In this document: piece after piece, positions 1 through 64,000 of the stretch | Layout of the letters: each line of letters begins with the position of its first letter | Position numbering within the stretch: the first letter of the stretch is position 1 | Source of the DNA: a virus | IMG/VR virus record: IMGVR_UViG_3300042874_000443 | Coordinates: 32,001-96,000 of that record | Length of the DNA stretch: 64,000 nucleotides | Direction: 5' to 3' (one strand) | Translations under genes and position numbers: made by a program | The notes under the pieces: model-generated | What the model saw: the letters and a program-made list of their open reading frames with translations, nothing else | Database searches by the model: none | What the model was told of the DNA's origin: nothing

Positions 1-1
1 C

Positions 2-154
2 GTGCTCGACGGCAAGGGTGACGCAGGTGCGAACAACGTGACCGTGACCGTTGCTGGCGGTGGCACGATCAACGGCACGGCGGTGATCAGCGCCAACTAC
101 GGCGCTGCGACGTTCCTCAAGACCGCAGCCACGGTCTGGCAGCGCATCGCCTGA
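2..154 (+). CDS. 3' end of a truncated gene, tail fibre/baseplate-like C-terminus
   Basis: Frame 2 reads VLDGKGDAGANNVTVTVAGGGTINGTAVISANYGAATFLKTAATVWQRIA*; the D-x-x-G...NNVTV...GTING pattern is typical of fibre/wedge C-termini. Confidence 0.55.
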   Translation: MLDGKGDAGANNVTVTVAGGGTINGTAVISANYGAATFLKTAATVWQRIA

Positions 155-160
155 TAGGCG

Positions 161-481
161 ATGGCCGCGCATCACGCTGACGCCGGCCAGGTGATGCCGG
201 CTGAGCGGGTCGCGCGCGCGGCGATCCGCTACCACAAGTTCCCGACCGCAACTCGGCAGGTGTCGATTCGGAACACGGGAACGAACACGTTGTGGGTCAG
301 CTTTGACCGGCAGGCGTGGTTTGATATCGCGGCGGGCACGTCGTTTGATGACCGAATCTCGACGCCGGGATTCTGGTTCTGCACGCAGCTCGGTAAGACG
401 TTGTTCGTCGTGAACGGGCTGTCATTGAACTTGCTCAGCCTCGAGAGACCGGCGCCCACCAACGAAGAGCTTGAAGGATAG
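161..481 (+). CDS. Small beta-rich hypothetical (probable virion) protein
   Basis: 106 aa, ATG 7 nt after upstream stop; VSIRNTGTNTLWVSFD beta-sandwich-like. Confidence 0.65.
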   Translation: MAAHHADAGQVMPAERVARAAIRYHKFPTATRQVSIRNTGTNTLWVSFDRQAWFDIAAGTSFDDRISTPGFWFCTQLGKTLFVVNGLSLNLLSLERPAPTNEELEG

Positions 482-489
482 CCCTTTAC

Positions 490-1278
490 GTGTTATCCAA
501 CAACATGCGTGAACGCTCGCCTCGTCGTGTGCAGGTTCTACGGATGCACGACGAAGGGTTAAGCGCCGCGCAGATCGCACGTGTGCTTGGCATCAGCCGT
601 GTCGCCGTTGGACACCATCTCCACGAAGAGGGAAGATCCGGTAAACAATACGGCTATGTCAAAGAGATTACTCCCTGGCAAGAAGCCGTGCTCATTGGGA
701 CGATGATGGGCGACGCAAGGCTCTGTCGGGGCGCTGATCATCACAACGCACAACTCAAACTTGGGCACAGCACCAAGCAGCTCGCGTACATGTTGTGGAA
801 GAAAGAGCAGCTCTCTTCTTTCTTCATGGATGAGGTTGAGCCGTACGTTCGTACGACCAAAGAAGGGTATGAGACATGCGAAATACGGTCCCGCTCCCAC
901 CCCATCCTGACGTCATACCTGGAGTTATTTTATCCTGAAGGTGAGAAGCGCGTCTCGCGTCCTCTCCTCCAGAGGATTGAGGATCATGATCACTTTGCAG
1001 TGATCATGGCACTTTGGTACATGGATGATGGGCACCTCGCTCAAGATTCTGCGAGCATAGTCGTTGGAAACATGGACGACTCTCAGTATGAGATGTTGTT
1101 TACTTGGTTTGACGACCAAGGCTGGAAGGGCACCCCGCGTAAGCAACGTTCCAATTGTTGGACGTACTTTATAACCAGCTCAGCAAGTTTGCGTTTTGCT
1201 GAGGTAATCGCACCGTATATACATCCATCGATGTTGTACAAACTGCCCAGTGCGAAACAACGACGCAAGATTGAGTAG
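490..1278 (+). CDS. HTH + LAGLIDADG homing endonuclease (likely start ATG at 505)
   Basis: N-terminal HTH (GLSAAQIARVLGISRVAV); LAGLIDADG helices VLIGTMMGDA and MALWYMDDG; C-terminal IHPSMLYKL; lower GC than flanks. Confidence 0.9.
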   Translation: MLSNNMRERSPRRVQVLRMHDEGLSAAQIARVLGISRVAVGHHLHEEGRSGKQYGYVKEITPWQEAVLIGTMMGDARLCRGADHHNAQLKLGHSTKQLAYMLWKKEQLSSFFMDEVEPYVRTTKEGYETCEIRSRSHPILTSYLELFYPEGEKRVSRPLLQRIEDHDHFAVIMALWYMDDGHLAQDSASIVVGNMDDSQYEMLFTWFDDQGWKGTPRKQRSNCWTYFITSSASLRFAEVIAPYIHPSMLYKLPSAKQRRKIE

Positions 1279-1341
1279 GTGAAGCGTGCCCTTCACGCAC
1301 TATAGTATCCAAAAAACGCGTTCAATCTGATCTTCGCGTGG

Positions 1342-1752
1342 GTGCAGCCGCCTCCGCCGGACGGGAAGACGTTCTTCGGGCAGCCGAAGTTCTCGTCGCT
1401 GAACCTCTTCGACAAGCCCATCGAACCTGGACAGGTCGTTGTTGCGTATCACGACGCGCAGCCGTTCACACGGTTCTACGGCTCGGTGGCGTCGGACCAA
1501 CCGCTCGAGATGAACCTCTCGTTTTCGAACGAAGAGACGGACGTCAAAGGCGACTACATCACCGACGAGAACATCTCGACGTTGAATTTCGACGCCGAGG
1601 CGCTCAAGCAGATGTACGAGCCTGCCAAACAAGGGCCCACTGGGAAGTACTTCTGCACCATCTTCGGGCGCTACTTCCGTGTGCAGGTCAAGAACGTCGG
1701 CACCGAGCCCACGAAAGTGTTGCGTGTCTTCGTCCGCGGCTCGGTCTTCTAG
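1342..1752 (+). CDS. Hypothetical beta-sandwich protein (start uncertain; frame open back to 1306)
   Basis: Phage-like codon usage; SDQPLEM and GRYFRVQVKN beta strands. Confidence 0.7.
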   Translation: MQPPPPDGKTFFGQPKFSSLNLFDKPIEPGQVVVAYHDAQPFTRFYGSVASDQPLEMNLSFSNEETDVKGDYITDENISTLNFDAEALKQMYEPAKQGPTGKYFCTIFGRYFRVQVKNVGTEPTKVLRVFVRGSVF

Positions 1753-1766
1753 TTTATACAGTAAAC

Positions 1767-2006
1767 ATGGCCAAGCACTCGATTCGGTCGCCTGTAGGCG
1801 GCAGCGTGTGGACGCACTCGGTTGGCGTAGGTCAACGCGTCGTCGCAGGCACCACGCTCCTCATCTGCGAGGTCATGAAGACCGAGTTCCCGATCGAGAC
1901 GCCTGTTGACGGAGAAGTGACGTGGCTCGCCGCGTGCGGGCAGACACTCGAGGCCGACGACCTCGTTGCTACAGTGGACGACTCGCCAGCGCCTTTGCGG
2001 CCATGA
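1767..2006 (+). CDS. Stand-alone biotinyl/lipoyl-carrier domain protein
   Basis: IRSPVGGSV...VGQRVVAGTTLLICEVMKTEFPIETPVDGEV matches the biotin-carrier pattern (SP..G...G..V..G..L..EAMKM...I.AP..G.V). Confidence 0.85.
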   Translation: MAKHSIRSPVGGSVWTHSVGVGQRVVAGTTLLICEVMKTEFPIETPVDGEVTWLAACGQTLEADDLVATVDDSPAPLRP

Positions 2007-3456
2007 CGCCGAGCGGGATCGATGCGCCAATCGCAGCCGTCTCACCACCCGTGAACGGACTCTTCATGTACGGCGTCCAGCCCGCACCCGAATCCGTACG
2101 TTGACCGCTGTGCAGCGAGAGTAGCTTCTGGTGGCGCGTCAGACCTGACGGGTCGATGCCGCGTTGCGCGAGTTGCTGGTCGAGCATGTTGCCCCAGCCC
2201 TCTTGCGGGCGGACCTTCATCATCACGCCGCCACCGAGGTCGATGGTGTCGCCTCCGAGCGTCTCGAAGGCCTTGCGGCCGACGCCGATCGATTTCTCGT
2301 AGTCGAGAAGGTCGTGCGTACGTGCGCCACGTCCACGCTTGAGCACCTGTTGCTTGATCGTCGCCGGGTCCTTGTGGATGTGAATGGCGACGTCGAACAG
2401 CTCGGGGTCGTAGCTGCGCAGGAGCTGCTGGTGCTCGAGGATCTCGCCGGCGTGTGGCGCGTATGGCGTCTTCTCGATGTCGCCGCCTCCCATGAGCTGG
2501 TGGAAGCGAAGGTTCGGACGCCAATCGAGCCCGTGATGGCGTAGGCCCATCTGCGACGCGAGTGCCTTCGAGAGCACGGTCTTGCCTGCGCCCGATGGAG
2601 CGTCGACTGCGATGCGGAGGCCTGTGGGGTTGATGCCGCGTTCCATCAGTGCTTGGTGCGCGCGTGCGGCCTGGCCCTGCACTTCTTGTGGAATCTCCTG
2701 TGCGACGTCTTTCTGGTGGATGTCGCCGGGTGCGTTGAGGCGGTCTGCGATGTCTGCCCGAATGCCGGGCTTGGACGCAAGGATGCTTCCGCCGACAGCA
2801 AGCGGAATCCCGATGCCTGCGGCCGTCGCGAGCGGCCCCGCGATCTTGAACACGTCCGCGCCCACCTTGCGGAGCACCGCGGTGGCTGCTGTTGATTCTG
2901 GAGTATGCGGACGGCGCATCGGTGTTGGAGCGGCGCCCGTGCTTGGACCGTGCAGCCCTGCGAGCACACGGTCCATGTGGTCCGCGTGTGCGCCCGGATC
3001 CATTTGTTTGGGTGGACCCTTCCAACCAGGCGCGGGACCCACCTGTGTGGATTCACGTGTACGAGGTGCTGTCGGAAGATTCGTCAACACCTGTTGTTGA
3101 AATCCAGCGGCACCGCCCGGCGTCGTCGACGACAGACCGCGTTGATCGAGCACGCGGTTCGCGCGCGCGAGCCCGAGCGATCCTTGTGTGTGGTCACTGC
3201 CCGCCCACGGCAAGCTGTGCGCGAGGTCTCGCATCTGTGTGCGCTGCGGGGTCATCGGCAATTCGCCGCCGGTGGCATGTTCACGGAACATCTGCCCCAG
3301 GCCTGGCTGCGCCTTTGCGAGCGGCTGCGCGCGCATTTGCGTGAGCTTGTTTTCCATCGCGGGCGCGAGGGCACGTCCACCACGCGTTGCAGCGTTCTCG
3401 AGCGCACGCGCGTACGTGCTGCCTTGGATGGCGAACTTCAACCAGCCGATGCCCAT
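1969..3456 (-). CDS. Virion-module protein: disordered N-terminal half plus P-loop nucleoside/NMP kinase-like domain flanked by hydrophobic segments
   Basis: IAVDAPSGAGKTVLSKALA Walker A (cytidylate/uridine kinase-like), LFDVAIHI...LKRGR; K-x-[AG] sites LKFA, RKVG, FKIA. Confidence 0.7.
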   Translation of the reverse strand: MGIGWLKFAIQGSTYARALENAATRGGRALAPAMENKLTQMRAQPLAKAQPGLGQMFREHATGGELPMTPQRTQMRDLAHSLPWAGSDHTQGSLGLARANRVLDQRGLSSTTPGGAAGFQQQVLTNLPTAPRTRESTQVGPAPGWKGPPKQMDPGAHADHMDRVLAGLHGPSTGAAPTPMRRPHTPESTAATAVLRKVGADVFKIAGPLATAAGIGIPLAVGGSILASKPGIRADIADRLNAPGDIHQKDVAQEIPQEVQGQAARAHQALMERGINPTGLRIAVDAPSGAGKTVLSKALASQMGLRHHGLDWRPNLRFHQLMGGGDIEKTPYAPHAGEILEHQQLLRSYDPELFDVAIHIHKDPATIKQQVLKRGRGARTHDLLDYEKSIGVGRKAFETLGGDTIDLGGGVMMKVRPQEGWGNMLDQQLAQRGIDPSGLTRHQKLLSLHSGQRTDSGAGWTPYMKSPFTGGETAAIGASIPLGVMAAKALASRPL

Positions 3457-3459
3457 AGG

Positions 3460-3771
3460 CTACGACCTCAGCGCGCCCATAGAGGGCGGCGGCTGTGCCG
3501 ACGGATCGCCGGCAAGTTCTGGCGGCATGCCGACAGTCGAGCCCATACCGGGCGGCGTTGGTGGCGACGTCGAAGGCATCTGCAGTGGAACGGTTCCGTC
3601 GAGCGCTGGAAGCGTTTCGCCTGGCACGTGTGACATCGGCGGCGTGTCCGTCGGCGGGATGTCCTTGCCGTGTTCGACGTCAGCCATGAACTGGTCAACC
3701 TGTGTTGGTGGGCCGAGTGCGAACTTCACGAGCGCGGCCTTGAGTCCGTTCATGTACGCCTGTTTCAACAT
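3460..3771 (-). CDS. Leader-motif protein, Pro/Met-rich
   Basis: MLKQAYMNGLKAALVKFA leader; start overlaps upstream stop. Confidence 0.8.
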   Translation of the reverse strand: MLKQAYMNGLKAALVKFALGPPTQVDQFMADVEHGKDIPPTDTPPMSHVPGETLPALDGTVPLQMPSTSPPTPPGMGSTVGMPPELAGDPSAQPPPSMGALRS

Positions 3772-4289
3772 TAGAAGGTTCCTGACGTTGGTGCGTACAC
3801 GAGGTCGCGTCCTTCGCGGTCTCGTTTGTTCTGCTCGTGCATGCCGTACGCGAGAGCACCACCGGCGGCGAGCGCGCCGTAGCCAAGGCCCTTCCCGAGC
3901 ATCTTGCCGACGGGGCGCATGAAACGTCCTGGACCGCCGCCGCCACTACCACCGCCGCCGCTCATGCCGCCGCTGCCGCCACCGGCAGCCGCGGACCCGT
4001 GACCCTCGAACGCACGCGCAGGTGGAAGCTGCACAGGTTGCGTGTTGATGTTCGCGGCTTGCTGTTGCGCGACGCCTTTGTGCATGTCCGCCCAGGACGC
4101 GCCTTGCGGTGCAGCCGGTGCAGCGGGCGCAGCGGGGGCCTTCGGTATCGAATGAAGATCCGCATGTAGCCCCGCGATCGCAGGATGCATGGGCTTGCCC
4201 GCAGGCATGCCGATAGCCCCGCGCGCGATCTTCACGCCGAAACGTGTGAGGGCGTTGTCACGACCGCGTTGGAACGCCGCGATCAACAT
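3771..4289 (-). CDS. Leader-motif glycine-rich membrane protein
   Basis: MLIAAFQRGRDNALTRFGVKIA leader; C-terminal GLGYGALAAGGALAYG hydrophobic helix. Confidence 0.8.
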   Translation of the reverse strand: MLIAAFQRGRDNALTRFGVKIARGAIGMPAGKPMHPAIAGLHADLHSIPKAPAAPAAPAAPQGASWADMHKGVAQQQAANINTQPVQLPPARAFEGHGSAAAGGGSGGMSGGGGSGGGGPGRFMRPVGKMLGKGLGYGALAAGGALAYGMHEQNKRDREGRDLVYAPTSGTF

Positions 4290-4292
4290 CGG

Positions 4293-4658
4293 TCATCCGA
4301 CCGCGAGGAAGACGACGGACGCAGGCCCCGTCGTCGTGATGAGCGCCGAGATCGGAAACGGCGTGCTCGGATTGCACCACTGGAAGTGTCCGCCCGGTGC
4401 GAGCGGCCACGCGTCGAGGCCGCCGTTGAACTTGATCGTCGCCGAACCCGAGAGACACACGACGGTGACGCCCTTGGCACCTGCAGCTGCGAGCGTGTCC
4501 AGATGGACGATGTCGTCCACGACCGCCACCGTGTACGCGCGCTGGAAGTCTGCGCGGTTGACGTACGGGATGGTCGCCGCGAGGCTGATGGGGGAAGGGG
4601 AGCCGCCGTCGACGAAGGCAGCGGACACCGCACCCGCGACCGAGTAGTTCTGCGCCAT
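4293..4658 (-). CDS. Small beta-rich virion protein
   Basis: 121 aa; TATAAT 6 nt before ATG. Confidence 0.7.
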   Translation of the reverse strand: MAQNYSVAGAVSAAFVDGGSPSPISLAATIPYVNRADFQRAYTVAVVDDIVHLDTLAAAGAKGVTVVCLSGSATIKFNGGLDAWPLAPGGHFQWCNPSTPFPISALITTTGPASVVFLAVG

Positions 4659-4664
4659 GCACTA

Positions 4665-4672
4665 ATTATAGT
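4665..4672 (-). promoter_or_regulatory. -10 promoter element AC-TATAAT, leaderless spacing
   Basis: CCACTATAAT-TAGTGC-ATG. Confidence 0.7.
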
Positions 4673-4686
4673 GGACGGGCGCGGGA

Positions 4687-5679
4687 TTACATCTCGAAGG
4701 CGATGGACGCGATCGGCCTGTTTTGGTCGCCGTACGAGCCGTCCTTCGTGCCCACACCGTACGGGCGGTAGGCGGCATTCGCGAGCTGGCCGATGTTGTC
4801 TGGGGTGATCTCGACCCACTGCATCGGGCGTGCGGAGTAGCCGCTTGAACCACGCGTTCCGTCCGCTGCGATCCGGTACATCTTGTGGTCGCGGAAGCAG
4901 AACAGCACGGTGTGGTGGTCCTTGTTCCAGCCGGTCGAGAGCTTGGTCGACTGGCTGCACAGCACGAACGTCGGCAGCGTGTCGCGACGGTCGTACAGCT
5001 CGCGCGCGTCCACGATACCCGCGAGGCCGAGACGCTTCGCACCTGAACCGTCCGGCGGAACACGAAAGCACACGTCGCCGAAGCCGCGGTACGGGCCCGC
5101 ACCAGGGTTCTGGTGAACGTCAGGCGACGCTTCGAGCAGCGTCATGAGCGAAGGAATGTTCCCCGCGTGCGTGAAGTCTTCGTTGCGACGCATGAGCCAC
5201 GACATGAAGAAGTTCGTCCACGATGTGCAGTGGAACGCGGGATACGTCTTGTTGAGGACGTTCGGCCACTCTCTCACAGTGCCGCCCATCTTCCCTGCGC
5301 CGTAGGTGATGACGAACTTGCCATCGACCCACAGTCCGCGTCCCGGACCGTAGCGAACCGGCTTGCCTGTGATCGCTGTGACGAGCGCCTGGAACGCGAG
5401 CCATGTTTGATCGTTGCACGGCACGATGTTCGAGGGTGTGCCAGCAACATCGCTGGCAGCCTTGCGCAGCACGATTGCCGCGTCCAGCGCCCCCAACGTG
5501 TGCGGTCCTGCGATGCCGTCGTCGTCGATGTCAGGACGATCGACCTGGAATGCAAGCACGGCGGCCGTGGTTCGCTTGCCGTAGTCACCGTCGATGTCGC
5601 CGGGGTCGTAGCCCGCAGCCTTCAGCTTGAGTTGGAGCAGCTCGACGGGCGGACCCTTGTCACCTGGCCGGAGGATCAT
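4687..5679 (-). CDS. Endolysin: N-terminal peptidoglycan-binding domain plus putative Cys/His (NlpC/P60/CHAP-like) catalytic domain
   Basis: LRPGDKGPPVELLQLKL...GDIDGDYGKRTTAAVLAFQ...DDDGIAGPHT (PG_binding_1); FHCTSW and DHHTVL; ATGA overlap at 5676-5679. Confidence 0.75.
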   Translation of the reverse strand: MILRPGDKGPPVELLQLKLKAAGYDPGDIDGDYGKRTTAAVLAFQVDRPDIDDDGIAGPHTLGALDAAIVLRKAASDVAGTPSNIVPCNDQTWLAFQALVTAITGKPVRYGPGRGLWVDGKFVITYGAGKMGGTVREWPNVLNKTYPAFHCTSWTNFFMSWLMRRNEDFTHAGNIPSLMTLLEASPDVHQNPGAGPYRGFGDVCFRVPPDGSGAKRLGLAGIVDARELYDRRDTLPTFVLCSQSTKLSTGWNKDHHTVLFCFRDHKMYRIAADGTRGSSGYSARPMQWVEITPDNIGQLANAAYRPYGVGTKDGSYGDQNRPIASIAFEM

Positions 5680-6437
5680 GCGGTCTCCTTGATCGCTGCG
5701 AGCTGGGCGTACATGACACCGAGCAAGAGCTGGTCTGTCTCCTGGCTGTCGACGAACACCCAGTTCTCCTCGCGGTAGTAGTCCGTCCAGGCGATCTCTT
5801 CGATGACTTCCTGGTCCCACGGCACGGGAAACTCCTCACCGTTCTGGAAACCGAAGACGGGATACGCGTGCCCGCCGAGAGAGCGTGGCTCGTCGTTCGC
5901 TGTGCGCTTCTCCTTCGGCGTCAGTTCCCACCGCAGATCACGATCATCGTCGAGCTTCGCGGGGAGGCCTGCTGCGACGTAGAGCGACCCGAACGTGGAG
6001 AGCGCGCTCTGGCGTTCGTTGAGGTCACGGTCGCTCACGCGCGCGAACGCCACGACCTTCACCGTGCTGCCGTCGTCGAGCTTGAAGCCGATGTTGCGGC
6101 AGTAGTTCAGGGCGTTGATCGGCATCTGTCCGACGTCGGCCCCGTCCGTACTGTCGAGGTACGCCTTGATGACGTGCTGGCCGGTGATGTTGAGCACGCG
6201 GCCCTTTCGAGCCGCGTTGTTCATCATGATGCGCGCGATGCCGGCGAATGTGCAGCAGCCATACTGGTCGTTGCCGAGAATGTTCCAACGCGCGTTTCGT
6301 GGACGCGTGTCGACGTAGTACGGCGGCGTGCGAAGCGGGTCTGCGCGGAGGAGCGCCTTGTGGACGCTCTTGTACAACACGGTCTTCGGGTCGTGTTTCG
6401 ACGAGACCGAGCCGAGCTTGCCGCGCGTCAGCGTCAC
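5676..6437 (-). CDS. Papain-fold (C1-like) cysteine peptidase
   Basis: GNDQYGCCTFAG catalytic Cys region; GGHAYPVFG catalytic His; downstream W. Confidence 0.7.
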   Translation of the reverse strand: MTLTRGKLGSVSSKHDPKTVLYKSVHKALLRADPLRTPPYYVDTRPRNARWNILGNDQYGCCTFAGIARIMMNNAARKGRVLNITGQHVIKAYLDSTDGADVGQMPINALNYCRNIGFKLDDGSTVKVVAFARVSDRDLNERQSALSTFGSLYVAAGLPAKLDDDRDLRWELTPKEKRTANDEPRSLGGHAYPVFGFQNGEEFPVPWDQEVIEEIAWTDYYREENWVFVDSQETDQLLLGVMYAQLAAIKETA

Positions 6438-6844
6438 AGCTTACACGCCGACTTGGTGCCGTCTTCGCGCACGCAGGTGGTGGAGTACACGGCACCCTCA
6501 CCGACTTCCTTGCGGAATGCGTCTGCCGTGTCACGAGCGGTCTTCGCCTGATCCGGCGTCGCGCGCGTACCACTGAGGAACCACTGCGTCAGCTCCATGA
6601 TGAAGCAGCCGCCGACGTCCTTGCCGGCCTGCGTAGCGCGAAGCTTCACGTCTGGCCACGAGATGGACCCACCACCGAGGATCGGTCCCTTGAACTCGTT
6701 GATGAGGTTGTCGATCTGCGGGCGGTTCGCGCCGAGGCAGTCGACGACCGCGTTGATCACTGGGCCGACAGGTCCCGGACCGTTGGGGCATGCGGTGGTG
6801 CTGGCGAGACCGACGACGAGAGCGAGGATGAGGAAGAAGCGCAT
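6434..6844 (-). CDS. Lipoprotein in lysis cassette (spanin-like candidate)
   Basis: MRFFLILALVVGLASTTA-C signal II/lipobox-like. Confidence 0.65.
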   Translation of the reverse strand: MRFFLILALVVGLASTTACPNGPGPVGPVINAVVDCLGANRPQIDNLINEFKGPILGGGSISWPDVKLRATQAGKDVGGCFIMELTQWFLSGTRATPDQAKTARDTADAFRKEVGEGAVYSTTCVREDGTKSACKL

Positions 6845-6855
6845 GGTGAGGCCTT

Positions 6856-7353
6856 TCAGGTCGACGCGGTGGTGGTGACGGGGGTGGTGACGGGCTCGGT
6901 CGCTGTCTCGGGTGTGGTTGTTGTCTTCGTCTCGAGCAGCGCGCCTGCCATCAGCGTCTTCGGAAGGTTGTGCACCGCTGACTCGATGAACGTGATGAGC
7001 AGCTTGGTGACGGCTGCATCGTCTGCGAGACCCAAGACTGTCATCAACTCCTTCAGGCCCTTCGTACCGAGATGGGATTTGAGGTTTGCGATTGCGAGGT
7101 CGCGGGCCTTCAGTAGTTCTTCAGACGTGGCTTTGTCTCCGAGCCCCGAGACAATCGTCTGCTGGATCTCCGTCACGACGGAGAATGCGAGCTGGGAGAG
7201 GCGCTCGAGAACGCCCGCGACGCTCTCGTTCTTCACCTTCGCCTTGATCCACGCGGGCAACATCATGGATGCCCACGCGACGAAGAGGCCCACGAGCGGC
7301 AGTACGACGCCCTTCACGATCAACATGCCGATGGTCTCGATCTGGTCTTGCAT
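6856..7353 (-). CDS. Putative holin (LL-H-like single N-terminal TM)
   Basis: N-terminal TM IVKGVVLPLVGLFVAWASMML then helical domain ending IESAVH; upstream of lysin; ATG overlaps previous stop. Confidence 0.55.
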   Translation of the reverse strand: MQDQIETIGMLIVKGVVLPLVGLFVAWASMMLPAWIKAKVKNESVAGVLERLSQLAFSVVTEIQQTIVSGLGDKATSEELLKARDLAIANLKSHLGTKGLKELMTVLGLADDAAVTKLLITFIESAVHNLPKTLMAGALLETKTTTTPETATEPVTTPVTTTAST

Positions 7354-7613
7354 CAGAAGTCTCCCTTGCTCGGCACGCTGACCGAGCCTTTTTCCGCCGG
7401 CTTGTCGCCGTGCGAGTGAACGTAGCCCGCCTTGTTTTTCAACGAGGTGCGCGACATCGGAACGATCGTCGTACACGAATGTCCGCCGAGCATTTCGTCT
7501 TTGCTCGAGACCGGCTGGTCGCACGCAGCGCACACGGCGATTTCATCCTCCGTCATGTGCATGTGTTCGAAGCGATTCCCGCAGTCGCAGACGTACTCCC
7601 GGATCTTGGGCAC
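7353..7613 (-). CDS. FmdB-like zinc-ribbon protein
   Basis: MPKIREYVCDCGNRFE...CAAC. Confidence 0.75.
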   Translation of the reverse strand: MPKIREYVCDCGNRFEHMHMTEDEIAVCAACDQPVSSKDEMLGGHSCTTIVPMSRTSLKNKAGYVHSHGDKPAEKGSVSVPSKGDF

Positions 7614-7618
7614 GCGGA

Positions 7619-7626
7619 ATGATAGG
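7619..7626 (-). promoter_or_regulatory. -10 element CC-TATCAT, leaderless spacing
   Basis: GGCGCCTATCAT-TCCGC-GTG. Confidence 0.65.
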
Positions 7627-7648
7627 CGCCGCTTACCTGATAAACAAG

Positions 7649-9388
7649 TCAGCAGAGGTCTGACGTTGGCACGACATTCGTGAAGCCTGCATTGGGGTTA
7701 GCTGCACTGTCCGTCGCCGTCGCTGTTCCGTCTTCTGCGATGACCGGCGTACTCGCGACAGGAGGCTCTCCTGTCAGTGGATCGATGTTCGGTGTACCGG
7801 GCGGGTACGGCGTCATGTCCGGTTGGAAGACCACCGTCTCTGCCTGTGTGACGGCGGTATCGATCGCAGCGAGAAGACCCATCAACGGATTTGCCGCATT
7901 CGCGGGACCGAACAGCGCGTCGAAGAATGCGAGGATGTTCGCCAGGTCCGCAAGACGAGGCGCCCCGGCGACAAAGCAGATACCGCAGACATACTCGCCG
8001 TTGTCGAAGGGCGGGCGTGAGCCGTCCGACGTGTCTTCTAGACGACGCGCCAGCTCTGACAAGAGGAACGCGTTGCCCCCTGTGCCGCTCGACATCTGGG
8101 TGACGTAGAGGCTTGGAATAGGTCTCGACAGTGAGGTCTGCAGACTTTGTACATCATGGAGAAGCTCTGTTGCTCGTGCAGAGAGACGCGCTGCTGAACC
8201 TTGTGCAAGCTTCAGGGCGTTGCCCAAGCGGTCCTTTGACCCTTTCGACGGTGAAAGCACCGACTTCGTTTGAGCAATCAAACTCTCGGCCGCTTTTGCA
8301 AGAACTGGAAACGCCGCTAAAGCGTTGGGTGTTGCGACCCAGTCGGGTGACTTGCCTGTCTGCGGTGGAGTGGGCGCTGACGCTACAACTTTTGCCACAT
8401 TGGAAACACGGTCATAAGCAAGGGTAAAGGTTGCGTCCACTTCTGTGCCCGTGCATTGCCATGCCACACAGTAGTAGACCGGCACTTTGGGATCGAGAGT
8501 GACGTCGGTATCTAGGTATGACGACGTTTTTCCGTCGCCTATCGAGATGACGGTGGCGTTACCTGACGTCATACCTTCCGTCAGGTTCTGTGTGGAGAAG
8601 AAGTTCAAAACCGAACGGGCAGATGCCGCACCACCATCAGTGGATCGAATGATGGCGTACTTGGTGACGGTTGCGGTTACTCCAGGAAAGTATGGAGAGG
8701 TGAATGGACCTGTCGGTGCGTCCCAGTTTATCTGGACAGCAATGCCCGGCGTTCCTGTAGATGTAACAATCTTGGCCGTTACGTTTTGAGGAATAGGTAC
8801 AGTGCGTGCGGCCAGTCCGTTGCCCCCTTTGGGGCGTGTTAGCTGGTCCAGTGTAGAGGCCGCAGATGTGATTGCGGCGTATCGAGAAGCACCTACCAAT
8901 AGCACCGCCATCGCTACCGCATCTGTAGAGCTGTCGTACTGCGGTCGATTCGGGTCTAGGGGGTCCATTAGCGACGTGGCGAACGCGTTGTAGAAACCCG
9001 CGTTACCCCCGCTCTTCGTGACGAGGGTTGCGTATGCATCTGCTGTAATCGTATTTGTTGGACCAAGCGCGATGTCTAGCGCGTCTTGTAAATCATCTAA
9101 CGTTGGCGGTAATGCAGCCGGTTCTGGTACCGGAAACGTTTTGGTGATTGGAACGGTGAGCATGTGAATACGTGCGCCACTCAACATGCTCTTCAACGTA
9201 TTGAGAATTGCCTTGATGACCGCTTCTGTTGGATTGGGCCGCGACGGCAATGAGAATGTAGATATCAGCGTGAGGTCACTTGCCAGGCTGCTGAGCAGGC
9301 CTGTTAACGCGCCTGACGCTGCTTCCACCGCAGACATGAGCGCGCTGGGCAGTAATTGGTTCGGATTGATTGTGTTCCAGTCGCTCAT
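7649..9388 (-). CDS. Putative baseplate/tail-associated protein with central Ig/FN3-like domain
   Basis: 579 aa; PQNVTA...VQINWDAP...YAIIRS...SYLD...YYCV FN3 signature; downstream of spike gene. Confidence 0.6.
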   Translation of the reverse strand: MSDWNTINPNQLLPSALMSAVEAASGALTGLLSSLASDLTLISTFSLPSRPNPTEAVIKAILNTLKSMLSGARIHMLTVPITKTFPVPEPAALPPTLDDLQDALDIALGPTNTITADAYATLVTKSGGNAGFYNAFATSLMDPLDPNRPQYDSSTDAVAMAVLLVGASRYAAITSAASTLDQLTRPKGGNGLAARTVPIPQNVTAKIVTSTGTPGIAVQINWDAPTGPFTSPYFPGVTATVTKYAIIRSTDGGAASARSVLNFFSTQNLTEGMTSGNATVISIGDGKTSSYLDTDVTLDPKVPVYYCVAWQCTGTEVDATFTLAYDRVSNVAKVVASAPTPPQTGKSPDWVATPNALAAFPVLAKAAESLIAQTKSVLSPSKGSKDRLGNALKLAQGSAARLSARATELLHDVQSLQTSLSRPIPSLYVTQMSSGTGGNAFLLSELARRLEDTSDGSRPPFDNGEYVCGICFVAGAPRLADLANILAFFDALFGPANAANPLMGLLAAIDTAVTQAETVVFQPDMTPYPPGTPNIDPLTGEPPVASTPVIAEDGTATATDSAANPNAGFTNVVPTSDLC

Positions 9389-9531
9389 TTACGCACCAGC
9401 TTAGCCATGCGTTCCATGCTCTGCCGACGACGTTCGATGTCTACACGTAATGCACGCGTGTACAACTCGATCATACGTGCAAGGACAGACCCTATTGCGG
9501 GTGTCGTAGTCCACTGCGGGTCGTCAGGCAT
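9385..9531 (-). CDS. 48-aa hypothetical (below ORF-track cutoff)
   Basis: MPDDPQWTTTPAIGSVLARMIELYTRALRVDIERRRQSMERMAKLVRK*; fills gap, ATGA overlap with next gene. Confidence 0.6.
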   Translation of the reverse strand: MPDDPQWTTTPAIGSVLARMIELYTRALRVDIERRRQSMERMAKLVRK

Positions 9532-9533
9532 GG

Positions 9534-10955
9534 CTACTCGGTTTTGACCTTGGTGGAGAGCGTTCCAGGGTACGCGCTGATGGCTGAGATCACCGCGGAT
9601 CCGAACGCAGAGACTGCGGCTGAGAGTGCCGCCAGTGCGATGGGCGTTGTTACGGGCGGTCCTGGAAACGCAGCACCGGCAGCGCTGGATGCTGCGGCGC
9701 CTGCGACCAGGGCGGCAGCGGCGGCACTGATGGGCGCAAAAACCTGGCTACCCACGTCAAGACCGCGCGCGACCGGCTGCACGGCGCTCTTGCCAAGCTT
9801 CACCTGAAGGCCTTCAACCGTGTTTGTACGTACCGCTGACGTCGTTGAGTCGCCGTCGACATCGGTTTTGTCGTTGCCGCCCACTTTGGTAGAGCGGTCG
9901 CCGGCGATCGCATTCGTCTGATCACCGCTGACGCCGACCTCGTGTCCGCCGCCGATAAACGTTGTTGCGTTGCCGGCGACCGAGCGCATCTCATCACCGC
10001 CCACCGACTCCGTGAAGTTCTGGTCGATCGTCGCGGCCCAATCACCGTGGATCAGTGCGACGTCGTTGCCGTCGATCGCGGCTGCGCGGTCGCCCGCTAT
10101 GTCGTGGCGAACTTGTGCGGTGCCGCTGGGACCCGACGAGATGTCGACGCCGCCTTCGCCGAAGAGTTGCACCTTGCCGTCGGACCCTGCGCGTAGACAG
10201 AACAGTAGCTTTCCTTCGGGCTCGAGGATCCGGAAGTCGAGTACGTCACCCGTCGCACCCAGGTCCAAACGGATCGTCCAGTGTTGTTCGTCGAGCCCTG
10301 TTTGTGCCGCTTGGTTGGAACCTGCTCGAAGAATGAGCGACGTCTTGCCGCGGTCGTTCTCGATGCGGAGCTGCCCGAAGTCCGTGAACTGCTGCAACCG
10401 ACGCGCGATCAAACGCAGCGTCCCTGACGGTCCGATCGACTGCACGTGCGCCGACGGGCTTCCCAGGAGTGCAACACCTCCCTCGAGCACGGCGACGTGT
10501 TGTCCCATCGAACCGACTTGCGCCCAGTCGCCCGAGCCCATGTCCGTCGGTGCGCCCGGCGGCTTGTAGTTGTTGTTGCCTTGTGTCGGTTGTGTGGGGT
10601 CGCTGTCGCCGACGCCTTCGACGCCGGTCAACGTGGGTGCGGGGATCGCCGACTGCGTCTGCCCCGGTAAGTCGATGCACCCCATGATCGTGGGAAAGCC
10701 GAGGCCCCAGAAGATGACGACCGAGGTTCCGATGGGGAGGTGGTCATATCCGGTGGCGGTCCCTTTGATCTGTGGGACGTCTTGAAGAGGACGTCCGCTG
10801 TGGGTTCGAACAACAGACGTGTGCGTCGCGGAGTTGTACGCGAGGACTTCGCCTAGTTCGTAGAGGCCGACTGCGCCTTGGGGTTCGCCCGTACGCGCCA
10901 GCCCGGCTGAGCCCATGTTGGCGGCACCTCGTGGTGGGCTGAGCGGGTCCTTCAC
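9534..10955 (-). CDS. Baseplate central spike (gp5/gpV/VgrG-like)
   Basis: N-terminal OB-fold-like region; C-terminal 8-residue beta-helix repeats (IAGDRAAA IDGNDVAL IHGDWAAT VGGDEMRS VAGNATTF). Confidence 0.75.
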   Translation of the reverse strand: MKDPLSPPRGAANMGSAGLARTGEPQGAVGLYELGEVLAYNSATHTSVVRTHSGRPLQDVPQIKGTATGYDHLPIGTSVVIFWGLGFPTIMGCIDLPGQTQSAIPAPTLTGVEGVGDSDPTQPTQGNNNYKPPGAPTDMGSGDWAQVGSMGQHVAVLEGGVALLGSPSAHVQSIGPSGTLRLIARRLQQFTDFGQLRIENDRGKTSLILRAGSNQAAQTGLDEQHWTIRLDLGATGDVLDFRILEPEGKLLFCLRAGSDGKVQLFGEGGVDISSGPSGTAQVRHDIAGDRAAAIDGNDVALIHGDWAATIDQNFTESVGGDEMRSVAGNATTFIGGGHEVGVSGDQTNAIAGDRSTKVGGNDKTDVDGDSTTSAVRTNTVEGLQVKLGKSAVQPVARGLDVGSQVFAPISAAAAALVAGAAASSAAGAAFPGPPVTTPIALAALSAAVSAFGSAVISAISAYPGTLSTKVKTE

Positions 10956-10967
10956 GTCCCGACCGTA

Positions 10968-11321
10968 TCACGGCTTCTGAGAGGGAGTCGGCGCGTTCGT
11001 CGGCGGGACGGAGTACTCGTTTGACCGAGACCGATGACGTTGGTCAGGGAAACGACGTTCGGACCATTTGAACGCTACGTAGAAGTTGACGATGACGATC
11101 AGGTGAAAGGCGTGCGTTGCGAGTACGAAGAACTGCTCCGAAGCACCGTCGACCAACACGATGCCGAGCATGACGTTCGTGTACATGAACAAACACAACG
11201 CAGCGCAGATGGCGAGGCTGACCGGATTCTTCCGGTTCCTCCACCCACGTAGGAAACGTAGAGCGAGGGGCACCCATGCGATCGCGAGGGCGACCGACAC
11301 TGCTGCGAGGACGTACGTCAT
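10968..11321 (-). CDS. Membrane protein (3 TM)
   Basis: Three hydrophobic helices; ATGA overlap. Confidence 0.65.
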   Translation of the reverse strand: MTYVLAAVSVALAIAWVPLALRFLRGWRNRKNPVSLAICAALCLFMYTNVMLGIVLVDGASEQFFVLATHAFHLIVIVNFYVAFKWSERRFPDQRHRSRSNEYSVPPTNAPTPSQKP

Positions 11322-11551
11322 GCTTTTTTGGCGGTCGTTCGGTGGCCGTTGTGGGCTTCCACGAGCGGGAATTCGGCCGTCGGGTCTTTGCCGAAACGCT
11401 CACGGTACTTGGTGACGACGCTGTTCTTGAGCGCGTCGACCTCCGGGTCGAGGCGTTGATGGAAGACCTTGTTGCGTCGTCCACAGCGGATCTCGGTCCA
11501 AATGACCAACCCCACAACCAACGCCAAAACGCCCGTTACGATCCAGGACAT
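11318..11551 (-). CDS. Small single-TM protein
   Basis: AAGGAG RBS; N-terminal TM. Confidence 0.65.
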   Translation of the reverse strand: MSWIVTGVLALVVGLVIWTEIRCGRRNKVFHQRLDPEVDALKNSVVTKYRERFGKDPTAEFPLVEAHNGHRTTAKKA

Positions 11552-11560
11552 GGTGCTCCT

Positions 11561-11833
11561 TCAGGCGTGAGGGGGATTTATCGGCGGGCGCATGGCCGGC
11601 AAACCGTCGACGGTCTTCGCCATGACCGTGACGGTCGTGAGCAGATTCTGAATGGTGTCGGTGAAGCGGTCCATCCGCTTCTCGACGCGCCACATGAACC
11701 AGAGGCTGACGAAGATCGGAAATCCGAACTCACGTAGTAGAGCAGCTGCATCCGCAGTGCCCCTGCCGGTTCCATCTGCTCCGAGGCAGAAGAACGCGAC
11801 TGCGAGAACCACCCATTCACGTGCGAAGCGCAT
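11561..11833 (-). CDS. YvrJ/BhlA-like small holin-type membrane protein
   Basis: LLREFGFPIFVSLWFMWRVEKRMDRFTDTIQNL resembles the YvrJ GFPI-x-V...R-x-EK pattern; ATG at 11833. Confidence 0.55.
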   Translation of the reverse strand: MRFAREWVVLAVAFFCLGADGTGRGTADAAALLREFGFPIFVSLWFMWRVEKRMDRFTDTIQNLLTTVTVMAKTVDGLPAMRPPINPPHA

Positions 11834-11835
11834 CT

Positions 11836-12597
11836 TCAGACGTCGGTGGGCTGGAGGCTCTTGTTGTCGTTCGCCTCGATGGACGCTTGGTCGTTGTCGA
11901 TGAAGCCGAGGATGGCGTCGATCGACGTTGCCGTGATGCCGCCACCGCCCTGTGCATTCGGGCGCAGGCCGGGCTTCGTCAGGCTGCCGAACGGTAGGAG
12001 ACGATCCGACATACCCGAGACGTTCTCGAGCACGAGGTTCTGTCCGGCGTTCCAGCCGATGGCGTACGACGTGATCATCGACAGTTCGGCGTAGAAGCCG
12101 CCGCAGAAGCCGTGCGTCTTGTCGCGGAACACGCAGCCCATCCCGAACGGGATCAGGAACAGCTCGGAGTCGAGGTTGATGAAGTACTTCTTGCTGCCCG
12201 GGTCGGCGTCCGTCGCTTGATCGTCGAACTGCGCGGGGTCGATGCCGCCGGAGACCGCGTTGTGATAGAGGACGCGGAGCAGGTTGCGTCCGTTCACGAA
12301 CAGACGTCCCATCGTCCACTGCGTCTGCGCCTTGCCGCTGACGTAGAACGAGCGGCCCGAGCCGATCGCCATCATCGGCTGCGTCGGCTTGGTCTGTGTG
12401 AAGTTGACCGCCTGCAGCATCCCGATGGGAAGCAGGTTCGCTGCACCCTGCGAGAGGTTCTGGCGACGTGCGGGGCCGGCGAGCACGAGCGTGTCGTCCG
12501 GATGCGCTGCGGTGTACGCAGCGTTGTCCATCACGCGCTCGACGTAGCTCTGCTGGAACGCCCAGGTATCGAATCCTTGAACTACGCCGAGTGCCAT
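11836..12597 (-). CDS. Tail tube protein
   Basis: IGMLQAVNFTQTKPTQPMMAIGSGRSFYVSGK tube-like motif; AAGGAG RBS; downstream of sheath. Confidence 0.65.
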   Translation of the reverse strand: MALGVVQGFDTWAFQQSYVERVMDNAAYTAAHPDDTLVLAGPARRQNLSQGAANLLPIGMLQAVNFTQTKPTQPMMAIGSGRSFYVSGKAQTQWTMGRLFVNGRNLLRVLYHNAVSGGIDPAQFDDQATDADPGSKKYFINLDSELFLIPFGMGCVFRDKTHGFCGGFYAELSMITSYAIGWNAGQNLVLENVSGMSDRLLPFGSLTKPGLRPNAQGGGGITATSIDAILGFIDNDQASIEANDNKSLQPTDV

Positions 12598-12608
12598 AAC
12601 GTTCTCCT

Positions 12609-13538
12609 TCAGGCTTTCATATAGCGCAGGCCTTTGGTGGCTCCAATTGTGCCACCAACGGACGCGAGAAGATCGGGGAGTGACATGCCGACGCCCGGCA
12701 CGGTGATGTGACGGCCGAGAAGCTTTTCGAGGCCCATGCCTCCGAGCGCACCGAGGCCGCCGCCGAGAAGGCCGCCGCCGGCCATACCGCCGAACGTGCG
12801 CGCGGCAGCGCCGGGACCGTGCTTGACGCCCTGTTCTACGACGCTGTAGCCGGGGATCTCTCCCTTCAGGATGTCGCTCACAGGCTCACGTTCGACGTGC
12901 TCGCTCTGTTTCAGCGTCGGCTGCAGCATCTGTGCGCCTTGCAGTGCCCAGGGTGGGATGTCTTGGGACGTTGCGTCAAGCGCGTACGGCGCTCCTGGTG
13001 GCACAGAGGGCGCCGCCGTTTCTTCCGCTTTTTCGCCGAGAAGCTTGCCGGCCGTGCCCATCGTGAGAGTGCCGAGGAGGGCGCCTAGCTCGGGGTTGTT
13101 GAGGTAGCGGCGCCCCAGGTTGAATCCGGCGTAGCCGCCGATCGCGGGACCCGCTACCGCGGGAAAAACGGACGAGAGGCTGCCGCCCTTGAAGATGCTC
13201 GTCAAACGCGACAGGCGGTCCATCACACCCGGCGAAGAAGGTGCCGGTGCGGAGGGCGCGGCTTGGCGCGCAGCCATTGCGCGTTCGATGTCGCTCATAC
13301 GTTGCGTCAGCTCGCCGCCTTGCTGTTCGATGAGATTGGCGCGTTGTCCGAGACGCCCGTGGAGGGCACCTGCACCAGCGCCCATTGCGACGTCGCGTAG
13401 TGGGTGATCGTCACCGCTGACGAGACTCGTGAGTCCACCGAGCGCTCCACCCGCAAGCGCTCCGCCCAGTGGAGAGTTCGTCAGCAACTTGCTGACGTCC
13501 ACAGGCAGCGCAGCGATCTTGAAGCGTTCGACGGTCAT
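12609..13538 (-). CDS. Glycine-zipper membrane polyprotein
   Basis: MTVERFKIA start; three GxxxG hairpin modules. Confidence 0.75.
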   Translation of the reverse strand: MTVERFKIAALPVDVSKLLTNSPLGGALAGGALGGLTSLVSGDDHPLRDVAMGAGAGALHGRLGQRANLIEQQGGELTQRMSDIERAMAARQAAPSAPAPSSPGVMDRLSRLTSIFKGGSLSSVFPAVAGPAIGGYAGFNLGRRYLNNPELGALLGTLTMGTAGKLLGEKAEETAAPSVPPGAPYALDATSQDIPPWALQGAQMLQPTLKQSEHVEREPVSDILKGEIPGYSVVEQGVKHGPGAAARTFGGMAGGGLLGGGLGALGGMGLEKLLGRHITVPGVGMSLPDLLASVGGTIGATKGLRYMKA

Positions 13539-14548
13539 CAGTTCATCATCTGCTGCTGCTGCGGCTGTTGCTGTTGCGGCATCATCTTCTGACCCAGCGC
13601 ACCGCCGGCCATCGAGCCGACCATGTCAGTGGCGGCGCCGCCGATGCCGCCGGTCATCTTCGGAAGCGCCTTGCCCGCCACCCCTTGCAGCATCTTGCCG
13701 CCAGCGCCGCGTGCGAGCGCGCCCGCGCCTGCGCGAAGGGCGGTTCCACCGAGTAGTGCGCCTACGAGTGGAAGGATCGCCTCTTTGATCTGGAACGCAG
13801 CCGCAGCCGCCTTGATGCCGAGGTTGTAGTTCTCCTCGAGTCCTGCTGCCTTTGCAGCGAACGGCGACGTCGCGTGCATGCGATCGAGCGCCGCTTGTGG
13901 AAGCGGCGGCGGACCCTTCGGCCCCTTTGCGGCCGCCGGGATCGGTGGCGGCTTTGTCGGACGACCGCCGCCCATCACTGATGCAGCAGCAGCCGCGGGT
14001 GACATGGGGCCGCCGGCACCGCCGAAGATGGCGGCCTTCTCGCTGAGGCCGAATGCTGCGAGCGCTGCGTGCTTGCCGCGCAAACGATCGATCGTGCTGC
14101 GGTCGTCTTTGCCGCCGAGATGACCACCGATCGCAGCGCCGCCCACGCCACCGATCTGTTTGCCGAGATTCGCGCCCGCCTCTGGATTCATGTGAAGGGC
14201 CTGCGCGAGTAGGCTGCCGAGACCTCCCCCTGCGAAGCCGCCAACCGAGTGCCCGATGCCGGCGTCGATGGCTGCGTCGAGACCGCGCCCGGGATCGGCG
14301 CCAAGACCTGCACCGATCGCAGCGCCCGCCTGTCCGCTCAGCGGACCGAGCGCACCTGCTTGACCCATGCCGGACCCCAGACCGCCGATGAGCGCACCCA
14401 TCCCGCCCTGGTTCGCGAGCTTCTCCTCGTGCCCTCGGGGCTCACGTTCCACGATGATGTTGACGCCAGGACCGCCGTGCTCGCGCGTGTTCCTCTCGGC
14501 GCCCTTGACGAGATCCGCGATGAACTTGTCGAAGAAGCTATCGGACAC
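13538..14548 (-). CDS. Glycine-zipper polyprotein with internal leader motifs
   Basis: EEKLA, RGKHAALAAFGLSEKAA and NYNLGIKAAAAAFQIKEA separate Gly-rich modules; poly-Q tail. Confidence 0.75.
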   Translation of the reverse strand: MSDSFFDKFIADLVKGAERNTREHGGPGVNIIVEREPRGHEEKLANQGGMGALIGGLGSGMGQAGALGPLSGQAGAAIGAGLGADPGRGLDAAIDAGIGHSVGGFAGGGLGSLLAQALHMNPEAGANLGKQIGGVGGAAIGGHLGGKDDRSTIDRLRGKHAALAAFGLSEKAAIFGGAGGPMSPAAAAASVMGGGRPTKPPPIPAAAKGPKGPPPLPQAALDRMHATSPFAAKAAGLEENYNLGIKAAAAAFQIKEAILPLVGALLGGTALRAGAGALARGAGGKMLQGVAGKALPKMTGGIGGAATDMVGSMAGGALGQKMMPQQQQPQQQQMMN

Positions 14549-14558
14549 GCGGGACTCC

Positions 14559-16916
14559 TTACGCGACGAGGTGCAGTTCGATGACGTTGAGCGGCTTCGG
14601 CAGGCCGATCGCGCAGTAGATGAGCACGCGGTCGCCTGACGTCGGCGAGACGTCGAGGCTCGTGATCTCGAACGACGTCAGCGGCGCACCGATCTTGGCG
14701 ACCGTGCGCAGAAGCAGCAACTGCGACCCCGTGATAAGAGCACCGTGGAGCTGCGTCAGCGTGTCGACGGTGACGTTGTACTGGCCGAGGAAGTCTTCGA
14801 GGATGTCGACGAAGAACAGCGACACGAAGTCGAAGTTCTTGACGACCGAGAACTCCCCCGACTCGAGCGTCGACGGGTCGGTGGTGAGCTGGTGGATCGT
14901 GTACGGCAGCGACGTTGTCGTCTGCTGCGCGAACACGTACCAGCCACCGTTCGAGATGTCGGTGAGCTGGCTGTCGGTGAAGTACGTGTTCGAGTTGAAG
15001 ATCTGGCTGACACCGGCGATGCCGATGTTGGTGAACCCCTGCTGCGACGGAAGGCCCGCCGTCATGCCGCCGACCGCACACGCCAGGTAGAACCCAGGCT
15101 GGTTGTCGCCGTCGGTCACGCCCGCGACGTCGCAACGATCCGGCCACACGAGGATCGTGCGCTTGGAGTTGAACGACTGTGCGACCGCGACCAGGTCCGT
15201 CACCTGCTGGCTCTTCGAGAGCGTGCGAACGATCTGGAAGTTGATCGTAGTGAGGCCGACGAGAGCGCCGCCAATGCGCTTCACGCCGTGGGGCAGCTCG
15301 TTCATGACCGTCGAGCTGTCCTGGCCGTTGTTCACGATCTGCAGGCGCTGGTCACTGATGACGTTGTTCACGACAAGCGTCGTGAATACCGTCGCATCCG
15401 TGATCGTGGCGTTGGGGTCGACGGGGATCTGGATCAGGTCACCCGCAGCGACGCCGCTCGCGACGAACGTCCCGCTCGGGTCCTTCAGGATGAGGTAGAG
15501 GTCGTCGCCCGCGGCTGTCGTCGTACCGACGAGAGGTGCCGATGCGATGCGCACGGTGACACCATCCGCCTCGAGAATCGCGCAGGTGATGTCAACGGCG
15601 CCTGCGCTCGCGAACGGCGTCGCCGTGTCGACTTCGAGAATCGCAGCCGTGGCCACCGACGCGATCGGATAGTCGCCGAGCGCGACCACACCCGCTGCAC
15701 TGGTCACGGTGACACGCAAGATGTCACTCGGGATCACGCCGTTGGTGATGAGGCTCGCGATGCCCGTGAGCGTGATGCGGACGATCGCGGTTGGCGCAGT
15801 GCCGGCAACCTGGATTGATTCACCCGTTGCCGATGGTTCGATGATCGTCTTGGTGATGGGCAGCGTGCCGTTGCCGATGACGACACGGAAGCGCTGCGGA
15901 CGGCCGTGCACGTCGTCAGGCAGTGCAAGCCCGACGCAGTCCGAGTTCCACATCGCGAAGATCGGGATGTCGGTCGTCAGCGGGATGATGGCGTAGATGT
16001 CCGGGCGCGCGGAGATGAGGTCACGCACTTGCGTGTGCCCCACCAGGTCATCTGACAGCACGCCGATGAACTGCACGACTGAGGTCGTGTTTTGGAGCGC
16101 CACGAACGCACCCGCGGCGAGCGGGTTGCGCGCGTCGATGCGCCCGATCTTCGAGAGGATCTCGTCCGTGGATTCGATCGTGTCGAGATCCACGAGGTCC
16201 TGACGGAGCGAGATGTACTGCTCGTAGACCACCGCGTACGACACCACGTGGGTGCCCTGGTTGGTGACCGGCAACGTCACACCGCCCGAGATTCGGGTGA
16301 TGTTTCCGTTGGTGGTGACGAACGACGAATCGATCTGGACGTCGTTGATCTGACGCTCGATGCGGAACACCTGCGCGATGCCCGGAACGAACAGGCCGCC
16401 GGTGACGTCCGAGGTCACCGTGAGCTGTGTGTCCGACACGACGGAGGCGACCGTGCGCGAGATGAAGTTCACGCCGTCCGAGATCGTGATGCGGTCGCCT
16501 GGCAGCACGCGCGTGTTGCCGGTGTTCCACAGCGCGGTTGCCGAATCGATCACGTTCGGCGTGGCGACGGTGGTGACGCCGTCTGCGCCGCTTGCGATGA
16601 TCACGCGCGCGTTGTCGAAGAAGATCGCGACACTGTCACCGTCGAGCAGGGCTCCCACCTCGTTGTTGGGGGGCTCCGCCACGACGATGTAGTTCGGCCC
16701 CACGGGAGTTGCCGTTGCCGGGTTCCCTTCGAGCACGCCGTAGGGCGTCGCCACCAGGATGTCGGCCTTGTCGGCGTAGTCCGTGGTTCCAGGTTCGAAG
16801 TAGTCCTGGATGTGGAAGGCCGGGCCCACCACGAGGCAGTTGAGATCCGGGGACGTCGGCGTAACCGTCGGCGTGGCCAGGTCCTGGTAAACAAGTACGA
16901 CCGGTCGAATGGCCAT
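14559..16916 (-). CDS. Tail sheath protein
   Basis: 785 aa; MAIRPVVLVYQ N-terminus; C-terminal PSQQGFTN...IHQLTT...EFSVVKNFDFV...LPKPLNVIELHL sheath pattern. Confidence 0.85.
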   Translation of the reverse strand: MAIRPVVLVYQDLATPTVTPTSPDLNCLVVGPAFHIQDYFEPGTTDYADKADILVATPYGVLEGNPATATPVGPNYIVVAEPPNNEVGALLDGDSVAIFFDNARVIIASGADGVTTVATPNVIDSATALWNTGNTRVLPGDRITISDGVNFISRTVASVVSDTQLTVTSDVTGGLFVPGIAQVFRIERQINDVQIDSSFVTTNGNITRISGGVTLPVTNQGTHVVSYAVVYEQYISLRQDLVDLDTIESTDEILSKIGRIDARNPLAAGAFVALQNTTSVVQFIGVLSDDLVGHTQVRDLISARPDIYAIIPLTTDIPIFAMWNSDCVGLALPDDVHGRPQRFRVVIGNGTLPITKTIIEPSATGESIQVAGTAPTAIVRITLTGIASLITNGVIPSDILRVTVTSAAGVVALGDYPIASVATAAILEVDTATPFASAGAVDITCAILEADGVTVRIASAPLVGTTTAAGDDLYLILKDPSGTFVASGVAAGDLIQIPVDPNATITDATVFTTLVVNNVISDQRLQIVNNGQDSSTVMNELPHGVKRIGGALVGLTTINFQIVRTLSKSQQVTDLVAVAQSFNSKRTILVWPDRCDVAGVTDGDNQPGFYLACAVGGMTAGLPSQQGFTNIGIAGVSQIFNSNTYFTDSQLTDISNGGWYVFAQQTTTSLPYTIHQLTTDPSTLESGEFSVVKNFDFVSLFFVDILEDFLGQYNVTVDTLTQLHGALITGSQLLLLRTVAKIGAPLTSFEITSLDVSPTSGDRVLIYCAIGLPKPLNVIELHLVA

Positions 16917-16949
16917 GGGTCAGTTCTCCGAGTCCATAGGGTTGCGGAA

Positions 16950-16957
16950 ATTATAGG
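16950..16957 (-). promoter_or_regulatory. -10 element CC-TATAAT upstream of sheath
   Basis: CACCCTATAAT, 33-nt leader containing GGAG. Confidence 0.7.
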
Positions 16958-16987
16958 GTGTTGGGCCAAGTTTCGCGACGAGAGCTG

Positions 16988-17695
16988 TCACTTCGGTTGG
17001 TCCTGCCAAGACAGGGCAACGCTCTCGAAGAACTCGGTGGCCGACTCGACCCCCGAGCGTACGATGTCCAGCTCCAGCTCGCGGAGCAGTGGTGCCGTCG
17101 GTGCGTTGGTCCAGCGGAGCGGAACTTGTACGACGAAGGTCACCGACGTCGTCCACTGGTCCTTGTCGCGCTGCGACGGCTGCGTGCGACTCACGGTGAT
17201 CGGCGTCATGTCGTGAAAGCCGAACTTGGCCTGGATGAGGTCGCTCGAGGCCTGCAGAAAAACGCCCACGATGTCACCGAGCGATGCGCTCTCTGCACGC
17301 TTGCCCGTCACACACTCGATGAGGATCGGGATGGACTGCAGGTTCCAGAAGCCTTCGAGCCCCGTCTTGAGGTTCAAGCCTGCACGGTCTCCCAGCACGA
17401 CACGACCCATGGTTTGGTCATCACAGTCCACGTAGACGGCGGGACGGAAATTCCGGTGGGTCTTGTCTTCGTTGAAAGCACTCTCGACTGCCAGCTTTGT
17501 CTTCTTGATGTCCGAATTCCATCGCCACTGGAAATCCTCAGGGACGATACGATTCCCAAACCTGCGTCTGATGATCTCAACGAACACCCCAAGCACCGCC
17601 AGCTTCGACCCTGGTCGGATGCTGTCGGGTTGCGTTTCTTCCGGCGAAGGTTGGTTCTTCGGGTCCGGAACGTATGAGGGATAGTTGTCCGCCAT
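16988..17695 (-). CDS. Putative tail terminator/neck protein
   Basis: Position between neck and sheath genes; RPAVYV motif. Confidence 0.5.
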   Translation of the reverse strand: MADNYPSYVPDPKNQPSPEETQPDSIRPGSKLAVLGVFVEIIRRRFGNRIVPEDFQWRWNSDIKKTKLAVESAFNEDKTHRNFRPAVYVDCDDQTMGRVVLGDRAGLNLKTGLEGFWNLQSIPILIECVTGKRAESASLGDIVGVFLQASSDLIQAKFGFHDMTPITVSRTQPSQRDKDQWTTSVTFVVQVPLRWTNAPTAPLLRELELDIVRSGVESATEFFESVALSWQDQPK

Positions 17696-17698
17696 GAC

Positions 17699-18541
17699 TC
17701 AGTACAGTTGCGGCGTTGTAGCAGGGTCCACGAGAAGCTTGTATTCGACAGAGTTACGGCCTAGCAACGAAGTAGATAGTTTCTGATGTACGGTGACGCT
17801 CTTCAGCTCCGTGTGATGAACACGTTGAACCTGATAGCGGTCATTACGTACCAGGTCGACCACGATGTCCTTGTACTCGACAAGTGGGTAGTCCAGGATG
17901 TTGAAGTCCGCGAGTCGAACATCACTGTCGCCATGCGCCATGATGTTCGTTTCAACGGTTGCGGCTTCACGCCTTCCACGGATGAGTGTCGGCGTCCAAT
18001 ACCCGCCCACGAACGATGTGCCGAAGCAGACCAGACAATGCTCGAGAGTCGACTCCTTGTTCACAGGGTCGTAGCACTCGGGACAACGGTCGCCCCAACG
18101 GCGGCGCTTGAGCAAGATGAGCGGGATGCCGTTGAGGTTCTTGTAGCCGACCGCCTGGTCGTGAAGGATCTTGCGTTTGAACAGACGCGTCCGTCTGTCG
18201 AGGCCGGGCTCCACAGGTTCCGGATGACTGTGGAACTCGTTTGCGGAACCCGACGGGGGTGTGACCGTGACCTGGTAGTAGATCACGCGCGCGAGTGAGA
18301 ACAGGTTGACGCCTTCACGTCCCGCGTTGCGGGGGTCCGCGGGAGGCAAGTTGAATTGATCGTCGACGAAGTTGTATGCGTCACGTAGTCCTGTTGCGAT
18401 CGATTCCCAAGGACCGTCTGGACCTTGCGCACGTGCGATGTCGACGAAGAACGACCCGCTCTCCTCTGATTCAACGTCCCACTGCACGAACACGGCGGTC
18501 GGGAACAACGCGGTGGTCCGCGTGATGTGGACGTCAGCCAA
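17699..18541 (-). CDS. Putative head-closure/neck protein with Cys cluster
   Basis: RCPECYD...CLVCFGTSFVGGY; TTG start. Confidence 0.55.
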   Translation of the reverse strand: MADVHITRTTALFPTAVFVQWDVESEESGSFFVDIARAQGPDGPWESIATGLRDAYNFVDDQFNLPPADPRNAGREGVNLFSLARVIYYQVTVTPPSGSANEFHSHPEPVEPGLDRRTRLFKRKILHDQAVGYKNLNGIPLILLKRRRWGDRCPECYDPVNKESTLEHCLVCFGTSFVGGYWTPTLIRGRREAATVETNIMAHGDSDVRLADFNILDYPLVEYKDIVVDLVRNDRYQVQRVHHTELKSVTVHQKLSTSLLGRNSVEYKLLVDPATTPQLY

Positions 18542-19325
18542 GAGCCGCCGGCCCCGGCTCAGGATCGCCGAAACCGCCCCCGATGTTGGTTGTGTCGACG
18601 GGGTTATCGAACTCGCGGAACATGCGATCGATGCGTTGCTCGCCTTCAGCGCCCCAGCCGACAGGGGGCGACAGGCGCGTGCGGCGTTCTTCGTACGGGT
18701 TCACTGTCGGACCGCGCTGCTCGTGCATCGAGTGGCCTTCGGAACCGGGGAGCATGAAGTCGGCGAGCTTGCGCGCGACCTTGTGTAGTCCGCCCGTCAT
18801 CCGCCCCGGCTCATCAGCGCTGTTGCGAATGCCTTGGTGGCGGAACAGATCCGCGAACGCGGACCCCGCTTGTTCGTCTGCAGGGCGTCCATCACGCGTG
18901 CGTGCGAGCGCGGAGTCCGCCGTCGTTGCCGAGTGGTAGTGCGGGCTCGTCGACGGGTTGTTCTGTTGCGACGGATCGCCGCCCAGCATGCCCATGTTGA
19001 AGTCCGCGGCCTTCACGGGAATCGTGCGCGGCTTGTCGCACGGACCGTAGTGCTTCGTCTTGCGACACGTCGTGCACATGTCTTCGGCCGACAGCTTTCG
19101 GATGGGTTCCGAACGCGACTGTCCCTGCTCGTGCGCACTGAAGATCTGCGCGACCTGCTGTGGATCGGTCGGCGCCGACAGGTTCTGCTGCGCGGTTTGC
19201 GACAGCGTGGGCGATGTCGGCTGCGTGATGGTCGCGACGTTCGGATTCGTGGGCGCGGGAAACCCCAGCTTGTAGCGCGCGAGCGCCGCGAGCTGTCCGT
19301 CTGCGTATGACAACTCGAGGGTCAT
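18534..19325 (-). CDS. Leader-motif protein, disordered, with CxxC-H-C knuckle
   Basis: MTLELSYADGQLAALARYKLG; CTTCRKTKHYGPC; VKAA, HKVA, RKLA. Confidence 0.75.
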   Translation of the reverse strand: MTLELSYADGQLAALARYKLGFPAPTNPNVATITQPTSPTLSQTAQQNLSAPTDPQQVAQIFSAHEQGQSRSEPIRKLSAEDMCTTCRKTKHYGPCDKPRTIPVKAADFNMGMLGGDPSQQNNPSTSPHYHSATTADSALARTRDGRPADEQAGSAFADLFRHQGIRNSADEPGRMTGGLHKVARKLADFMLPGSEGHSMHEQRGPTVNPYEERRTRLSPPVGWGAEGEQRIDRMFREFDNPVDTTNIGGGFGDPEPGPAALG

Positions 19326-19726
19326 GGCGCGACAACATCCCCTGGGAGCGGCATGCTGCTCGTCGCGTAGTCGTCGTCGTTTCGTTGAAACGCTCGGTCG
19401 ATCACGCTGCGTTGCCGACGTCCTGTGTCTTCAGGTTCCCCAGCTTGCGCGCCTGCTCCGTCGGTGGAGGTCGAAGCACCCATCCCAACGTTGGACGCCT
19501 TCTTGAGCTTGGGAACGAAGTCGTAGTCGCTCTCGACCTTGTTCGCACCGAGCGGCGACGGCACACTGGGCGGCGGGATTGGAGGCAAGTCGCTCGCCTT
19601 CGGCAACTGAATCCCAACGGACTTGAAGCCCGGCTGCTTGAAGCCGCCCTCCGCTGTTTTCACCACGCCGAAGGCCGCGAGCGCTGCGCGCCCGCCCTCG
19701 ACAGCTCTCTGGCGCAACAGCGACAT
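19322..19726 (-). CDS. Leader-motif protein
   Basis: MSLLRQRAVEGGRAALAAFGVVKTA. Confidence 0.75.
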   Translation of the reverse strand: MSLLRQRAVEGGRAALAAFGVVKTAEGGFKQPGFKSVGIQLPKASDLPPIPPPSVPSPLGANKVESDYDFVPKLKKASNVGMGASTSTDGAGAQAGEPEDTGRRQRSVIDRAFQRNDDDYATSSMPLPGDVVAP

Positions 19727-19736
19727 GGGGTGGTTG

Positions 19737-19913
19737 TTACTTCTGCGGCGTGCGGAACAGGCTGTTGAGCGGGTTCGCGGCGACCTTCGGTGCTTCGATG
19801 AGGCCGAGCGCTTCGGCTTCCTTGCGGACTTCTTCGGCGGTCTTGTAGCCAGCGCGCGCGAGGGCCTGCTGGACGCCGTACTCGTGCGCGGTCTTCAGGT
19901 GGGTGTTCGACAT
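19737..19913 (-). CDS. 58-aa leader-motif peptide (missed by ORF track)
   Basis: MSNTHLKTAHEYGVQQALARAGYKTAEEVRKEAEALGLIEAPKVAANPLNSLFRTPQK*; TATAAT 6 nt upstream. Confidence 0.8.
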   Translation of the reverse strand: MSNTHLKTAHEYGVQQALARAGYKTAEEVRKEAEALGLIEAPKVAANPLNSLFRTPQK

Positions 19914-19919
19914 GGTTGA

Positions 19920-19927
19920 ATTATAGG
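19920..19927 (-). promoter_or_regulatory. -10 element CC-TATAAT, leaderless spacing
   Basis: CGCCCTATAAT-TCAACC-ATG. Confidence 0.7.
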
Positions 19928-19934
19928 GCGAATT

Positions 19935-20222
19935 TCACCCAATGACTTCTTGTCCGAACGTTCCATCTGCACGACCGGGCGCGATCTGGTCGTACGTCGT
20001 GAAGTGGTCCCACAACCAGTCCGGCATGTTGGCGCGCGCTGCGCCCGCTGATGCCGCCGAGGCGCCATCCCCCGGTGTTTCACGACGGGCGTATGGAATA
20101 CGGTCGGTTCCGTGGCTGACCTCGTCGCCCTTGGGTGCAACGCCGGCGTCCGCGCCCATCGCGTTGGCGAACTTCGCGAAGGCCGCACGCGTACCGCGCG
20201 CGTATGCGGCGCGTAACGTCAT
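19935..20222 (-). CDS. Leader-motif protein
   Basis: MTLRAAYARGTRAAFAKFA. Confidence 0.75.
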   Translation of the reverse strand: MTLRAAYARGTRAAFAKFANAMGADAGVAPKGDEVSHGTDRIPYARRETPGDGASAASAGAARANMPDWLWDHFTTYDQIAPGRADGTFGQEVIG

Positions 20223-20698
20223 GAGTGATTGAACCTCGAGACGTTCCGGTAGCCGGAGCTGAGCGTTGCGTACGCAGCTTCCATGTTGTTCTGTGTCTTC
20301 ACACCACGCGTCAGCTCATCCCATTCGGCCTTGAGCTGTTGTGCGAGCTGCGAATAGAGCTGCGCCTTGTCCGAGATTCCGATGGGCGCGATGTCGCCGT
20401 CTTGAACGGTTGCTTGATTGCGCGCTTGCATGAACGATTCGCTCATGAGCAGGAAGCGCGTGGTGCCGATCAGCAACAGATACCGTAGCTGTGGCGGGAA
20501 GTTTGACGGCGTGAAGTTCGTCTGTGGCGTCACCGTATTGAACGCACTCGCAGCCATTTCGAGCGCCAGGTTCAATTCGACATCCGTGAACTGCACGTCA
20601 TCCAGCAGGATGTTGTTGTTCGCGTAATCACGCATGAACATGCGGACCTGGTCTTTGGAGACCACCGTCGGTGTTGTTGGTGTACCGACGATCGGCAT
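20219..20698 (-). CDS. Putative head-tail adaptor
   Basis: VRMFMRD...FTDVELNLAL helical adaptor (SPP1 gp15-like) pattern; after capsid genes. Confidence 0.6.
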   Translation of the reverse strand: MPIVGTPTTPTVVSKDQVRMFMRDYANNNILLDDVQFTDVELNLALEMAASAFNTVTPQTNFTPSNFPPQLRYLLLIGTTRFLLMSESFMQARNQATVQDGDIAPIGISDKAQLYSQLAQQLKAEWDELTRGVKTQNNMEAAYATLSSGYRNVSRFNHS

Positions 20699-21204
20699 CA
20701 GCGCACGTACGTCTTCTCGAGGCTCGCGACGACCTGCGCGATCTGCGCGGCACCCGAAGCGGTGGTGACGATACGGATCGCTTGATACGGCAGGAGGATG
20801 GTCTTGAACCGTGCTTCGTCGAGCGCGATGAAGCGGACGCCGGTGGCTTGTTCGATGATGATCGCTTCCCCTGCTAGGATTGCAGGTAGGTCATCGTTGA
20901 TCGTCGCCGGGTTGAGGTTCACGAGCGATACAGTGATGTCGCCGGCTGCTCCCAGGTCGACATGGATCTGACTACAGACCAGCGACTCGACGTTGTTCCA
21001 GAAGAACAGTCCGCCGCCACTCGCTGCGAGAGACGCGTACTTGTAGCAACTGTTGCCGGGCTGCAGCGGACTGTCCGCACGCACGGCGCCCAGCTGCGGC
21101 AGCGCGCCCGTGAACGTCTGTCCGGCCGCGACCTGCTGCTGGATCGCCGTCGAGATGGACTGCGCAACACGCGACGTGACCGGAGTGATCGACGGGGAAG
21201 CCAT
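20698..21204 (-). CDS. Hypothetical virion protein
   Basis: 168 aa, coupled to next gene; GAGG RBS. Confidence 0.65.
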   Translation of the reverse strand: MASPSITPVTSRVAQSISTAIQQQVAAGQTFTGALPQLGAVRADSPLQPGNSCYKYASLAASGGGLFFWNNVESLVCSQIHVDLGAAGDITVSLVNLNPATINDDLPAILAGEAIIIEQATGVRFIALDEARFKTILLPYQAIRIVTTASGAAQIAQVVASLEKTYVR

Positions 21205-21215
21205 GGGATGCCTCT

Positions 21216-21223
21216 ATTGTAGG
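21216..21223 (-). promoter_or_regulatory. -10 element CC-TACAAT
   Basis: CACCCCTACAAT-AGAGGCATCCC-ATG. Confidence 0.6.
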
Positions 21224-21232
21224 GGTGGGCGC

Positions 21233-21637
21233 TTACTTGCGCGAGCGCTTGACCGGCGGCTCGGGCATCGGAGGAGGCTCCGACGCTGCTTCGGGCTCGG
21301 GCTCCTTGGTGCGCTCGACGAGCGTTTCGACCTCGGCAGGCGGCATCACCTGCGTGGCCTCGGGCGTGACCGCAACAGGCGCGGGCGGTGCGGGCGGCGG
21401 CGGGGGTGCAACGACCGCAGCCTTGGGCGCTGCGACGGCGCCAACCGCGGTCACGCTGACCCAGTTCGCCTTCTTCACGCGTTCGACGATCTCGTGCTCC
21501 GCGGTCTCGGCGGAGATCGTCTTGCTGGCGCCTTGGCTTCCTGCAGGATGCAGAACGAGCGCTACGCCGTTCTCGTCTTGCAGGGGTGACAGCGAAAGGA
21601 TGCTGCCCTGCTTGTTCGTGATCGTGAAGTTCGACAT
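21233..21637 (-). CDS. Pro/Ala/Glu-rich protein following capsid gene
   Basis: AGGAG RBS before ATG at 21637 (MSNFTITNKQG). Confidence 0.7.
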   Translation of the reverse strand: MSNFTITNKQGSILSLSPLQDENGVALVLHPAGSQGASKTISAETAEHEIVERVKKANWVSVTAVGAVAAPKAAVVAPPPPPAPPAPVAVTPEATQVMPPAEVETLVERTKEPEPEAASEPPPMPEPPVKRSRK

Positions 21638-21664
21638 GGGTGTCTCCTGTTGCTGAAACGACGA

Positions 21665-21707
21665 AGGCCTTCTTCCTGTGTCCCCAAGCAAGGGAGGAAG
21701 AAGGCCT
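21665..21707 (-). terminator. Perfect 13-bp inverted repeat after major capsid gene (terminator or mRNA-stabilising hairpin)
   Basis: AGGCCTTCTTCCT (21665-21677) pairs with AGGAAGAAGGCCT (21695-21707); weak U-tract. Confidence 0.65.
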
Positions 21708-21734
21708 CAGCCTACCCTGGGGCAGGGGCGAAGA

Positions 21735-22670
21735 TCAGACGAACGGCAGGTCGATGCGCTGCGTCGCCAGCGTGTTGCCGATACCGATGCCCGGAGCTGC
21801 GTAGCTCCAGAACTCGATGATGTCGGCTTCCTGCTTGATGTACAGGGTTGCGTCCTGCAGCAGGAAGAACACGCCGAGGTAGTTCTGCGGCGCGAACACG
21901 TAGACCGAGCGGCGCGTGCCGCCGGCGACGTCGTCGACGATCTCGCGCTTGATGGTCGAGACCACCGGGATGCCCCACAGCTTCTCCTCGGCCTCGATGC
22001 CGAGGTCGTAGTGGCGCGACGCGACGTCGTTGCCGACGCTGGTCGCCGGCAGGTCGAGCGCCTCGTAGTACGTCGACTTGCTCATCAGCAGCTTGCCGAT
22101 GGGCTGGCGACGGTTGACGAGGCCCTGGAAGCCGAGCTTGAACGCGCTCGAGTTGAACGCACCCGCCGCCGTGATCTGCGCCGGCGCCAACGCGAGGATC
22201 GCGTTGATGGTGTCGGTGAACTTCGTGTCCTCCTGGTCGGCCATGTCCTTGACCGAGTTGTCGGACAGGATCTTGCGGATGTCGTTCTGGTACGTCATCA
22301 GCTCGAACTTGTTCTTGGTGAAGCGCTGCGACTCCGTCTTGCCGAAGTAGACGGAGAAGCGGCGACCACGGAACCACGTACGCTGCGCGGTGCCGTTGAA
22401 CGGCACGAACGTGGCGACGGAGTCGGGCTCCTTCTCGACGATCTTCTTGGGCTGGTCGGTGTTCTCGTCGCGATCGATCTCGTCGTCCGCCAGCATGACT
22501 GGCTCGATGATCTCGCGCGCGAAGGACTCCTGACGGAGCTTCTGGCGGATGAAGGCGGTGCCTTCGGCTTCGGCTTCTTTCGTCCGTCCATCCTCGACCT
22601 TGCGGACGAAGTTGGAGTTGATGAACTGAGCCGAGACCTGCTGGGTCTGTGTCTTGTACGCTGCCGACAT
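21735..22670 (-). CDS. Major capsid protein (HK97-fold)
   Basis: 311 aa; AAGGAG RBS; strong codon bias; FIRQKLRQESFAREII, KLWGIPVV; downstream of protease/scaffold genes; 3' hairpin. Confidence 0.8.
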   Translation of the reverse strand: MSAAYKTQTQQVSAQFINSNFVRKVEDGRTKEAEAEGTAFIRQKLRQESFAREIIEPVMLADDEIDRDENTDQPKKIVEKEPDSVATFVPFNGTAQRTWFRGRRFSVYFGKTESQRFTKNKFELMTYQNDIRKILSDNSVKDMADQEDTKFTDTINAILALAPAQITAAGAFNSSAFKLGFQGLVNRRQPIGKLLMSKSTYYEALDLPATSVGNDVASRHYDLGIEAEEKLWGIPVVSTIKREIVDDVAGGTRRSVYVFAPQNYLGVFFLLQDATLYIKQEADIIEFWSYAAPGIGIGNTLATQRIDLPFV

Positions 22671-22698
22671 GGTGTGTGGTTCTCCTTAGTCCGGGGGC

Positions 22699-23163
22699 TC
22701 AGAGGGCTGCGGTATCGCCGCCGGTGTAGAACACGACGATCGTGCCGTCGGTCGCGGTGTTGTCCTGGAGGACCTCACCGATGATCTGGTTGGTGGCGAC
22801 AGCGACCTGCCACTTGCCGGCGCTGAACGTCAGCTTGGTGCCCGGTGTGTAGACGCCCGCGTTGAAGTTCGACGGGTCGAGCTTGAACTCCGCGTTCATG
22901 CGGAGGCCGACGACCTTGTGGACGAACTGCGAGGAGAAGTCGTCGTTGCCGGCGACCACGATCCACGTTGAGACCGGGTTGGTCGTCGCGCGGTTCGGGG
23001 TCGTCGCTGCGACGGCCTTGCCCGTGGCATTGACCGTGACGACCGTGCCCATGGGCAGGAGGTCATCCACGTTGGGTACGGTCTGGTTGATGATGAAGGA
23101 TTCGTCGATTGCGCCTTCACGTGGCCAACCGCGCAGAACGTCGAACTTGCTGTTCAGGATCAT
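22699..23163 (-). CDS. Capsid decoration/cement protein
   Basis: 154 aa immediately upstream of MCP; GTVV...GKAVAA...YTPGTKLT...IIGEV beta-tulip-like; GGAGG RBS. Confidence 0.55.
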   Translation of the reverse strand: MILNSKFDVLRGWPREGAIDESFIINQTVPNVDDLLPMGTVVTVNATGKAVAATTPNRATTNPVSTWIVVAGNDDFSSQFVHKVVGLRMNAEFKLDPSNFNAGVYTPGTKLTFSAGKWQVAVATNQIIGEVLQDNTATDGTIVVFYTGGDTAAL

Positions 23164-23187
23164 GTGAGTCTGCCTCCGGGAAGTGCG

Positions 23188-23541
23188 CTACGAGATGATG
23201 AACTTGAGAAACCGCTCGTCTGCAGCGTCCGCTGCTTCCTTCACGGTCTGAGGTTGGTGGTCTGCTTCCGTCGTCGCACCTGCGCCGAGCGGAGTCACGA
23301 TACCGGCTTGCTTGGACAGCAGGTCTTCGACCACATCGAGGGATGCGTCGTCGGCCTTGGCCAGCTTCTGACGGACGATGTCCGGCAGTTCTTCGCCGTG
23401 CGTCGCGACGTGCACCGCCGCGATCTTGTCGAGACGCACCTGGCGTGCGGCTGCGACGGACGAAGTCTTCTCGCTTTCGACCTGGTCGACATAGTCGGCC
23501 ATGGCGTCGAATACAGCGGCGAGCTTGGCGTGTTCAACCAC
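23188..23541 (-). CDS. Helical scaffold-like protein
   Basis: Repeated K-x-A (AKLA, DKIA, QKLA, SKQA, VKEA); ends ADERFLKFI. Confidence 0.65.
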   Translation of the reverse strand: MVEHAKLAAVFDAMADYVDQVESEKTSSVAAARQVRLDKIAAVHVATHGEELPDIVRQKLAKADDASLDVVEDLLSKQAGIVTPLGAGATTEADHQPQTVKEAADAADERFLKFIIS

Positions 23542-23689
23542 GAATGCCTCCGAGCTTGGAGCGGAGTGTTCCGAAGCCGGCCGCCGCGACGAGTACGGCT
23601 GCCGCCTTCTCCTTGCGGATCTCGGCGTGCTTCGCGCCCTGCGTACGCAGGTCGCTGGCGATCGAGCGGAGCATCTCGGAGTCCTTCAT
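23534..23689 (-). CDS. 51-aa peptide (missed by ORF track)
   Basis: MKDSEMLRSIASDLRTQGAKHAEIRKEKAAAVLVAAAGFGTLRSKLGGIRG*; ATGA overlap, fills gap. Confidence 0.7.
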   Translation of the reverse strand: MKDSEMLRSIASDLRTQGAKHAEIRKEKAAAVLVAAAGFGTLRSKLGGIRG

Positions 23690-23901
23690 GGCGTCCCCAT
23701 GAGATCATCGTACGACACATCGTTCGACGCCGTGCGAATCTCGTTGGCGAGTGCGCGCAGGCCGCGCGCCATCTCGGTCTTGGGTTGTGCGGCCGCGACC
23801 TTGATCGCCGTCGCTTCGGCGGTCTTGCGATGTGTTGCTTCGTTCGCTGCGGCGAGAACCTCGTCCACGACCAGCGACAGGTGTTGCTGCGCGCGGCTCA
23901 C
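23686..23901 (-). CDS. Small helical head protein
   Basis: RKTA, IKVA; GTGA overlap. Confidence 0.7.
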   Translation of the reverse strand: MSRAQQHLSLVVDEVLAAANEATHRKTAEATAIKVAAAQPKTEMARGLRALANEIRTASNDVSYDDLMGTP

Positions 23902-24173
23902 GGCATGCCTCGATGCGTGTACGAGTGGAGCGCATCAATGATCTGCGGTCCGGCCATGCCGGTCGCCATGCCCGCGCCGAAGGAGGTGTTGCGCGCGCGC
24001 TCGCGCTCTTTTTCGTCGTGCGCATGCGTGAGCAGCGCACCGAGACCGGCGCCGCCAAGCGCACCGGCTCCACCCGCGAGCAGCGCTTTGACGAGCGCTG
24101 GGTTCTCGGCGGTCTTCGTCTCGGCCGCCTGCTTGAGGCGACCGACGACGTCGATGTGGACGAGGTTGGACAT
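23898..24173 (-). CDS. Glycine-zipper peptide
   Basis: LKQA/TKTA then LLAGGAGALGGAGLGALL. Confidence 0.7.
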   Translation of the reverse strand: MSNLVHIDVVGRLKQAAETKTAENPALVKALLAGGAGALGGAGLGALLTHAHDEKERERARNTSFGAGMATGMAGPQIIDALHSYTHRGMP

Positions 24174-24178
24174 GTGGT

Positions 24179-24763
24179 TCAGCGCGCGCTCTCGATGATC
24201 GCGAGCGTGTCCTTGAAGCCGCTGACGAAGGACTCGCTCGCGGCCTTGTGGATCTGCTCGACGGTGTCGTTCCAGCCCTTGGCGTATGCCGCCTCGGCGA
24301 GCTTCTCGAGCTGCTGCGTGGTGGCAGAGAAGCCCAGCTCCGCGGCCTCCTTGACCAGTTCGGGGTTCTCGGCAGCGAACTTCTCGAAGTCCGATGTCCC
24401 CCCTGCAACTGCGGCGGTCTTGGTGGGCTGCGTGGCGGCGACCTTTGCGGCTGCCTCCTGGTACTGCGCACCGCGCGCCATGAAGCCGTCCATCACAGCG
24501 GCGCCGTAGAGCTGCGCCTCCTTGACGAGTGCTTCGTGCTCGGCCTTGCTCAGGTCGGCGGCGATCTTGGTGAGGTCCTCGACCGGCGAGGCTTGGCTCG
24601 CGGTCTTGGCTTGTGGCGCCGTGGCTTCCTTGAGCGCCTGCTTGAGGCGTTCGCCGGCGTCGCTCGATGGAGACGACGATCCCGACGGCGTGGCTGCGGG
24701 CGCCGCAGCGCTCGCGGTCTTTTCGCCGCCTTTGATCATCCCGAGTGCGTCTGAGAGCTTCAT
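24179..24763 (-). CDS. Scaffold/core protein rich in K-x-A
   Basis: EKTA, LKQA, LKEA, AKTA, TKIA, VKEA, AKVA, TKTA, EKFA, EKLA; leader-like AAYAKGWNDTVEQIHKAA. Confidence 0.75.
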   Translation of the reverse strand: MKLSDALGMIKGGEKTASAAAPAATPSGSSSPSSDAGERLKQALKEATAPQAKTASQASPVEDLTKIAADLSKAEHEALVKEAQLYGAAVMDGFMARGAQYQEAAAKVAATQPTKTAAVAGGTSDFEKFAAENPELVKEAAELGFSATTQQLEKLAEAAYAKGWNDTVEQIHKAASESFVSGFKDTLAIIESAR

Positions 24764-24790
24764 GGGTTGCCGTCTCCAGTTACGGTGAAA

Positions 24791-24798
24791 ATGATAGG
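24791..24798 (-). promoter_or_regulatory. -10 element CC-TATCAT
   Basis: CCCCCTATCAT; 27-nt leader containing GGAG. Confidence 0.65.
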
Positions 24799-24821
24799 GG
24801 GCTGTTCACTGAAAAACAAAC

Positions 24822-26564
24822 TCAAGTCAACACGATGGCTCCGAGCGCTTCGGCGACCCCATCCAGGCTCGCTGCTGACGCCACCTTGATACTCGAAAAG
24901 TCACACGAGTGCGTCGTCGGTAACGCGCATTCGATGAGATGCACGATCGACGCTTGGGACGCCGATTTGGCCACCATCTCCGTGATGTCGGGGATGTCGT
25001 AGCCCTCGTCCGTACGCATCGTTCCACCCGGGCGCTTGCCGAGTGTGGCCATACCGAGCGCTCCTGCACCGATTGCAAGAGGTGTCTTGAATCGACGCAT
25101 CCAAGGGAATGCGGTGAGCGCTTTGTATCCGCCCAATAGTAGACCAGTACCACCGAGCACCTTGCCGATATGCGCACGTGTCACGGCGTCTTGCGCATCG
25201 ATCGCTGCACCGCGTGTCGTTTCGTATGGCCCCATGTGTAGCACGTCTGTCGTGGGCGCTGCATCAGGACGGAGCCCAGCACCTTCGGGAACGAGACGGC
25301 GGTAGAGCATCTCGCCGACGTACGCACGCTTCTCGTTGACGCGCCCGAAGTAGCCGTGCAGCTCTTTGGCGATCTTCGAAGACTCGAGCGCGCCCCCGTC
25401 GATCACTTCGTCGAGAAGCTCTGGACGTTCCGCGAAAAGTCCTAGCGACCAACGTGCGGCGGCCGCCACCTTCGCGACCATCACAGTGGTTGGCGCGAGC
25501 GCGACACCCGCGAGCTTGCTCATCGCGAGCGGAACAAACTCCGCGTCTTTGAGCACGACGCCGTACGCGGCTGCCGCACTGAGCACCTCACCCAGAGGCC
25601 ATGCGCGCAATGCGTTGACGTCGATGCTCGCGGCCTTCGCGAGGCTTGGGCCGGCGTGGTCACGGAACTTCACGATGAACGACTTCTCGTCCGGTGTGAG
25701 CGTGCTCGACGCCAGAGGCTCCGCACGGATCACCTTGTCGATGTCCGAGAGCTTCTGCGTGGCTCCGCTCTTGAGCGTGAGGCGCTCGGTGACTTCACCG
25801 AGATCGGCCGACAGGCGAACCGTTGCAACATCCGCGACCTTCTTGAGTGTGTAGCCGGTGCGGTCCGCGGGACGGAACACACGGCTGATGTCGAAGAAGT
25901 CGGGCGACGGGTTGTGGACGTAGTCCTTGAACCCGTGCTCGTCGACAACGTTCATCGCGAACTTCACGTGGTCGCAGTAGTCCGCACGGGTCGGCGCTTC
26001 GTTGCCACAGCGTGCGCACACGTCGCGCTTGATGCGGCAGCCCATGCTGACAGGTACGAACTCGCCATCGCTCGCACGCTTGACCCACTCGGGGTCCTTG
26101 TCGTTGTCGACCGAGACGAGAAGCTCCACGCGGTGCATGCGCGGGTTCCAGAACGCCTTCTTCACCACACCCGATGCTTTCGACGGGTCGCGGTTCGCGT
26201 GGTGCTTGAACGCGTGGGCGGGGTTCTTCTCGAACGAGGCGTAGTGCTCGGTCAGCTCTTCGCCGGGCGGTACGAACCACCGGCGATTGATCGACGCGAT
26301 CTTGCCTCGTGCGGGAACCGGGAATTCAGGGAAGCCGTCGCCGTTGCGGTTCGGGCCGTACGTCTCTTCGGCGCCGAGTGCGTTGAGCAGCATCGCCGTC
26401 TTGCCGGGCTCGGGCGCGACGTGCTTGATGTAGTCGAGAGCCTCGGAGGCGTACTTCGAGACGCGGCTCGTGTCGACGCTGCGGCCGCTGTTCCACGGCA
26501 GGATGATCTGGACCGTGGGTTCTCCGGTCGCGAAGTAGTCGTCCAGCTCGATGATCTTCTTCAC
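24822..26564 (-). CDS. Prohead/capsid maturation serine protease with zinc finger and C-terminal membrane-like extension
   Basis: NRNGDGF, FKHHAN (His), VPVSMGC (Ser) followed by CARCGN...YCDH; position upstream of MCP. Confidence 0.8.
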   Translation of the reverse strand: MKKIIELDDYFATGEPTVQIILPWNSGRSVDTSRVSKYASEALDYIKHVAPEPGKTAMLLNALGAEETYGPNRNGDGFPEFPVPARGKIASINRRWFVPPGEELTEHYASFEKNPAHAFKHHANRDPSKASGVVKKAFWNPRMHRVELLVSVDNDKDPEWVKRASDGEFVPVSMGCRIKRDVCARCGNEAPTRADYCDHVKFAMNVVDEHGFKDYVHNPSPDFFDISRVFRPADRTGYTLKKVADVATVRLSADLGEVTERLTLKSGATQKLSDIDKVIRAEPLASSTLTPDEKSFIVKFRDHAGPSLAKAASIDVNALRAWPLGEVLSAAAAYGVVLKDAEFVPLAMSKLAGVALAPTTVMVAKVAAAARWSLGLFAERPELLDEVIDGGALESSKIAKELHGYFGRVNEKRAYVGEMLYRRLVPEGAGLRPDAAPTTDVLHMGPYETTRGAAIDAQDAVTRAHIGKVLGGTGLLLGGYKALTAFPWMRRFKTPLAIGAGALGMATLGKRPGGTMRTDEGYDIPDITEMVAKSASQASIVHLIECALPTTHSCDFSSIKVASAASLDGVAEALGAIVLT

Positions 26565-27121
26565 GGTAGAAGGCCTCGCAACAGGCGCGAAGCTTCACCG
26601 CGGTGGATGATGAGACGAACGAGCGCCGCGTGTTTGGCGTCCGGGTCCGTCAGCTCGTGACACGCAGCCTCGAGTACGTCGTCAACCAGGATCGCAGCTG
26701 CGATCTTGTCGGGCGTCATCTCTTCTGGGGCCGGAGGCAGCGTCGTCGGGGCGCTCGAAGCGATCGGATGCGGTGCACGTTTGAACGCGTTTCCGAGCGC
26801 TTCCATACCGCCGACACCCGCAGCTGTCAGAAGTGCCTGGTTGCGCGCGTCGCGCAAGACGTCCGCGCTGTGTCGCTGCGCGTCTCCCAAGAACATGTGG
26901 CCTGCGGCGAGAGCGGGAACGCCGAGACCGACGCCCCAGCCGAGACCGCGTTGCAGTGCGCTGATGGCCGCGGGGTCGATCGCGGCTTGCTTGAACAAGC
27001 CGAACGCAGCGAAGTCGGCCATCGCGAGCTTCTCGCGCAGCGCCTGCGACGCAGGACGTGCCGACGCCACCTTCTCGGCGAGAAGGACGGACGTGGCGAG
27101 AGTCTTGGCGAGGGTCGACAT
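26561..27121 (-). CDS. K-x-A membrane/core protein
   Basis: EKVA, EKLA, FAAFGLFKQA then GLGWGVGLG hydrophobic module, DKIA. Confidence 0.7.
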   Translation of the reverse strand: MSTLAKTLATSVLLAEKVASARPASQALREKLAMADFAAFGLFKQAAIDPAAISALQRGLGWGVGLGVPALAAGHMFLGDAQRHSADVLRDARNQALLTAAGVGGMEALGNAFKRAPHPIASSAPTTLPPAPEEMTPDKIAAAILVDDVLEAACHELTDPDAKHAALVRLIIHRGEASRLLRGLLP

Positions 27122-27123
27122 GA

Positions 27124-27570
27124 TCAGCGAAGTGCTTGCGCAACTCCCTGGCTCAGTTCAGGCGGCAGACCATGGAGACTGGTGCCGACGCCTGTTAGGC
27201 CGCCGAGCAACGCGCCCAGTACGCCCGCAGGAAGCGCGCTTTGCTGTTGCTGGTAGGGGTCGTTCGACATGAGCTTGGGTGCCATTCCGATGCCCGCACC
27301 GACGGCGGCAGGCATTGCAGCCCGACGCAAGAGTGCCATGAGCGCAGGGCTCTCGGCGATCTTCTCGTTGGTCAGCGTGGCGTAGGCCGCGATGCCGTCA
27401 GCGATCGAGCGTGCTTCCTTGCGACGCATGAAAGCCTTCATGGCGATCGTTCCGACGGCTTCTTTGATCGTCAGCTCGGGAAGTCCGAGCATTGCGCCGG
27501 CGATCTTGTGGAGACCTTGTGCGGCGACAGCGGCTGTGACGTGCGAGGGGATGAGGTCGTCGAGGTTCAT
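27124..27570 (-). CDS. K-x-A glycine-zipper protein
   Basis: ATG at 27570 (MNLDDL); HKIA, EKIA then GxxxG helices. Confidence 0.7.
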   Translation of the reverse strand: MNLDDLIPSHVTAAVAAQGLHKIAGAMLGLPELTIKEAVGTIAMKAFMRRKEARSIADGIAAYATLTNEKIAESPALMALLRRAAMPAAVGAGIGMAPKLMSNDPYQQQQSALPAGVLGALLGGLTGVGTSLHGLPPELSQGVAQALR

Positions 27571-27572
27571 GG

Positions 27573-28670
27573 CTATCCTTCGGCACGTGTCCAACGCGCC
27601 CAACCCGGGCCAGCTTCCACCGTACCGCCATCACTGGGATAGCGATAAGTGGGTTCATATGGATTGATGGGTCCGGCGGAAGCGGATGGTGTCGCCAAGC
27701 GTTGATGCAGGGCACCACCAAGCCCTCCGACCGCAGCACCGCCAAGCGCCCCGCGCATGGCACCGTGCATCCGGTCGTCAGGGTTGGCCAGCGCTCCGCT
27801 GACTGCACCCACGCCCCCGCCCATCAAAGCTCCGCGTCCGAGCGCCGGCAGTAGTTCTTCGATACCTGCACGCTTGTCTCCACCGCCTGTGACGGCGCGC
27901 TCGGAGTCGGCGAGCAGCTTGATCGACATGTAGTCCGGGCCCGAGCCGGACATGACAGCCTGGCGAAGGAACGAGCGTACCGCGTTCTTGTCGGTGGAGA
28001 GCACCGGCGCGAAGCGGGTCATCGTGTGATAGGCCTCCATCAACGTCGCGTCGTCGGCGCTCGCGAGGACCGAGTCGGTCTTCTTGAGGTCGCCGATGAT
28101 CGCTTCGCGCGCGGACGCATCGCCGGCGTGTCCTGCGGCCTCCATCGCTTTGTTCGCGATGTCGCGCAGGAGACCGACGCTGGATTTGCCGATCTCCGTG
28201 CCTGCTGCCTCGATCGCCTTTCGGCCGCCGAGGCTGAACGGGTCCTGGCGCTGTCCGAACTCTTGGCCGAACAGTTTCTTCTCGACGAGTTTGGAGAGCC
28301 CCGAAGCGACACCGCCTGCAGGGGCGCCGCCGATGGCGCCGAGGCCGCCCATCACACCACTGCCGAACGACTTGGCGGGCCCTGACTGCCCCGCGCTTTG
28401 TGCGCCCGAGCGCGCGCGGCTGAACAGCGCGTAGAGTGGATTGTATGGCGTCATCGCGCCCGAGGGCGGCTGCGGCGCTGCCCCCGTCTTGAACGTTCGG
28501 TCTCCCTGGTTGAGCGCATGCTCGGTCGAACGCGACCGCTCCAACGCCTTGTGGACGATTCCGGGGATCATCATGCCGACCGCGAGGGGCAGCATGACGC
28601 CCGCGCGCTTCTCGACATGTCGACGCATGCCTTCGCGCGCGACCAGTTCGAGGACATCGCTCAGCTGCAC
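27573..28670 (-). CDS. Multi-module glycine-zipper core protein
   Basis: EKRA, FKTG, DKRA delimit modules; helical RFAPVLSTDKNAVRSFLRQ domain; start GTG 28670 or ATG 28628. Confidence 0.7.
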   Translation of the reverse strand: MQLSDVLELVAREGMRRHVEKRAGVMLPLAVGMMIPGIVHKALERSRSTEHALNQGDRTFKTGAAPQPPSGAMTPYNPLYALFSRARSGAQSAGQSGPAKSFGSGVMGGLGAIGGAPAGGVASGLSKLVEKKLFGQEFGQRQDPFSLGGRKAIEAAGTEIGKSSVGLLRDIANKAMEAAGHAGDASAREAIIGDLKKTDSVLASADDATLMEAYHTMTRFAPVLSTDKNAVRSFLRQAVMSGSGPDYMSIKLLADSERAVTGGGDKRAGIEELLPALGRGALMGGGVGAVSGALANPDDRMHGAMRGALGGAAVGGLGGALHQRLATPSASAGPINPYEPTYRYPSDGGTVEAGPGWARWTRAEG

Positions 28671-29605
28671 TGCGTCCTCGCGTAGGCGGCGCCGTTCTTG
28701 AGACGCATCGCTTCCTTCGCGATCTTCACCATCGTGGCGAAGACACGGTTGGTCTCGGTGTCGTCTACGAGGTGTCGGTCGGCGAGTGTGGCCGTCTTGG
28801 TTGCAGCGTCGTCGAACGAGAGCTGTGGGAGGTTTCGCGCAGCCTTGACCATGTTCAGCACGACGATGCCGACCTGGTCGTTGTGTAGCGCGAGCGCGTC
28901 TTTCTCGAACGCGTCGGGCGACGGTGCGCCGTGCGCGCGGTTGAGGTGCTGCTGCAGGTTGGCGAAGGCGTCTTCGAACGCCCACTCGGCCTGCTTGTAC
29001 TGGTCCTCGAGCACGTCGGCGAGCTTGTTCATGCGGCGCGAGCGGAACGCAGCTTCCTTGGGCTCGTCCTTTTCAGGAGGCTTCGGCGGCGCCTTCTTCT
29101 TCGGCTTGTCCGCGTCGTCCTTGGCCTTCTGTTTCTCGCCCTTGGGGAACGGCCCGTCGTTGTCGTCATCGTCATCGTGGACGTGGACTTCGGGATCGTC
29201 ACCGTGGACGTGAACGTTCTGGTCTGCGCCGCCGTGCATCTCGTCGGGCAGGGGACCTTCATCACCGTCGGGCTCGGTGTGCGGCATTCCGCCAGGCATC
29301 GCGCCCGCTCCTGCGTCCATGTGCGGGACGTCGGTCTGTCCGACGATCTGCTGCATGATCTGGCGCGGGTCGATCGGGTCGAACTCGTGCGTCATGTCGG
29401 CGCCGCCCTGCGCCTTCTGTTGATCCATCAGACGCAGGAACGCCATCGTGTTGGCGGACTGCACGAGGCGCGCGATCTGGTCGGGGTTCAGCTCGCCGCC
29501 CATGGCTTCGGCCGTCGCCGCGTCTGCGAGCTTGTCACCGTGCATGAAGCGATCGACGACGCGTTCCGCCATCTGATCGAAGTCTTGCTCTCGAAATGCG
29601 CGCAT
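28661..29605 (-). CDS. Head/core protein with acidic His-rich disordered middle
   Basis: ATG 29605 overlaps upstream stop; LNPDQIARLVQSAN; VHVHGDD repeats; KEA/KLA/KQA/KTA sites. Confidence 0.7.
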   Translation of the reverse strand: MRAFREQDFDQMAERVVDRFMHGDKLADAATAEAMGGELNPDQIARLVQSANTMAFLRLMDQQKAQGGADMTHEFDPIDPRQIMQQIVGQTDVPHMDAGAGAMPGGMPHTEPDGDEGPLPDEMHGGADQNVHVHGDDPEVHVHDDDDDNDGPFPKGEKQKAKDDADKPKKKAPPKPPEKDEPKEAAFRSRRMNKLADVLEDQYKQAEWAFEDAFANLQQHLNRAHGAPSPDAFEKDALALHNDQVGIVVLNMVKAARNLPQLSFDDAATKTATLADRHLVDDTETNRVFATMVKIAKEAMRLKNGAAYARTQCS

Positions 29606-30276
29606 CAGTGAAGAATCTCCCCATGGGGCACGACGTCTTCTGCGTGCCACGTCATCTCACGGTGCTTCAACTTGAGCAACGTTTCGGCCACGCTGGGGAT
29701 GGTCCGCTTGGCGGCTGCACCGGCCGCGCTCGTTGCAGTCTTCATCAGCTGGTGCGCGGCGACAGCGTCGGCGCTCGCGATGTTCGATGCGCGCAGCGTA
29801 CTCAGGCCACGGAAGTACGTCTCACGCATGACCTGCTGGTTGACGTGGTCAGGCTCGAGCTTGGAGGGCAGGCCGCACAGGTGCGCGATTGCTTCGACGC
29901 CGTCGAAGTGCAGCGCGCGTTCGAGCAAGAGCTTGCCCGCGTGCGTGCCTTTGTACTGGTGCACCCAGCGCATCATCTCCAGCTTGTCACGGAACATGAA
30001 GAGGTTGCAGCAGAGATGACGGTAGGGCGCGAGGACTTCGAGCGGGAAGCCCAGACGCTCGCTGATAGCGTTGTCCGATGCGCCCGCGATGATCCACGCC
30101 TGAAGCAGCTCGCGCTCGAAGGTGTCTTCGTACGCGTCGACCACACGGATGATCGTATCGCCTCCGATGTTGGCGTGCCGGAGCTGCCACAGCGCGGCCT
30201 CGAATGACTGCGCGGGCGCATCGGCTGCAAGCAGCGCTGCGCGATAGCGGTCGTCTGGCTGGCGCTCACGTCGCAT
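29605..30276 (-). CDS. Hypothetical protein
   Basis: 223 aa, overlaps both neighbours. Confidence 0.7.
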   Translation of the reverse strand: MRRERQPDDRYRAALLAADAPAQSFEAALWQLRHANIGGDTIIRVVDAYEDTFERELLQAWIIAGASDNAISERLGFPLEVLAPYRHLCCNLFMFRDKLEMMRWVHQYKGTHAGKLLLERALHFDGVEAIAHLCGLPSKLEPDHVNQQVMRETYFRGLSTLRASNIASADAVAAHQLMKTATSAAGAAAKRTIPSVAETLLKLKHREMTWHAEDVVPHGEILH

Positions 30277-33226
30277 GGTCGTCGGGGTCCTTGACCGATT
30301 GCACGCCTCGGCTCAAGCGGAGCACGAGGTCACCGAGGCCCTTGAACGTGGACTGGAGGTTCTCTTCCAGGCCCGAGAAGGTCTGCTCGCCGATCTGCGG
30401 CTTGAGATCGGACTCCTGCATCCACAGCGTCAACATGACGCGCGCGAGGTTGTCGACCGCCTTCTCGAGGTTCGGCAGGTACTGACCAACCACGCCATGC
30501 AATGCCGGCGACTGTGCGAGCGTCGCCACGGCAGCGGCGTCGAACATGTCGGCTGAATGCAGCTGCGCTGCTTGATCGAGGAAGTGCGGATTGACCTCTT
30601 GCGGCAACGTCTGAGCGTTCGGACCGTTGGGCGGCATCATTGCCATCGGCGGCTGTTGCTGCTGTCCTTGCGACGGATCCATGCCGGGCTGTCCGCCCAT
30701 GCCCCCCATCATTGATGGGTCTTGTCCCATGCCCGGCTGTCCGCCCATGGACGGGTCCATGCCCATCGACGAATCCATGCCTGGTGCGTATGCGCCAGGA
30801 CCTGCATCAGGGCCGAACATTCCACCAGGGCCAGCGTCGACGGTACCAGGTGGCCCCATGTCAGGCTGTCCGCCCATCATTGACGGGTCGCCTGCAGCCG
30901 GTGGGAACGCGCCACCTGGCGGCATGCCCGGCGGAACGGCAGCGCCCATCGACGGGTCCTGAGGCGGCTGGCCCATCCCCGCGGTCATGCCCGGCGGCGT
31001 GCCCGGAGCACCGGTTGCGAGGTTCATCGAAGACGGAGGTGCGCCCATCGCTTGCGTCTGCACGCTCGGCGCGGGCGGTGCGCCGCCTGCGATCTCGGAC
31101 GATCGTTGCAGCAACATCTGGATGGTCTGCTGCTTCTCGACCAGCTTCTGCATCTCCTGCTGGATGTGCTGGTCCATCTCCATTGCGGCGAGGTCCAGCG
31201 GTGCAGGCGGAGGCGGAGCAGGCGGCGGCCCCATCGCGGCCATCGCTGCGTCCTGTCCGAGGTTTGGGTCGCCTTCCATGCCGGGGTCGCCGCCCGGGGG
31301 ACCTGCGTCGGCGCCACCGTTCGACGGCGGCGACTTCTTCTTCGGCTTGTCACCGCTGTCCGACTTCTTCTTGTCACCGCTGTCCGACTTCTTCTTGTCG
31401 TCGTCTGCGGCGAGCTTGTCGAGTCGCATCTGCACGTGCGCGAGCTGCGTCTTGGACGCGATCCACGCTACGGCAGAACGGGCGGATGCTGCCTTCACGA
31501 GAAGCGCCTCGGCGTCATCGACTGAGATGACGCACGCGTGCGCGAGCTTCTTGAGCGCGGGCACGAAGTTCATCGGCGCCATGCCGTTGATGGAGAACTG
31601 GTTGGCGCCGGCGTCCTTGATCGACACCTTCTTCGCGCCGACTGCCGACAGCATCGACGAGACGCAGGCCTGCAGATCGAGCGCGGATGTGAACCACGCG
31701 CGTTCGTTGAGACGCTCCTTGAGCGGGACCCAGATGAAGTCCGGCGGGAGGTAGACGATGTCCGCGCCCTTCGGCATCCAGATCGCGCCGTACGGGTGTG
31801 TTGGGTCGGTGGAGATCGTCTTCTCGGGACCGTAGTCGCCTTCAGTCGCACGGATGCGACGAACGCCGTCCGAGCCCGTCGAGATCGACTTGATCGTGAG
31901 CGGCACCGTGGCCTGGAACGTCGTGCCCTTCTGACGCACGAAGAATCCCTTGCCGGCTTTCGGTTCACCGCTGACGTCGGTGAACAGGCGCTTGTGCAGT
32001 GCGCCGGCGATGTCGTCGGCGACGTCATCGCGTCCCACGAGTTTCGAGGGTTCGATGTAGTCGCCGTTGTCGAACACGGCGAGGTAGGGCTTCGCGTTGT
32101 AGCCGCGACGGATCGCGTAGTCCGCCTCATTGGGCCGACCTTGTGGATAGACCTTGATGGACCCGCGATGCTTCGGATCGTAGTACGAGTTCTCGACGAG
32201 AGGGTTGTGGCCCGGGATCGCTGGACGGCGTCCGTAGCGCGTTCCTTCATCGAACAGGTCGATGGGGTTCGACATCACGAACGCGTGACGCTCTTTGCCG
32301 TCGGACGCGTAGAGTGTGTAGCAGCCCGGCTGGTTGGGCTCGGTCCACCGCTCGTATGGCTGCTCTTGCACGGCCATGTTGCGATCGAGACGCTCGTCCT
32401 TTGCTGCGAAGCCCTTCTTCCGGACGCCGGCGTATGCCTCTCCAGCCCTGTCGCCGAAGATGCGCTTGAAGTCGGTCGGCGTGTTGTCCGCGTCAGCGAT
32501 CCAGAGGGCGCCGCCGTACTGCTGCTTCGCCGCGACTTTCTCGGCACGTAGCGCAAGCGCCGATGCAAGCGCCTTCACGCCGTACGTCGCCGCCGCTTGC
32601 TTCATCAGGCGCGGATTCTTCTCGAGCAGCTTGGTGTACGCGACCTTCAGCTTGTTCGGTGCGGCCGCGAGGAGCGACGGCAGCATCGGTGCGTGGTCCT
32701 CCGCCACCTTTTCGAGCGCCTGCGTGTTGATCACGCGTGCGACATCGAAGAGCGCCTTCGACACCCACGCGGCGTACGAGAAACGTCCGGTGATCGGCGG
32801 CACGACGACGTTGCGGATGTCGACGTCGGTGTAGAGCGTCTCGGGGGTCTTGACGCCGGTCCCGAGCGACGAGAGTGCGTTCTTGTCGATCTCGTCGAGC
32901 CACCCCTTGTTCAAGGGCAGGAAGACGTTCATCGCCTTGTGAAAGAACACCTCGAGCGGCTTGATGGCGTTGTCGACCATCACGACCGGGATGTAGATCG
33001 GCTGTCCGTGGTGCAGCACCACGAACGCACCGACGCCCGATCCCTTGTCGATGTCGACGTCGAGCACCTTGAACGTGACGACGTCCTGCAGCACGTCGGG
33101 CATGCGCGACGACAACAGGTTGTACGCCATTTCGGACATACCTTGCTCGAACAAGGCGGATTCTTGATCCGGGCCCGCACCCATTCCAGCTTGAAGCTGT
33201 TGCGTTCGGGGAGACATTGCCGGCAT
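30266..33226 (-). CDS. Large (986 aa) head/core protein with long Met/Gly/Pro/Gln low-complexity region
   Basis: ATG 33226 overlaps HNH stop; EKVA twice, DKLA; GMDPSMGGQPG-type repeats. Confidence 0.75.
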   Translation of the reverse strand: MPAMSPRTQQLQAGMGAGPDQESALFEQGMSEMAYNLLSSRMPDVLQDVVTFKVLDVDIDKGSGVGAFVVLHHGQPIYIPVVMVDNAIKPLEVFFHKAMNVFLPLNKGWLDEIDKNALSSLGTGVKTPETLYTDVDIRNVVVPPITGRFSYAAWVSKALFDVARVINTQALEKVAEDHAPMLPSLLAAAPNKLKVAYTKLLEKNPRLMKQAAATYGVKALASALALRAEKVAAKQQYGGALWIADADNTPTDFKRIFGDRAGEAYAGVRKKGFAAKDERLDRNMAVQEQPYERWTEPNQPGCYTLYASDGKERHAFVMSNPIDLFDEGTRYGRRPAIPGHNPLVENSYYDPKHRGSIKVYPQGRPNEADYAIRRGYNAKPYLAVFDNGDYIEPSKLVGRDDVADDIAGALHKRLFTDVSGEPKAGKGFFVRQKGTTFQATVPLTIKSISTGSDGVRRIRATEGDYGPEKTISTDPTHPYGAIWMPKGADIVYLPPDFIWVPLKERLNERAWFTSALDLQACVSSMLSAVGAKKVSIKDAGANQFSINGMAPMNFVPALKKLAHACVISVDDAEALLVKAASARSAVAWIASKTQLAHVQMRLDKLAADDDKKKSDSGDKKKSDSGDKPKKKSPPSNGGADAGPPGGDPGMEGDPNLGQDAAMAAMGPPPAPPPPAPLDLAAMEMDQHIQQEMQKLVEKQQTIQMLLQRSSEIAGGAPPAPSVQTQAMGAPPSSMNLATGAPGTPPGMTAGMGQPPQDPSMGAAVPPGMPPGGAFPPAAGDPSMMGGQPDMGPPGTVDAGPGGMFGPDAGPGAYAPGMDSSMGMDPSMGGQPGMGQDPSMMGGMGGQPGMDPSQGQQQQPPMAMMPPNGPNAQTLPQEVNPHFLDQAAQLHSADMFDAAAVATLAQSPALHGVVGQYLPNLEKAVDNLARVMLTLWMQESDLKPQIGEQTFSGLEENLQSTFKGLGDLVLRLSRGVQSVKDPDDHAT
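31346..31398. repeat. 24-bp in-frame tandem repeat (DKKKSDSG twice)
   Basis: cttgtcaccgctgtccgacttctt repeated. Confidence 0.75.
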
Positions 33227-33705
33227 CAGTTGTTCCTCTCGTGCGGGCAGGTCCCGTACAGCCCCTTGGCCATGTTGCAGTTGTGGCAGAGCGTCCGAAA
33301 CCCAGACGGAAAACCGTTCGTGATCAACCAAGCATACAGGTTGGCGTTGTTGATCGTTTTGCGGTGTTGATTGCCCCCGCCATCAATGTGGTCGATGCAC
33401 AGAAACAAGAACTCGCGTTCGCCACAACACGCACAGCGGTCACCGTAGTGCTCGATCACTTGGCGGCGACGGTGTTCGTTCCGAATTTTGGCCGTGTCTG
33501 CGTACATGCGGAGGCATGAATCACAGAAACGTTTGGCTGTCGTCTTCTCTCCACCACATGCGCAGCAACGTCCGCTGTCCTCCAACACCTTTGCATGGTG
33601 ATTGTTTCGACAGCGTTCCGTACAGAAAACCTGCGTGCTTCGTCGTGGCGAGAACGACGTCTCGCAGCTTCGACACACGTTGGTGGTTGTTGCGGACGTT
33701 GACAT
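33226..33705 (-). CDS. HNH homing endonuclease with Cys-rich N-terminus
   Basis: CACCGE...CIDHIDGGG...TLCHNCN; lower GC. Confidence 0.85.
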   Translation of the reverse strand: MSTSATTTNVCRSCETSFSPRRSTQVFCTERCRNNHHAKVLEDSGRCCACGGEKTTAKRFCDSCLRMYADTAKIRNEHRRRQVIEHYGDRCACCGEREFLFLCIDHIDGGGNQHRKTINNANLYAWLITNGFPSGFRTLCHNCNMAKGLYGTCPHERNN

Positions 33706-33731
33706 AAGGGCTAAGCGACCTGTTTAGGTCC

Positions 33732-33902
33732 TCACGAAGAACTTGGGAACGATACGACTTTCGGAAGGTTTGCGTCGGGAAGGCCGCCCAGCTGCTTGGT
33801 CTTCTGTGCCTTGAGCGAGCCGAGCGTCGGGGTGATGATCTCGCCGAGCTTCGCTACGACGGCTCGAAGGCCCGCTTCGCGGATGTGACGCGGAAGGCTC
33901 AC
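33732..33902 (-). CDS. 56-aa peptide with leader-like N-terminus (missed by ORF track)
   Basis: MSLPRHIREAGLRAVVAKLGEIITPTLGSLKAQKTKQLGGLPDANLPKVVSFPSSS*; GTGA overlap. Confidence 0.6.
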   Translation of the reverse strand: MSLPRHIREAGLRAVVAKLGEIITPTLGSLKAQKTKQLGGLPDANLPKVVSFPSSS

Positions 33903-35233
33903 GCGCGCTGCGCGGCGTCGATGCGACGGAACATGTCGCGGAGCGACGCCTCCTTCTTGTCGTCGTCCTTCTTCTCGTTCTTGTCGCCGCCGCCGTCCTT
34001 CTTGGCGTCGATCTTGTCTTGGATGAACGACGGGAGTCCGCCCTTGCTCTCGCCCTTGTCGTCGTCCTTCTTCTCGTCCTTCTTGTCGTCCTCCTTCTTC
34101 ATGAACGGCGGAAGGTCATCGGCCTGTTTGGTGCCCTGGTTGCCCGAGCGCCCGTCGTACGCACCGGGGCGCGAGTGCGTCGCCTCCGGGTTGTGCTCGT
34201 TGTAGTTGCTGCGCGAGCCGGGCGGCAGGTTCGCCGGCGCTGCTGCCGTGCGATCCGCTGCTTCCTTCTGCAGGCCGCGGAGGTAGTACGCCTTCTCCTC
34301 GGTGGTCAGGCCCATGCACGCGCGCACGGCCGCGATCTTGGCGTTCTCGTCGAGAGAGCCCGGCAGATACTCGTGCACCTCGGCCGCGACCTTCTTGAAG
34401 AGAGCGATGTACGGGTCTTCGGAAGCGGCCTTGCCCGAGTGCTCGGTGAGCGAGTTCGAACCGCCCGGCGTCTCGGCCGGCTTGTTCGGCTGCGGGGTCT
34501 CGCGACCGATCACGGCCGGACCCGTCACCTGCTTCATCATCTCGCCCAGGGCGCCCTGGTGCGGAAGAACGGCGTAGCCGGGCGGACGCTGCGAAGCGTC
34601 CATCTTCGCTTCGGCCGACGACATCTCCTTGTTGCCCTTGTCGCCGCCGAGGATGGTCGAACCCTCGGCCGACTTGCGGAAGAGGTCCGAGAGCGACGCG
34701 GTACGCGAGTGCTCCTGCACCGAGTTGTCCTTGGAGTCGGTCTCCTTCGGTTTGTTCGGCTGCTCTTCTTCCTTGCCGACCGCGCCCGGACGCGTGTCGA
34801 CATCGGTCTTGCCGAGGCTGTTCTCGGCGTAGCCCGGCGGACGCTGCGACGCGTCCATCTTGGTCTCACCCTGTGGCGATTCGCCTTCGGTGTTCCCCTT
34901 GTCGCCACCCTCGATGGTCGAGCCCTCGGCAGCCTTCGTCATGAGCTGCGTCGCGTTGTAGTCCGCGACCTTCATGACGTCGTCCCACGTCGCGAGCTTG
35001 TTCCACCCGGCAGCCTTGAAGCCCGGCTGCTTCTTGATCCAGTCCGAAGCGCTGACGAGGTCCGTCGCGATCTTGTGGGTCGTCTCGCGACCGACGCCCT
35101 TCAGCGGGTCGATGTCGACGCGCTCGGCGATGTAGTCCGCGACCTTCGCCGCAGTGGTCTCGTCAGGGAATGCGGCAATGCCGCCGTTGATTAACGCGGT
35201 CTGGATGCCTCGGACGTACGCGTGCTTGAACAT
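33899..35233 (-). CDS. Head/core protein with two ~87-aa internal repeats
   Basis: GAGGAG RBS, ATG 35233 (MFKHAYVRGIQTAL leader); repeat AEGSTI.GGDKGN...KMDASQRPPGYA...QPNKP.ET...NS..EHS. Confidence 0.8.
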   Translation of the reverse strand: MFKHAYVRGIQTALINGGIAAFPDETTAAKVADYIAERVDIDPLKGVGRETTHKIATDLVSASDWIKKQPGFKAAGWNKLATWDDVMKVADYNATQLMTKAAEGSTIEGGDKGNTEGESPQGETKMDASQRPPGYAENSLGKTDVDTRPGAVGKEEEQPNKPKETDSKDNSVQEHSRTASLSDLFRKSAEGSTILGGDKGNKEMSSAEAKMDASQRPPGYAVLPHQGALGEMMKQVTGPAVIGRETPQPNKPAETPGGSNSLTEHSGKAASEDPYIALFKKVAAEVHEYLPGSLDENAKIAAVRACMGLTTEEKAYYLRGLQKEAADRTAAAPANLPPGSRSNYNEHNPEATHSRPGAYDGRSGNQGTKQADDLPPFMKKEDDKKDEKKDDDKGESKGGLPSFIQDKIDAKKDGGGDKNEKKDDDKKEASLRDMFRRIDAAQRA

Positions 35234-35260
35234 GCAAGTCTCCTCGGGGGGAACGGTGGA

Positions 35261-35268
35261 ATGATAGG
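35261..35268 (-). promoter_or_regulatory. -10 element CC-TATCAT
   Basis: CGTCCTATCAT; 27-nt leader containing GAGGAG. Confidence 0.65.
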
Positions 35269-35297
35269 ACGGGACGCTCAAATATCCAACGGTTGCA

Positions 35298-35510
35298 CTA
35301 ACCGAGTGCTTGGGCCTTCGAAGCGCCCGTCGCCATTGGTGGTGCGGATGAGGCTGGTGGAGCCATGGTCGATGCGGGCTGTGGTTGTGTTCCCACGGAA
35401 GCCTGCCCACCGAGCATGGGGTTGTAGCCGGCAGCGCCCTGCTGCATGTTGCCGAGCTTGAAGCGTGCGAACGCAGCAGCGCGTCCTCGGTTGTAGGCGT
35501 CGTTGATCAT
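35298..35510 (-). CDS. Leader-motif peptide
   Basis: MINDAYNRGRAAAFARFKLG. Confidence 0.8.
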   Translation of the reverse strand: MINDAYNRGRAAAFARFKLGNMQQGAAGYNPMLGGQASVGTQPQPASTMAPPASSAPPMATGASKAQALG

Positions 35511-35965
35511 TGGAAGGGGTCCTGTGGTGGTTGTGGCGGTGGGGCGCTACCGAGTAGATGTCCGGCACCATGCCCGAGGCGGCCGCCGAGCGCAGCACCG
35601 AGAGGCATACCAAGCATGCCGCCCGCCATGCCGCCGTATGCACCGCCCGCGAGACGCCCAAGTGTTCCGAGCGCATGTGACGCGCGCCCTTCGTTCGGGT
35701 CTGGATTGGTTACCGCACGCATCGCCATCGGTACCATGGCGAGCGTTCCTGCACGACCAATCCAGTTACCGAACGTACCGTACTGTGATGGCCAGAACAC
35801 GTTCTTCCAATGCAACGCACCGCCTGGTGAGAATGCCTTGGGTCCTTGTACGAACGCACGACCTGCATCACCGATGAGCGACCGTTTGGCGAAGTCGACT
35901 ATCCCAGCCACCTTGAAGTGTGACAGGGCTGCGACTACGCCTTGTTCATGTGCCTTTGACAACAT
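35507..35965 (-). CDS. Leader-motif glycine-zipper protein
   Basis: MLSKAHEQGVVAALSHFKVA; GGAYGGMAGGMLGMPLGAALGG. Confidence 0.8.
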   Translation of the reverse strand: MLSKAHEQGVVAALSHFKVAGIVDFAKRSLIGDAGRAFVQGPKAFSPGGALHWKNVFWPSQYGTFGNWIGRAGTLAMVPMAMRAVTNPDPNEGRASHALGTLGRLAGGAYGGMAGGMLGMPLGAALGGRLGHGAGHLLGSAPPPQPPQDPFQ

Positions 35966-37746
35966 CAGTACTGACCCTCTTCGCCAAGGCCAAATTCAGT
36001 GCCGGCAACATACGCTGGAACAGGTGACGCTCCATGCAGATTGGACACATCCCCTCGATGGATACCCGCCAGCAATGACTCTTTGAGATAGCGATGTGCG
36101 AGACGCGCCATCCAGTCAGGGTTGAGAAGAGGTGTGCGCGACGCTGGGCGCATCAACGGCGTGGCGCGTGGGCCATGCTCTGCAATCAACACGGACGTCA
36201 CACCGTTCCGGGTCAGTTGGTCCGCCATCGGTTGCGTCACAAGCGTGCCTGCCGTGTGGTGCAGTACATTGTCCGCTAACGTCTCGCCGACCGCGTCCGC
36301 CGTGGGGAGGCGCTTCTTGGAAGATGCGAGCGCAGCATGGAAGCGGTTGTAGTCGACGACGTCGCCCTTCAAGAACGCGTCGTGCGGCCCAGGGTCCACG
36401 ATCTGTACGTGGTTCAAGACCGACTTCGCAAGGGTCTCGAGGTGGCGCTTGTCGACCTCGGAGCCCGAGCGTTTGTAGACGTCAGACAACGCGTCGACGA
36501 GATAGCGACGTCCTTCACCGAGGCCCTTGTGCTGCACGACTTCATCGGGCTTGGGAACGCCATCGGAGAGCAGGTCGCCCGCGTACATCGACTGTCCGAC
36601 GTTCACGATGACCTTGTGTGTGGGTGCCACGTAGTGACTGCCGTCGTTGACGAAGACGTAGTGCCCACCTTGAGGCGCCTTGTCGATCTTGGTGATCGTA
36701 CCGTCTCGGTTCGCAAGGGTTGCCTTGTGTGCGAAGGCCGTCGGAATTTCGAGCAGAGACCGCACACCTTTGATGCCTTCGAGGCGTTTTTCATCGTCGA
36801 CACTGGCCACGCGTCCGCCGTGCTTGGCGTTCAGCGAGAACTGCGTCAAAGGCTCGGACAGCGCTTGCGCTGCACGCACTCCGACGTTCGTTCCGATCGA
36901 GTGCATCGCGCCCGAGGGGGACAAGCCCTGGCAGTGCTGACAAACACCGTGCGCGGCTTCGCACGTCATCGGTGACCGTACGACGACTTCTTTGCCCGTC
37001 TTAGCCAGGGTCGACGCGTACTGCGGCGTGATGAGTTTGTTCGTCTTTGCTTCGTAGCGGTCGATGATGTGCGCGTCCGTCGGAAGCATCGCCAGTCCGT
37101 TGTGCGTGCCGCAGTCGATCTTCGTGACGAGCTGATCCCCCATGTTGTTGACGAGGATCTTGGCGAGGTCGCCTGGTTCGACGACGGAGATGTTCGACAG
37201 CACGGCGTTGACGCGCGCTTCGCCCCCGGCGACCCATGCGTCAGCAGGCTTGAGGCCTTCGGAGAAACTGCGATCGATGAGCCACGGGACGATCTTGCCC
37301 TTGGAGTCGCGCGCGAAGACAGGCGCTCCGACTGTACGCATCAGCTGAGGTGCGTTGCCGCGTCCGCCCGACCGCACCATCTCGCCCATCGTGCCCGGGT
37401 GCTTTTTTGCGAGCGTGAGCATCGAGTCGAAAGCGCCGTTGAGCGCCTTGTCCTTGTCGACGGTGGTCGTCGCACGACGAAACGCTTCGACGTGCGGCTT
37501 CATGGCTGCATCGCGTGCCGCGGTGTGCGGTGCGATGTCGTCGAGCCCGACCGAGATGCCGTCGAGCGTTGCCGTCTCGTCGCCCAGGCGTTTGAGCTTG
37601 GTGACGATGTCGGGGTACTTGTGCGGGTCATCCTTGGCGATGCCGACAAGGGTCTCGTTCAACGATCCTTTGGTGAGCGCGCCACGCCCGCGCCACTTCG
37701 GTGGGAGGATCGAGTCGACGAGATGTTGGCCGAGCGTGGTGGCCAT
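35965..37746 (-). CDS. RNA polymerase beta' C-terminal subunit (RpoC2-like)
   Basis: MVRSGGRGN (cf. MADSGARG), SFSEGL (NFREGL), RSPMTC...GVCQHCQG, GVRAAQALSEPLTQFSLNAKH (trigger loop), VDKRHLE. Confidence 0.92.
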   Translation of the reverse strand: MATTLGQHLVDSILPPKWRGRGALTKGSLNETLVGIAKDDPHKYPDIVTKLKRLGDETATLDGISVGLDDIAPHTAARDAAMKPHVEAFRRATTTVDKDKALNGAFDSMLTLAKKHPGTMGEMVRSGGRGNAPQLMRTVGAPVFARDSKGKIVPWLIDRSFSEGLKPADAWVAGGEARVNAVLSNISVVEPGDLAKILVNNMGDQLVTKIDCGTHNGLAMLPTDAHIIDRYEAKTNKLITPQYASTLAKTGKEVVVRSPMTCEAAHGVCQHCQGLSPSGAMHSIGTNVGVRAAQALSEPLTQFSLNAKHGGRVASVDDEKRLEGIKGVRSLLEIPTAFAHKATLANRDGTITKIDKAPQGGHYVFVNDGSHYVAPTHKVIVNVGQSMYAGDLLSDGVPKPDEVVQHKGLGEGRRYLVDALSDVYKRSGSEVDKRHLETLAKSVLNHVQIVDPGPHDAFLKGDVVDYNRFHAALASSKKRLPTADAVGETLADNVLHHTAGTLVTQPMADQLTRNGVTSVLIAEHGPRATPLMRPASRTPLLNPDWMARLAHRYLKESLLAGIHRGDVSNLHGASPVPAYVAGTEFGLGEEGQY

Positions 37747-37747
37747 A

Positions 37748-38131
37748 TCACATCATGGGGTAGCCGCCGCCCGCGTTCATCATGGCGTGCTGGCGTGCCT
37801 GCTCTTCGCGCTTGGCCTGGTTGTGTCGGTGCAACATGTAGAGGCCGCCGCCGGCGAGTAGCGACGGTGCGAGCGTCTTGAGATTGCCGAGGGCGCCCGC
37901 ACGCGCGGCCGCACCAGCAGCAGCGTCTGGCGCTCCGCCGAGGCCTTGGTGCAGGTTGCCGAGTAGGCTCTTGCCCGCCTCGAGCTGACCCGACCCGAAC
38001 GCCTTGGCCCGATCCATGAGGCCAGCACCGGCCGCTGGCGCTGCTCCCATACCTGGAAGTGGGAGCTGGTTGGCGATCTTGAAACGCGCGAGCGCGTCGA
38101 AGTGTCCTTGGGCAACGTAGCGGTCGAGCAT
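37748..38131 (-). CDS. Leader-motif membrane peptide between RNAP genes
   Basis: ATG 38131: MLDRYVAQGHFDALARFKIA; C-terminal LLAGGGLYML. Confidence 0.8.
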   Translation of the reverse strand: MLDRYVAQGHFDALARFKIANQLPLPGMGAAPAAGAGLMDRAKAFGSGQLEAGKSLLGNLHQGLGGAPDAAAGAAARAGALGNLKTLAPSLLAGGGLYMLHRHNQAKREEQARQHAMMNAGGGYPMM

Positions 38132-38607
38132 CAGACGCCTCCGAAACTGGTGTTCTGTCCCATATCGCTGAGCCGGTTGGCGGCATCGCCGCCGGCAAGG
38201 TTCGACGGCGCACCCCACGACGTGTTGCGGTCGAGAGGGTCACGCGCTGCGAGCTGATCGGCGGGCGCCATCGGAGCGTCGATCTCCTTGAGCAGATCGG
38301 CGAGGCTGTCCGCTGTTTCTTCGTTCGCGCGTTTGGCGTTTCGATCTGCTTCAGCCTTATGGGCTGCGTCGAAGCCGTGGAATGTGCGGCTCGGAATCTT
38401 CAGGCGCAGTTCCTCGGCGGCTTGCTTGAAACCGAATCGCTCGAGAGCATCGACGATGCCGAGTAGGTGCGACTTCTTCACGTGCTGCGGCAACTTCTTA
38501 CCCTTGGGAGTGGCGTCCTCCCACTCCTTGACGGTCTTGGAGCTGATCTCGCCGCGGTCTGCCATGGCGTAGAACTTCCCCCGTTGCGCTTGGGACTTGA
38601 AGGGCAC
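38131..38607 (-). CDS. MPFKS-x-AQR small basic domain fused to leader motif
   Basis: MPFKSQAQR...KEWEDATPKGKKLP then SHLLGIVDALERFGFKQA. Confidence 0.75.
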   Translation of the reverse strand: MPFKSQAQRGKFYAMADRGEISSKTVKEWEDATPKGKKLPQHVKKSHLLGIVDALERFGFKQAAEELRLKIPSRTFHGFDAAHKAEADRNAKRANEETADSLADLLKEIDAPMAPADQLAARDPLDRNTSWGAPSNLAGGDAANRLSDMGQNTSFGGV

Positions 38608-38612
38608 GCTCT

Positions 38613-38620
38613 ATTATAGG
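38613..38620 (-). promoter_or_regulatory. -10 element CC-TATAAT overlapping RNAP stop, leaderless spacing
   Basis: GCGCCTATAAT-AGAGC-GTG. Confidence 0.7.
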
Positions 38621-41600
38621 CGCGAGCCTTTGATTTCGATGGGATCGTTGAGCGCGATCTCGCCCCGGTGATAGGCAGCCATCGCTTCTTCCTGGGACTC
38701 GAAGTGCTTTGTTTTCTTGCTGGCGGGGGCCTGCGTCGCTCGATGGAGCCCGAGCAGGCTCTCCATCTCGGGCACGATGTTCAAGACGCCCGGACGCTTG
38801 TCCGCAAAGATCATGTGGGACAGCGTCATTTTCTTCACGTCTTCGATGCCGGCCGGCGTGACGGGCGCGTGGATCTGCATTGCGTCACCGTCGTAGTCCG
38901 CGTTGGTCCCCTTCTCCGCGAAGGGGTTGAGCTTGAGGGTCTTGCCTTCCACGATCTTCGGGTACGCACCGATGATGTTGAAGCGATGTAGCGACGGCGC
39001 CCGATTCACCATCACCGGCCGCTCCCGGGATTCGTTGACCAGCTCCTCGCGTGCGATGGGCTTGCGGTCGTCGACCATCTTCTGCGCGTCGGTTGCGGTG
39101 TACCCGCGACGCACGAGGCGTCCGATCACGAACTTACCGTACATCCCCCAGAGCATTCCTTCGGGCACGCCGATCTCATCCATCGACAACGTCGGATCTG
39201 GCGCGATCGTCGCGCGCCCGCTGACGTCCTGTTGGCGCTTCATCAAACGCGATTGGAAGAAGCCGCTGCCCGGACGTGTGCCGGTGATCGCCGCGAGGTA
39301 TCCCTTCGCCCCGCGCTTCTCGGCACCAGGGCTGACAGGGTCACCGACGCCGTAGAGCGCGCTCACCGCGTCGTAGAGATGTTGGCGTGGCGCCGGATGT
39401 TCGGCGGAGGGCAAGCTCTTCGTCGCGTCCTTGAGCTGGTTGTTGGCGAGGAACGCATCCTTATAGAGAAGGTTCGCGTCGCTGACCTGCAGGCGCCCAT
39501 CCTTGAGCGGCAAGATGGGACGGATGATCGGCGGCGTGACGGGAACCTTCGTGATGACGTAGGCGTCCGCTGGTTTGAGGTTCTTCTCCTTGAGCGCCTC
39601 GAGATACTTGATCTGCTTCACTACGCCGTCGAGCGTGGGGCCGCGGGCCTTCTTCGACTGCGTGTGCAGATCCTTCAGCTTGTCGTCGACGTTGATCTCG
39701 CCGAGCGCCGACTTGAACCACGCACCGCCCTTACCGACGTGTGTCGTGAACTCCTTCTGTGTGAGGCCAAGGAGACGGCGGACAGGTTCTTCGAACACTG
39801 GGTTGACGATCGGTTCGTGAAGGTCGACGTGTGTCCACTTCGTGCCTGACATACCGCCCGTCATGCCGGGGTCGAAGAGCCCTCCGACTTCGGGACGCAG
39901 GTCCTTTGCACGGATCAGACGGCTGGGGTCCTTGAGCGCGCCTGACGACATCGACTTCACGTCGGCGTCCGTGAGGGGGCCGAGCGAGAGACGCGAGCCC
40001 GCCTTCGACACTTTCACACCAGCGCCGGTGAGCATGCTCTGCAGCTTCTCGTAGGCGAACGGAGTTTTGGGTGCAGGCGTCGGCAACCCGAGCTGCACCG
40101 CACGCCAGAACTCGTCGTTGCGTTGGCTCTTGATGGACGCAGCTTCACGCAGCACGTTGCGCGCGTTGTGCGCGACGAGCCCATCGAATTCCATCTTGCC
40201 GATGCCCTTGGCGCCCTCATCACCACCGCGCGCGGGCTGCTGGTTGTAGTCGTACCGCTCGGCGCCGTGCGCCGCCCAGTTCGAGTCCGTCGTCTTGAAG
40301 AGCTTGAGGATGTAGCTCTTGCCGACGACGACGTTGGGGATCTTCTTGCCGGTGATCGGGTCGAGCACGGTCTCTTTGTCGGAGAGGCCGTGTTCGTCGA
40401 GCAGCTTCTTTGCGAAGGCGACGTTGTCGCGGCCCGGCGTGTATTGCGGAACGACGATAGGCTTCCCGATCTTCTCTGCGACTTTGCCCAGCGCCGTCTC
40501 GACGATCTGTGCGGGGTTGATGCGCGAGACGACACCCGCGGACGTGAACAACAGATCGATCGGACGTCCTTGCGCGTCATGCACCATCTGGTGGTCGGGG
40601 ACGATCTTCGCGATGACGCCCTTGTTGCCGAATCGGTTGGAGAGCTTGTCTCCGATCTGCAGTGCTTCTTGTGTTCGAACCGACGCAGCTGCGTGCTTCG
40701 CTGTTTTCGCGATGTCGATGACAGTGCCCGGTCGGTCGTGGTCCCACGTCGCGATGACTTCTTCGTAGGGTTTGATGAGCGCCTTGGACAGCTTGCCGAG
40801 AAGCGCGGCGTCGCCCGTCGCCTTGTTTTCTCGAACGCCCACGATGATCGGGTCGCCCGGATGAAGCGTCACACCGTGCTTGACCACGCCGTCGTCGTCG
40901 AGCTTGTCGTACTGCTCCTTCGTGTACCGACTGCCGAAGTACGATCGATGACGCTCACGTCCGAGCTGCGTGTCGCCCTCACGTGACACCGCGTGCTGGT
41001 ACATGTGCTCGCTCGTCAGCTTGTCCGCCGCGCCTTGCGAAACGACGATACCGTCGTTGGTGTTGAGGCCGCGGTACGGCATGTACGCCACGCTCAAGTT
41101 CGTGCCGAGCGCGAGCGCCCCGCCCTTGGTGAAGTTGCTCTCGGCGAGCGGCTGGTTCTTCTTGACGGTATCGCCCACCTTCACGGTCAGCGTGTTGTGC
41201 AGCGCTGTCTTGGCTGCTAGCGGGAAGTCCTGATCGTAGTGGTGGCGCGAGTTTTCGGCTCCCGTCTTTGCGTGGTGCCCGACGTGGATGTAGTCGCCGT
41301 CGATCTTCGTGATGACGCCGTCGTGACGCGCAGTCGGCACGAGCAACTGCACCATGTCCTGTTCGACGGACGAACCGGGGTTCCATGATGCGACCTGAAC
41401 CAGTGGCGCTTCGCGATGGGTGAGCGGTAGCGCCTGTCCTTGATGCTTGCTCGCCATCAGCACACGGTTGCCCTGGATGCCGTAGACGAAGGGCAACAGG
41501 TTTGACGTCGGTCCGTACTGGTCAGCAACGTGTTCGATCTGATGTGTCACCTTGTCCGCAGACACGCGCGACACCACCCCGTGCGCCATCGCATCGACCA

Positions 41601-42975
41601 TCTTGCCGGGCTTCACGACTTCGCCGGGGAAGGCGATGACCGACGCAGCCATGTCGCCCGCCTTGAGGTAGGTCGGACGTCCCGTCTTCACGTCGATGAC
41701 GGGGGCGTAGAGGTTGCCCTTGTCGTCACGGCGCGCGCCGATCGCTGCGCGTAGGTCGACACCGATCTTGAAGCTCTCAGGACTGCGCGCGGGGTCGAGG
41801 ATGCCCAGGTGCGTCGGGTGAACATCGCGAGCCTCGAGCGGGATGGCGCGGTCGGATGCGATGGCTCCTTCGCCGAGCATTGTGACGCGCGACGCTTCGT
41901 CGAGCAGTTCCATTGGATTGATCTGCATCGGGACCGCGCTGAGGGAACTGCCTGTGAGCAGTCCATGCATCGAGCGCGTGAAGGGGCCCGCAGGCAACGC
42001 CTTCTTGATGTCGCCGTGGCTGGCGTCCAGTTTCCAGCCCAGCTTGGCTTTCATCGCGCGCGCCTCGAGCGCAACACGTTCCTTGACGAAGTCGTCCACC
42101 GAGTGGAACGTCTTGAACGCGAGCGAATCTCGGTCGTCGACGTCCGCAGCTGTCTTGTGTACGTCGAGCAGCTTCTTGGACGCAGCAAGGATGGCAGCGG
42201 GCGACGCCTTCTCGTAGGGGTACCCGAGCGTGTGGTGCGTGACCGCGGGGTCCATCGAGGTGTTGTCGAAGTACTCACGCAACACACGCGACTTCTCGTC
42301 CGTCGTTGTCGCGGTTTGCTTGGCTGGATGCACCAGCGTTTCGTACAGCTTGTCGACGTGCTTGTCGGGGTTCTTCCACGCGTCTCGATTCATCGACGCG
42401 ATCTCGGGGCCCCAGTTCGTTGCGATGTCTTGGTGCGGGATACCGAGCGCACGCAAGACAGGGTGCAGTGGGATCTTCGATGTTGTGTGCGACGGTTGCA
42501 TGTAAAGGAGCCCCTTCTCGGGGTCCATCGACATGCGAAAGTTCGCGCCCTTCGCTAGGTTGAACGTTGCCTCCAGTTCTTCATTGCCGCGCCGACGGAT
42601 GTACGCACCCGGTTTGGTACGAATCTGGTTGGAGACTGAGTACTCCGTCCCATCGAGAATGAACGTGTGTCGAGGCGTGAAGTACGGCAACTGAAGAAGC
42701 GTGAAGTCTTTGGCGTGGTTGACGGTGCTGCCGCTTGCGTCCTTGACCGTCAGGTCTCCACGTACCCGCTCCGCGAGCGTCTTGCCCTCGAGCACCGCGT
42801 GTTTCTGTTCACGCGACGAGAACTCTTTGGGTTCGACACGGACGTTCGTCAGCTCGAGGGTGTGCTTGCCCGCCTTGAGCGGGAACGCTTGCTCGAGGCC
42901 TTCGACGACCTTCTTGCGGATCATCTCGCGACGCGTGGCCGCGTCTTCGAGAACGGGTCGTAGATTCGGCAGCAT
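38614..42975 (-). CDS. RNA polymerase beta subunit fused to N-terminal beta' (RpoB-RpoC1-like), catalytic
   Basis: RDVHPTHLG, GNRVLMASKHQGQALPL, GDKLSNRFGNKGVI, SRINPAQ, GIGKME; then GGLFDP, PVTPPIIRP, SGRATI, NRAPSLHR, NADYDGD (38884-38904). Confidence 0.95.
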   Translation of the reverse strand: MLPNLRPVLEDAATRREMIRKKVVEGLEQAFPLKAGKHTLELTNVRVEPKEFSSREQKHAVLEGKTLAERVRGDLTVKDASGSTVNHAKDFTLLQLPYFTPRHTFILDGTEYSVSNQIRTKPGAYIRRRGNEELEATFNLAKGANFRMSMDPEKGLLYMQPSHTTSKIPLHPVLRALGIPHQDIATNWGPEIASMNRDAWKNPDKHVDKLYETLVHPAKQTATTTDEKSRVLREYFDNTSMDPAVTHHTLGYPYEKASPAAILAASKKLLDVHKTAADVDDRDSLAFKTFHSVDDFVKERVALEARAMKAKLGWKLDASHGDIKKALPAGPFTRSMHGLLTGSSLSAVPMQINPMELLDEASRVTMLGEGAIASDRAIPLEARDVHPTHLGILDPARSPESFKIGVDLRAAIGARRDDKGNLYAPVIDVKTGRPTYLKAGDMAASVIAFPGEVVKPGKMVDAMAHGVVSRVSADKVTHQIEHVADQYGPTSNLLPFVYGIQGNRVLMASKHQGQALPLTHREAPLVQVASWNPGSSVEQDMVQLLVPTARHDGVITKIDGDYIHVGHHAKTGAENSRHHYDQDFPLAAKTALHNTLTVKVGDTVKKNQPLAESNFTKGGALALGTNLSVAYMPYRGLNTNDGIVVSQGAADKLTSEHMYQHAVSREGDTQLGRERHRSYFGSRYTKEQYDKLDDDGVVKHGVTLHPGDPIIVGVRENKATGDAALLGKLSKALIKPYEEVIATWDHDRPGTVIDIAKTAKHAAASVRTQEALQIGDKLSNRFGNKGVIAKIVPDHQMVHDAQGRPIDLLFTSAGVVSRINPAQIVETALGKVAEKIGKPIVVPQYTPGRDNVAFAKKLLDEHGLSDKETVLDPITGKKIPNVVVGKSYILKLFKTTDSNWAAHGAERYDYNQQPARGGDEGAKGIGKMEFDGLVAHNARNVLREAASIKSQRNDEFWRAVQLGLPTPAPKTPFAYEKLQSMLTGAGVKVSKAGSRLSLGPLTDADVKSMSSGALKDPSRLIRAKDLRPEVGGLFDPGMTGGMSGTKWTHVDLHEPIVNPVFEEPVRRLLGLTQKEFTTHVGKGGAWFKSALGEINVDDKLKDLHTQSKKARGPTLDGVVKQIKYLEALKEKNLKPADAYVITKVPVTPPIIRPILPLKDGRLQVSDANLLYKDAFLANNQLKDATKSLPSAEHPAPRQHLYDAVSALYGVGDPVSPGAEKRGAKGYLAAITGTRPGSGFFQSRLMKRQQDVSGRATIAPDPTLSMDEIGVPEGMLWGMYGKFVIGRLVRRGYTATDAQKMVDDRKPIAREELVNESRERPVMVNRAPSLHRFNIIGAYPKIVEGKTLKLNPFAEKGTNADYDGDAMQIHAPVTPAGIEDVKKMTLSHMIFADKRPGVLNIVPEMESLLGLHRATQAPASKKTKHFESQEEAMAAYHRGEIALNDPIEIKGSRL

Positions 42976-42992
42976 TTTGGTACAAGACTCCG

Positions 42993-43370
42993 TTAGGGCA
43001 GCCGTCGCGGTCGTTCGACAGGTTCAGCATCGCCCGCGTCTTGGTCGTTCGCCGGCGCCGGACGTGTTCGCGGCGTCAGGTAGACCAACGCCACCATGAA
43101 GTCGCCTTCCTTGGTGAACGTGCGGTCTTCGTAGCGCATTACAGCTTCGCCGCGCAGCACTTGGTTCATGACGTCTTCGTAGGCCTCGCGGTCTGCGGGA
43201 AGCGCGTAGACCTCGGAGTGCGCTTCGAAGTCCAGGTCAGGCCCGCCGCGGTTGACGCGCGGCTCGAACGCCGTCCTCCCTGGGCCGTTGCTGAACAGAC
43301 TGCCGATGTCGTTGCTGACCTTCTGCGCGCGTTCGACGACGGCCGCGAAGTCTTCTGATTCTTGGGGCAT
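42993..43370 (-). CDS. Hypothetical protein
   Basis: 125 aa between portal and RNAP; TGA-TAGGAT-5nt-ATG promoter-like. Confidence 0.7.
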   Translation of the reverse strand: MPQESEDFAAVVERAQKVSNDIGSLFSNGPGRTAFEPRVNRGGPDLDFEAHSEVYALPADREAYEDVMNQVLRGEAVMRYEDRTFTKEGDFMVALVYLTPRTRPAPANDQDAGDAEPVERPRRLP

Positions 43371-43381
43371 GGTTTATCCTA

Positions 43382-45184
43382 TCAACCTACCGCCGGAGGT
43401 CCAGCGGGGGGCGCACCGCCCGTACCACCAGACGGGTCGCCGCCCTGGCGCGACATCGCGATGGCCTGCTGATTCATCTGCGTGGTCTGGTCGTGCAGAC
43501 GTTCCTTCACGACGGCGTACATCACCATGTCTTCGGTCTGCAACGCGTGCATCTGCGACTGGCGCGTGCCGGGGTCGAGGCCCATCAGCTGTTGAACAAG
43601 CTGGTCTGCCTGCGCGATGACAGCCTGCTGGTCGTACGACAACCCTTGCTGCCCCATCTGCGCTTGCGCGCGTGCGCGAGCGCCCAGATCGTTCTGGCGT
43701 TTCTGCATCTCGATCTGCAGCTCTTGCGCGACGCGCGCGTCGTCGAGCGCTTCCTGCATGCGCCACTTCCGCTCGTCGGAGGGGTCGATGTTGAACGTCT
43801 CGCCCATCGTTCGCTTGGAGATCCAGGGTCCTGTCGTTGGGTCTGCGCCGTTGAGCTGGAGGAGCAGCGCCTTCTGTTGCACGTCGTCGATGAAGCGGAA
43901 GGGCGCGAGCGTGACCACGACGGTGCCGCGTCCGAGTTGTTTGGCGGCCTTGTCCGTGACCCACTGCAGGAGGTCGTTGAGGTCACCCGTCTGATGGACG
44001 AGCTGGTTCTCGAGCACACGGAGCTGGATGCCTGAGCCCATCGCCGAGAAGCCGCCGTAGATGAACTCCTTGGGTAGCCCCATCGCCGCGATGATGTTGT
44101 CCTCGGCCGCCTGGACTTCGCCGAGCGTCATGAGCGCGCGGGCCTGACCGCCGAGGTGCGTGACCTCCGCAGGGACTGGCGACCACATGATGTGCAGCGG
44201 GTCGCGGCGCCACTTCTTGACGCTGCTCTTCATCTCGTCTGACCACTTCGCCAGCGAGATCGTCGTCATCGGGTCGGCGTTCGCCGTCGACTGCTTCGGC
44301 GAGATGATGCGCAGCGGGACGATGTAGTCGAGCGCGATCGCTTCGTTCGCCTTGCGGAGCACCGCTGCGTAGAAGAACAGCTTGATCGTCGACGCCAGCG
44401 GCGGAAAGCCCCACTGGGCCTCGATGCCCGCAGGTGCGTCCATGCGCATGTGGAAGACCTGACCCTCGGCGAACTTGAAGATCTTGTCTTCGCGGATCGC
44501 TTCCAAGAACTCCATCGGCATCGTGTCGATGAGGTGCTTGTTCCCCTTGGCGCAGCGTTCCTTAATCTCCTTGGGGATCGTGTAGTAGTACTCGCTGTGC
44601 CCGGTGATGGGGTTGTAGTCGATGTCCATCAACTTCGGGTCCCAGCGGATCACCGAGATGCGGTCCTTGCGCGTGATCTTGCGGTCGACGATGTTCTTCG
44701 CACCGACGTCGACGCGCGTCTTGCAGCCACTGCACTCGTAGTTGAAGGCCAGCTTCTTGAGTTTGAACTTGTAGGTGATCTGCTGGATGTTCGTCAGCGT
44801 CTGGCAACGCGGGCACTTCAGGAAGCGCACGAACGGCGAGTACATCGAGAAGAACGCGTTGCCGTAGACGAACTTGTCAACGGCCGCACGGATCAAGATG
44901 CGCTTGGTCTTGAGCGTCTTGTTGTGGAGGTCCTCGTAGTATTCCTTGAGCGCTTCGTTCTGCGTCTCGTAGACGATGTCCGTGACGGGGTACGTGCAGA
45001 ACTTCTGCAGCGCCGCGTAGATCTGCGAGCTGTTGAAGTAGAGGTATTCGCAGAGGCGGAAGAGGTCCTTCAGCTTCCGGGGCGCGAACGCCGTGAGGAA
45101 GTCGAAGAGCGGGCTGCCGTGCGAAGACACGTTGTGCGTCGCGAGATCAGCGACCCCGGGGTCGAACATTCCATCAGCGGCCAT
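43382..45184 (-). CDS. Portal protein
   Basis: 600 aa; DKFVYGNAF, WGFPPL, IIAAMGLPKEFIYGG portal motifs; CxxC pair insert; Q-rich tail. Confidence 0.8.
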   Translation of the reverse strand: MAADGMFDPGVADLATHNVSSHGSPLFDFLTAFAPRKLKDLFRLCEYLYFNSSQIYAALQKFCTYPVTDIVYETQNEALKEYYEDLHNKTLKTKRILIRAAVDKFVYGNAFFSMYSPFVRFLKCPRCQTLTNIQQITYKFKLKKLAFNYECSGCKTRVDVGAKNIVDRKITRKDRISVIRWDPKLMDIDYNPITGHSEYYYTIPKEIKERCAKGNKHLIDTMPMEFLEAIREDKIFKFAEGQVFHMRMDAPAGIEAQWGFPPLASTIKLFFYAAVLRKANEAIALDYIVPLRIISPKQSTANADPMTTISLAKWSDEMKSSVKKWRRDPLHIMWSPVPAEVTHLGGQARALMTLGEVQAAEDNIIAAMGLPKEFIYGGFSAMGSGIQLRVLENQLVHQTGDLNDLLQWVTDKAAKQLGRGTVVVTLAPFRFIDDVQQKALLLQLNGADPTTGPWISKRTMGETFNIDPSDERKWRMQEALDDARVAQELQIEMQKRQNDLGARARAQAQMGQQGLSYDQQAVIAQADQLVQQLMGLDPGTRQSQMHALQTEDMVMYAVVKERLHDQTTQMNQQAIAMSRQGGDPSGGTGGAPPAGPPAVG

Positions 45185-45236
45185 GGTTTACCTCGCCAAC
45201 ATGTAACATCGTAACGTGATAGAAAGGCCAACACGT

Positions 45237-47222
45237 ATGGGCAAAGCCCTGATGGATGTCCGTGTTGGGCGTGCAGGAAACGGGACCCCCGTGTTCCTGG
45301 TTCCTGGACAGAACCCGACGTTCGGACGCGTCTTCGGCGCGGTGTGGGACACGACACGCGCGCTGTGGATGTACCCCGCGTTCTTCCCCGCGGCCGACAA
45401 GGTGCTCGCAGACCTGCAGACCGTCGCCAGCGACGTCAACGTCGTCATCTCGGACGTCGCTAAACGGCACATCGATTCGCTTGCAGACGTTCGTCGTCGT
45501 GCCGAAGCGAAGGACCTGCCTGCTGATTTTGGGTTCGTCACAGAGCCGTACCAGCATCAGATCGAAGGGCTGTGCCACGTGTTCTACAACATGCGGGCGG
45601 CACTGTTCTACGACCCCGGTCTCGGCAAGTCGAAGATCGCGATCGATCTCCTTCGGCTGCTCCGTCACACCGGCGTCAGGTCCCAAGCGCTGGTGCTCGG
45701 GCCCCGCATCACCGTGCGGAACTGGGGACGTGAGATCGATCGTCACGCAGGCCGCCAACTGTCGTGGATCACCTTGACAGGCACCCCGAAACAGAAACGG
45801 GAAGCCCTCGAGCGCGCGGCCGCGGAGGGTACCGACATGGTTTTGTCGACGTACGACACTGCGAGAAGTTTAGTGGATTTGCTCGTAGAACGGCTGCCTT
45901 ACAGCATTCTCGTCTGCGACGAGAGCCACAACGTGAAGACGTGGCAGTCCGAACGCACCAAAGCGACCTGGGAGATCGCCCAGAAGGCGGTCCGGCGCAT
46001 CCTCATGACAGGGTCACCAACCGAGGGCAATCCGCTCCATCTGTACGGTCCCTACAAGATCTTGGGCGACTGCTTCATGCCCGAGAACTACTTCAAGTTC
46101 AAGAAGACCTTCGTCATCACGCGAGGCCCCAACTCTCCGATCGTAGTCGGTTACAAGAACCTCGACGTCATCAATGCCCGTACGACGTTCTTGTCGCTAC
46201 GACGTACCAAAGAGGAGTGTCTTGACCTCCCCGAGCGCACCTTCGTAGACGTGGACTACGAGCTGTCGCCAGAGCAGGGCACGTCCTACAACCAGATCGT
46301 TACGACGATGGGCATCGACCCCGCGACGCTCAACATGCTCGTCACTGCGATGCGTACTGCCGGCGGTAACGCCCTGCCGATGCCGGCGACACTTCCTCCA
46401 GAGATGGAGATGCCGCACCGTGCAGCGGCGCTCACCAAGCTCTTGCAGATCACGTCAGGATTCCTCGTCAAGAACGAGAAGGACCTCCAGTTCTGTGACA
46501 CCGCTGAACAAGGACAGCAGTGCCGTCATTTGCAGCGATGCATCGAGAACAAGATCCTGCCGCACACGCCTCGCTGTCATGTTGACCAGACGCCATGGCC
46601 TACGTCGCTTACACGGTTCGACGAGAACCCCAAGCTCGACGCGATCATGGAGCTGCTCACGAACATTCTCGAAGTTCCGAAGCACAAGGTCATCATCTGG
46701 TGCGCGTTCCATCCTGAGATGGACTTGATCACGGAGCGCCTGACGACCGCCGAGGTCAAACACGTGCGCGTCGACGGAAACGTCCGTGACCCGATGGTAC
46801 TGGTCGATCAGTTCAATGACGACCCGGATACACGCGTCTACGTCGGACAGGTGACGACAGGTGTCGGGATTACGTTGAATGCTGCAGCGTACATGATCTA
46901 TAGCTCGTTGCCGTATTCGCTCAATTCGTACAACCAGTGTTTGGATAGAAACTATCGCATCGGACAAGGCGAGAAGGTTACGGTGTACCGCATGCTCGGT
47001 CGGTCAACCTTGGAGGCGGCCGTCGCCTACCTGCTTGACCACAAGGTGGATGTCGACTCACTGCTCACGAACAAGATCGAATGCGCGATGTGTCTAAATA
47101 GCATCCGTTGTTTGGCAGAAGGAATCGAGCCATTCGAGACGGGATGTATCTACCCCAAGCGCGTTGATCGCCCCATCGTCAAGGCGTATGCGCTCCCGAT
47201 GTTCCCTGGAGGTTCGCGATGA
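45237..47222 (+). CDS. SNF2-family helicase
   Basis: PYQHQ, DPGLGKS, CDESH, MTGSP, LRRTKEECLDLP, GVGITL, QCLDRNYRIGQ. Confidence 0.92.
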   Translation: MGKALMDVRVGRAGNGTPVFLVPGQNPTFGRVFGAVWDTTRALWMYPAFFPAADKVLADLQTVASDVNVVISDVAKRHIDSLADVRRRAEAKDLPADFGFVTEPYQHQIEGLCHVFYNMRAALFYDPGLGKSKIAIDLLRLLRHTGVRSQALVLGPRITVRNWGREIDRHAGRQLSWITLTGTPKQKREALERAAAEGTDMVLSTYDTARSLVDLLVERLPYSILVCDESHNVKTWQSERTKATWEIAQKAVRRILMTGSPTEGNPLHLYGPYKILGDCFMPENYFKFKKTFVITRGPNSPIVVGYKNLDVINARTTFLSLRRTKEECLDLPERTFVDVDYELSPEQGTSYNQIVTTMGIDPATLNMLVTAMRTAGGNALPMPATLPPEMEMPHRAAALTKLLQITSGFLVKNEKDLQFCDTAEQGQQCRHLQRCIENKILPHTPRCHVDQTPWPTSLTRFDENPKLDAIMELLTNILEVPKHKVIIWCAFHPEMDLITERLTTAEVKHVRVDGNVRDPMVLVDQFNDDPDTRVYVGQVTTGVGITLNAAAYMIYSSLPYSLNSYNQCLDRNYRIGQGEKVTVYRMLGRSTLEAAVAYLLDHKVDVDSLLTNKIECAMCLNSIRCLAEGIEPFETGCIYPKRVDRPIVKAYALPMFPGGSR

Positions 47223-47599
47223 AGATCGTCGTTACGTATGAGGCCGCTGACATCACACGCCTGATTCGCCAAGACATGGCGAAGCAGGGCATCACGACCA
47301 CCGACGGTGACGTCAAGTACGTCAAAGGCAAAGCCGTGGTTTCCGTCGAAGTGTCGAGCGACGATGTCCCGGCGCCGAGCCCTGTTCCGGCGCCCGCGGA
47401 AGAACACGTACGACCTGAAGTGCCCAAGACGGCGCCGCCCAAACTGGAAGCCCTCTCTGGAGGGAACGAACCGTTCGACATGGATGCGATCCATCGCGCC
47501 TCCGCGAAGGTCGCCGCCACCAACCCGGGGAAGTTCCCGGTGCCTGAACGTCAGCTCATGGAAGGGGAGTCGTTCGACTTCCCAGGAGACAAGCGATGA
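47219..47599 (+). CDS. Hypothetical protein
   Basis: ATGA overlaps at both ends. Confidence 0.7.
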   Translation: MKIVVTYEAADITRLIRQDMAKQGITTTDGDVKYVKGKAVVSVEVSSDDVPAPSPVPAPAEEHVRPEVPKTAPPKLEALSGGNEPFDMDAIHRASAKVAATNPGKFPVPERQLMEGESFDFPGDKR

Positions 47600-48510
47600 C
47601 AACTGGAATGGAAGAGGTCGAAGCGTTTCTCGACCCCGATATCGAAGTGCCGCCGGACGTCGAACCCGAACTGATCGACATCTTGCCTCGCGGCTACCTC
47701 TCACCATCGCAAGTCGCGATGTTCCTCAAGTGTCCCAAGTCGTGGGAGCTGGCCTACCTGCAGCACAAGCCCCGCCGTACCGTCGCGCGTATGTTCCAAG
47801 GGATACAGGTCCACAACGCCGTCGAGAAGGTGCTCAAGGGGCGGCTCGAAACGGGCATCCTGCCGTCGCAGGAGATGGCGACGGACGCGTACTCCGACTC
47901 GTTCAACGAAACGAAGAAGCTCATCGAGGACTGGGAGGGTGAAGACGAAGGCGCGGTCAAGGACACCGGCGTGAAGTGCACCAAGGCGTACTACGACGAA
48001 GCCGCACCTGATGCGACGCCGATCGAAGTCGAAAAGACCTTCCACGCGGTGTTCCGTACGTCCGACGGCAAGATCAAGCTGCCGGTACTAGGACGCATCG
48101 ATAGCATCCAGGTGCAGTCGCACACCGAACAGGAGTACCAGGACATCCGAGAAGCGCTCGCGTCGAAGACGCCGAAGAAGCCCAAGCGCGTACATGATCT
48201 GAAGGTGGTCACGGACAAGTGGTCCGAGAGCGACCTGGCCAATGACCTGCAGTTCGCAATCTACGCGGGCGTCGAGCACGTCCCTGATGTGCAGGTCGAT
48301 CAGGTCGTCAAGGGGCGTGCGAAGGTGCCACGTCCTCGCTATGAAAAGCTGACGGGCGTCATCACGGACAAGATGGTCAAGCACGCCGAAGAGGTGGTCG
48401 TGGGCGTGGCGAAGTCCATCGCGTTGGGACACTTCCCGATGACCGATCCCTCCAACTGGTGGTGCGGTGAGAAGTGGTGCTCCATGTGGCGCCATTGCCG
48501 TGGCAAGTAG
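47596..48510 (+). CDS. PD-(D/E)XK nuclease (RecB/Cas4-like)
   Basis: LSPSQ...CP, GIQVH, GRID, HDLK, QFAIY, C-terminal WWCGEKWCSMWRHC. Confidence 0.85.
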   Translation: MTTGMEEVEAFLDPDIEVPPDVEPELIDILPRGYLSPSQVAMFLKCPKSWELAYLQHKPRRTVARMFQGIQVHNAVEKVLKGRLETGILPSQEMATDAYSDSFNETKKLIEDWEGEDEGAVKDTGVKCTKAYYDEAAPDATPIEVEKTFHAVFRTSDGKIKLPVLGRIDSIQVQSHTEQEYQDIREALASKTPKKPKRVHDLKVVTDKWSESDLANDLQFAIYAGVEHVPDVQVDQVVKGRAKVPRPRYEKLTGVITDKMVKHAEEVVVGVAKSIALGHFPMTDPSNWWCGEKWCSMWRHCRGK

Positions 48511-48546
48511 TGGACGCGTGAATCGCGTGCGTGCTACGAGAGGTTT

Positions 48547-48903
48547 ATGACGCAAGCACACGCGAACCAGAAGCCCACCAACCTCGGCGCGCAAGCGGCC
48601 GCTGCTGCAACCACGGGCGGCACCGCCAAGCCGTCGGACGCCAAGACCGATGCCAAGACCGACGCCAAGCCGGCACCGACGCCGCGCAAGAAGGCTGCGG
48701 ACATGACGCCGGCGGAGAAGGAAGCAGCCAAGGCAGAGCGTCTGGCGAAGGCCAAGAAGGTCTTCATCGTCGTGGGCACGGTCCACGAGTTCGACTCGGT
48801 CAACAAGGCCGAGAAGTTCCTCAACGCCGCGGACTCCCCTGCGGAGTACACCGCGATCCGCGGCCTCCGAATCGGCACCAGCAAGAAGGTCTCCCTGCGC
48901 TAG
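48547..48903 (+). CDS. Small Lys/Ala-rich, possibly DNA-binding protein
   Basis: GAGG RBS; DAKT repeats. Confidence 0.65.
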   Translation: MTQAHANQKPTNLGAQAAAAATTGGTAKPSDAKTDAKTDAKPAPTPRKKAADMTPAEKEAAKAERLAKAKKVFIVVGTVHEFDSVNKAEKFLNAADSPAEYTAIRGLRIGTSKKVSLR

Positions 48904-48912
48904 AGTAGCGAC

Positions 48913-49071
48913 ATGGAGAAATTTGGCGTTGACGTAGAGCCCGAAGCCACCAAGACTGCCGCCGCGAAGGCCCACCCGACATGCCCGTCTTGCGACCAAC
49001 CGTTGCTGAAAAACGCCAACGTTCCAACATGCCCGCGATGCGGAACCAAACCGTTCGAGCCAAAGGAATGA
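48913..49071 (+). CDS. 52-aa zinc-ribbon peptide (missed by ORF track)
   Basis: MEKFGVDVEPEATKTAAAKAHPTCPSCDQPLLKNANVPTCPRCGTKPFEPKE*. Confidence 0.7.
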   Translation: MEKFGVDVEPEATKTAAAKAHPTCPSCDQPLLKNANVPTCPRCGTKPFEPKE

Positions 49072-49310
49072 GTCGTAAGCGCGGTAGTCGCAGTGGCGTC
49101 AGCGCGCGCGTCGCCAACGACGTAGCGGGCCGCCTGCGCGACATCCGCGCTGTCTGGTTCGCAGTTCAGAACGATCCCAACAAGACCATCTCGGACGTTG
49201 CGGCGGAGTTCTACTACGCCGTGGGCGAGATCTTGGAAGGGCGTACGCTTCGGTCGCTCTCGCTGCGCAACATCGACCGCGAGCGCGTTCTCGCGCACGC
49301 AGAGGAGTAG
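49068..49310 (+). CDS. Hypothetical protein
   Basis: ATGA overlap at 49068 (MSRKRGSRSG). Confidence 0.6.
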   Translation: MSRKRGSRSGVSARVANDVAGRLRDIRAVWFAVQNDPNKTISDVAAEFYYAVGEILEGRTLRSLSLRNIDRERVLAHAEE

Positions 49311-49314
49311 CTCC

Positions 49315-49467
49315 ATGCGCATCGTAACGCCGGCACGTCTACGTGCCGTCGGTTTCCTATTGCTCGAAGTTGCCGGCGTCGTTCTGCTCATCGCAGACCG
49401 TGTAGGCAAGGACGAGACGCTTCGTACCTCGATCGCTGGGTTGATCAAGAAGGTACGGGCGTTGTGA
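49315..49467 (+). CDS. Small membrane peptide
   Basis: GAGGAG RBS; VGFLLLEVAGVVLLIA. Confidence 0.55.
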   Translation: MRIVTPARLRAVGFLLLEVAGVVLLIADRVGKDETLRTSIAGLIKKVRAL

Positions 49468-49952
49468 GTACCGTGACGCTCGAAGACTTGGCGGACGTCG
49501 ATACAGACGAGGTGTTCAACCTACGTCCACCGCTCAACATCGACCTGAGGCTGTCAGAACATCCGACGCCATCCGTCACCAAGAACCTCGCCAAGCTACA
49601 GAAGCTCGGCATTCTATCCGGCGACACCATCATGTCACTCGTTGGGCAAGCGCCCATCGACCCCATCAATCTGATGGGGACGTTGCTGCAACTTCAGCCT
49701 GAAGGCTGGGCGTTCTCAGCGATCGACTTTTCGATGGTACGTGTGCTCGCACGGAACCCGAAGAAATCCGTGACCGCCGCGTTGCGTGTTGACCTGATGG
49801 GTTCATCCATCTCAGGCCTCGCGCTCAACAAAGCTGGTCAGCTCACCATCTTCAAGACGCTCGAGATCGAACCAGGCCCCGACACCATGACCAACATCCA
49901 GGCACTGTGCGATGAGACCGTCGCCGCATCGGTGCGTGAGACCAAACCCTAG
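49464..49952 (+). CDS. Hypothetical protein
   Basis: GTGA overlap. Confidence 0.6.
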   Translation: MSTVTLEDLADVDTDEVFNLRPPLNIDLRLSEHPTPSVTKNLAKLQKLGILSGDTIMSLVGQAPIDPINLMGTLLQLQPEGWAFSAIDFSMVRVLARNPKKSVTAALRVDLMGSSISGLALNKAGQLTIFKTLEIEPGPDTMTNIQALCDETVAASVRETKP

Positions 49953-49960
49953 GAGACACC

Positions 49961-50428
49961 ATGCAGGTTCAGAGGATCGACAACATGTTCAACTTCACGT
50001 TCGAGAAGTCCGCCGACGAGGTCATCGCTGCTGCCAAGAAGAAGGTGGTCGACGTTCGCAACAAGATCGAGGAGCGCGGCGTACGCATTCAGAAAATGCG
50101 TGCGGAACACAAGGTCACCGATGCCGTGCTCATCGACATCCAGAACCAGATGCGTGCGCAGGACAAGCGCGGCGTCGAGCGGATGTCGTACACGTCGAAT
50201 GCGCAGACGAGCGCGGGTGGCGTCCAGGAGGAAGTGACCATCGGCGCCGGCGTCATCAACTTCTTGATCACCGAGCAGGATCACATGGACGGCGAGAAGG
50301 CGCAGGTCGAACGTCCCGAGACGATCATCCGCAACCTGCGCGACGTCACGGCGTACACGGCCAACGGCACGTCCTACGTGAACAAGTTCAAGGTCGGCTA
50401 CGAAGAGCTGAAGTACCTTGGATTTTGA
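49961..50428 (+). CDS. Coiled-coil hypothetical protein
   Basis: AGGAG RBS; phage-typical codon bias. Confidence 0.7.
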   Translation: MQVQRIDNMFNFTFEKSADEVIAAAKKKVVDVRNKIEERGVRIQKMRAEHKVTDAVLIDIQNQMRAQDKRGVERMSYTSNAQTSAGGVQEEVTIGAGVINFLITEQDHMDGEKAQVERPETIIRNLRDVTAYTANGTSYVNKFKVGYEELKYLGF

Positions 50429-50454
50429 TTAGAAATCCGTCATGATTTCTAGTC

Positions 50455-50889
50455 GTGCCTGTCTGTTCTGCCTGCAAACGTCCCAAGCGAAAGGATCAGT
50501 TCCACTTCGCCAACAAGGCGCGTGGCGAGCGGCACCGCAAATGTAAGACCTGCGCTTGCAAAACAGCGCATCAGTACTACCGAGACAATCGTGACGCTGT
50601 TTTAGTGACAGTCGCCCGACGAACTGTTCGTCGGAAACGTGAATGGCAGCAATGGATCGACGGTCTCAAGGACGCACCTTGTCTTGATTGCGGTGGGCGC
50701 TTTCCAAGCTACTGCATGGACTTCGACCACTGCAGAGGCGGAGCCAAGCGCTATTCAATCTCGGAACTGACGTCTAACCGTCTTTGGTCAAAGACACGCA
50801 TCTTGACGGAAATCGCAAAGTGCGATCTCGTGTGTGCAAACTGCCATCGGATCCGTACACACAAACGACGCAAGACGCACAAGTATTAG
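50455..50889 (+). CDS. HNH endonuclease
   Basis: CSAC...CKTC; CLDCG...MDFDH...KCDLVCANCHRIRT; lower GC. Confidence 0.85.
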   Translation: MPVCSACKRPKRKDQFHFANKARGERHRKCKTCACKTAHQYYRDNRDAVLVTVARRTVRRKREWQQWIDGLKDAPCLDCGGRFPSYCMDFDHCRGGAKRYSISELTSNRLWSKTRILTEIAKCDLVCANCHRIRTHKRRKTHKY

Positions 50890-51677
50890 AGGTACGCGTC
50901 TTCGGTCGAAAGGCCGACACGCGTCTTCAGCTCGTTGTGCAGGAGCTGCATGCCGTTGATCTTGATCTGCCGCACGCGTTCGGGGCACATGCCCATGATG
51001 GCGGCGATCTGCACGAGGTTGCGCGCGTCGTCCTTGACGCCGTAGTAGAGGTTCAACACCGTCTGCTCGCGTGGCGGTAGCCGATCGATTCCTTCACGCA
51101 CGATGGCGCGGAGACGTTCGGCGCCGTAACACGATGTCGGCTCGGCATCGACCACGTCGGGTGTGTGGCGAGCTGCATCGATCGGCATGACGATCCCTTC
51201 AGGGAGTCCGGGGTCCATCGCCATGACCGACTTGCTCTCGGGGCCGTGTTCTTGAACAGCCGCTCGAAACTCCCGCGCCTGCCGGCGCTGTGCTTTCTGT
51301 CGGTGGGCAGGGACGTGGACGAGCGACGCGGTCGTGTAGTCCTGGTTCGACATCTCTTCGTAGATCCACCAGCCGGCGTACGTCAGGAAACGGATGTACG
51401 GCTTGCGTGCCCCGTCGAACTTGTCGGCGGCCTTGAGCAACCCGAGGTTGCCGGCGGCGATGAAGTCCTTGACGGCCTCGGGATCCTTGGTGCGCTTGTG
51501 CGCCATCTTCACGACGAAACGTAGATGGGTTTGCACGATGGCGTCGCGCGCCTTCACGTCCCCTTGCTGTTGCCAGCGACGGATCAGACGTTTTTCTTCC
51601 GCCGCGTCCTCTACGAGAGGGGTGCGTGCGATCTCCGAGTAGTACATCGAAGCGACACGCATCTGGGTTGCAACCAT
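50886..51677 (-). CDS. Sigma70-family RNA polymerase sigma factor
   Basis: YYSEIARTPL (region 1.2), HLRFVV...GNLGLLKAADKFD...RFLTYAGWWI (region 2), LPPREQTVL...ERVRQI (region 4); probable ATG 51677. Confidence 0.9.
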   Translation of the reverse strand: MVATQMRVASMYYSEIARTPLVEDAAEEKRLIRRWQQQGDVKARDAIVQTHLRFVVKMAHKRTKDPEAVKDFIAAGNLGLLKAADKFDGARKPYIRFLTYAGWWIYEEMSNQDYTTASLVHVPAHRQKAQRRQAREFRAAVQEHGPESKSVMAMDPGLPEGIVMPIDAARHTPDVVDAEPTSCYGAERLRAIVREGIDRLPPREQTVLNLYYGVKDDARNLVQIAAIMGMCPERVRQIKINGMQLLHNELKTRVGLSTEDAYL

Positions 51678-51871
51678 GGTTACGGACAACCTACCAAGCG
51701 TTGATCGACTGATCAAATAGTTACGCGTATGGCCACTACCTGTGGGGGCCTCGATCTCGTTTCGTACCCCAGGAATAGCGCCAAGATTTTTCGGATCACG
51801 ATGCTTGCCAAACAAACATGCCGGTCACTAGAGTGGCCCTCCACCTTCACTGCATTCCAAAGGAAAGTGAC

Positions 51872-52942
51872 ATGACGAACGCGAACAACGGGACCTCTGA
51901 CGACAAGCCGGCCGAAGCATCCAAGGCCTTGACTGTAAAGGCTTCTATGGGGGCGCAAGCAGCCCTTCTCGACCCGGCCGAACTCGAGGCTGCGGTCGCC
52001 AAGCGTCGCGATGCCCTCATCGCTCTGGCCGAGGATCAGAGCGTGCCCGAAGAGACGCGCCTGGCCATCAAGACGATCGCGGCGCTGGCCTCGCCCAACA
52101 AGCCGGGCATGGAGGAAATGGTCGCCGCATGGAAGGTGCCGCGCATCAACATCGTGCAGCCGACCACACAGTCCGAGGCCAAGCCCGAGGCCGCCAAGAA
52201 CGGCGATCTCTACACCACGGCGGGACAGTTGTTGGAGCGCCCGTGGGGCGGCATCCCGGTCTACTTCTTCGAAGAGAACATCAACTTCCCGCAGCAGGGC
52301 AAGAACCCGGTGTGCCAGGCGCCCGACGCGAAGCTCGGCTCGCCGTTCGGTGAGTGCTTGAAGTGTCCGCACCTGCCGTTCGGAAAGCAGAACGGTGGTC
52401 GCGGCGATCAGCAGCGCACCGACTGCCAGAACAACATCGTCGCAGTGATGTTGACGGCGGACCTCAAGAACAACCCTGCGGTGTACATGGTCCAGTTCGG
52501 CAAGACGTCGCGCAAGGCGGGCTCGGCGCTGATGTCGCTCGCGGGCCAGCAGACGGCGGTCTGGCGTCAGAGCTACATGCTCTCGACCGAGAAGAAGACC
52601 GGCGACCTCGGCTTGTACTACGTGTACAAGGTCGAGCCGACTGGCAAGGACAACCCGGACCACGTGATGCGTCTCGCCGAGGCGCTCTATGGAATGTACG
52701 TCGCGGGGCGCAAGCTGTTCCTCGCTGACTGGTACGCGCGTCCGGCACGTGCGCCGATGGCGGCGGCCGAAGCCGAAGGCCAGTTCGCAGGTGGCGCGCT
52801 CGATGGCAGCCTCGCAGGTGACGGCGTCGAAGCGGATCTCAGCACGCCGGTCGCGCCTGCAGGCGGTGGTGGCACGACGCCGACGACGCCGGCGCCGGCC
52901 GGATCCTCGAAGGGCGCTCGTTCGTCGAACAAGCCGATGTAG
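51872..52942 (+). CDS. Putative ssDNA-binding/recombination protein
   Basis: PRINIVQ...GDLY...CQAPD...CLKCP..C pattern; flexible tail; lies in replication cluster. Confidence 0.55.
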   Translation: MTNANNGTSDDKPAEASKALTVKASMGAQAALLDPAELEAAVAKRRDALIALAEDQSVPEETRLAIKTIAALASPNKPGMEEMVAAWKVPRINIVQPTTQSEAKPEAAKNGDLYTTAGQLLERPWGGIPVYFFEENINFPQQGKNPVCQAPDAKLGSPFGECLKCPHLPFGKQNGGRGDQQRTDCQNNIVAVMLTADLKNNPAVYMVQFGKTSRKAGSALMSLAGQQTAVWRQSYMLSTEKKTGDLGLYYVYKVEPTGKDNPDHVMRLAEALYGMYVAGRKLFLADWYARPARAPMAAAEAEGQFAGGALDGSLAGDGVEADLSTPVAPAGGGGTTPTTPAPAGSSKGARSSNKPM

Positions 52943-52944
52943 CC

Positions 52945-53095
52945 CTAACGGGCAACGAGACCAAGGAAACGAATAGCCTCGGGATAGTTGATGCTGGGTA
53001 GCGCCCGGTACGGAACAAGCCAATTGGTCGGCGCCCGGAAACTTCGTGACCGTCGGAGAGACGACTGACAGCCGGAAAGACGGCACATTTTTTCA
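52945..53095 (+). ncRNA. Candidate structured RNA with tandem GARAGA-loop hairpins
   Basis: GTCG-GAGAGA-CGAC (53052-53065) and GCCG-GAAAGA-CGGC (53071-53084) then T-tract; CTGGG-TAGCG-CCCGG hairpin upstream. Confidence 0.45.
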
Positions 53096-53106
53096 ACCAA
53101 ACAGAG

Positions 53107-53958
53107 GTGCTCGTGGCTGCTTCGTTCGAGATTTCCGCATTCGCCCGCAAGCACGCCCCCTGGTCCTACTCCAAGATGGAGCTGGCCGAGACGTGCCCTG
53201 CGCAGTTCCGGCACAAGCACATCGCCAAGACAACGGCGGCGCCTGCCCCGTCTGACACCAAGGTCGGCATCGTTGCACACGCGGTTCTCGAACACCGCGT
53301 CATGGGCAAGCCTTCAGGCATCGCCAAGAAGACTGCCGTCGAGAAGACGCCTCTGACGACTACGGAGCAGGAGATGCTCCACATGCTCGAAGAGAACATG
53401 GAGGACTTCCTCCGTCGCTTCGACAATTTCTGCAAAGCGCAGGGCGTCACGAAGGTGATGTGCGAAGCGGACTGGGGCTTCACCGACGACTACAAGCCGA
53501 CGGGGTTCTTCGCCGAGAACGTGTTCTTCCGCGGCAAGCTCGACCTGGGGGCGCTCACACGCGACAACGATCTGTTCCTGATCGATCACAAGTCGGGCGA
53601 GGCCAAGCCTCTCGAGCGTGATCAGAAGAAGCGGCAGCAGCTGCAGGCGTATGGCGTGCTCGCGCTTCCCAACATGCCCGACATCGCGGGCGTGCGCGGC
53701 GGCATCCACTTCATGCAAGGCAACCCAGACGAGCGTCTGCAGTGGACGACGTACATCCCCGCTGAACGCATCCGCGCGCTCTACATGCCGTGGTTGTTCG
53801 GGCGCATCAACACATCGGCCGAGAACCTTGCCGAGCCGTTCGAAGCGCGCCCCGCGAAGTCGCTTATGAAGAAGAACAACAAGCCTGGCTGGCCGTGCGG
53901 CTGGTGTCAGTACCAAGACGTCTGTCCCGAGTTCAAGGAGAAGTTCGGTGGCTCGTAA
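53107..53958 (+). CDS. Second PD-(D/E)XK nuclease (RecB/Cas4-like)
   Basis: WSYSK...CP, GIVAH, RGKLD, IDHKSG, QLQAY, CGWC...CP. Confidence 0.85.
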   Translation: MLVAASFEISAFARKHAPWSYSKMELAETCPAQFRHKHIAKTTAAPAPSDTKVGIVAHAVLEHRVMGKPSGIAKKTAVEKTPLTTTEQEMLHMLEENMEDFLRRFDNFCKAQGVTKVMCEADWGFTDDYKPTGFFAENVFFRGKLDLGALTRDNDLFLIDHKSGEAKPLERDQKKRQQLQAYGVLALPNMPDIAGVRGGIHFMQGNPDERLQWTTYIPAERIRALYMPWLFGRINTSAENLAEPFEARPAKSLMKKNNKPGWPCGWCQYQDVCPEFKEKFGGS

Positions 53959-56900
53959 GGCGAAGGGTCAGGACAACAAGGTCGCGTTCACGCGACTCAA
54001 CCGTGTTTGGACCGACGTCCAGAACGGCGACTGGCTTTCGTGGCTCGCGGAGACGTGCCCCGAGTCGATGTTCACGCTCTCGGGACCGCACATCAAAGGC
54101 CGGTGTCCGTTCCACGATGACTCCACGGCATCGTTCATCGTCACGCCCTACAAGGGCATCGTGCGGTGCTTCGGTTGTCAGAAGCTCTTCTACAACCCGA
54201 TCTATTTCATCGCGGCGCTGAACAACACGAGCGTCGCTGACGCGTTGACGTTCGCGAAGAAACGCTGGGGACTCTCCGCGGCGATCCCCAAGGAGCTGTT
54301 CGAGAAGGTTCGCGACCACGAGGTCTATCAGAAACACAAGACCACGCTGATGAAGTACTTCAGCGAGCTGCTCTTTCAGGCGCTGTCCGCGTTCGGTCGC
54401 GGCACCATCGTCGATGAACATCTGCACTGGGCGCTGCCGACCGTCACGTATTTGATGGACCGCAAGCTCGGAGAGAGCGCGCGCAACGAGCTGGTCGCAG
54501 AGAAGGATCAGCCGAACGGATCGTTCGATCAATTCGGTGTGTGGGTCACGGTCTGCAACCGCGAGCTGCTCGGCATCTTTCCGCCCATCGCGTTCGTACG
54601 CGAGCACTTCGGTGAGACGTCGGAGGAGTTCAAGTTCTTCAGGAGCTACTTCGGCAAGTACACCGATGGCCAAGCGTACATCGGCCATCTCGTGTTCCCG
54701 TTCGACGATACGCCGACGTCCATCTGCCGCTTCAAGCTGCGCGAGCCCGCCAAACCGGCCAAGAGCCAAGCGTGGGTCGAGGACAACTATGAAACGGAGA
54801 TGGGCAACTTCCGTGGCTTCTACGGGCTGCGCTACTACCGCCCGTACCTCAGCTCGCAGGACCACGGGATGGACGGCCCCAAGGAGGGCTTCATCAGCTA
54901 CCTGTCCGAGGGCGAGTTCGACGTGCTCTGCGCGATCGCACAGCAGATCCGGCGATCGTCGGATGACTACATCGCGCTCGCGCTCAGTGGTGGCGGCGCT
55001 CAGGCGGTCGATCGGTTGACGTCGTTTGGCGTTAGCCGTGCGTGGTTGGTGCCCGACCGCGATCGGGGTGGCGACGACTTCGTCAAGCACGTGCTCGAGG
55101 AGACGCGGTCCAAGACGCTCTCGTTCCGTGTGTTCCTGTGGCCCGACGAGTATGTGGACTGGCACGACCCGACGCGTCCTGACGCGCGCATCAAGGATCC
55201 GGACGACGCCATCCGCGAGATCGGGTATCCGCGTTGGGTTCGCTACGTCACGAACGAGAAGGGATACTCGGCTGCATCGGAGTGGTGCTACGACCAGGCG
55301 TCGGCCGAGATCTCGCGCAGCGGTACGACCGACGTTTCTGCAATCAACCAAGTGGCCAAGCGGTGGGGTGCTCTCCTACGTGATGAGCAGGTGTGCAGCT
55401 CGTACTGCACCGCCATCGCAACAGACCATGGATTGGATGCGGTCATCCTTCGACGCGACATCCTGGTCAAGGATGACAACGAAGAGGAGTTCATCAAACG
55501 CCTCTACATCTCGTTGCTCGAGAACTACCATCCCGTCGGCATTCAGAACGCGGAGGGGCGCAAGCGCATCTTGTCCCTCTGGAACAAGACGAGCCGAACC
55601 ACGGACACCATCGTGCTCAACGATGAGCGTAGTGCCGAGACGTTCATCTCACGGCACTACGGTCCGATCTACGACTTCATCTCGAAGACGGTAGGTGACC
55701 CGCCCTTCATCGTAGGTAACGACGACGAAGAGACCGCCTTCAACATCACGATGAAGGCCAAGAAGTATCGCGAGTACCTGAACTACGCCCTGCTCAAGAT
55801 GGCAAAGGACCTACCGTCAATGGACCACGCACCGATGAAGGCCCAAGGCATCCACATGATCGAGACCACGGAAGGCCGGATGCGGTCGTACATGGTCAAC
55901 GGTCGAGACGTGTACAGCCTGATTCACGATGGTGCGAACTTCACGCCGACGCTGCTCGATGGTCCGCGTCACGAGGGCGTCATCTTCGACAACACCGGGC
56001 AGGCGTGGATCGACAGCGTCGGCGGCGTCGCGGACTTGAACGCGAAGGTCGACCTGGTCGAGCTGTACGTGCGCGTTCGGGACATGGTCGAGACGGGTTG
56101 GTCGTTCCGCTACCAGCAGCTCGACTGCACGTTCCTCGCGGCGTACGTGATGTGCCTCGCGGTGATGAACGTCTTCACACGCCAGACGGCCGTCATCCTC
56201 AACGCCGAACACGAGTCCGGCAAGAGCAAGTTCACCGCAGGCTTCGTTGGCGGGTCAGGGTCATCGCGCATCAACGTGGTGGCGCACGCCCTGACGATGC
56301 AGGGCTACACGGCTGCATCCATCCGTCAGCGTCACAACAACACGAGCCTGTGCTTGTGTCTGGAGGAGTTCGAGGACTACGGCGGCAACGACGCAAAGTC
56401 GATCGCCGTGCGTCGCGTCCTCGAGCTGTGTCGCGACCTCATCTCGGAAACGGCGGTCAACTGGTCCATCGGAACTACGACGGGCGAGAGCAGGACGTAC
56501 CACCTGCGCTTCCCGTTGGTGGCGTGCGCCATTCGTCCGTTGCGCGACGCTGCGTCGCTCTCACGTTTCGTTCAGTTCGAGCTGGTGAAGGACGCGAGCC
56601 GCATCGACCCCGTGCTCGCCATCACCGGCAAGTTCGGTGACGACCTGATCAAGCAGACGCGACACGACATGGTGGTGGGGCTCCTGCCGCACATGCTCGC
56701 GCTGCGCACACACCAGGGCCTGGTCGAGCAGGAGTACGTTTCGGGCAACAAGCTGCCGCAGCATGCGTCGTCGCGTTTCCGCGAAGCGATGTTCCCTGTG
56801 CTGGCGATGCTGCGTTTGCTGAGCGACTTGGCGAAGGCGCGCGGCACGACGAACCCGATCCCGGACTACCGTACGTTCGCCTACGACTTCGCCGAATCCC

Positions 56901-57463
56901 GTCGCGAGCAGCTCGCGCGCCTCAAGACGACGTCGGAGAATGAGCAGATCTTCGAGACCATCCTGGGCTCGGCGATCCAGACCGCAACGGTCGGCACGCA
57001 GGACCAGATGTCCGGCATGACCACCATCCGCGTGATGCTCGGAGACCTGAACAAGCTCGACGACATCAACAAGACGAAGAAGGGCGTCTACCTCGATTCG
57101 AAGATGGAGTGGCTCGTCGTGAACTGGGTCGAAGCTTCGCAGGGCCTTCTGGCGCAGACGAAGTACCGCACCGAGACACCGACGTTCCTCAAGCAGGTGT
57201 CGGAGCGCTCCCCGCACTACATCAGCAACGAGCAGGTCAAGCACGCGCGCGTGCTCGAACGTCTTGTGGACGTGATGGGGCCATGTCAACCGATCGACCT
57301 GATTTCGGTGTTCTCGATCAAGCACCTGCTTGATGCGACACGCGCCCGTCGGGAAGAGGTGATGGCCAAGACGGCGACGCCCGCGGACAAGCCGGTCGAG
57401 ATCGACAACGACAAACCCCAAATCAGCGGAAGCGGAACTGACGACGACGACATCGTCGTGTAG
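53948..57463 (+). CDS. DnaG-type primase (CHC2 zinc finger + TOPRIM) fused to C-terminal P-loop/helicase-like domain
   Basis: CPFHDD...CFGC; EGEFD; DRDRGG; KDPDD; AEHESGKS and CLEEFE. Confidence 0.8.
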   Translation: MARKAKGQDNKVAFTRLNRVWTDVQNGDWLSWLAETCPESMFTLSGPHIKGRCPFHDDSTASFIVTPYKGIVRCFGCQKLFYNPIYFIAALNNTSVADALTFAKKRWGLSAAIPKELFEKVRDHEVYQKHKTTLMKYFSELLFQALSAFGRGTIVDEHLHWALPTVTYLMDRKLGESARNELVAEKDQPNGSFDQFGVWVTVCNRELLGIFPPIAFVREHFGETSEEFKFFRSYFGKYTDGQAYIGHLVFPFDDTPTSICRFKLREPAKPAKSQAWVEDNYETEMGNFRGFYGLRYYRPYLSSQDHGMDGPKEGFISYLSEGEFDVLCAIAQQIRRSSDDYIALALSGGGAQAVDRLTSFGVSRAWLVPDRDRGGDDFVKHVLEETRSKTLSFRVFLWPDEYVDWHDPTRPDARIKDPDDAIREIGYPRWVRYVTNEKGYSAASEWCYDQASAEISRSGTTDVSAINQVAKRWGALLRDEQVCSSYCTAIATDHGLDAVILRRDILVKDDNEEEFIKRLYISLLENYHPVGIQNAEGRKRILSLWNKTSRTTDTIVLNDERSAETFISRHYGPIYDFISKTVGDPPFIVGNDDEETAFNITMKAKKYREYLNYALLKMAKDLPSMDHAPMKAQGIHMIETTEGRMRSYMVNGRDVYSLIHDGANFTPTLLDGPRHEGVIFDNTGQAWIDSVGGVADLNAKVDLVELYVRVRDMVETGWSFRYQQLDCTFLAAYVMCLAVMNVFTRQTAVILNAEHESGKSKFTAGFVGGSGSSRINVVAHALTMQGYTAASIRQRHNNTSLCLCLEEFEDYGGNDAKSIAVRRVLELCRDLISETAVNWSIGTTTGESRTYHLRFPLVACAIRPLRDAASLSRFVQFELVKDASRIDPVLAITGKFGDDLIKQTRHDMVVGLLPHMLALRTHQGLVEQEYVSGNKLPQHASSRFREAMFPVLAMLRLLSDLAKARGTTNPIPDYRTFAYDFAESRREQLARLKTTSENEQIFETILGSAIQTATVGTQDQMSGMTTIRVMLGDLNKLDDINKTKKGVYLDSKMEWLVVNWVEASQGLLAQTKYRTETPTFLKQVSERSPHYISNEQVKHARVLERLVDVMGPCQPIDLISVFSIKHLLDATRARREEVMAKTATPADKPVEIDNDKPQISGSGTDDDDIVV

Positions 57464-57466
57464 GGT

Positions 57467-57847
57467 ATGTTTATGGAATCGACATCCTCAGACCTTGTAC
57501 GCGCCTTAACACAGGCTTTGCACGCTCAAAACGACGCTCTGAAGGCGCTGAACCTACTGCCATACGGCATGCATCGGGACGATGACCACGTGTTCGACCC
57601 GTTGAATGATGTAGATGTTTCCTACGTGTTGTACAACGAAGGTGTTATGGATGCCTCAACAGGCAAACGTGTTATTCGACACGGTCCTTGGTTGGAGCGT
57701 TCGGTTAAGACCGGGCGCTTCAGTACAGACACCTCAACGCTTGCCGCGATTGTCGAGAAGACGGCGTGCCATGTAGCCGCTGCCATCTTGAACTATCGCA
57801 TAACACATGCCGCGCTCATGGCAGCGCACAAGGCGACCGGTGGTTGA
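57467..57847 (+). CDS. Hypothetical protein (lower GC)
   Basis: Fills gap between primase and polymerase. Confidence 0.55.
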   Translation: MFMESTSSDLVRALTQALHAQNDALKALNLLPYGMHRDDDHVFDPLNDVDVSYVLYNEGVMDASTGKRVIRHGPWLERSVKTGRFSTDTSTLAAIVEKTACHVAAAILNYRITHAALMAAHKATGG

Positions 57848-60803
57848 GAAGAAGGAGAGGGTCAAGCTGCCGGTCATTCCGGCCGACGACCCGTCGCTGC
57901 ATCCAGACAACCAATCGCCGCGAAAGACCGGCATGGCGTGTATGGGCTGCGATCTGTTCGACAAGGGCCGTGTCGTTGGACAAGGCGCCTCAGGTCACGT
58001 CGACATCATGTTCGTGTCGGAGTCGCCATCGTCCTGGTCGGTCAACAACCAGGAGATGTTCTTCGGACGCGGCGGCCGCATCATCCGCAAGGTCTGGAAG
58101 GAGCTGAAGGACCTGGATGCAAAGACGGGTGGGCATCTCAAGATGCGCTACCTGTCGAAGTGGGATTCGTACGCGGTCCAGTGTCAGGTTGAAGAGGGCC
58201 GTGACCAGAACGCGACGGCGACGGCTGCAACGATTCAGCGTTGCTCGCACTACCTCCGTTCGTCCATCAGGAACAAGCAGCCCAAGATCATCGTGGCGTT
58301 CGGCGCGACGGCGCTCAAGTCCCTCGGGCACAAGGTCAGCGGGTTTATGGAAGCGCGCGGACGCCTGCTCGACGTCGACATCGACGGTCAGACCTTCAAG
58401 GTCCTGCCGACGTTCTCGACGAAGCACTTGGTGGCGAAGACAGGTCTCTACAACCTGTTCTACGCGGACTTCGTGCGTGCGGTGCGTGTGGCGGGGGGTG
58501 TTGACGAGATCGGCGCGAACGCGACGCTTGAAGAAGTCACCAAGGACTACCGCATCCCGACGACCGTCGCGGAAGTCAAAGACGTCTGCGACACGATCAT
58601 CAACCACGTCGTCGAAGGCGCCAAGACTGCGTCGCAATGTGCGATCGCGGTGGACACCGAGACCAACACCGTCAACCCGCACAGGAAGGACGCGAAGGTC
58701 CTGTGCATCTCGTTCGCCTGGGACACGGGACGTTCGACCGCGATTCCGTTGTTCCATCGGGAAACGCCGTGGTCGCCCGAAGAGATGGAAGAGGTCATCG
58801 GCCACGTACAGCGCGTGCTCGAGTGCCCGAAGCCGAAGGTCTTCCACAACGCGAAGTTCGATCTCAAGTTCATCGAGTTGCGCCACGGCTGGCGCGTCAA
58901 CAACGTCGCGTGGGACTCGCTGCTCGGCGAGCACCTTCTGCGCGAAGACATGACGGGTTCGTACGGCCTGAAGACGTTGGGCCGGAGCTACTTCCCCATG
59001 TTCGGCAACTACGCCGACAAGGTGCAGGAGATCGCGCAACAGCTCACGCCCGAAGAAGAAGGCGTGCGGACCGTGCTCATCAAGGCACGCAAGGGCAAGC
59101 CGAAGAAGGGCGTCGAGGGCATCGAAGACGGCTTGACCTTCGAGATGACCAAGAAGGAGCTGGAGGCGTACCTCTTCGGCACGAAGAAGGACCGCAAGAA
59201 GAAGGTGTTCGACGAGGGCTACGAACGCGTGCCCATCGACACGCTCTGCATCTACGCGGCTGTCGACACCGACCTGACGCGCCGTTTGTTGCGGCATCAG
59301 TTCGGGCGCATGCAACAGGAAGGCTTCCAACAACATGCGCGTGCCTTGATGGCGTCGCACTGCGTCCCGGCGTCGCGAGCGCTCGGGAAGATGGAGTTCG
59401 ACGGCTTCCCGGTCGATCGACCGTATCTCGAGAAGCTTGAAGTCGACCTGGGCAAGATCGTCGACGAGAAGAAGAAGATCCTGAACAGCATGTGGGAGGG
59501 GTCGCACGAGTTCAACCCCAACTCGACTAACGACATCGCGTGGATCCTGTTCAACAACGGTGTGCTCAACCCGGTGACGGGCGAGCGCTCGCTGCGCAAC
59601 GGGCCGTGGGTCGAGGTCAACAAGAAATCGCAGAAGTACAAGACCGACAAGAAGACGCTCAAGGCCATCGCAGAGAAGTTGAAGTGCCCCTTCGCGAAGG
59701 CGCTGCTCGAGTATCGCGGCGCTCACAAGGCTCTCACGGGGTTCGTTCACGACATCAAGGTGTTGTCGGAATACGACAACATCCTGCACTCGAGCTTCCA
59801 CCTGCACGGCACATCGACGGGGCGCCTGTCTTCGTCGAACGTCAACATGCAGAACCAGCCCAAGAAGCTGGCCGGCGTGAACATCAAGAAGATCTTCATC
59901 CCGGATGACCCCGAGGAAGAGCTGATCTTCAACGTCGACTGGAAGGGTGCTGAGATTCGCGTCTTCACCGCGTACGCCCCCGACAAGCAGCTGATCGATG
60001 CACTCAACGGGGGACTCGACGTTCACAGCTGGTTCACGCAGGAGATCTTCGGAATCCCGTACGAGGAGGTCGAAGCGAAGAAGGACATCGACGACGAGAT
60101 GTCCAAGACACGTACAACCGTGAAGCGTGTCGTGTTCGGCATCCTCTACGGCGCCATGGCCAAGAAGATCGCAGAGACCGCTGGCATCTCGGAAGAAGCG
60201 GCGCAGCAGGTCATCGACAAGCTGTTCGATCGCTTCCCGTCCCTGAAGAACTACATGGACGAGGTGGTCGCGCAGATCCACACGCGTGGCTTCGTCGAGA
60301 CGTTGTTCGGTCGTCGCCGCCGGTTCCCGCTGCAGGCGGTCAACGGGTTCTTCCGCGGCCAGGCGGAACGTCGCGGCAAGAACATGAAGATCCAGTCGAC
60401 GTCGTCGGACATCGTCGTGGCGCAGCTCATCGAGATCTTCGATCACATCGGCGAGCTGGGCGGGCGTCTGTGCATTACGGTGCACGACTCGATCGTGGGC
60501 ACGGTCAAGAAGAAGTATCTGTCTCAGGTGCAGCCGTTCTTCGACCACTACTGCGTGGAGCGCGTCGGCCAGAAGTTCCCGTGGCTGCCCGTGGCGTTCG
60601 CGCACGATGTGAGCGTCGGTCCGAACTACGGTGAGACCATCGCGCTGGCGGACTACATCAAGAAGAACCCGATCAAGGAGCTGACGCCCGACCAGGAGTT
60701 CTTCCAGGAGCTGGACGAGGAGTCCTTGAACGAGCTGCGCGATGATGAAGAAGAAGCACGCGAGCGCGAAGCCCTTGCTGCCGTAGCAACGGGTACCTCG
60801 TGA
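57840..60803 (+). CDS. polA: Family A DNA polymerase with N-terminal family-4 uracil-DNA glycosylase-like domain and 3'-5' exonuclease
   Basis: CMGCDL...IMFVSESP...FFGRGG...IVAFGATA (UDG4-like); VDTET, HNAKFD, YAAVD; TGRLSS, DWKGAEIR, RTTVKRVVFGILYG, TVHDS. Confidence 0.93.
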   Translation: MVEKKERVKLPVIPADDPSLHPDNQSPRKTGMACMGCDLFDKGRVVGQGASGHVDIMFVSESPSSWSVNNQEMFFGRGGRIIRKVWKELKDLDAKTGGHLKMRYLSKWDSYAVQCQVEEGRDQNATATAATIQRCSHYLRSSIRNKQPKIIVAFGATALKSLGHKVSGFMEARGRLLDVDIDGQTFKVLPTFSTKHLVAKTGLYNLFYADFVRAVRVAGGVDEIGANATLEEVTKDYRIPTTVAEVKDVCDTIINHVVEGAKTASQCAIAVDTETNTVNPHRKDAKVLCISFAWDTGRSTAIPLFHRETPWSPEEMEEVIGHVQRVLECPKPKVFHNAKFDLKFIELRHGWRVNNVAWDSLLGEHLLREDMTGSYGLKTLGRSYFPMFGNYADKVQEIAQQLTPEEEGVRTVLIKARKGKPKKGVEGIEDGLTFEMTKKELEAYLFGTKKDRKKKVFDEGYERVPIDTLCIYAAVDTDLTRRLLRHQFGRMQQEGFQQHARALMASHCVPASRALGKMEFDGFPVDRPYLEKLEVDLGKIVDEKKKILNSMWEGSHEFNPNSTNDIAWILFNNGVLNPVTGERSLRNGPWVEVNKKSQKYKTDKKTLKAIAEKLKCPFAKALLEYRGAHKALTGFVHDIKVLSEYDNILHSSFHLHGTSTGRLSSSNVNMQNQPKKLAGVNIKKIFIPDDPEEELIFNVDWKGAEIRVFTAYAPDKQLIDALNGGLDVHSWFTQEIFGIPYEEVEAKKDIDDEMSKTRTTVKRVVFGILYGAMAKKIAETAGISEEAAQQVIDKLFDRFPSLKNYMDEVVAQIHTRGFVETLFGRRRRFPLQAVNGFFRGQAERRGKNMKIQSTSSDIVVAQLIEIFDHIGELGGRLCITVHDSIVGTVKKKYLSQVQPFFDHYCVERVGQKFPWLPVAFAHDVSVGPNYGETIALADYIKKNPIKELTPDQEFFQELDEESLNELRDDEEEAREREALAAVATGTS

Positions 60804-61012
60804 ACAAGATACGCGGACGTTGTCACGGTCCTGATCGCCTGGTGCATCTCTTTCACCCTACGTACGGAGAGTGGGAAGATGCGCTCGGCGGAGACTACGC
60901 GTTCGTCACAGGCTGTGGGCGTGGGTTCAACGAAGACGACGAAGAAACGTACCAACCTACCGACGATCTCGTCACCTGTTTACGGTGTATCGGTTCACCG
61001 TTTACTGAATAA
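60800..61012 (+). CDS. Small Cys/His hypothetical protein
   Basis: GTGA overlap; VH...CG...VTCLRC. Confidence 0.5.
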   Translation: MNKIRGRCHGPDRLVHLFHPTYGEWEDALGGDYAFVTGCGRGFNEDDEETYQPTDDLVTCLRCIGSPFTE

Positions 61013-61066
61013 ACCTGTTAGAAATCCAAGAGACCCTTTGTTATAAGCTACAGCTGAGGACCATCA

Positions 61067-61636
61067 ATGCCACCGCGCCCTGCCATGAAGGATTGCAACC
61101 TCTTCTTCTTCGACTGCGAGACAGGAGGGTTGAACCCTGCTGTCGCGGACATGGTCGAAGTGGCCTGTATCGTCACGGACCCGTCAGGACAGAACGTCCT
61201 CGACGAGTATTGTGCGAAGGTCTTTCCAAAGAAGCCGGTCGATCCTGGGGCAGCGCGGGTGAACGGCTACACGATGGAGAAGTGGGCCGCGGAAGCCATC
61301 GAGCTGGACATCGCGATGGTCAAGCTCCTGGGCATGGGACGTGACGCTGTGTTCGTTGCGCACAACACGCCCTTCGACTGGGGCTTCTTCGAGATGGCGA
61401 TGGCCCAGCGCAGCCAGCGTTGGATCGGCGACTACCACAAGATCGACACTGTCGCGTTGGCCACGCCACTTCTCAAGGCGGGACACGTCGCGAACGTCAA
61501 GCTCGTGACGCTGACGGAGCACTTCGGGATCGAGCACGAGGCACATCGCGCGATGGGAGATGCTCGTGCATGCCGTGATGTCTATCTCCGGTTGATGGAG
61601 ATGTACTCGTCGGTATTCGCCGACACCGTGCACTGA
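61067..61636 (+). CDS. DEDDh 3'-5' exonuclease (DnaQ-like)
   Basis: FDCETGGL, AHNTPFD, IDT, AHRAMGDA. Confidence 0.9.
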   Translation: MPPRPAMKDCNLFFFDCETGGLNPAVADMVEVACIVTDPSGQNVLDEYCAKVFPKKPVDPGAARVNGYTMEKWAAEAIELDIAMVKLLGMGRDAVFVAHNTPFDWGFFEMAMAQRSQRWIGDYHKIDTVALATPLLKAGHVANVKLVTLTEHFGIEHEAHRAMGDARACRDVYLRLMEMYSSVFADTVH

Positions 61637-61638
61637 CG

Positions 61639-63252
61639 CTACAAGAACTTCAGGCTCTGCGTCAGCAGCATCCAGGCGAACCAGCCGAAGATCTGCGCGT
61701 GCAAACAATCGTCGGGCATGGTCGGCGAGTGTCGCCAGACCTTTCGCCCCTGCAAGGTGACCTCTTCGTAGACGTTCAGGATGTCACTGATGGCGGGCTG
61801 CGCGTGCATCAGCTTGGGGTAGACCGCCTGCTTGTGAATCAAGAACCGAGCGTAGTTGTCGATGAGCGTCGTACGGTCGACATGATAGACCATCGCAGCC
61901 GGGTTCCAGTCGAACGGCTTGGACAGCGCCATGTAGCGAATGGCGACGACGCGGTGGTCTCCCAAGCGGGCACGTAGGTACGAGTTGCCGATGGCACCTT
62001 CGCCGGCGTCGCCGACGAGCATGTTGACACCCCATGCGTTGCACAGCTCGACGATCTCGTCGATCCAACCGATGGCGTGGCCGTTGGGGAAGATCTTGTA
62101 GAAGAGCGTCTTCAAGCGCCCGTCGGCCATCTGGCCCCAGATGTGGAGCACCGTCCGGCTCTTGAAGAGGCCCTCGCTGCCTTTGATCTCGGCACCGCCA
62201 CCGGACCAGTCGACGCCGGCAACGACGCGAGCGATGCCCTCTTTCGACAACGGCAACGGCAGGCGCGTCATCTCGTGGTTCTCGTCGCAGAGAGCCTCGA
62301 GAATCTCCTTGGTCAGGAGACGCGCACCTGTCGACGTGCTGACGCCGATGCACTCGTTCAGGAACTTGGCCTCGCCGTAGAGTGGCGAGTCCATCTTGTA
62401 GAGGAGCTTCCCCCAACGTTCGACGGCGGCCTCGTGACCGGGCGAGCCGAGGGGCCACGACGCAGGCACGTTCGTGGGCATGATGGCCTGGCTGACGTGG
62501 AAGCCCTTGATGCCGGCGGCCTTGTCCTTGGCCATGTCGATCCACTGGCCCTTGCGTGGGTCGAGACACTTTCCACAGCTCAGGCAGATCGGTCCGTTCT
62601 TGCCGAGCGCCTTTGTGCTAACGATGAACGTCCACTTGCTGCAACCCTCGCAGCGCATGCACCATTCGGTCTGCGACGACTGCGACCACAAGAACTCGAT
62701 GGTGTTTTCCATCGTCTTGGGCGTGCCGGCGTACGCCGAGTACTGGTAGTTCGAGTTGGCCATGCACTCCTCGATGACCGGGATGACGGCCTCGTAGAGG
62801 ATGTCCTGAACCTCGTCGAAGCAGCAGCGGTCAGCCGAGTAACCACGAGCGCGGTCAGGGTCATCGAGGGCGTACGTGAACGCCATCTCGGACCCGTTCG
62901 TGAGCATGCGCAGAAGGACGTTGTCGATCGATTCGGGACCGACGAAACCGCGACGAAGATCAGGGCTGTACGCGAGGATCTTCGCGACGCGGGTATGCGA
63001 GAACTTGCGCGTCTGCTCCTGCGACGGAGAGACGTAGTACGACTTGAAGGGCGCCGTGGCGATGGCCTCGGCGATCATGAAGGCCGCCAGCGTGGTCGAC
63101 TTGGTGACCTGCCGTCCCGTCTTCAAGAGAAGGCGGGGGTACTTACCGTCGTACACTGCACCGAACATCGGGTAGTCCACCAACGACAAAGGCTTGCCGT
63201 CGACGTAGAACAACCCCTGCGCGATGGTTGAACGATAAACCTCTTCCGACAT
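61639..63252 (-). CDS. Terminase large subunit (lambda GpA-like)
   Basis: KTGRQVTKST Walker A, RARG, FDEVQD Walker B, GTPKT, CEGC/CLSC, GVDW, PDDCLHA. Confidence 0.88.
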   Translation of the reverse strand: MSEEVYRSTIAQGLFYVDGKPLSLVDYPMFGAVYDGKYPRLLLKTGRQVTKSTTLAAFMIAEAIATAPFKSYYVSPSQEQTRKFSHTRVAKILAYSPDLRRGFVGPESIDNVLLRMLTNGSEMAFTYALDDPDRARGYSADRCCFDEVQDILYEAVIPVIEECMANSNYQYSAYAGTPKTMENTIEFLWSQSSQTEWCMRCEGCSKWTFIVSTKALGKNGPICLSCGKCLDPRKGQWIDMAKDKAAGIKGFHVSQAIMPTNVPASWPLGSPGHEAAVERWGKLLYKMDSPLYGEAKFLNECIGVSTSTGARLLTKEILEALCDENHEMTRLPLPLSKEGIARVVAGVDWSGGGAEIKGSEGLFKSRTVLHIWGQMADGRLKTLFYKIFPNGHAIGWIDEIVELCNAWGVNMLVGDAGEGAIGNSYLRARLGDHRVVAIRYMALSKPFDWNPAAMVYHVDRTTLIDNYARFLIHKQAVYPKLMHAQPAISDILNVYEEVTLQGRKVWRHSPTMPDDCLHAQIFGWFAWMLLTQSLKFL

Positions 63253-63277
63253 ATCAACGGGAACCTAGGAGAATGAG

Positions 63278-64000
63278 ATGAGCACTGCTGACACCAAGAC
63301 CGTCGTCGAAGATACCTTCGCGTCGAAGCTCGGCATCGAGATGGTCACGCCCCGCGTCTTCGAAGAGCTGATCGAGCTGAACGCGGGCACGCGCAACGTG
63401 GTGTGTGCAATCGGTCCGTCCGGCATCGGTAAGACTGCGATTCCGACACAGGTTGCGAAGCGACGCAACAACGGAAAGGGCGTGCCCTACGTGCCGCTGC
63501 ACATGCCGACCGCGACACAGGAGGGGTTCTTCATCCCGACCACGGCGAGCGACACGAAGCTGTACTTCGATCAACGCGTGCCCCGCCTGTTCCAGCCGCT
63601 CATCGAGTGGGCCGAGCAGATGGAGAAGAAGTACAAGGGCAAGGTCCCCAAGGACATGTGTCCGATCCTCTCCATCGAGGAGCTGAATCGTGCCGTCGAC
63701 AAGTCGGTCACGCGTGCCGCGTTCGTGCTCATCGGCGACCGCATGATCGGTGACATCAAGCTGCACGACTGCATCCAGATCGTCGTGACGATGAATCCGT
63801 CCGGTGGTGGGATGAACGTCAACGAGTTCGAGCGTGACCCGGCGATGCGTCGTCGGCTTCTGCCCGTCGGCGTGGCGTACAACTACGGCGACTTCATGAA
63901 GCACGCCACCACGGCTGGTTTCCACGAGAACGTCGTCGGACATCTCGGCGCGCAACCGAGCCACGGCTACGACGACCAAGCCGCGCTCGCGGGCAAGGCG
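63278..64000 (+). CDS. MoxR-like AAA+ ATPase (runs off window end)
   Basis: AGGAG RBS; GPSGIGKT Walker A, ILSIEELNR Walker B, VTMNP, DPAMRRR arginine finger. Confidence 0.85.
   Translation, partial: MSTADTKTVVEDTFASKLGIEMVTPRVFEELIELNAGTRNVVCAIGPSGIGKTAIPTQVAKRRNNGKGVPYVPLHMPTATQEGFFIPTTASDTKLYFDQRVPRLFQPLIEWAEQMEKKYKGKVPKDMCPILSIEELNRAVDKSVTRAAFVLIGDRMIGDIKLHDCIQIVVTMNPSGGGMNVNEFERDPAMRRRLLPVGVAYNYGDFMKHATTAGFHENVVGHLGAQPSHGYDDQAALAGKA

Follow-up and report, generated by a model that had tools for sequence, protein, structure and literature searches.

The window analysed here is a stretch of 64,000 nucleotides (positions 32,001 to 96,000 of IMG/VR record IMGVR_UViG_3300042874_000443) from an uncultured phage of ~180 kb. 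It contains 11 solid copies of one leader helix of about 16 residues, carried by small proteins of the virion gene block that are otherwise unrelated. Every copy lies on the minus strand, which is the strand of the virion genes, and translation of the leader genes is coupled inside the block, where many of their start codons overlap the stop codon of the preceding structural gene. The leader genes and the head-assembly genes around them are the following, with HMM scores in bits and profile-profile (hhalign) scores.

3460..3771, minus strand: leader protein of 103 aa, leader at nt 3765-3712 with a Pro-rich tail after it; 15.6 bits, hhalign 27.3; orthologue G002:126418 scores 19.7 bits
3771..4289, minus strand: leader protein of 172 aa, leader at nt 4280-4230, Gly/Ala-rich C-terminal part; 14.6 bits, hhalign 23.8; leader retained in orthologue G001:20718
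13538..14548, minus strand: Gly-rich protein of 336 aa with degenerate internal leader copies at nt 14080-14045 and 13828-13784
18534..19325, minus strand: leader protein of 263 aa with a Cys-rich knuckle, leader at nt 19310-19263; 14.8 bits, hhalign 27.9
19322..19726, minus strand: leader protein of 134 aa; its leader, at nt 19714-19661, ends in K-T-A-E and lacks an aromatic residue in column 4; 12.3 bits, hhalign 27.0
19737..19913, minus strand: the smallest of the leader proteins, with 58 aa; its leader, at nt 19895-19842, ends in K-T-A-E and is the best copy (25.0 bits), hhalign 29.9
19935..20222, minus strand: leader protein of 95 aa, leader at nt 20213-20166; 13.9 bits, hhalign 27.6, leave-one-out rank 12
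21735..22670, minus strand: major capsid protein, 41.6% identical to that of phage Arash (E 5e-64)
24179..24763, minus strand: scaffold-like helical protein of 194 aa with three conserved K-T-A-[S/A] islands
24822..26564, minus strand: prohead protease, N-domain at residues 16-232, with a fused helical C-terminal part
33899..35233, minus strand: core leader protein of 444 aa (ATG at 35233), leader at nt 35227-35174; 14.6 bits
35298..35510, minus strand: leader protein of 70 aa, leader at nt 35501-35451; 20.7 bits, hhalign 30.2
35507..35965, minus strand: leader protein of 152 aa with a Gly-rich C-terminal part, leader at nt 35956-35906; 18.4 bits, hhalign 30.1
35965..42975, minus strand: two-chain RNA polymerase (RNAP) with Pfam Rpb2/Rpb1 domains
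37748..38131, minus strand: leader protein of 127 aa (ATG at 38131), leader at nt 38122-38072; 15.9 bits, hhalign 26.6
38131..38607, minus strand: protein of 158 aa with an internal leader at nt 38475-38425 (residues 45-61); 13.8 bits, hhalign 28.9
43382..45184, minus strand: portal protein, 30% identical over 568 aa to Arash gp204 portal (E 1e-85)

The earlier note had listed 12 leader genes, and 11 of these stand (those starting at 3771, 4289, 19325, 19726, 19913, 20222, 35233, 35510, 35965 and 38131, and the internal copy in the gene starting at 38607). The twelfth, 33732..33902 on the minus strand, scores 9.9 bits and 9.8 by hhalign, within the noise range, and its orthologues lack the A-L core; it is thus not a member and the count is 11. 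The two internal copies proposed for 13538..14548 are present but degenerate here (8.3 and 7.2 bits; hhalign 17.6), and orthologues of the second reach 11.2-15.5 bits. This gene is inserted between the sheath and tube genes, which are direct neighbours in Arash and in Vibrio phage D69. A promoter-like decamer is found at 19927, directly upstream of gene 19737..19913.

The motif reads A-[YHF]-x-x-G-x-x-x-A-[LF]-x-x-[FYL]-[KG]-phi and spans 16-18 residues. The A-[YHF]..G..A-[LF] core of the originally proposed consensus is upheld, but its K-x-[AG] end is missing in ~45% of 103 non-redundant copies and is variable among orthologues. Ten of the 11 leaders start 3-8 residues past the start codon; the remaining one begins at residue 45-46 of the protein encoded by 38131..38607, behind a different N-terminal module of 45 residues. 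This module matches phrog_25121, annotated as a virion structural protein (E 0.003), as well as structural proteins of phages A4 and RaK2, and the G002 orthologue of the same protein carries the leader at its extreme N-terminus.

An Ala/Gly-rich proteome encoded at 61% GC might yield such a motif by chance or through composition, or the motif might be a nucleotide-level signal at gene starts. With leave-one-out HMMs built from the 11 seeds only, some members do drop to ranks of 13-26 among 2,835 ORFs. The controls, however, refute this explanation, to which we give practically no credence. When an iterated HMM with a cut-off of 12 bits was run against the entire 157-kb contig translated in six frames, 12 matches were observed where 30 shuffles averaged 0.07, and the reversed sequence reached at most 6.5 bits. 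Eleven of the 12 are the leader family; the other (13.4 bits, in a 42-codon ORF at window coordinate 108950) is the sole extra match in the rest of the contig and is probably due to chance. No copy was found in the non-structural part of the contig, in agreement with the claim that the replication genes have none. A strict regular expression gave seven matches, all in gene frames of the minus strand, and none in plus-strand frames. Profile-profile comparison of the leader with orthologue alignments of all 51 virion-block proteins scored the 11 families at 23.8-30.2; apart from these and 13538..14548, none exceeded 13.9. The DNA is indeed not repeated, as the mean nucleotide identity of the copies is 45% and their longest shared word is 11 nt; third codon positions are 39% identical, and the invariant Gly7 is encoded by three different codons.

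The motif is also kept in orthologues from about 100 related uncultured contigs, with 141 matches on the gene strand and one on the opposite strand, across genomes of 49-66% GC. For 18534..19325, an alignment of 13 non-identical orthologous sequences shows it kept in several. The core leader protein (33899..35233) is found in all six genomes compared (here and G001-G005) and has 239 database homologues, none of them named. Leader copy number varies between 2 and 12 among genomes, and about eight further unrelated cargo types are carried behind the same leader in G002-G005. These further cargoes tend to occupy the same three sites, namely the gap between the RNAP genes, the one between the neck genes (homologues of Arash gp233/gp234) and the stretch after the baseplate genes. 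The nearest cultured relative is Salmonella phage Arash; it and D69 were the only cultured relatives found, and neither has the motif or the inserted genes.

What follows the leader differs completely, as first noticed: the best E-value in cargo-to-cargo BLAST is 0.011. Ten leader proteins have no Pfam or PHROG match below E 0.001, and ten cargoes of the relatives have no significant Pfam match. Many cargoes have Gly/Ala-rich, mildly hydrophobic segments, and two leader genes adjoin the endolysin gene. Together with the copy number and the cargo turnover, which would be expected under conflict with the host, these features could point to a host- or membrane-directed module of delivered or late-expressed effectors. 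The binding partner of such a module would be a host target or the cell membrane, for instance when it helps to form a channel through which DNA and protein enter, or in lysis. The earlier mention of membrane hairpins is overstated, however: Kyte-Doolittle values above 1.2 over a 19-residue window occur in none of the leader proteins, nor does any transmembrane-grade segment, and signal-peptide features were not seen. The proposed amphipathic helix holds as a helix, but a weakly amphipathic one, with Eisenberg hydrophobic moments of 0.12-0.34 over all 11 leaders, none of which reaches the high moment expected of a membrane-targeting helix with its clear polar and apolar faces. Most copies, moreover, lie within head and neck operons, and we consider a host or membrane role improbable.

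The shape of the leader fits tight helix-helix packing, as the small residues Ala3, Gly7 and Ala11 line up in a ridge with Tyr/His4, Leu12 and Phe15 on its flanks. In the AF2 model of the core protein, leader residues 2-16 form a helix (pLDDT ~84), the first of a three-helix N-domain bundle predicted with pLDDT 79-90 over residues 1-70. Because it is modelled within this bundle, the leader of this protein may be a structural rather than a disposable element. More generally, the leader could be the conserved helix 1 of paralogues that have diverged, serving permanently for docking or oligomerisation. It would then keep these proteins attached to each other or to a shared partner, either in the mature particle or in the infected cell; the packaged RNAP, an ejection complex or the tail lumen are examples of such partners. 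A ridge in which small residues recur after every three others is typical of permanent packing, and among orthologues the conservation of the leader does not exceed that of the cargo's C-terminal part. The unconserved cleavage-like end, the internal copies and the five leader genes that flank the RNAP genes in every genome compared are likewise in line with a permanent helix. The families of 19726 and 20222 have a weak second motif in common after the leader, which hints at common descent. On the other hand, similarity among the cargoes is undetectable, proximity to the start codon is strictly kept in ten of the 11 copies and in most relatives, and leader genes are also present in the neck and tail regions, a long way from the RNAP genes. 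We regard a permanent helix as possible, though rather unlikely.

The head genes of the window are in keeping with loading into the head. The protease gene matches phrog_18299, head maturation protease (E 2.3e-7), and is a homologue of Arash gp222. Its AF2 model superposes on T4 gp21 (5jbl) with a VIA Z of 9.8 and an rmsd of 3.6 Å over 140 residues, and on herpesvirus proteases with Z of 5-6; His107/121/122 and Ser173 are invariant. The protein accordingly has the T4 gp21 fold. The assignment of 24179..24763 as a scaffold is reasonable. In an alignment of 15 relatives its K-T-A-[S/A] islands are conserved inside otherwise variable linkers. It has nine K-x-A-[E/S/A] sites in 194 aa, and profile-profile comparison of the leader with its helices gave no significant similarity. 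Across 23 head-internal proteins this K-x-A-[E/S/A] signature occurs 52 times against 11 expected (4.6-fold, z 12.8), and neither it in the major capsid, portal, RNAP or tail proteins nor the control motifs showed enrichment. Four leader proteins contain it: in those starting at 19726, 19913 and 38607 it forms the end of the leader, and the core protein has eight sites. Eight of the 11 leaders end in the looser K-x-[A/G].

One set of RNAP genes is present per genome, with beta and the N-terminal part of beta' fused (38614-42975) and the C-terminal part of beta' encoded separately (35965-37746); leader genes stand between and after the two. In purified Arash particles, the homologous subunits gp206 and gp216 were detected by mass spectrometry along with many other proteins (PMC10585845). 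This lineage may therefore package proteins; the list comprises 116 proteins, and the authors allow for carry-over of abundant ones (PMC10585845).

By analogy with the internal proteins of T4, we suggest that the leader is most likely a docking tag that brings its carriers into the assembling head. The T4-like setting speaks for such capsid targeting, with its gp21-like protease, scaffold-like protein, K-x-A signature and cargo turnover, but the cleavage-like end of the leader varies among orthologues. Other observations also count against targeting: the leader is no better conserved than the cargo C-terminus, Arash and D69 lack the motif, genes 3460-4289 and 13538-14548 sit among tail and lysis genes and not among head genes, and the core protein is modelled as a three-helix bundle. 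In the mechanism that we propose, a variable assortment of small accessory proteins, most of them disordered, would be docked through the leader helix onto a single partner, shared by all, in the core of the assembling prohead. The docked proteins would be enclosed in the capsid along with the phage RNAP, and both would be delivered at infection; some accessory proteins would be processed by the gp21-like protease at K-x-A-type sites. We infer from the genes and models both the presence of tagged proteins in the virion and the tag as its cause, and we place the joint proposal of docking, co-enclosure, delivery and partial processing slightly below an even chance.

The capsid-targeting sequences of T4 are N-terminal propeptides of 10-19 residues, which attach to the core and are cleaved off by gp21 (PMC9026906). 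Ten of the 11 copies here are likewise short N-terminal peptides, common to otherwise unrelated small proteins as in IPI, IPII, IPIII and Alt; both phages encode a gp21-fold prohead protease and a scaffold core, and in both the tag is kept while the cargo changes between relatives (PMC9026906). Unlike the T4 sequences, to which it has no similarity, the leader is longer and has an invariant G-x3-A-L core, its carriers are about twice as many per genome, and the candidate cleavage signature is K-x-A-[E/S/A], whereas the T4 site ends in Glu. In SPN3US, one of the phiKZ-like giant phages, the substrates of gp245 share only the cleavage motif A-x-E, and most propeptides have 111-254 residues (PMC10052503). 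As in our phage, many head-internal proteins adjoin a gp21-like protease there, a short recognition motif is scattered over scaffold-like and internal proteins, and a virion-packaged multisubunit RNAP is known (PMC10052503), as is likely here. The propeptides there have no common leader sequence, in contrast to the proteins described here.

Herpesvirus assemblin cleaves scaffold proteins at maturation sites of the form V/L-x-A followed by Ser. The protease fold is related, and the candidate K-T-A-[S/A] sites of the scaffold-like protein similarly place Ser or Ala after Ala; the Lys third before the candidate bond is not a herpesvirus feature. A still wider reading, which we judge unlikely, is that throughout a large, uncultured, globally distributed clade of ~160-200-kb phages one conserved helical tag loads interchangeable small proteins of at least 19 cargo types (counted in six genomes) into the prohead, where the protease then trims them. 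The clade would package its own RNAP, and its gp21-fold protease would have an Ala-type, herpesvirus-like K-x-A specificity. If true, the clade would possess a portable code for capsid loading, defined by sequence and independent of that of T4.

Encapsulation peptides of bacterial microcompartments and targeting peptides of encapsulins, whose shells have the HK97 fold of phage capsids, are terminal helices of ~18 residues or short peptides. A flexible, poorly conserved linker joins them to diverse cargo, and the shell recognises them with its inner face and leaves them uncleaved. These systems are cellular organelles with unrelated sequences, uncleaved peptides and no DNA packaging, but they share with the leader proteins the same design of tag, linker and cargo.

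The window runs from 32001 to 96000 in an IMG/VR virus contig of 157,408 bp with an estimated completeness of 84%, and carries, in window numbering, a single virion block of minus-strand genes from 1969 to 45184. The block was mapped with PHROGs and Pfam, along with tblastn against Salmonella phage Arash and Vibrio phage D69, the sole cultured relatives found.

Mapped genes of the virion block
43382-45184, minus strand: portal (Arash gp204)
38614-42975, minus strand: RNA polymerase (RNAP) chain, beta fused to the N-part of beta'
35965-37746, minus strand: C-part of RNAP beta'
30266-33331, minus strand: large structural protein (Arash gp218)
24822-26564, minus strand: prohead protease
23188-24763, minus strand: small helical scaffold-like proteins
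21735-22670, minus strand: major capsid protein (41.6% identity to the Arash counterpart)
20219-20698, 17699-18541 and 16988-17695, minus strand: neck genes (Arash gp233, gp234 and gp235, respectively)
14559-16916, minus strand: sheath
11836-12597, minus strand: tube
9534-10955, minus strand: gp5-like spike
4687-5820, minus strand: endolysin

Proteins of this block share a leader with the core A-[YHF]-x-x-G-x-x-x-A-[LF]-x-x-[FYL]-[KG]-phi, and the peptides quoted in the earlier note are found at the positions it gave. A strict regular expression has seven matches, all in minus-strand gene frames and six of them directly behind a start codon, with none in the plus-strand frames. A leader HMM built from twelve seeds and iterated on relatives gathers 103 non-redundant copies, in which Gly7 is invariant and Ala11 and Leu12 are found in 101 and 91 copies, respectively. 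The motif clearly exceeds shuffled sequence, as twelve HMM matches in six frames of the whole contig reach at least 12 bits against a mean of 0.07 in 30 shuffles; the top score in reversed sequences is 6.5 bits. Eleven of these twelve matches form the leader family, and the other, in a 42-codon ORF at 108950 (window numbering) that overlaps longer frames, is probably due to chance. When the leader is compared by hhalign with orthologue alignments of all 51 block proteins, eleven families score 23.8-30.2, the internal copy of 13538-14548 scores 17.6 and all remaining proteins score at most 13.9. Leave-one-out HMMs (11 seeds) recover about half of the members at top rank, and we therefore rely on the shuffles, the strand bias and the relatives.

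Eleven of the twelve N-terminal or internal members proposed previously are thus retained, and 33902 is dropped, its profile score of 9.8 being noise and its orthologues lacking the A-L core. Of two internal copies proposed in 13538-14548, the second is weak here (7.2 bits), but its orthologues reach 11-15 bits, which makes it real at the family level. The claim that conservation lies in the protein and not in repeated DNA is borne out: across the twelve seeds, the doubtful 33902 copy among them, the leaders share 45% DNA identity overall and 39% at third codon positions, the longest shared word is at most 11 nt, and the invariant Gly uses three different codons. Chance or a DNA-level signal can be regarded as excluded as the source of the motif. 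Beyond the leader the proteins are unrelated, as had been proposed (best pairwise E-value 0.011). Neither Pfam nor PHROGs gives anything significant for ten leader proteins, nor does Pfam for ten cargoes of relatives, and the ESM Atlas offers on cargo function only a lead at 0.75, under its noise level. No description of the leader motif was found in the literature.

The leader is widespread among related genomes. A capsid protein search of IMG/VR finds 128 related stretches, 80 of which were kept (99% down to 69% identity), and a search with the beta' C-part adds 22 further loci. On these loci, leader HMM matches of at least 9 bits number 141 on the gene strand versus one on the opposite strand, and in most of the relatives' matches the motif lies 3-9 residues past a Met. 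Approximate copy numbers are 11-12 in the contig and, in five nearly complete relatives (175-194 kb, 49-66% GC), 8 in G001, 10-11 in G002, 4-5 in G003, 2 in G004 and 4 in G005. Leader columns 14-17 differ by subclade, with F-K-phi in that of the window, F-G-phi in G003 and L-G-F/M in the G004/G005 subclade. Leader genes keep their positions: between the pair of RNAP genes, immediately behind the beta' C-part, downstream of baseplate genes, and between homologues of Arash gp233 and gp234. The 444-residue family of 33899-35233, directly after the beta' C-part, is present in six of six genomes; against 5.8 billion proteins its window member (35233) has 239 homologues, all in metagenomic or unnamed records and none with a functional name. 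Carriers in G001 and G002 are orthologous to those of the window, and G002-G005 hold about eight carriers with cargoes that detectably resemble no other. These new cargoes behind the leader indicate that the tag persists while the cargo changes. The idea that the leader is better kept than its cargo was rejected, since leaders match the window copy with an identity of 0.43-0.68 and the rest of the protein with 0.44-0.78.

The syntenic 40-kb regions of Arash and D69 contain no leader HMM match above 5 bits, and these phages also lack the leader-carrying genes, with gp233 and gp234 adjacent, and likewise sheath and tube. In the window, two Gly-rich genes (12609-14548) sit between the sheath and tube genes, the second opening with what appears to be only the last six leader residues (R-F-K-I-A-A). 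A 29-codon ORF between RNAP genes of G005 (L140, G005:C1:71172) contains little beyond the leader, and either was left behind when a cargo gene was lost or encodes a peptide made up of the leader alone.

By analogy with the capsid targeting sequences of T4, the best-supported, still tentative, reading is that the leader may be a docking tag through which its carriers are incorporated into the prohead. The T4 sequences are N-terminal propeptides of 10-19 residues that have affinity for the core, are removed by the prohead protease gp21 and are borne by fast-changing proteins (PMC9026906); the propeptides of phiKZ-like phages are a further model (PMC10052503), and the idea of a tag is thus not new in kind. 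The observation is robust and the leader family large, and the mechanism, as read from sequence, is putative. That the docking tag is also clipped off is a narrower and more doubtful claim. The docking-tag reading is weakened because the K-x-[A/G] end is missing in about 45% of copies and unconserved among orthologues, because leader conservation does not exceed that of cargo C-termini, because some carriers sit among tail and lysis genes, and because the model of 35233 places its leader within a folded domain. In this AlphaFold2 model (54 homologues) the leader forms a helix over residues 2-16 with a pLDDT of about 84, followed at similar confidence by helices 25-38 and 49-67, and the remainder is largely disordered; a fold search returns generic three-helix bundles only (Z of 5.9 or less).

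Mass spectrometry of purified Arash particles detected the homologous RNAP subunits, with most spectra for gp206, along with gp216, a sigma factor, gp217, gp218 and gp222; its authors note that carry-over of abundant proteins is possible (PMC10585845). Each genome of the clade has one RNAP set, encoded between portal and head genes, and a second set as in phiKZ was found in none. In the complete relative G001 (187,862 bp, terminal repeats), the Pfam RNAP beta match at G001:C1:55980-57986 is split in two within one 1,812-codon frame, which suggests that this polymerase carries an intein or other in-frame insertion.

The main rival, in our view rather unlikely, takes the leader for a helix of a diverged family that docks or oligomerises permanently, perhaps in connection with a packaged polymerase or ejection complex. 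We regard a host- or membrane-directed module as improbable, and as less probable than the permanent helix. The membrane hairpins reported earlier are not supported, as transmembrane-grade segments are absent from all leader proteins, and the helix called amphipathic is only weakly so (moment 0.12-0.34).

The product of 24822-26564 matches a head-maturation-protease PHROG, and its AlphaFold2 model (26 orthologues, mean pLDDT 67.5, N-domain 70-87) has T4 gp21 as its top fold match (Foldseek probability 0.92). A second aligner gives gp21 Z 9.8 (rmsd 3.6 Å, 140/164 residues), a lead of three Z units over the next unrelated row, and several herpesvirus proteases score Z 5-6. His107, His121, His122 and Ser173 are invariant. 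A PDB sequence search gives no match, so that the identification comes from fold comparison alone. Within the protease domain, residues 183-199, with invariant Cys 183, 186 and 197 and a nearly invariant His199, probably form a zinc-binding insertion.

Three K-T-A-[S/A] motifs are the sole islands conserved across distant relatives in the scaffold-like protein 24179-24763, whose linkers are otherwise variable. Across 23 head-internal proteins (19322-35965 and 37748-38607), K-x-A-[E/S/A] occurs 52 times versus 11 expected (4.6-fold, z 12.8), a count reached in 0 of 300 shuffles. This enrichment is not found in the major capsid protein, portal or RNAP, nor in neck, tail and lysis proteins, and control motifs (the reverse motif; R, E, Q and Gly variants) show 0.3-1.3 fold. 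These sites are found mainly in the scaffold-like protein, with 9, in the protease and the core leader protein 35233, with 8 each, in the gp218-like protein, with 5, and in the small helical proteins. The leaders of 19726, 19913 and 38607 end exactly in such a site. These patterns make K-x-A-[E/S/A] a candidate for the code that the gp21-fold protease recognises, Ala taking the place of Glu, and they fit recognition with Ala at or next to the cut, as in the herpesvirus assemblins. Mimicry of the scaffold was also considered, as inspection by eye suggests a leader-like pattern (A-Y-x-x-G, hydrophobic periodicity, K-x-A) in the scaffold-like protein's C-terminal helices, and was dropped as evidence because the leader HMM (-0.4 bits) and hhalign (11.7) scores are within noise.

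To our knowledge, T4 is the sole case known in detail of how a phage chooses the proteins enclosed with its DNA. If the docking-tag reading is true, the leader would be a second sequence-defined tag, would show tag-based loading to be a general strategy of large phages, and would give the packaging of foreign proteins into capsids a second handle. Its core motif is clear, each genome supplies a dozen natural carriers, and natural variants in metagenomes number in the hundreds. The motif would then flag, directly from sequence, candidate injected proteins of uncultured phages, possibly counter-defence or take-over factors, and the specificity of a new gp21/assemblin-type protease branch would follow from the K-x-A signature.

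We further note a promoter-like decamer, C-C-C-T-A-T-A-A-T-T, on the minus strand at 16957, 19927, 21223, 38620, 66218, 70533 and 77679, with one plus-strand copy 397 nt before the window; one variant reads C-A-A-T. Several genes, the sheath gene and two leader genes among them, start 7-25 nt downstream of a copy, and the decamer may be the late promoter that the phage polymerase uses with its sigma factor; mRNAs from some copies would be leaderless. Finally, residues 1-45 of 38131-38607 (38473-38607) form a second N-terminal module, distinct from the leader and absent from the G002 orthologue. Proteins annotated as virion structural in three giant phages, Escherichia phage A4 and Klebsiella phages Muenster and RaK2, have N-termini similar to this module, and there is a weak likeness to the start of capsid proteins from Clostridium phages; the module and its phage counterparts end alike in K-L-P-x-H-V-K-K.

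Follow-up and report, generated by a model that had tools for sequence, protein, structure and literature searches.

Lys-x-Ala as the probable cleavage code of a prohead protease of the gp21/assemblin fold in a large uncultured phage

To our knowledge, few phage groups (T4, phiKZ/SPN3US and HK97) have prohead proteases whose cleavage codes were established by experiment, and every gp21-like phage enzyme characterised so far cuts after Glu. The head genes of one very common group of large environmental phages have almost no annotation, and one such head block, in which the gapped dipeptide K-x-A recurs, raises the question of what signal its protease reads. An earlier note on this DNA had proposed that K-x-[AG] punctuates the head proteins and is cut by a serine protease encoded among them. 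We examined the window (the whole stretch analysed, 64,000 nt of IMGVR_UViG_3300042874_000443, with positions counted from its first nucleotide) in the context of its source, the 157-kb record of an uncultured phage that is estimated to be 84% complete.

In the head block at 22699-35233, which comprises 13 proteins, K-x-A was observed 85 times against 33.0 expected (z=10.3, about 2.5 times chance), and Ala stands at position +2 after 36% of the 235 Lys residues. The excess persists under local shuffling of 10 or 20 residues (z 9.8-10.5) and is thus not due to composition or compositional boundaries. When every residue pair was scanned at gaps of 0 to 3, K-x-A came first in the head block (z=9.0, with the runner-up at 4.7); the motif does not rank among the leading pairs in the tail genes (<22699) or in the replication and RNAP genes (>35410), a comparison of head with replication proteins having been suggested in the earlier note. 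Only the Ala half of the K-x-[AG] pattern proposed there stands: K-x-G is rarer than chance in the head block (8 vs 20.6 expected, z=-3.1), and Gly as a P1 residue is not supported. R-x-A, E-x-A, Q-x-A, K-x-S, K-A, K-x-x-A and A-x-K are likewise without enrichment in the head block. As a positive control, the identical scan applied to T4 gp67, gp68, gp21 and gp22 put I-x-E and L-x-E, the known gp21 code, in the first two places. Among 187 ORFs tested genome-wide, nine reached p<0.01 for the K-x-A count, and seven of these are contiguous at 23188-35410 around the protease gene (23188-23541, 24179-24763, 24822-26564, 26561-27121, 27124-27603, 28661-29650 and 33899-35410). The excess is restricted to head-assembly proteins adjoining the head-maturation protease gene, the principal features of which are the following:

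24822-26564, minus strand: predicted prohead protease precursor, 580 aa (36-aa N-terminal propeptide, catalytic domain, 336-aa C-terminal extension)
26448-26456, minus strand: K37-Y-A39 (SKYA), predicted N-terminal self-cleavage site, directly before the catalytic domain, from conservation
25833-26447, minus strand: catalytic domain, residues 40-244, gp21/assemblin fold in an AlphaFold2 model
26199-26201, minus strand: His122, predicted catalytic His
26046-26048, minus strand: Ser173 of the V-S-M-G-C motif, predicted nucleophile
25968-26018, minus strand: C183-x2-C186-x10-C197-x-H199, putative zinc knuckle, an insertion behind the Ser strand
25833-25841, minus strand: K242-V-A244 (KKVA), predicted self-cleavage site on the C-terminal side, where the catalytic domain ends, from conservation
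24825-25832, minus strand: C-terminal extension, residues 245-580, with 8 further K-x-A sites and a Gly-rich hydrophobic stretch

The product of 24822-26564 shows a weak match to the PHROG head maturation protease and matches no Pfam family at E<=0.01, hence neither Peptidase_S77 nor Peptidase_S21. An AlphaFold2 model was obtained with a pLDDT of 86, mostly above 90 in the catalytic domain, and a structure search against 48,161 chains retrieved T4 gp21 as the best match (5jbl, Z 10.1, with an rmsd of 2.7 A across 127 residues), along with herpesvirus proteases (VZV 1vzv, Z 9.0; HCMV, Z 6.8 [8j3s, Z 6.8]; 1fl1, Z 6.2). The ten best Foldseek matches are all herpesvirus proteases (prob 0.44-0.97, E about 0.01-0.09). 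As judged from the model, this protein is a protease with the T4 gp21/herpesvirus assemblin fold. PF03420 (Peptidase_S77) has zero matches in the whole genome at E<=1, and the S78 (PF04586) and ClpP-type (PF00574) profiles have no match in the 157-kb record (84% complete), with controls matched; therefore, no rival candidate for the prohead protease was found.

Homologues of the protease are present in cultured phages, namely Salmonella phage Arash (gp222), Vibrio phage D69 (0270), Bacillus phage G (gp19) and mycobacteriophage Catera (gp94), with catalytic domains 29-35% identical. Ser173 is invariant in 67 diverse homologues and pairs with Ser140 of T4 gp21 in an hhalign comparison, a weak match (E 0.06); its invariance and the fold uphold the earlier identification of an SMGC serine protease. 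His122 is an invariant column in the same 67 sequences and lies just upstream of the A-N-x-D-P motif, which is common to T4 gp21, where it follows the His85 region; no fewer than 90% of the homologues retain the adjacent His121. We predict that Ser173 and His122 form the catalytic pair. The CCCH cluster, also invariant in the 67 homologues, is found in the phage G and Catera proteases as well, whereas T4 gp21 lacks any Cys, and the cluster presumably binds metal. By sequence, S173, H122 (and H121) and H199 are conserved candidates for an assemblin-like Ser-His-His triad; H199, however, is more likely a member of the CCCH cluster than a triad residue.

The precursor contains 15 K-x-A motifs against 4.6 expected (p=0.001), and the two that flank the catalytic domain are common to the proteases of Arash, D69, phage G and Catera. 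K37-Y-A39 does not vary between the window phage and Arash, D69 or phage G, with K28-H-A as the Catera counterpart; a K-x-A, mostly K-x-A-S, is found 20-25 residues ahead of the domain in 66 of the 67 diverse homologues, and the model has its lowest pLDDT at this site, in residues 35-37. At the other flank, the K242 position is Lys in 63 and the A244 position Ala in 64 of the 67, K242-V-A244 is invariant in Arash, D69 and G (K219-T-A in Catera), and pLDDT falls right behind the site. In the same set, the K-x-A copies inside the catalytic domain show no conservation. The SKYA and KKVA sites and the further copies in the tail had been pointed out in the earlier note and are confirmed here, the tail copies numbering eight; a K-S-A near the C-terminus is also found in Arash and D69, and the tails of 141 diverse homologues contain 733 K-x-A against 314 expected (z=25). 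Self-cutting at the flanks of the catalytic domain is a property of gp21-type enzymes (PMC5694885).

The other proteins of the enriched block are encoded on both sides of the protease gene:

24179-24763, minus strand: scaffold-like protein, 194 aa, 12 K-x-A vs 3.8 expected, plus one K-G-G
23188-24173, minus strand: three small proteins whose genes separate the scaffold-like gene from the decoration/MCP genes, namely the next three entries
23188-23541, minus strand: 5 K-x-A vs 1.4 expected
23686-23901, minus strand: 2 K-x-A
23898-24173, minus strand: 2 K-x-A
26561-27603, minus strand: two small Gly-rich proteins upstream of the protease, namely the next two entries
26561-27121, minus strand: 6 of 7 Lys within K-x-A
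27124-27603, minus strand: 4 of 6 Lys within K-x-A
28661-29650, minus strand: 329-aa protein, 10 K-x-A vs 2.9 expected, nine of them within residues 185-312
33899-35233, minus strand: 444-aa protein starting M-F-K-H-A, 15 K-x-A (5.1 expected on the longer 503-aa ORF)

For the 194-aa protein the earlier count of about ten sites was, if anything, low. In 120 homologues most of the motif Lys and Ala residues are 93-100% conserved, compared with 52-72% for four of the five other Lys, and one site is swapped for a K-T-A three residues off, which indicates, at the level of sequence, that the sites are under purifying selection with turnover. The model of this protein is all-helical and of low confidence, with three low-confidence linkers that hold one site each and nine of the 12 sites in predicted helices. 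Its gene occupies the scaffold position between the protease and capsid genes, and cuts at all sites are calculated to yield fragments of 4-26 residues. Such fragments look like the outcome of scaffold disposal, as with T4 gp22, rather than of functional-peptide production; the proposal that these genes are polyproteins giving rise to many mature peptides is not supported by this densest of the putative substrates. The 28661-29650 product corresponds to D69 0268 in sequence and to Arash gp220 in gene order, both of which are similarly enriched (11 K-x-A vs 3.9 expected and 10 vs 3.0, respectively). The product of 33899-35233, whose start is backed by a 434-aa gene call in relatives, contains an internal duplication, each copy being preceded by K-x-A.

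Elsewhere the motif is sparser:

13538-14548, minus strand: 7 K-x-A vs 3.1 expected (p=0.03), marginal
21735-22670, minus strand: major capsid protein (MCP), 311 aa, 41% identical to the Arash MCP
27573-28670, minus strand: 3 K-x-A; K-x-[AG] on the longer 470-aa ORF at chance (4 vs 4.4 expected)
30266-33226, minus strand: 986-aa protein, 10 K-x-A vs 6.8 expected, not significant

The supposed punctuation of 27573-28670 and 30266-33226 accordingly dissolves into chance, and that of 13538-14548 survives as a marginal excess; both ends of the 30266-33226 product are similar to Arash gp218 and D69 0266. The claim that the motif ends most leaders also proved too broad, given that K-x-A is present within the first 30 residues of 10 of 37 structural-block proteins compared to 16 of 150 elsewhere (Fisher p=0.016). 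Several unrelated virion proteins share a leader ending in [FL]-K-x-A, and several begin with M-x(1-5)-[FA]-K-x-A. The MCP carries a single K-x-A, K31-E-A33 (22572-22580), which is conserved in Arash, D69 and 120 homologues and is a possible maturation site. The phage G MCP has no K-x-A and its deposited chain covers 280 of 282 residues, so that capsid-protein processing at K-x-A is not general.

The enrichment recurs in Catera gp94 and in the corresponding proteins of Arash, D69 and phage G, that is, in four cultured phages with unrelated hosts, and the gene order protease/scaffold-like/MCP is shared with Arash and D69. In 149 diverse metagenomic homologues, each representing a cluster at 50% identity, K-x-A occurs 1300 times against 566 expected and 147 of the 149 exceed expectation, with the proviso that many of the homologue counts lack phylogenetic independence. 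Ser is enriched 2.3-3.2-fold right after the motif Ala, and homologues favour hydrophobic residues at P6/P5, P2 and P2' (-3/-2, +1 and +4 relative to Lys). The fold, conservation, the replication in distant relatives and the T4 control together support the earlier note in connecting the motif with the protease gene. Virion proteomics of Arash yielded high coverage of gp220, gp222, gp223 and gp225, with 116 proteins scored as 'structural'; this data set, being tryptic and restricted to coverage, cannot confirm processing. Our literature search found no published cleavage specificity for Arash gp222, D69 0270, phage G gp19 or Catera gp94, and no account of Lys-x-Ala as a cutting signal of a prohead protease.

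We consider it probable that the phage's own prohead protease uses K-x-A as its code for recognition and cleavage and would cut after Ala; P3 would then be Lys, P2 mostly aliphatic, P1 Ala, and P1' Ser or Ala. That the motif is cut, that the enzyme encoded at 24822-26564 cuts it, and the position of the scissile bond are all points that we infer, the cut being placed after Ala by analogy with every characterised enzyme of the gp21/assemblin fold. Inside the prohead, the enzyme would free its catalytic domain by cuts at K37-Y-A39 and K242-V-A244, and would then chop its own tail and the scaffold-like protein into short peptides able to exit the shell. Subsequently, the small and medium-sized internal head proteins encoded at 23188-24173, 26561-27603, 28661-29650 and 33899-35233 would be trimmed or fragmented, and short N-terminal leaders ending in [FL]-K-x-A would be removed from some virion proteins.

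Such a system would resemble that of T4 gp21 (MEROPS S77) in the fold, the Ser/His pair and its motif context (N-R-N...[YF]-P and A-N-x-D-P), in the location of the gene in a head module next to the scaffold-like and MCP genes, and in a short P3-x-P1 motif packed into core proteins (gp22, gp67, gp68 etc.) and flanking the enzyme too; the T4 substrates are gp22, gp67, gp68, gp23, gp24 and internal proteins. It differs in that the window protease has no PF03420 match, carries the CCCH cluster and a 336-residue tail with a hydrophobic Gly-rich segment, and does not appear to share the L/I-x-Glu code, [LI]-x-E reaching only z 2.4 in the head block as opposed to z 10.3 for K-x-A. Herpesvirus assemblin (MEROPS S21), whose M and R sites are cleaved as (V/L/I)-x-Ala|Ser, is similar to the window enzyme in fold, in P1 and P1' (Ala and Ser, as predicted here), and in the self-release from a scaffold-linked precursor that is expected here; the differences are the lack of a PF00716 (Peptidase_S21) match and the Lys rather than an aliphatic residue at P3, [VLI]-x-A not being enriched (z -1.1). 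The head proteases of T4, phiKZ and SPN3US read x-x-Glu, and the codes of phiKZ gp175 and SPN3US gp245 are S/A/G-x-Glu and A-x-Glu (PMC5694885, PMC10052503). With these two phages the window phage has in common its large size, a multisubunit RNA polymerase encoded beside the head genes, multiple motif copies in many head proteins and the C-terminal autoprocessing expected here. Unlike in those phages, [SAG]-x-E is not enriched (z -1.0), and Ala replaces the acidic P1 and Lys the small P3. The motif statistics thus support the earlier suggestion that the specificity departs from the x-x-Glu of T4 and phiKZ.

An unlikely alternative is that K-x-A forms the core of a docking or capsid-targeting element. 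This would be a short amphipathic helix with the capsid interior, the scaffold or the protease as its binding partner, and cleavage, if any, would take place elsewhere. The hydrophobic preferences around the Lys have helical spacing, as this explanation would predict, most sites of the scaffold-like protein are in predicted helices and not in linkers, and the [FL]-K-x-A leader is common to unrelated virion proteins. Helix packing, however, would be expected to enrich E-x-A, R-x-A or Q-x-A too, and none of these is in excess; the two best-conserved sites flank the catalytic domain, where gp21-type enzymes cut themselves (PMC5694885), the N-side one in a disordered linker; twelve docking motifs within 194 residues seem excessive; and in T4 an equal statistical signature marks real cleavage sites. 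It is quite unlikely, too, that the protease uses the motif but cuts after Lys (Lys at P1, Ala at P2'), in the manner of HK97 and SPO1. HK97 gp4 does cleave its own capsid protein after Lys, and sequence statistics alone cannot place the bond, but the fold of the window enzyme is that of gp21/assemblin and not of HK97, and the characterised members of this fold all read i and i+2 as P3 and P1. Furthermore, the residue behind Lys is variable, which is unusual for P1', whereas the one behind Ala is biased to Ser/Ala, and Ala at P1 with Ser at P1' agrees with herpesvirus assemblin. A third view, in which composition, coiled coils or shared repeats produce the enrichment without any specific function behind it, is largely refuted and very improbable: the proteins are helical with a high content of Ala and Lys, and the tail of the profile weakly matches designed coiled coils built from K-K-I-A heptads, but the excess is directional and residue-specific, persists under 10-residue shuffling, is absent from the genome's other Ala/Lys-rich proteins, is conserved site by site and recurs in the four cultured phages, and the sites of the scaffold-like protein do not follow one another at multiples of seven.

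If the Lys-x-Ala code is real, it represents a new specificity within the gp21/assemblin fold, with the P1 Ala and P1' Ser of herpesvirus assemblin, and annotators could use it to predict scaffold, cargo or processed proteins in a very common group of large environmental phages. It is plausible, although we propose it tentatively, that a Lys-x-Ala|Ser code is shared across a large clade of head proteases with this fold, most of them from uncultured phages, which is marked by the CCCH cluster and amounts to >3,000 clusters at 50% identity; the code would be similar at P1/P1' to that of herpesvirus assemblin and unlike those of the Glu-specific phage enzymes. In that case, the processed head contents of these phages (scaffold, Gly-zipper membrane-type proteins and the hydrophobic tail of the protease) would become readable from sequence. 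The clade would include the proteases of phage G, the cluster C mycobacteriophages, Arash and Vibrio D69, and the cultured relatives (Arash, Vibrio D69, phage G and the Bxz1-type mycobacteriophages) make the prediction directly testable. Among these, Catera gp94 differs from the window protease in being fused to an extension of about 1,100 residues.

The source record (157,408 bp, linear, from IMG/VR, 61% G+C, estimated to be 84% complete, with the window spanning positions 32001-96000) represents a large tailed phage, in which the minus strand carries the structural genes. The landmarks of the region are as follows.

14559-16916, minus strand: tail sheath protein
21735-22670, minus strand: major capsid protein (MCP), with 41% identity to its annotated counterpart in Salmonella phage Arash
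24822-26564, minus strand: protease-like gene
35965-37746, minus strand: remainder of the RNA polymerase beta' subunit
38614-42975, minus strand: RNA polymerase, beta/beta' fusion

Replication genes and the large terminase gene lie beyond the RNA polymerase genes. The fusion gene at 38614-42975 encodes a multisubunit-type polymerase chain of 1453 aa that encompasses beta and the N-terminal part of beta'; the Arash counterparts of the RNA polymerase are among the most abundant proteins of the Arash virion preparation. The family A DNA polymerase encoded at 57807-60803 (plus strand) contains a uracil-DNA-glycosylase-superfamily domain N-terminal to the 3'-5' exonuclease domain. A nucleotide search of the phage collection identified no close relative. 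At the protein level, relatives of the protease are found in Vibrio phages D69, D181 and D148 (35% identity), Arash (gp222), Bacillus phage G (gp19), cluster C mycobacteriophages, and some Gordonia and Rhodococcus phages. Metagenomes contribute 940 related proteins (90%-identity collection) and, at the 50% level, 3,223 clusters (E<=0.001).

An earlier note on this DNA had described K-x-[AG] as punctuating the head proteins. To count motifs, we translated a curated gene set and compared each protein with its own shuffles; the K-x-[AG] excess is confined to a subset of proteins, and in nearly all enriched cases the residue is Ala. When the 400 residue pairs were scanned at gaps of 0-3 in the head block (22699-35233, 13 proteins), K-x-A came out as the strongest pair (78 versus 31.6 expected, z=9.0; the second-ranked pair has z=4.7), and it is absent from the top pairs of the tail block and of the replication/RNA polymerase block, so that the composition-corrected comparison of head with replication proteins bears out the claim for Ala. 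With corrected gene starts, the head-block count rises to 85 versus 33.0 expected (z=10.3), and Ala occupies position +2 after 36% of the 235 head-block lysines. The Gly half of the claim fell: K-x-G is depleted (8 versus 20.6 expected) and was dropped from the motif for that reason. R-x-A, E-x-A, D-x-A, Q-x-A, K-x-S, K-A, K-x-x-A and A-x-K are all at or below expectation; the signal is directional and residue-specific. As a positive control, T4 gp67, gp68, gp21 and gp22 were put through the same scan, in which I-x-E and L-x-E, the experimentally known gp21 code, took the first two places at gap 1; these pairs were not returned for other T4 structural proteins.

Nine of the genome's 187 ORFs are enriched in K-x-A at p<0.01, and seven of these are contiguous.

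Contiguous K-x-A-enriched ORFs (p<0.01)
23188-23541, minus strand: dense K-x-A carrier
24179-24763, minus strand: scaffold-like protein of 194 aa
24822-26564, minus strand: protease of 580 aa
26561-27121, minus strand: dense K-x-A carrier
27124-27603, minus strand: dense K-x-A carrier
28661-29650, minus strand: dense K-x-A carrier, with nine of its ten motifs within residues 185-312
33899-35410, minus strand: dense K-x-A carrier as 33899-35233

Other proteins that had been singled out as motif-rich fared less well: 27573-28670 and 30266-33226 are both at chance, and the enrichment in 13538-14548 is marginal. That leaders generally end in the motif was an overstatement, K-x-A being present in the first 30 residues of 10 of 37 structural-block proteins compared with 16 of 150 elsewhere (p=0.016); nevertheless, several proteins do open with a very short leader ending in [FA]-K-x-A. 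The RNA polymerase subunits were rejected as substrates (14 versus 11.2 and 1 versus 3.9 expected), their earlier K-x-[AG] excess being due to K-x-G. Two small proteins encoded far from the head block, 3460-3771 (minus strand) and genome positions 2711-2968 (plus strand, outside the window), are significantly enriched, one with three K-x-A in its first 18 residues and the other with five in 85 aa; both are candidates for head cargo encoded elsewhere.

The 580-aa protease has no Pfam match, fails in particular both the S77 and S21 profiles, and matches the PHROGs family 'head maturation protease' weakly. Residues 1-300 were modelled with AlphaFold2 from 67 diverse homologues (38-64% identity to the window protein), and the model is confident over residues 41-245. 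The best of 48,161 PDB representatives is T4 gp21 (5jbl; Z 10.1, rmsd 2.7 A over 127 residues), followed by the proteases of VZV (Z 9.0), HCMV (6.8) and KSHV (6.2); the top Foldseek matches, although weak, are herpesvirus proteases throughout. Ser173 of the V-S-M-G-C motif and His122 are invariant among the 67 homologues, hhalign aligns gp21 Ser140 to Ser173 in a weak match, and the contexts N-R-N...[YF]-P and A-N-x-D-P are common to both proteins. The earlier assignment of this gene as an SMGC serine protease of the head is supported. No HK97-type, ClpP-type or Pfam-S77 profile match was detected in the 157,408-bp record (estimated 84% complete), so that 24822-26564 is the only head-protease candidate found. 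When PDB sequences were searched with a profile of the protease alignment, the only matches were designed coiled coils that aligned with the helical tail; no protease was among them. Inserted in the protease domain (25968-26018, minus strand) is a C-x2-C-x10-C-x-H cluster (C183, C186, C197, H199), invariant in the 67 homologues and present in phage G and mycobacteriophage Catera, that looks like a putative zinc knuckle; T4 gp21 lacks cysteine altogether. Some metagenomic homologues (e.g., P0024, P0037 and P0038, of about 945 aa) have an intein/homing-endonuclease insertion, recognised by the Pfam families Intein_splicing, Hom_end_hint and LAGLIDADG_3, and several 50%-cluster representatives align to the protease in two or three separate stretches.

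The catalytic domain is flanked by K37-Y-A39 and K242-V-A244, as the earlier note had it. Neither site varies among the window phage, Arash, D69 and phage G, and the Catera equivalents are K28-H-A and K219-T-A. A K-x-A, mostly K-x-A-S, lies 20-25 residues ahead of the domain in 66 of the 67 homologues, and the Lys and Ala of the C-side site are kept in 63-64 of 67; the motifs within the domain (55, 88, 135, 162, 201) are not conserved in this set. In the model, order is lowest at the N-side site, and confidence drops directly after the C-side site. The tail contains eight further K-x-A, a Gly-rich hydrophobic stretch and, near the C-terminus, K-S-A, which is also found in Arash and D69. K-x-A is enriched as well in the counterpart proteins of relatives that infect unrelated hosts.

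K-x-A in proteins of cultured relatives, observed versus expected
Arash gp220: 10 versus 3.0
Arash gp222 (protease): 7 versus 3.2
Arash gp223: 8 versus 3.0
Arash gp225: 7 versus 1.8
D69 0268: 11 versus 3.9
D69 0270 (protease): 8 versus 3.1
D69 0271: 10 versus 2.8
D69 0273: 6 versus 1.5
Phage G gp19 (protease): 8 versus 2.4
Phage G gp21: 7 versus 2.8
Catera gp94 (protease fusion): 18 versus 8.3

Catera gp94 (L004:8860-12969, 1369 aa), which exemplifies cluster C mycobacteriophages in having a homologous protease domain as its N-terminus, is encoded directly before the capsid gene and, with its 18 K-x-A, may be a protease-scaffold fusion. Across 149 metagenomic cluster representatives, incompletely independent in phylogeny, K-x-A occurs 1300 times versus 566 expected, with 147 of the 149 above expectation, and the divergent post-domain tails of such homologues contain 733 versus 314 expected (z=25). 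Around Lys (P3) and Ala (P1), these tails favour Glu at P4, Val/Leu/Ile at P2 and Ser/Ala/Glu at P1', with hydrophobic residues preferred at P6/P5 and P2'.

The scaffold-like protein is encoded between the protease and capsid genes. Its low-confidence model is all-helical, with three disordered linkers that each contain one K-x-A, and computed cutting at every K-x-A yields 13 fragments of 4-26 residues. Most of its motif Lys and Ala residues are 93-100% conserved among 120 homologues, compared with 52-72% for four of the five non-motif lysines, and one site is swapped in most relatives for a K-T-A three residues off, indicating motif turnover under selection. When the protease domain (residues 40-246) was modelled in complex with the N-terminal 75 residues of this protein, the score was 0.27 (mark 0.32), which speaks neither for nor against binding. 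The product of 33899-35233 (minus strand) starts M-F-K-H-A, the Met of which is probably the true start, preferred because relatives have a 434-aa gene call; within it, a stretch of about 85 residues is duplicated, with a K-x-A ahead of each copy. Both copies open K-[AS]-A-E-G-S-T-I and hold M-D-A-S-Q-R-P-P-G-Y-A. The MCP has a single K-x-A, K-E-A at residues 31-33, which Arash, D69 and 120 close homologues retain, whereas copies elsewhere in the protein are few. K-x-A depletion in capsid proteins (24 versus 172 expected, n=120) is only suggestive: the homologues counted share 72-100% identity with the query, and no such depletion is seen in the MCPs of Arash, D69 and Catera. The MCP of phage G lacks K-x-A and is deposited as a nearly full-length chain; K-E-A is therefore only a possible processing site of the MCP.

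The best-supported reading, which we consider likely, is T4-like head maturation with a new K-x-A code, cleavage being what we infer from these patterns. The protease would be incorporated into the prohead, its catalytic domain would be released by cuts at both flanking sites, the scaffold-like core and the protease's own tail would be degraded, and internal proteins and leaders would be trimmed. T4 gp21 resembles the window protease in fold, catalytic residues, gene position and logic, and fragments the scaffold gp22, as complete K-x-A cutting would do to the scaffold-like protein. The codes differ: in the window head block, the T4 code [LI]-x-E reaches only z 2.4, the phiKZ code [SAG]-x-E z -1.0 and the herpes code [VLI]-x-A z -1.1. 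Herpes proteases read (V/L/I)-x-Ala|Ser. The head proteases of T4, phiKZ and SPN3US read x-x-Glu (PMC5694885, PMC10052503). In the literature other than the phage G capsid study (PMC7316594), we found no Lys-x-Ala prohead-protease code and nothing relevant on head processing in phage G or Bxz1. Given the different motif, the failing profiles and the lack of a published Lys-x-Ala code in that literature, K-x-A appears to be a new code, unlike those of T4, phiKZ and herpesviruses, within a known T4-gp21-like scheme.

The hydrophobic spacing around the motif and the helical context of the sites would also fit a docking or targeting helix that is not itself scissile, but the strict Lys/Ala specificity and the position of sites on either side of the protease's own catalytic domain make this unlikely. 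Cutting after Lys, although compatible with the motif statistics, seems quite improbable; the cut is better placed after Ala (Lys at P3, Ala at P1), because every characterised enzyme of the fold reads P3 and P1, two apart, and because Ser is enriched 2.3-3.2-fold directly after the motif Ala. A structural or compositional artefact is essentially excluded, and the excess persists unchanged under shuffles restricted to 10- or 20-residue windows (z 9.8-10.5), which means that it does not stem from Lys-rich and Ala-rich segments lying together. The published Arash virion proteomics (trypsin only, coverage values only, 116 proteins called 'structural') cannot tell processed from unprocessed proteins.

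Gly-zipper-like hydrophobic stretches, unusual among head genes, are present in the products of 12609-13538, 13538-14548, 23898-24173, 26561-27603 and 27573-28670 and in protease residues ~470-520, with weak, below-cut-off matches to Pfam Gly-zipper_YMGG; the proteins that carry them, in and around the head module, may be membrane-active ejected proteins.

Follow-up and report, generated by a model that had tools for sequence, protein, structure and literature searches.

A probable phage RNA polymerase core of two chains, with β fused to the N-terminal part of β′ and the rest of β′ encoded separately

Introduction

In bacterial RNA polymerase (RNAP), the C-terminus of β and the N-terminus of β′ are adjacent in the clamp, and tethering of the two subunits is tolerated because these ends adjoin. 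Natural rpoB-rpoC fusions occur in Helicobacter and Wolbachia, where the β C-terminus is joined to the β′ N-terminus in one ORF; these enzymes are cellular, contain alpha2 and omega, and keep a full-length, continuous β′ with its Zn-ribbon. A cut in β′ just after its double-psi barrel is found in cyanobacteria and plastids (rpoC1 (gamma)/rpoC2) and in phiKZ/AR9-type phages (PMC7598289). In cyanobacteria and plastids β is a separate gene, whereas in jumbo phages β itself is split, and jumbo-phage reviews describe only split RNAP forms (PMC7598289). The mReC enzymes (Weinheimer & Aylward 2020, PMC7481178) come, like the one studied here, from uncultured tailed phages, and their bacterial-like β and β′ homologues are detectable by cellular profiles; according to the accessible part of that paper, however, they are separate β and β′ proteins of at least 899 aa, with NADxDGD in the β′ protein.

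Here we analyse a window of 64,000 nt (positions 32,001 to 96,000 of IMG/VR record IMGVR_UViG_3300042874_000443) from an uncultured phage with a genome of about 160-190 kb; the record searched comprises 157 kb and is 84% complete. Its RNAP has β unsplit and fused to a β′ that is cut after the barrel and lacks the Zn-ribbon. The earlier note had taken this combination to match neither the Helicobacter and Wolbachia fusions nor the cyanobacterial or phiKZ-like splits. In the literature, in so far as its text was accessible, mReC and jumbo-phage reviews included, no published description of the layout was found. The layout is already present, unremarked, in the GenBank isolates Arash (OQ632216.1) and Vibrio phages D69, D148 and D181 (OZ195729, OZ196545, OZ196140). 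What is new are single-chain relatives, and hence the order of events, fusion and then split.

Results and Discussion

Chain 1 joins the whole of β to the first part of β′

Taken as a whole, the explanation that we consider likely is that P0001 and P0002, the proteins described below, would form as two polypeptides the catalytic core of a slimmed-down, bacterial-type RNAP owned by the phage. Coordinates are those of the window and refer to the minus strand unless stated. The gene for P0001 (1453 aa; 38614..42975) was recognized from its ORF and translation and from Pfam and PDB matches. Rpb2_2, Rpb2_3 and Rpb2_6 at residues 139-908 are followed by Rpb1_1 and Rpb1_2 at 1104-1383, and the PDB matches are to bacterial β (3e-70) and β′ (6e-45). 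By blastp, residues 26-198, 262-713 and 772-989 align with 48-234, 425-885 and 1060-1337 of Salmonella β (1342 aa), and residues 1098-1449 with 203-551 of Salmonella β′. The β portion, delimited by blastp and the junction alignment, occupies residues 1 to ~990 (40006..42975) and reaches the β C-terminus; the β′ portion, delimited by alignment, blastp and an AF2 model, occupies residues ~991-1453 (38617..40005), equivalent to about 14-555 of E. coli β′. Motif searches placed the catalytic-lysine motif GNKG at residues 783-786 (40618-40629) and NADYDGD at 1358-1364 (38884-38904). P0001 is therefore a whole β followed by the first ~40% of β′, with both double-psi β-barrels and the complete active centre in one chain, as the earlier note had read from an ORF running without a stop from β motifs to NADYDGD.

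In the alignment, the β C-terminus abuts β′ residue ~14 without a linker. The stretch with the Zn-ribbon cysteines is deleted in nine of nine aligned family sequences, and P0001 has no Cys at all. The AF2 model spanning the junction (pLDDT 91, pTM 0.83; pLDDT 90-97 at the junction) predicts a β-hairpin there, made of model strands 228-233 and 236-241, which fits the adjacency of the two ends in the clamp. Foldseek placed bacterial β′ on top for this model (1e-30), and cyanobacterial gamma gave a TM of 0.61. Neither a stop nor a frameshift was found at the junction, which is crossed by a single-frame tblastn HSP in each of the 27 IMG/VR loci as well as in Arash and D69; it is 100% covered in the best 120 of 626 homologues and spanned by all of the 150 best 50%-cluster representatives. 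The rifampicin pocket is altered (D516M, H526E, S531T).

Chain 2 and the genes between the chains

P0002 (593 aa; 35965..37746) was recognized by Pfam (Rpb1_5 at 190-454, 3e-19), by PDB β′ matches reaching 4e-37, and by blastp to Salmonella β′ 725-938 and 1201-1332. It is the remainder of β′, including the secondary-channel/jaw side, and holds region F with the bridge helix, Zn site II, the trigger loop and the C-terminal clamp part. Its only four Cys residues (212, 262, 269 and 272; 36931-37113), matched by eye, would be Zn site II of β′. The bridge helix, second Zn site and trigger loop are as the earlier note had assigned them to this ORF.

The 868-nt spacer between the chains holds two protein-coding genes, orfA (144 aa; 38131..38565; kept in 21 related loci) and orfB (127 aa; 37748..38131; kept in 18). 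The start codon of orfB overlaps the stop codon of orfA (TGATG), and the orfB stop comes 2 nt ahead of the P0002 start codon. In orfA a leader-like helix ending in K-Q-A is internal, whereas that of orfB is N-terminal (..ALARFKIA); another N-terminal one (..ALSHFKVA) is found in the 152-aa gene directly 3′ of P0002 (35507..35965; kept in 14 loci). Genes with leader-like helices are thus interleaved with the RNAP genes, as the earlier note had seen. K-x-A site statistics show neither avoidance nor use in the RNAP chains.

One RNAP set with phage sigma factors

The complete relatives have one RNAP set each, and the window lineage carries sigma genes, unlike the phiKZ-type phages with their two sets and no sigma. 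Alpha and omega, reported missing from the window, have no match across the whole record either. Alpha was likewise not found in Arash, in D69, in two relatives with complete genomes or in one that is 94% complete; Pfam models could miss a second RNAP or an alpha-like protein of very divergent sequence. By this lack of alpha and omega genes, too, the locus differs from Helicobacter and Wolbachia. The covalent β-β′ link would replace the alpha-dimer assembly platform.

The window encodes a 309-aa sigma-70-family protein with regions 2 and 4 (50886..51815), syntenic with Arash gp196 and likely to be the promoter-specificity subunit; five relatives have one such gene each. A second sigma-family gene is the homologue of the virion-detected Arash gp10, and the complete relatives carry two sigma-family genes. 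Phage promoters would be recognized through these factors; sigma-70-like promoters are not enriched around the RNAP operon. We infer the activity, subunit composition and sigma use of the family's enzymes from sequence. A virion-only role is unlikely, because phage sigma genes accompany the RNAP and it is the sole RNAP set.

Relatives in cultured phages and the portal neighbourhood

Arash gp206 (1525 aa) and gp216 (606 aa) have the same two-chain layout (PMC10585845), as do the proteins of D69, D148 and D181. The identity of these chains is 34-35% over 99% of P0001 and 30-32% to P0002, and the phages fall into the split clade of the window in both trees described below. They are distant relatives with other hosts (Salmonella, Vibrio) and different GC content, and in Arash the RNAP halves lie nine genes apart and the catalytic motif is AADYDGD instead of NADYDGD. 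The Arash authors name the genes 'beta' and 'beta-prime' and remark on neither fusion nor split (PMC10585845).

The order portal, small gene, RNAP is shared by all these phages, and the sigma gene lies ~8-9 kb from the RNAP in both Arash and the window. The 600-aa portal homologue (43382..45184) has no Pfam or PHROG match of its own but shows 30% full-length identity to Arash gp204, annotated as portal, and 32% to the D69 gene, in agreement with the portal named in the earlier note. In the window, Arash and D69, and likewise in the fused locus L036, the portal gene lies directly upstream of the RNAP genes; the 125-aa gene in between in the window (42993..43370) is the positional equivalent of Arash gp205. 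Divergent from the portal gene is a SNF2-family helicase gene (45216..47222, plus strand; Pfam SNF2-rel_dom and Helicase_C, phrog_62), a conserved neighbour of the RNAP module that is present in 23 loci and also in L036.

Is the enzyme carried in the virion?

By analogy, Arash proteomics and the conserved portal linkage support a virion-packaged RNAP in the window phage. Its Arash orthologues appear to be packed into the head, and the enzyme would be too; it would be injected along with the phage DNA, start rifampicin-insensitive early transcription and then be made anew for later genes. Of the other readings, the one that survives best is that a functional two-chain RNAP is made after infection for middle and late transcription, the host RNAP reading the early genes, and that the signal in Arash particles reflects carry-over, the protein being very abundant in infection. 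The Arash particles were purified only by sucrose gradient and pelleting, ribonucleotide reductases and ligases are among their 116 proteins, and the authors themselves allow such carry-over (PMC10585845). Moreover, with one RNAP set per genome the enzyme must act after infection in any case, and both chains lack the N-terminal leader of the neighbouring cargo proteins. However, gp206 gave 3516 spectra, the most of all proteins, with 100% coverage, against 1333 for the major capsid protein; gp216 was fifth with 1210, and the sigma factor gp10 gave 467 (PMC10585845). The RNAP gene also follows the portal gene family-wide, fused relatives included, and the operon is interspersed with small leader-tagged genes for putative head cargo. 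We therefore regard a purely post-infection enzyme as unlikely and prefer the virion-borne one.

Single-chain relatives and the origin of the split

Among the 150 representatives, 42 are single-chain β-β′ proteins of ~2050 aa (range ~2000-2090), in which 0-2 residues separate the P0001-like part from the P0002-like part that follows; in P0297 of L036 the two parts meet exactly, even at the nucleotide level. A further 81 are classed as split, 76 of them ending 88-108 aa after DYDGD and five having ~500-aa inserts. The fused proteins (e.g. P0174, 2077 aa, and P0297) belong to the same family, with 38-43% identity in the junction fragment, an equally linker-free β-to-β′ junction and the portal gene directly upstream; they differ from P0001/P0002 in their continuous β′ and basal position. 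They come from metagenomes only, no cultured phage in a collection of 50,697 records having one.

Two trees (FastTree and quick IQ-TREE, query-anchored alignments, 150 best hits only) were rooted with 10 bacterial β′ sequences, cyanobacterial ones being left out. The family proved monophyletic against this outgroup (support 100). The split forms make up one nested clade (support 99) within a grade of basal fused forms; therefore, the trees indicate that fusion came first and that a one-chain ancestor was broken later. On this topology, the two-chain layout is a derived state inside a larger family with single-chain basal members. The ancestor was cut once, just after the β′ barrel, through small-gene insertion.

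Conversely, the split might be inherited, from cyanobacterial or plastid rpoC1/rpoC2 or a phiKZ-type RNAP, with a later rpoB-rpoC1 fusion and with the single-chain relatives as re-fusions. The best PDB match of the β part is cyanobacterial β (8gzg_C, 3e-70), cyanobacterial RpoC2 begins at a position that aligns with residue ~14 of P0002, and jumbo-phage RNAPs are cut in the same region (PMC7598289). The cyanobacterial score may, however, reflect that this β aligns in one stretch (92-1019), without lineage-specific inserts; the cut is ~12-15 aligned residues off the rpoC1/rpoC2 site; and in both trees, cyanobacterial sequences left out, the unsplit forms branch at the base, beside the bacterial outgroups, with the split forms in one nested clade. 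We judge inheritance very improbable: the trees indicate that the cut arose independently of the rpoC1/rpoC2 and phiKZ-type cuts, and its nearness to the rpoC1/rpoC2 site is probably convergent.

It is more doubtful still that an intron, split intein, read-through or frameshift reunites the two ORFs as a single chain, as might be thought from the exact abutting of the two parts in fused relatives and from inteins elsewhere in the gene in relatives. Against this, an Rfam search of 35000-45500 found neither an intron nor any other RNA family, and Pfam finds no intein domain in P0001 or P0002. The spacer consists of two conserved genes with coupled stop and start codons, the Arash halves are separated mostly by genes on the opposite strand, and the split representatives largely end at the uniform distance given above. 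An assembly artefact or decaying pseudogene, for which no point in favour was found, is already refuted by conservation of the layout in more than 100 independent assemblies and four cultured phages, and is further opposed by intact catalytic motifs, a high-confidence structure model and the complete gp206 peptide coverage (PMC10585845).

None of six sample numbers from contigs of the window phage's family occurs in the mReC supplement (PMC7481178). The two-chain layout is shown to be real, conserved and under selection, and the phage family that carries it is a large, almost unstudied lineage.

The two RNA polymerase chains

The window covers bases 32001-96000 of its source record, which is linear, 157,408 bp in length and 84% complete according to CheckV; the GC content is about 62%. 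ORF prediction and translation place P0001, the 1453-aa chain that joins a complete beta to the N-terminal part of beta' (beta'N), at 38614-42975, and P0002, the 593-aa chain with the remainder of beta' (beta'C), at 35965-37746, both on the minus strand and both as located by the earlier note. That note had also read beta motifs followed by beta' motifs up to NADYDGD in the longer ORF, on which Pfam, the PDB and the RpoB/RpoC alignments agree, and bridge helix, Zn site II and trigger loop in the shorter one, a reading borne out by PF04998, the beta' alignment and four cysteines. Within residues 139-908 of P0001, Rpb2 domains 3 and 6 exceed the Pfam thresholds and domain 2 is weak; within residues 1104-1383, Rpb1 domain 2 exceeds the threshold and domain 1 falls just under it. 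The beta-type barrel (Rpb2 domain 6, PF00562, 3e-46, above cut-off) retains an intact catalytic-lysine motif, GNKG, at residue 783, and the beta' barrel (PF00623, 9.5e-22) retains the Mg-binding motif NADYDGD at residues 1358-1364. The DxDGD aspartates are kept in all family sequences inspected.

P0002 contains Rpb1 domain 5 (PF04998, 3e-19 in Pfam). The PDB search gave bacterial beta (best 3e-70) and, after it, beta' (6e-45) for P0001, and the latter half of beta' (4e-37) for P0002. Residues 26-989 of P0001 cover residues 48-1337 of Salmonella beta (1342 residues in all), that is, a continuous beta, and residues 1098-1449 align with Salmonella beta' 203-551; beta' 725-938 and 1201-1332 are covered by P0002 residues 123-311 and 384-520, respectively. 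P0001 stops 89 residues past NADYDGD (96 if counted from the start of the motif). There is no cysteine in P0001 and there are exactly four in P0002 (212, 262, 269 and 272), which, matched by eye, appear to be those of Zn site II of beta'; the bridge helix and the trigger loop of P0002 are likewise putative assignments made by eye from the translation. Judged from their sequences, P0001 and P0002 are a real and widespread variant of the two-barrel, bacterial beta/beta'-type RNA polymerase (RNAP), of which no earlier description was found, and they are predicted to synthesize RNA from a DNA template.

The fusion junction and its conservation

The window and eight relatives were aligned with the C-terminus of Salmonella beta followed by the N-terminus of beta'. 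Beta homology extends to about residue 990 of P0001 ('..GAGVKVS' vs '..LGINIEL'), and beta' homology begins immediately, at beta' residue ~14 ('SRLSLGPLTDADV' vs 'DAIKIALASPDMI'), with no linker at the join and with the loss of ~13 residues from the N-terminus of beta'. Each of the nine aligned family sequences has a short GGxxG loop in place of the stretch with the Zn-ribbon cysteines of beta'. In bacterial RNAP, the C-terminus of beta and the N-terminus of beta' are neighbours within the clamp. An AlphaFold2 model of P0001 residues 760-1453, computed with a 59-sequence alignment (mean pLDDT 91, pTM 0.83), places the junction (model residues 231/232) within blocks of pLDDT 90-97, with a hairpin formed across it by strands 228-233 and 236-241, and Foldseek of this model retrieves bacterial beta' chains (~1e-30) and cyanobacterial gamma (TM 0.61). 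According to the model, these two chain ends are simply linked by a turn in P0001.

A stop or frameshift at the junction, which according to the earlier note would refute its reading, was not found. A single tblastn segment in one frame bridges the junction in 29 loci: 27 of 27 from IMG/VR, at 40-87% identity, plus Arash (a Salmonella phage) and D69 (a Vibrio phage relative). Because the junction is conserved across assemblies, the question can be regarded as settled. Searching with residues 880-1200 of P0001 gave 626 homologues, and the best 120 of them cover this segment completely, carry both Rpb2 and Rpb1 domains and lie on contigs of at most 197 kb. The best 150 matches (E <= 1e-141) in a representative library of 1.84 billion proteins all span the junction. 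Clustered at 50% identity, the family forms over 150 groups, which occur in genomes of ~150-200 kb from environmental metagenomes and from Salmonella and Vibrio isolates. At near identity, the DNA of the 7-kb region had no match among 50,697 phage records.

The split of beta' and its origin

The split layout of the window is shared by 81 of the 150 best representatives, 76 of which stop 88-108 residues past DYDGD as P0001 does; the other five stop ~600-640 residues past it, probably due to inserts. Another 42 run on into a P0002-like part as one chain, which measures ~2000-2090 aa, or more where inteins are present, and the remainder are insert-bearing or ambiguous. Only in these 42 fully fused relatives, not in P0001, does the fused chain include all of beta' without a break. 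In the alignment of the fused proteins, the equivalent of P0002 residue ~3 directly follows that of the P0001 end, and on contig L036, from a relative, the matches of P0001 (10037-14521) and P0002 (14522-16231) adjoin to the nucleotide. The cut site lies between ~I552 and K570 of E. coli beta', and the loop present there is missing in the family.

Two trees were constructed: one by FastTree, with a Salmonella outgroup, from 839 columns that begin at the beta barrel and run through beta'N, and one by IQ-TREE (LG+G4) from 351 columns of beta'N, with ten bacterial beta' outgroups. Both are fast trees based on query-anchored alignments, and cover the best hits and these outgroups only. The phage family is monophyletic in both (support 100 in IQ-TREE, the only run with several outgroups). 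In both trees, too, the fused forms make up a basal grade, within which one clade (support 99) unites the split forms, those of Arash, D69 and the window among them. A single fully fused protein, P0181 (2565 aa), is basal in the split clade in both trees; it is either sister to the split forms as a whole or the product of a secondary re-fusion. Since beta' is uncut in bacteria and in the fused phages, and the beta-beta' join is common to all, the fusion came first and the cut later. Provisionally, as these are fast trees of best hits only, beta' was most probably cut once.

The beta' of cyanobacteria and plastids is cut in the same region, between rpoC1 and rpoC2. Because P0002 residues 48-315 align with RpoC2 33-342 and gamma reaches beyond the end of P0001, the phage cut is read from these matches as lying ~12-15 aligned residues N-terminal of the cyanobacterial boundary. 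Beta is fused in the window, unlike the separate rpoB there, and the nesting of the split forms within a grade of unsplit phage forms argues against descent from the cyanobacterial lineage. The phiKZ and AR9 enzymes are also cut in this region of beta' (PMC7598289). We read the break point as a third, convergent and apparently independent use of a permissive site in beta', after cyanobacteria and jumbo phages.

Comparison with known RNA polymerases

To our knowledge, the phage multisubunit RNAPs studied so far either consist of four or five pieces and are sigma-independent (phiKZ, AR9), or are barely cell-like (crAss gp66, YonO, P23-45). The view that the layout matches none of the Helicobacter/Wolbachia, cyanobacterial and phiKZ types is upheld by a feature-by-feature comparison, in which each type differs from the window in at least one respect. 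The rpoB-rpoC fusion of Helicobacter and Wolbachia shares with P0001 the in-frame join of the beta C-terminus to the beta' N-terminus; however, its beta' is full-length and continuous, whereas the remainder of beta' is a separate gene in the window. The phiKZ/AR9-type enzymes have beta in two or three polypeptides, occur as two paralogous sets (virion and non-virion) and come without an encoded sigma. In contrast, beta is continuous in the window, the record contains one set, and the phage has a gene with sigma-70 regions 2 and 4 and a second sigma-like gene. Reviews of jumbo phages include split, sigma-less enzymes only (PMC7598289).

According to the mReC survey, the single-chain two-barrel RNAPs crAss gp66 and YonO are too divergent for cellular beta/beta' profiles (PMC7481178). 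While those enzymes go undetected by cellular profiles, the chains of the window match bacterial beta/beta' strongly in Pfam and the PDB. The same survey demands separate beta and beta' of at least 800 aa each, with NADxDGD in beta', and the table entries examined are distinct beta and beta' proteins (PMC7481178); in the window, by contrast, NADYDGD is in the beta-bearing chain and the other chain has merely 593 aa. None of six sample numbers taken from contigs of the window's RNAP family was found in the supplement of the survey (PMC7481178). Surveys requiring two long separate subunits overlook the family, and in annotation pipelines the fused chain comes out as 'beta subunit'. In the Arash paper, the genes are named beta and beta' and the layout is left uncommented (PMC10585845). 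Literature searches gave no account of a beta-beta' fusion of this bacterial type in a phage, an absence that is provisional.

Subunits, sigma factors and rifampicin pocket

A single catalytic beta' barrel gene (Rpb1_2) is present in the record and in each of five relatives, two of which carry direct terminal repeats and a completeness rating of 100%; the whole record has one Rpb2_6 match. The lack of alpha and omega genes noticed earlier in the window extends to the whole record, where the profiles of alpha (PF01193 RNA_pol_L, PF01000 RNA_pol_A_bac) and omega (PF01192) have no match, and PF01193 has none in the five relatives, the two complete ones included. The enzyme may use host alpha.

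A gene of the sigma-70 family (50886-51815, minus strand), which has both region 2 and region 4, is syntenic with Arash gp196, and one gene of this type occurs in every relative tested. The second sigma-like gene lies outside the window, on the minus strand at 115602-116345 of the record (L038:1501-2244), and is a homologue of Arash gp10 (34% identity), in which Sigma70 region 3 is detected at 9e-9. The beta' clamp helices, the main docking site of sigma, are alignable in the family, and we infer that the phage enzyme would bind sigma. In the rifampicin pocket (41788-41940, P0001 ~346-396), the replacements are Q513A, D516M, H526E, S531T and I572D (E. coli numbering), with D516M, H526E and S531T at three classic contact residues; from these replacements, rifampicin insensitivity is predicted.

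Beside the fragmented and the strongly divergent phage enzymes, the lineage represents a third route, in which a minimal, clearly bacterial-type core is held covalently, without alpha or omega and with its own sigma factors, and it offers a natural experiment on whether a beta-beta' tether can stand in for the alpha assembly platform. Its interest lies in this alpha-less, tethered, sigma-associated design and in the cultured relative available for testing. Arash, which grows on S. Typhimurium ATCC 14028 and both of whose chains were detected by mass spectrometry, is a tractable model.

Gene neighbourhood and probable virion packaging

The genes on the minus strand are ordered as portal homologue, 125-aa gene, P0001, orfA, orfB, P0002, 152-aa gene, 503-aa protein and 1021-aa protein. 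The portal homologue (43382-45184, minus strand) is identified solely through Arash gp204 (30% identity), and its gene is flanked by a divergently oriented SNF2 helicase gene (45216-47222). Between the two RNAP chains lie orfA (38131-38565) and orfB (37748-38131), both on the minus strand; the ATG of orfB overlaps the orfA stop, and the ATG of P0002 is 2 nt past the orfB stop. A '..AL..FK.A' helix is found in orfB, in the 152-aa gene and, internally, in orfA. The RNAP genes thus do lie beside the portal gene, which is upstream, interleaved with leader-helix genes, as the earlier note had described. The order of portal, small gene and RNAP is common to Arash, D69 and a fully fused relative. PHROG and Pfam gave no matches for eight neighbours (portal, small ORFs, 503-aa and 1021-aa proteins).

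The best evidence on packaging comes from gp206 and gp216, the Arash orthologues of P0001 and P0002. In the proteome of Arash particles (sucrose gradient, pelleted), gp206 has 3516 spectra, the highest of all, with 128 unique peptides and 100% coverage; gp216 has 1210 spectra, the sigma gp10 has 467 and the major capsid protein has 1333, and gp196 is not among the table rows examined (PMC10585845). The particle list runs to 116 proteins, some of them metabolic enzymes, and its authors allow for carry-over (PMC10585845); we therefore grade packaging of the RNAP in the virion as likely, by analogy with Arash, rather than as demonstrated. The counts of Lys-x-Ala, a putative head-protease site, are uninformative on packaging (z = +0.9 for P0001 and z = -1.6 for P0002). 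It is tempting, though rather doubtful, to regard the family as the first sigma-dependent, alpha-less, virion-carried RNAP of bacterial type: the beta-beta' link would replace the alpha dimer, a virion sigma (gp10-type) would be co-packaged and injected, a second, non-virion sigma (50886-51815) would redirect newly made enzyme to later genes, and the whole infection would proceed without host RNAP.

Since an Rfam scan of 35000-45500 found nothing and no intron-like RNA, no intron is indicated in this region. A scan of 33000-47500 for sigma-70 promoters and terminators did not rise above shuffles. A k-mer search upstream of genes gave GC-rich words and a weak CCCTATAATTT signal only, none near the RNAP operon. 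The CCCTATAATTT-like motif has four matches vs 1.5 expected (3 of 100 shuffles reach four), at 4663-4673, 16948-16958, 19918-19928 and 24789-24799, all on the minus strand; at least three sites immediately precede minus-strand genes of the head-gene region, and the motif is a candidate promoter element.

Several further features were observed. The 503-aa protein (33899-35410, minus strand) has 15 Lys-x-Ala motifs vs 5.2 expected (z = 4.7). A free-standing LAGLIDADG_2 homing endonuclease gene with an N-terminal HTH is located at 490-1278 (plus strand), and a weak sigma region-4 match at 529-609 was rejected as the HTH of a LAGLIDADG endonuclease. A free-standing HNH endonuclease gene (phrog_1271) at 33226-33705 (minus strand) is present in only five related loci. 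A scan of genome contigs for a host yielded only a contig of 1886 bp (L035, JBAPOI010000909.1), which has 86% identity to P0001 577-1204 and belongs to a MAG of Candidatus Sulfotelmatobacter (Acidobacteriota) by binning, a weak lead to host or habitat and too little to name a host.

Inserts in related polymerase genes

Three catalytic hot spots of the fused gene hold in-frame inserts of ~330-530 aa in relatives, namely the GILDPxxSPES loop (around P0001 residues 395-416; L011 and L023-L025), the position just before NRFGNKG (residue 779; L019-L021), and the position just past NADYDGD (after residue ~1365; several representatives). P0102 and P0045 are among the insert-bearing relatives, and since P0102 has LAGLIDADG_3 and Intein_splicing domains, the inserts are regarded as inteins. 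The window's copy of the fused gene has no such insert. A GNAT acetyltransferase domain is inserted in beta near P0001 residue 570 in one relative (L015:11710-12101, P0008 residues 573-663), and an independent second case is found in P0276, a homologue of beta'C (residues 613-720). In the Vibrio phage relatives D181 (OZ196140.1, 144089-149570) and D148 (OZ196545.1, 144091-149572), the fused gene is annotated as four hypothetical proteins and a homing endonuclease and matches P0001 in two pieces, whereas the D69 gene is uninterrupted; the fused gene of D181 and D148 is probably interrupted by an intron or intein with an endonuclease.
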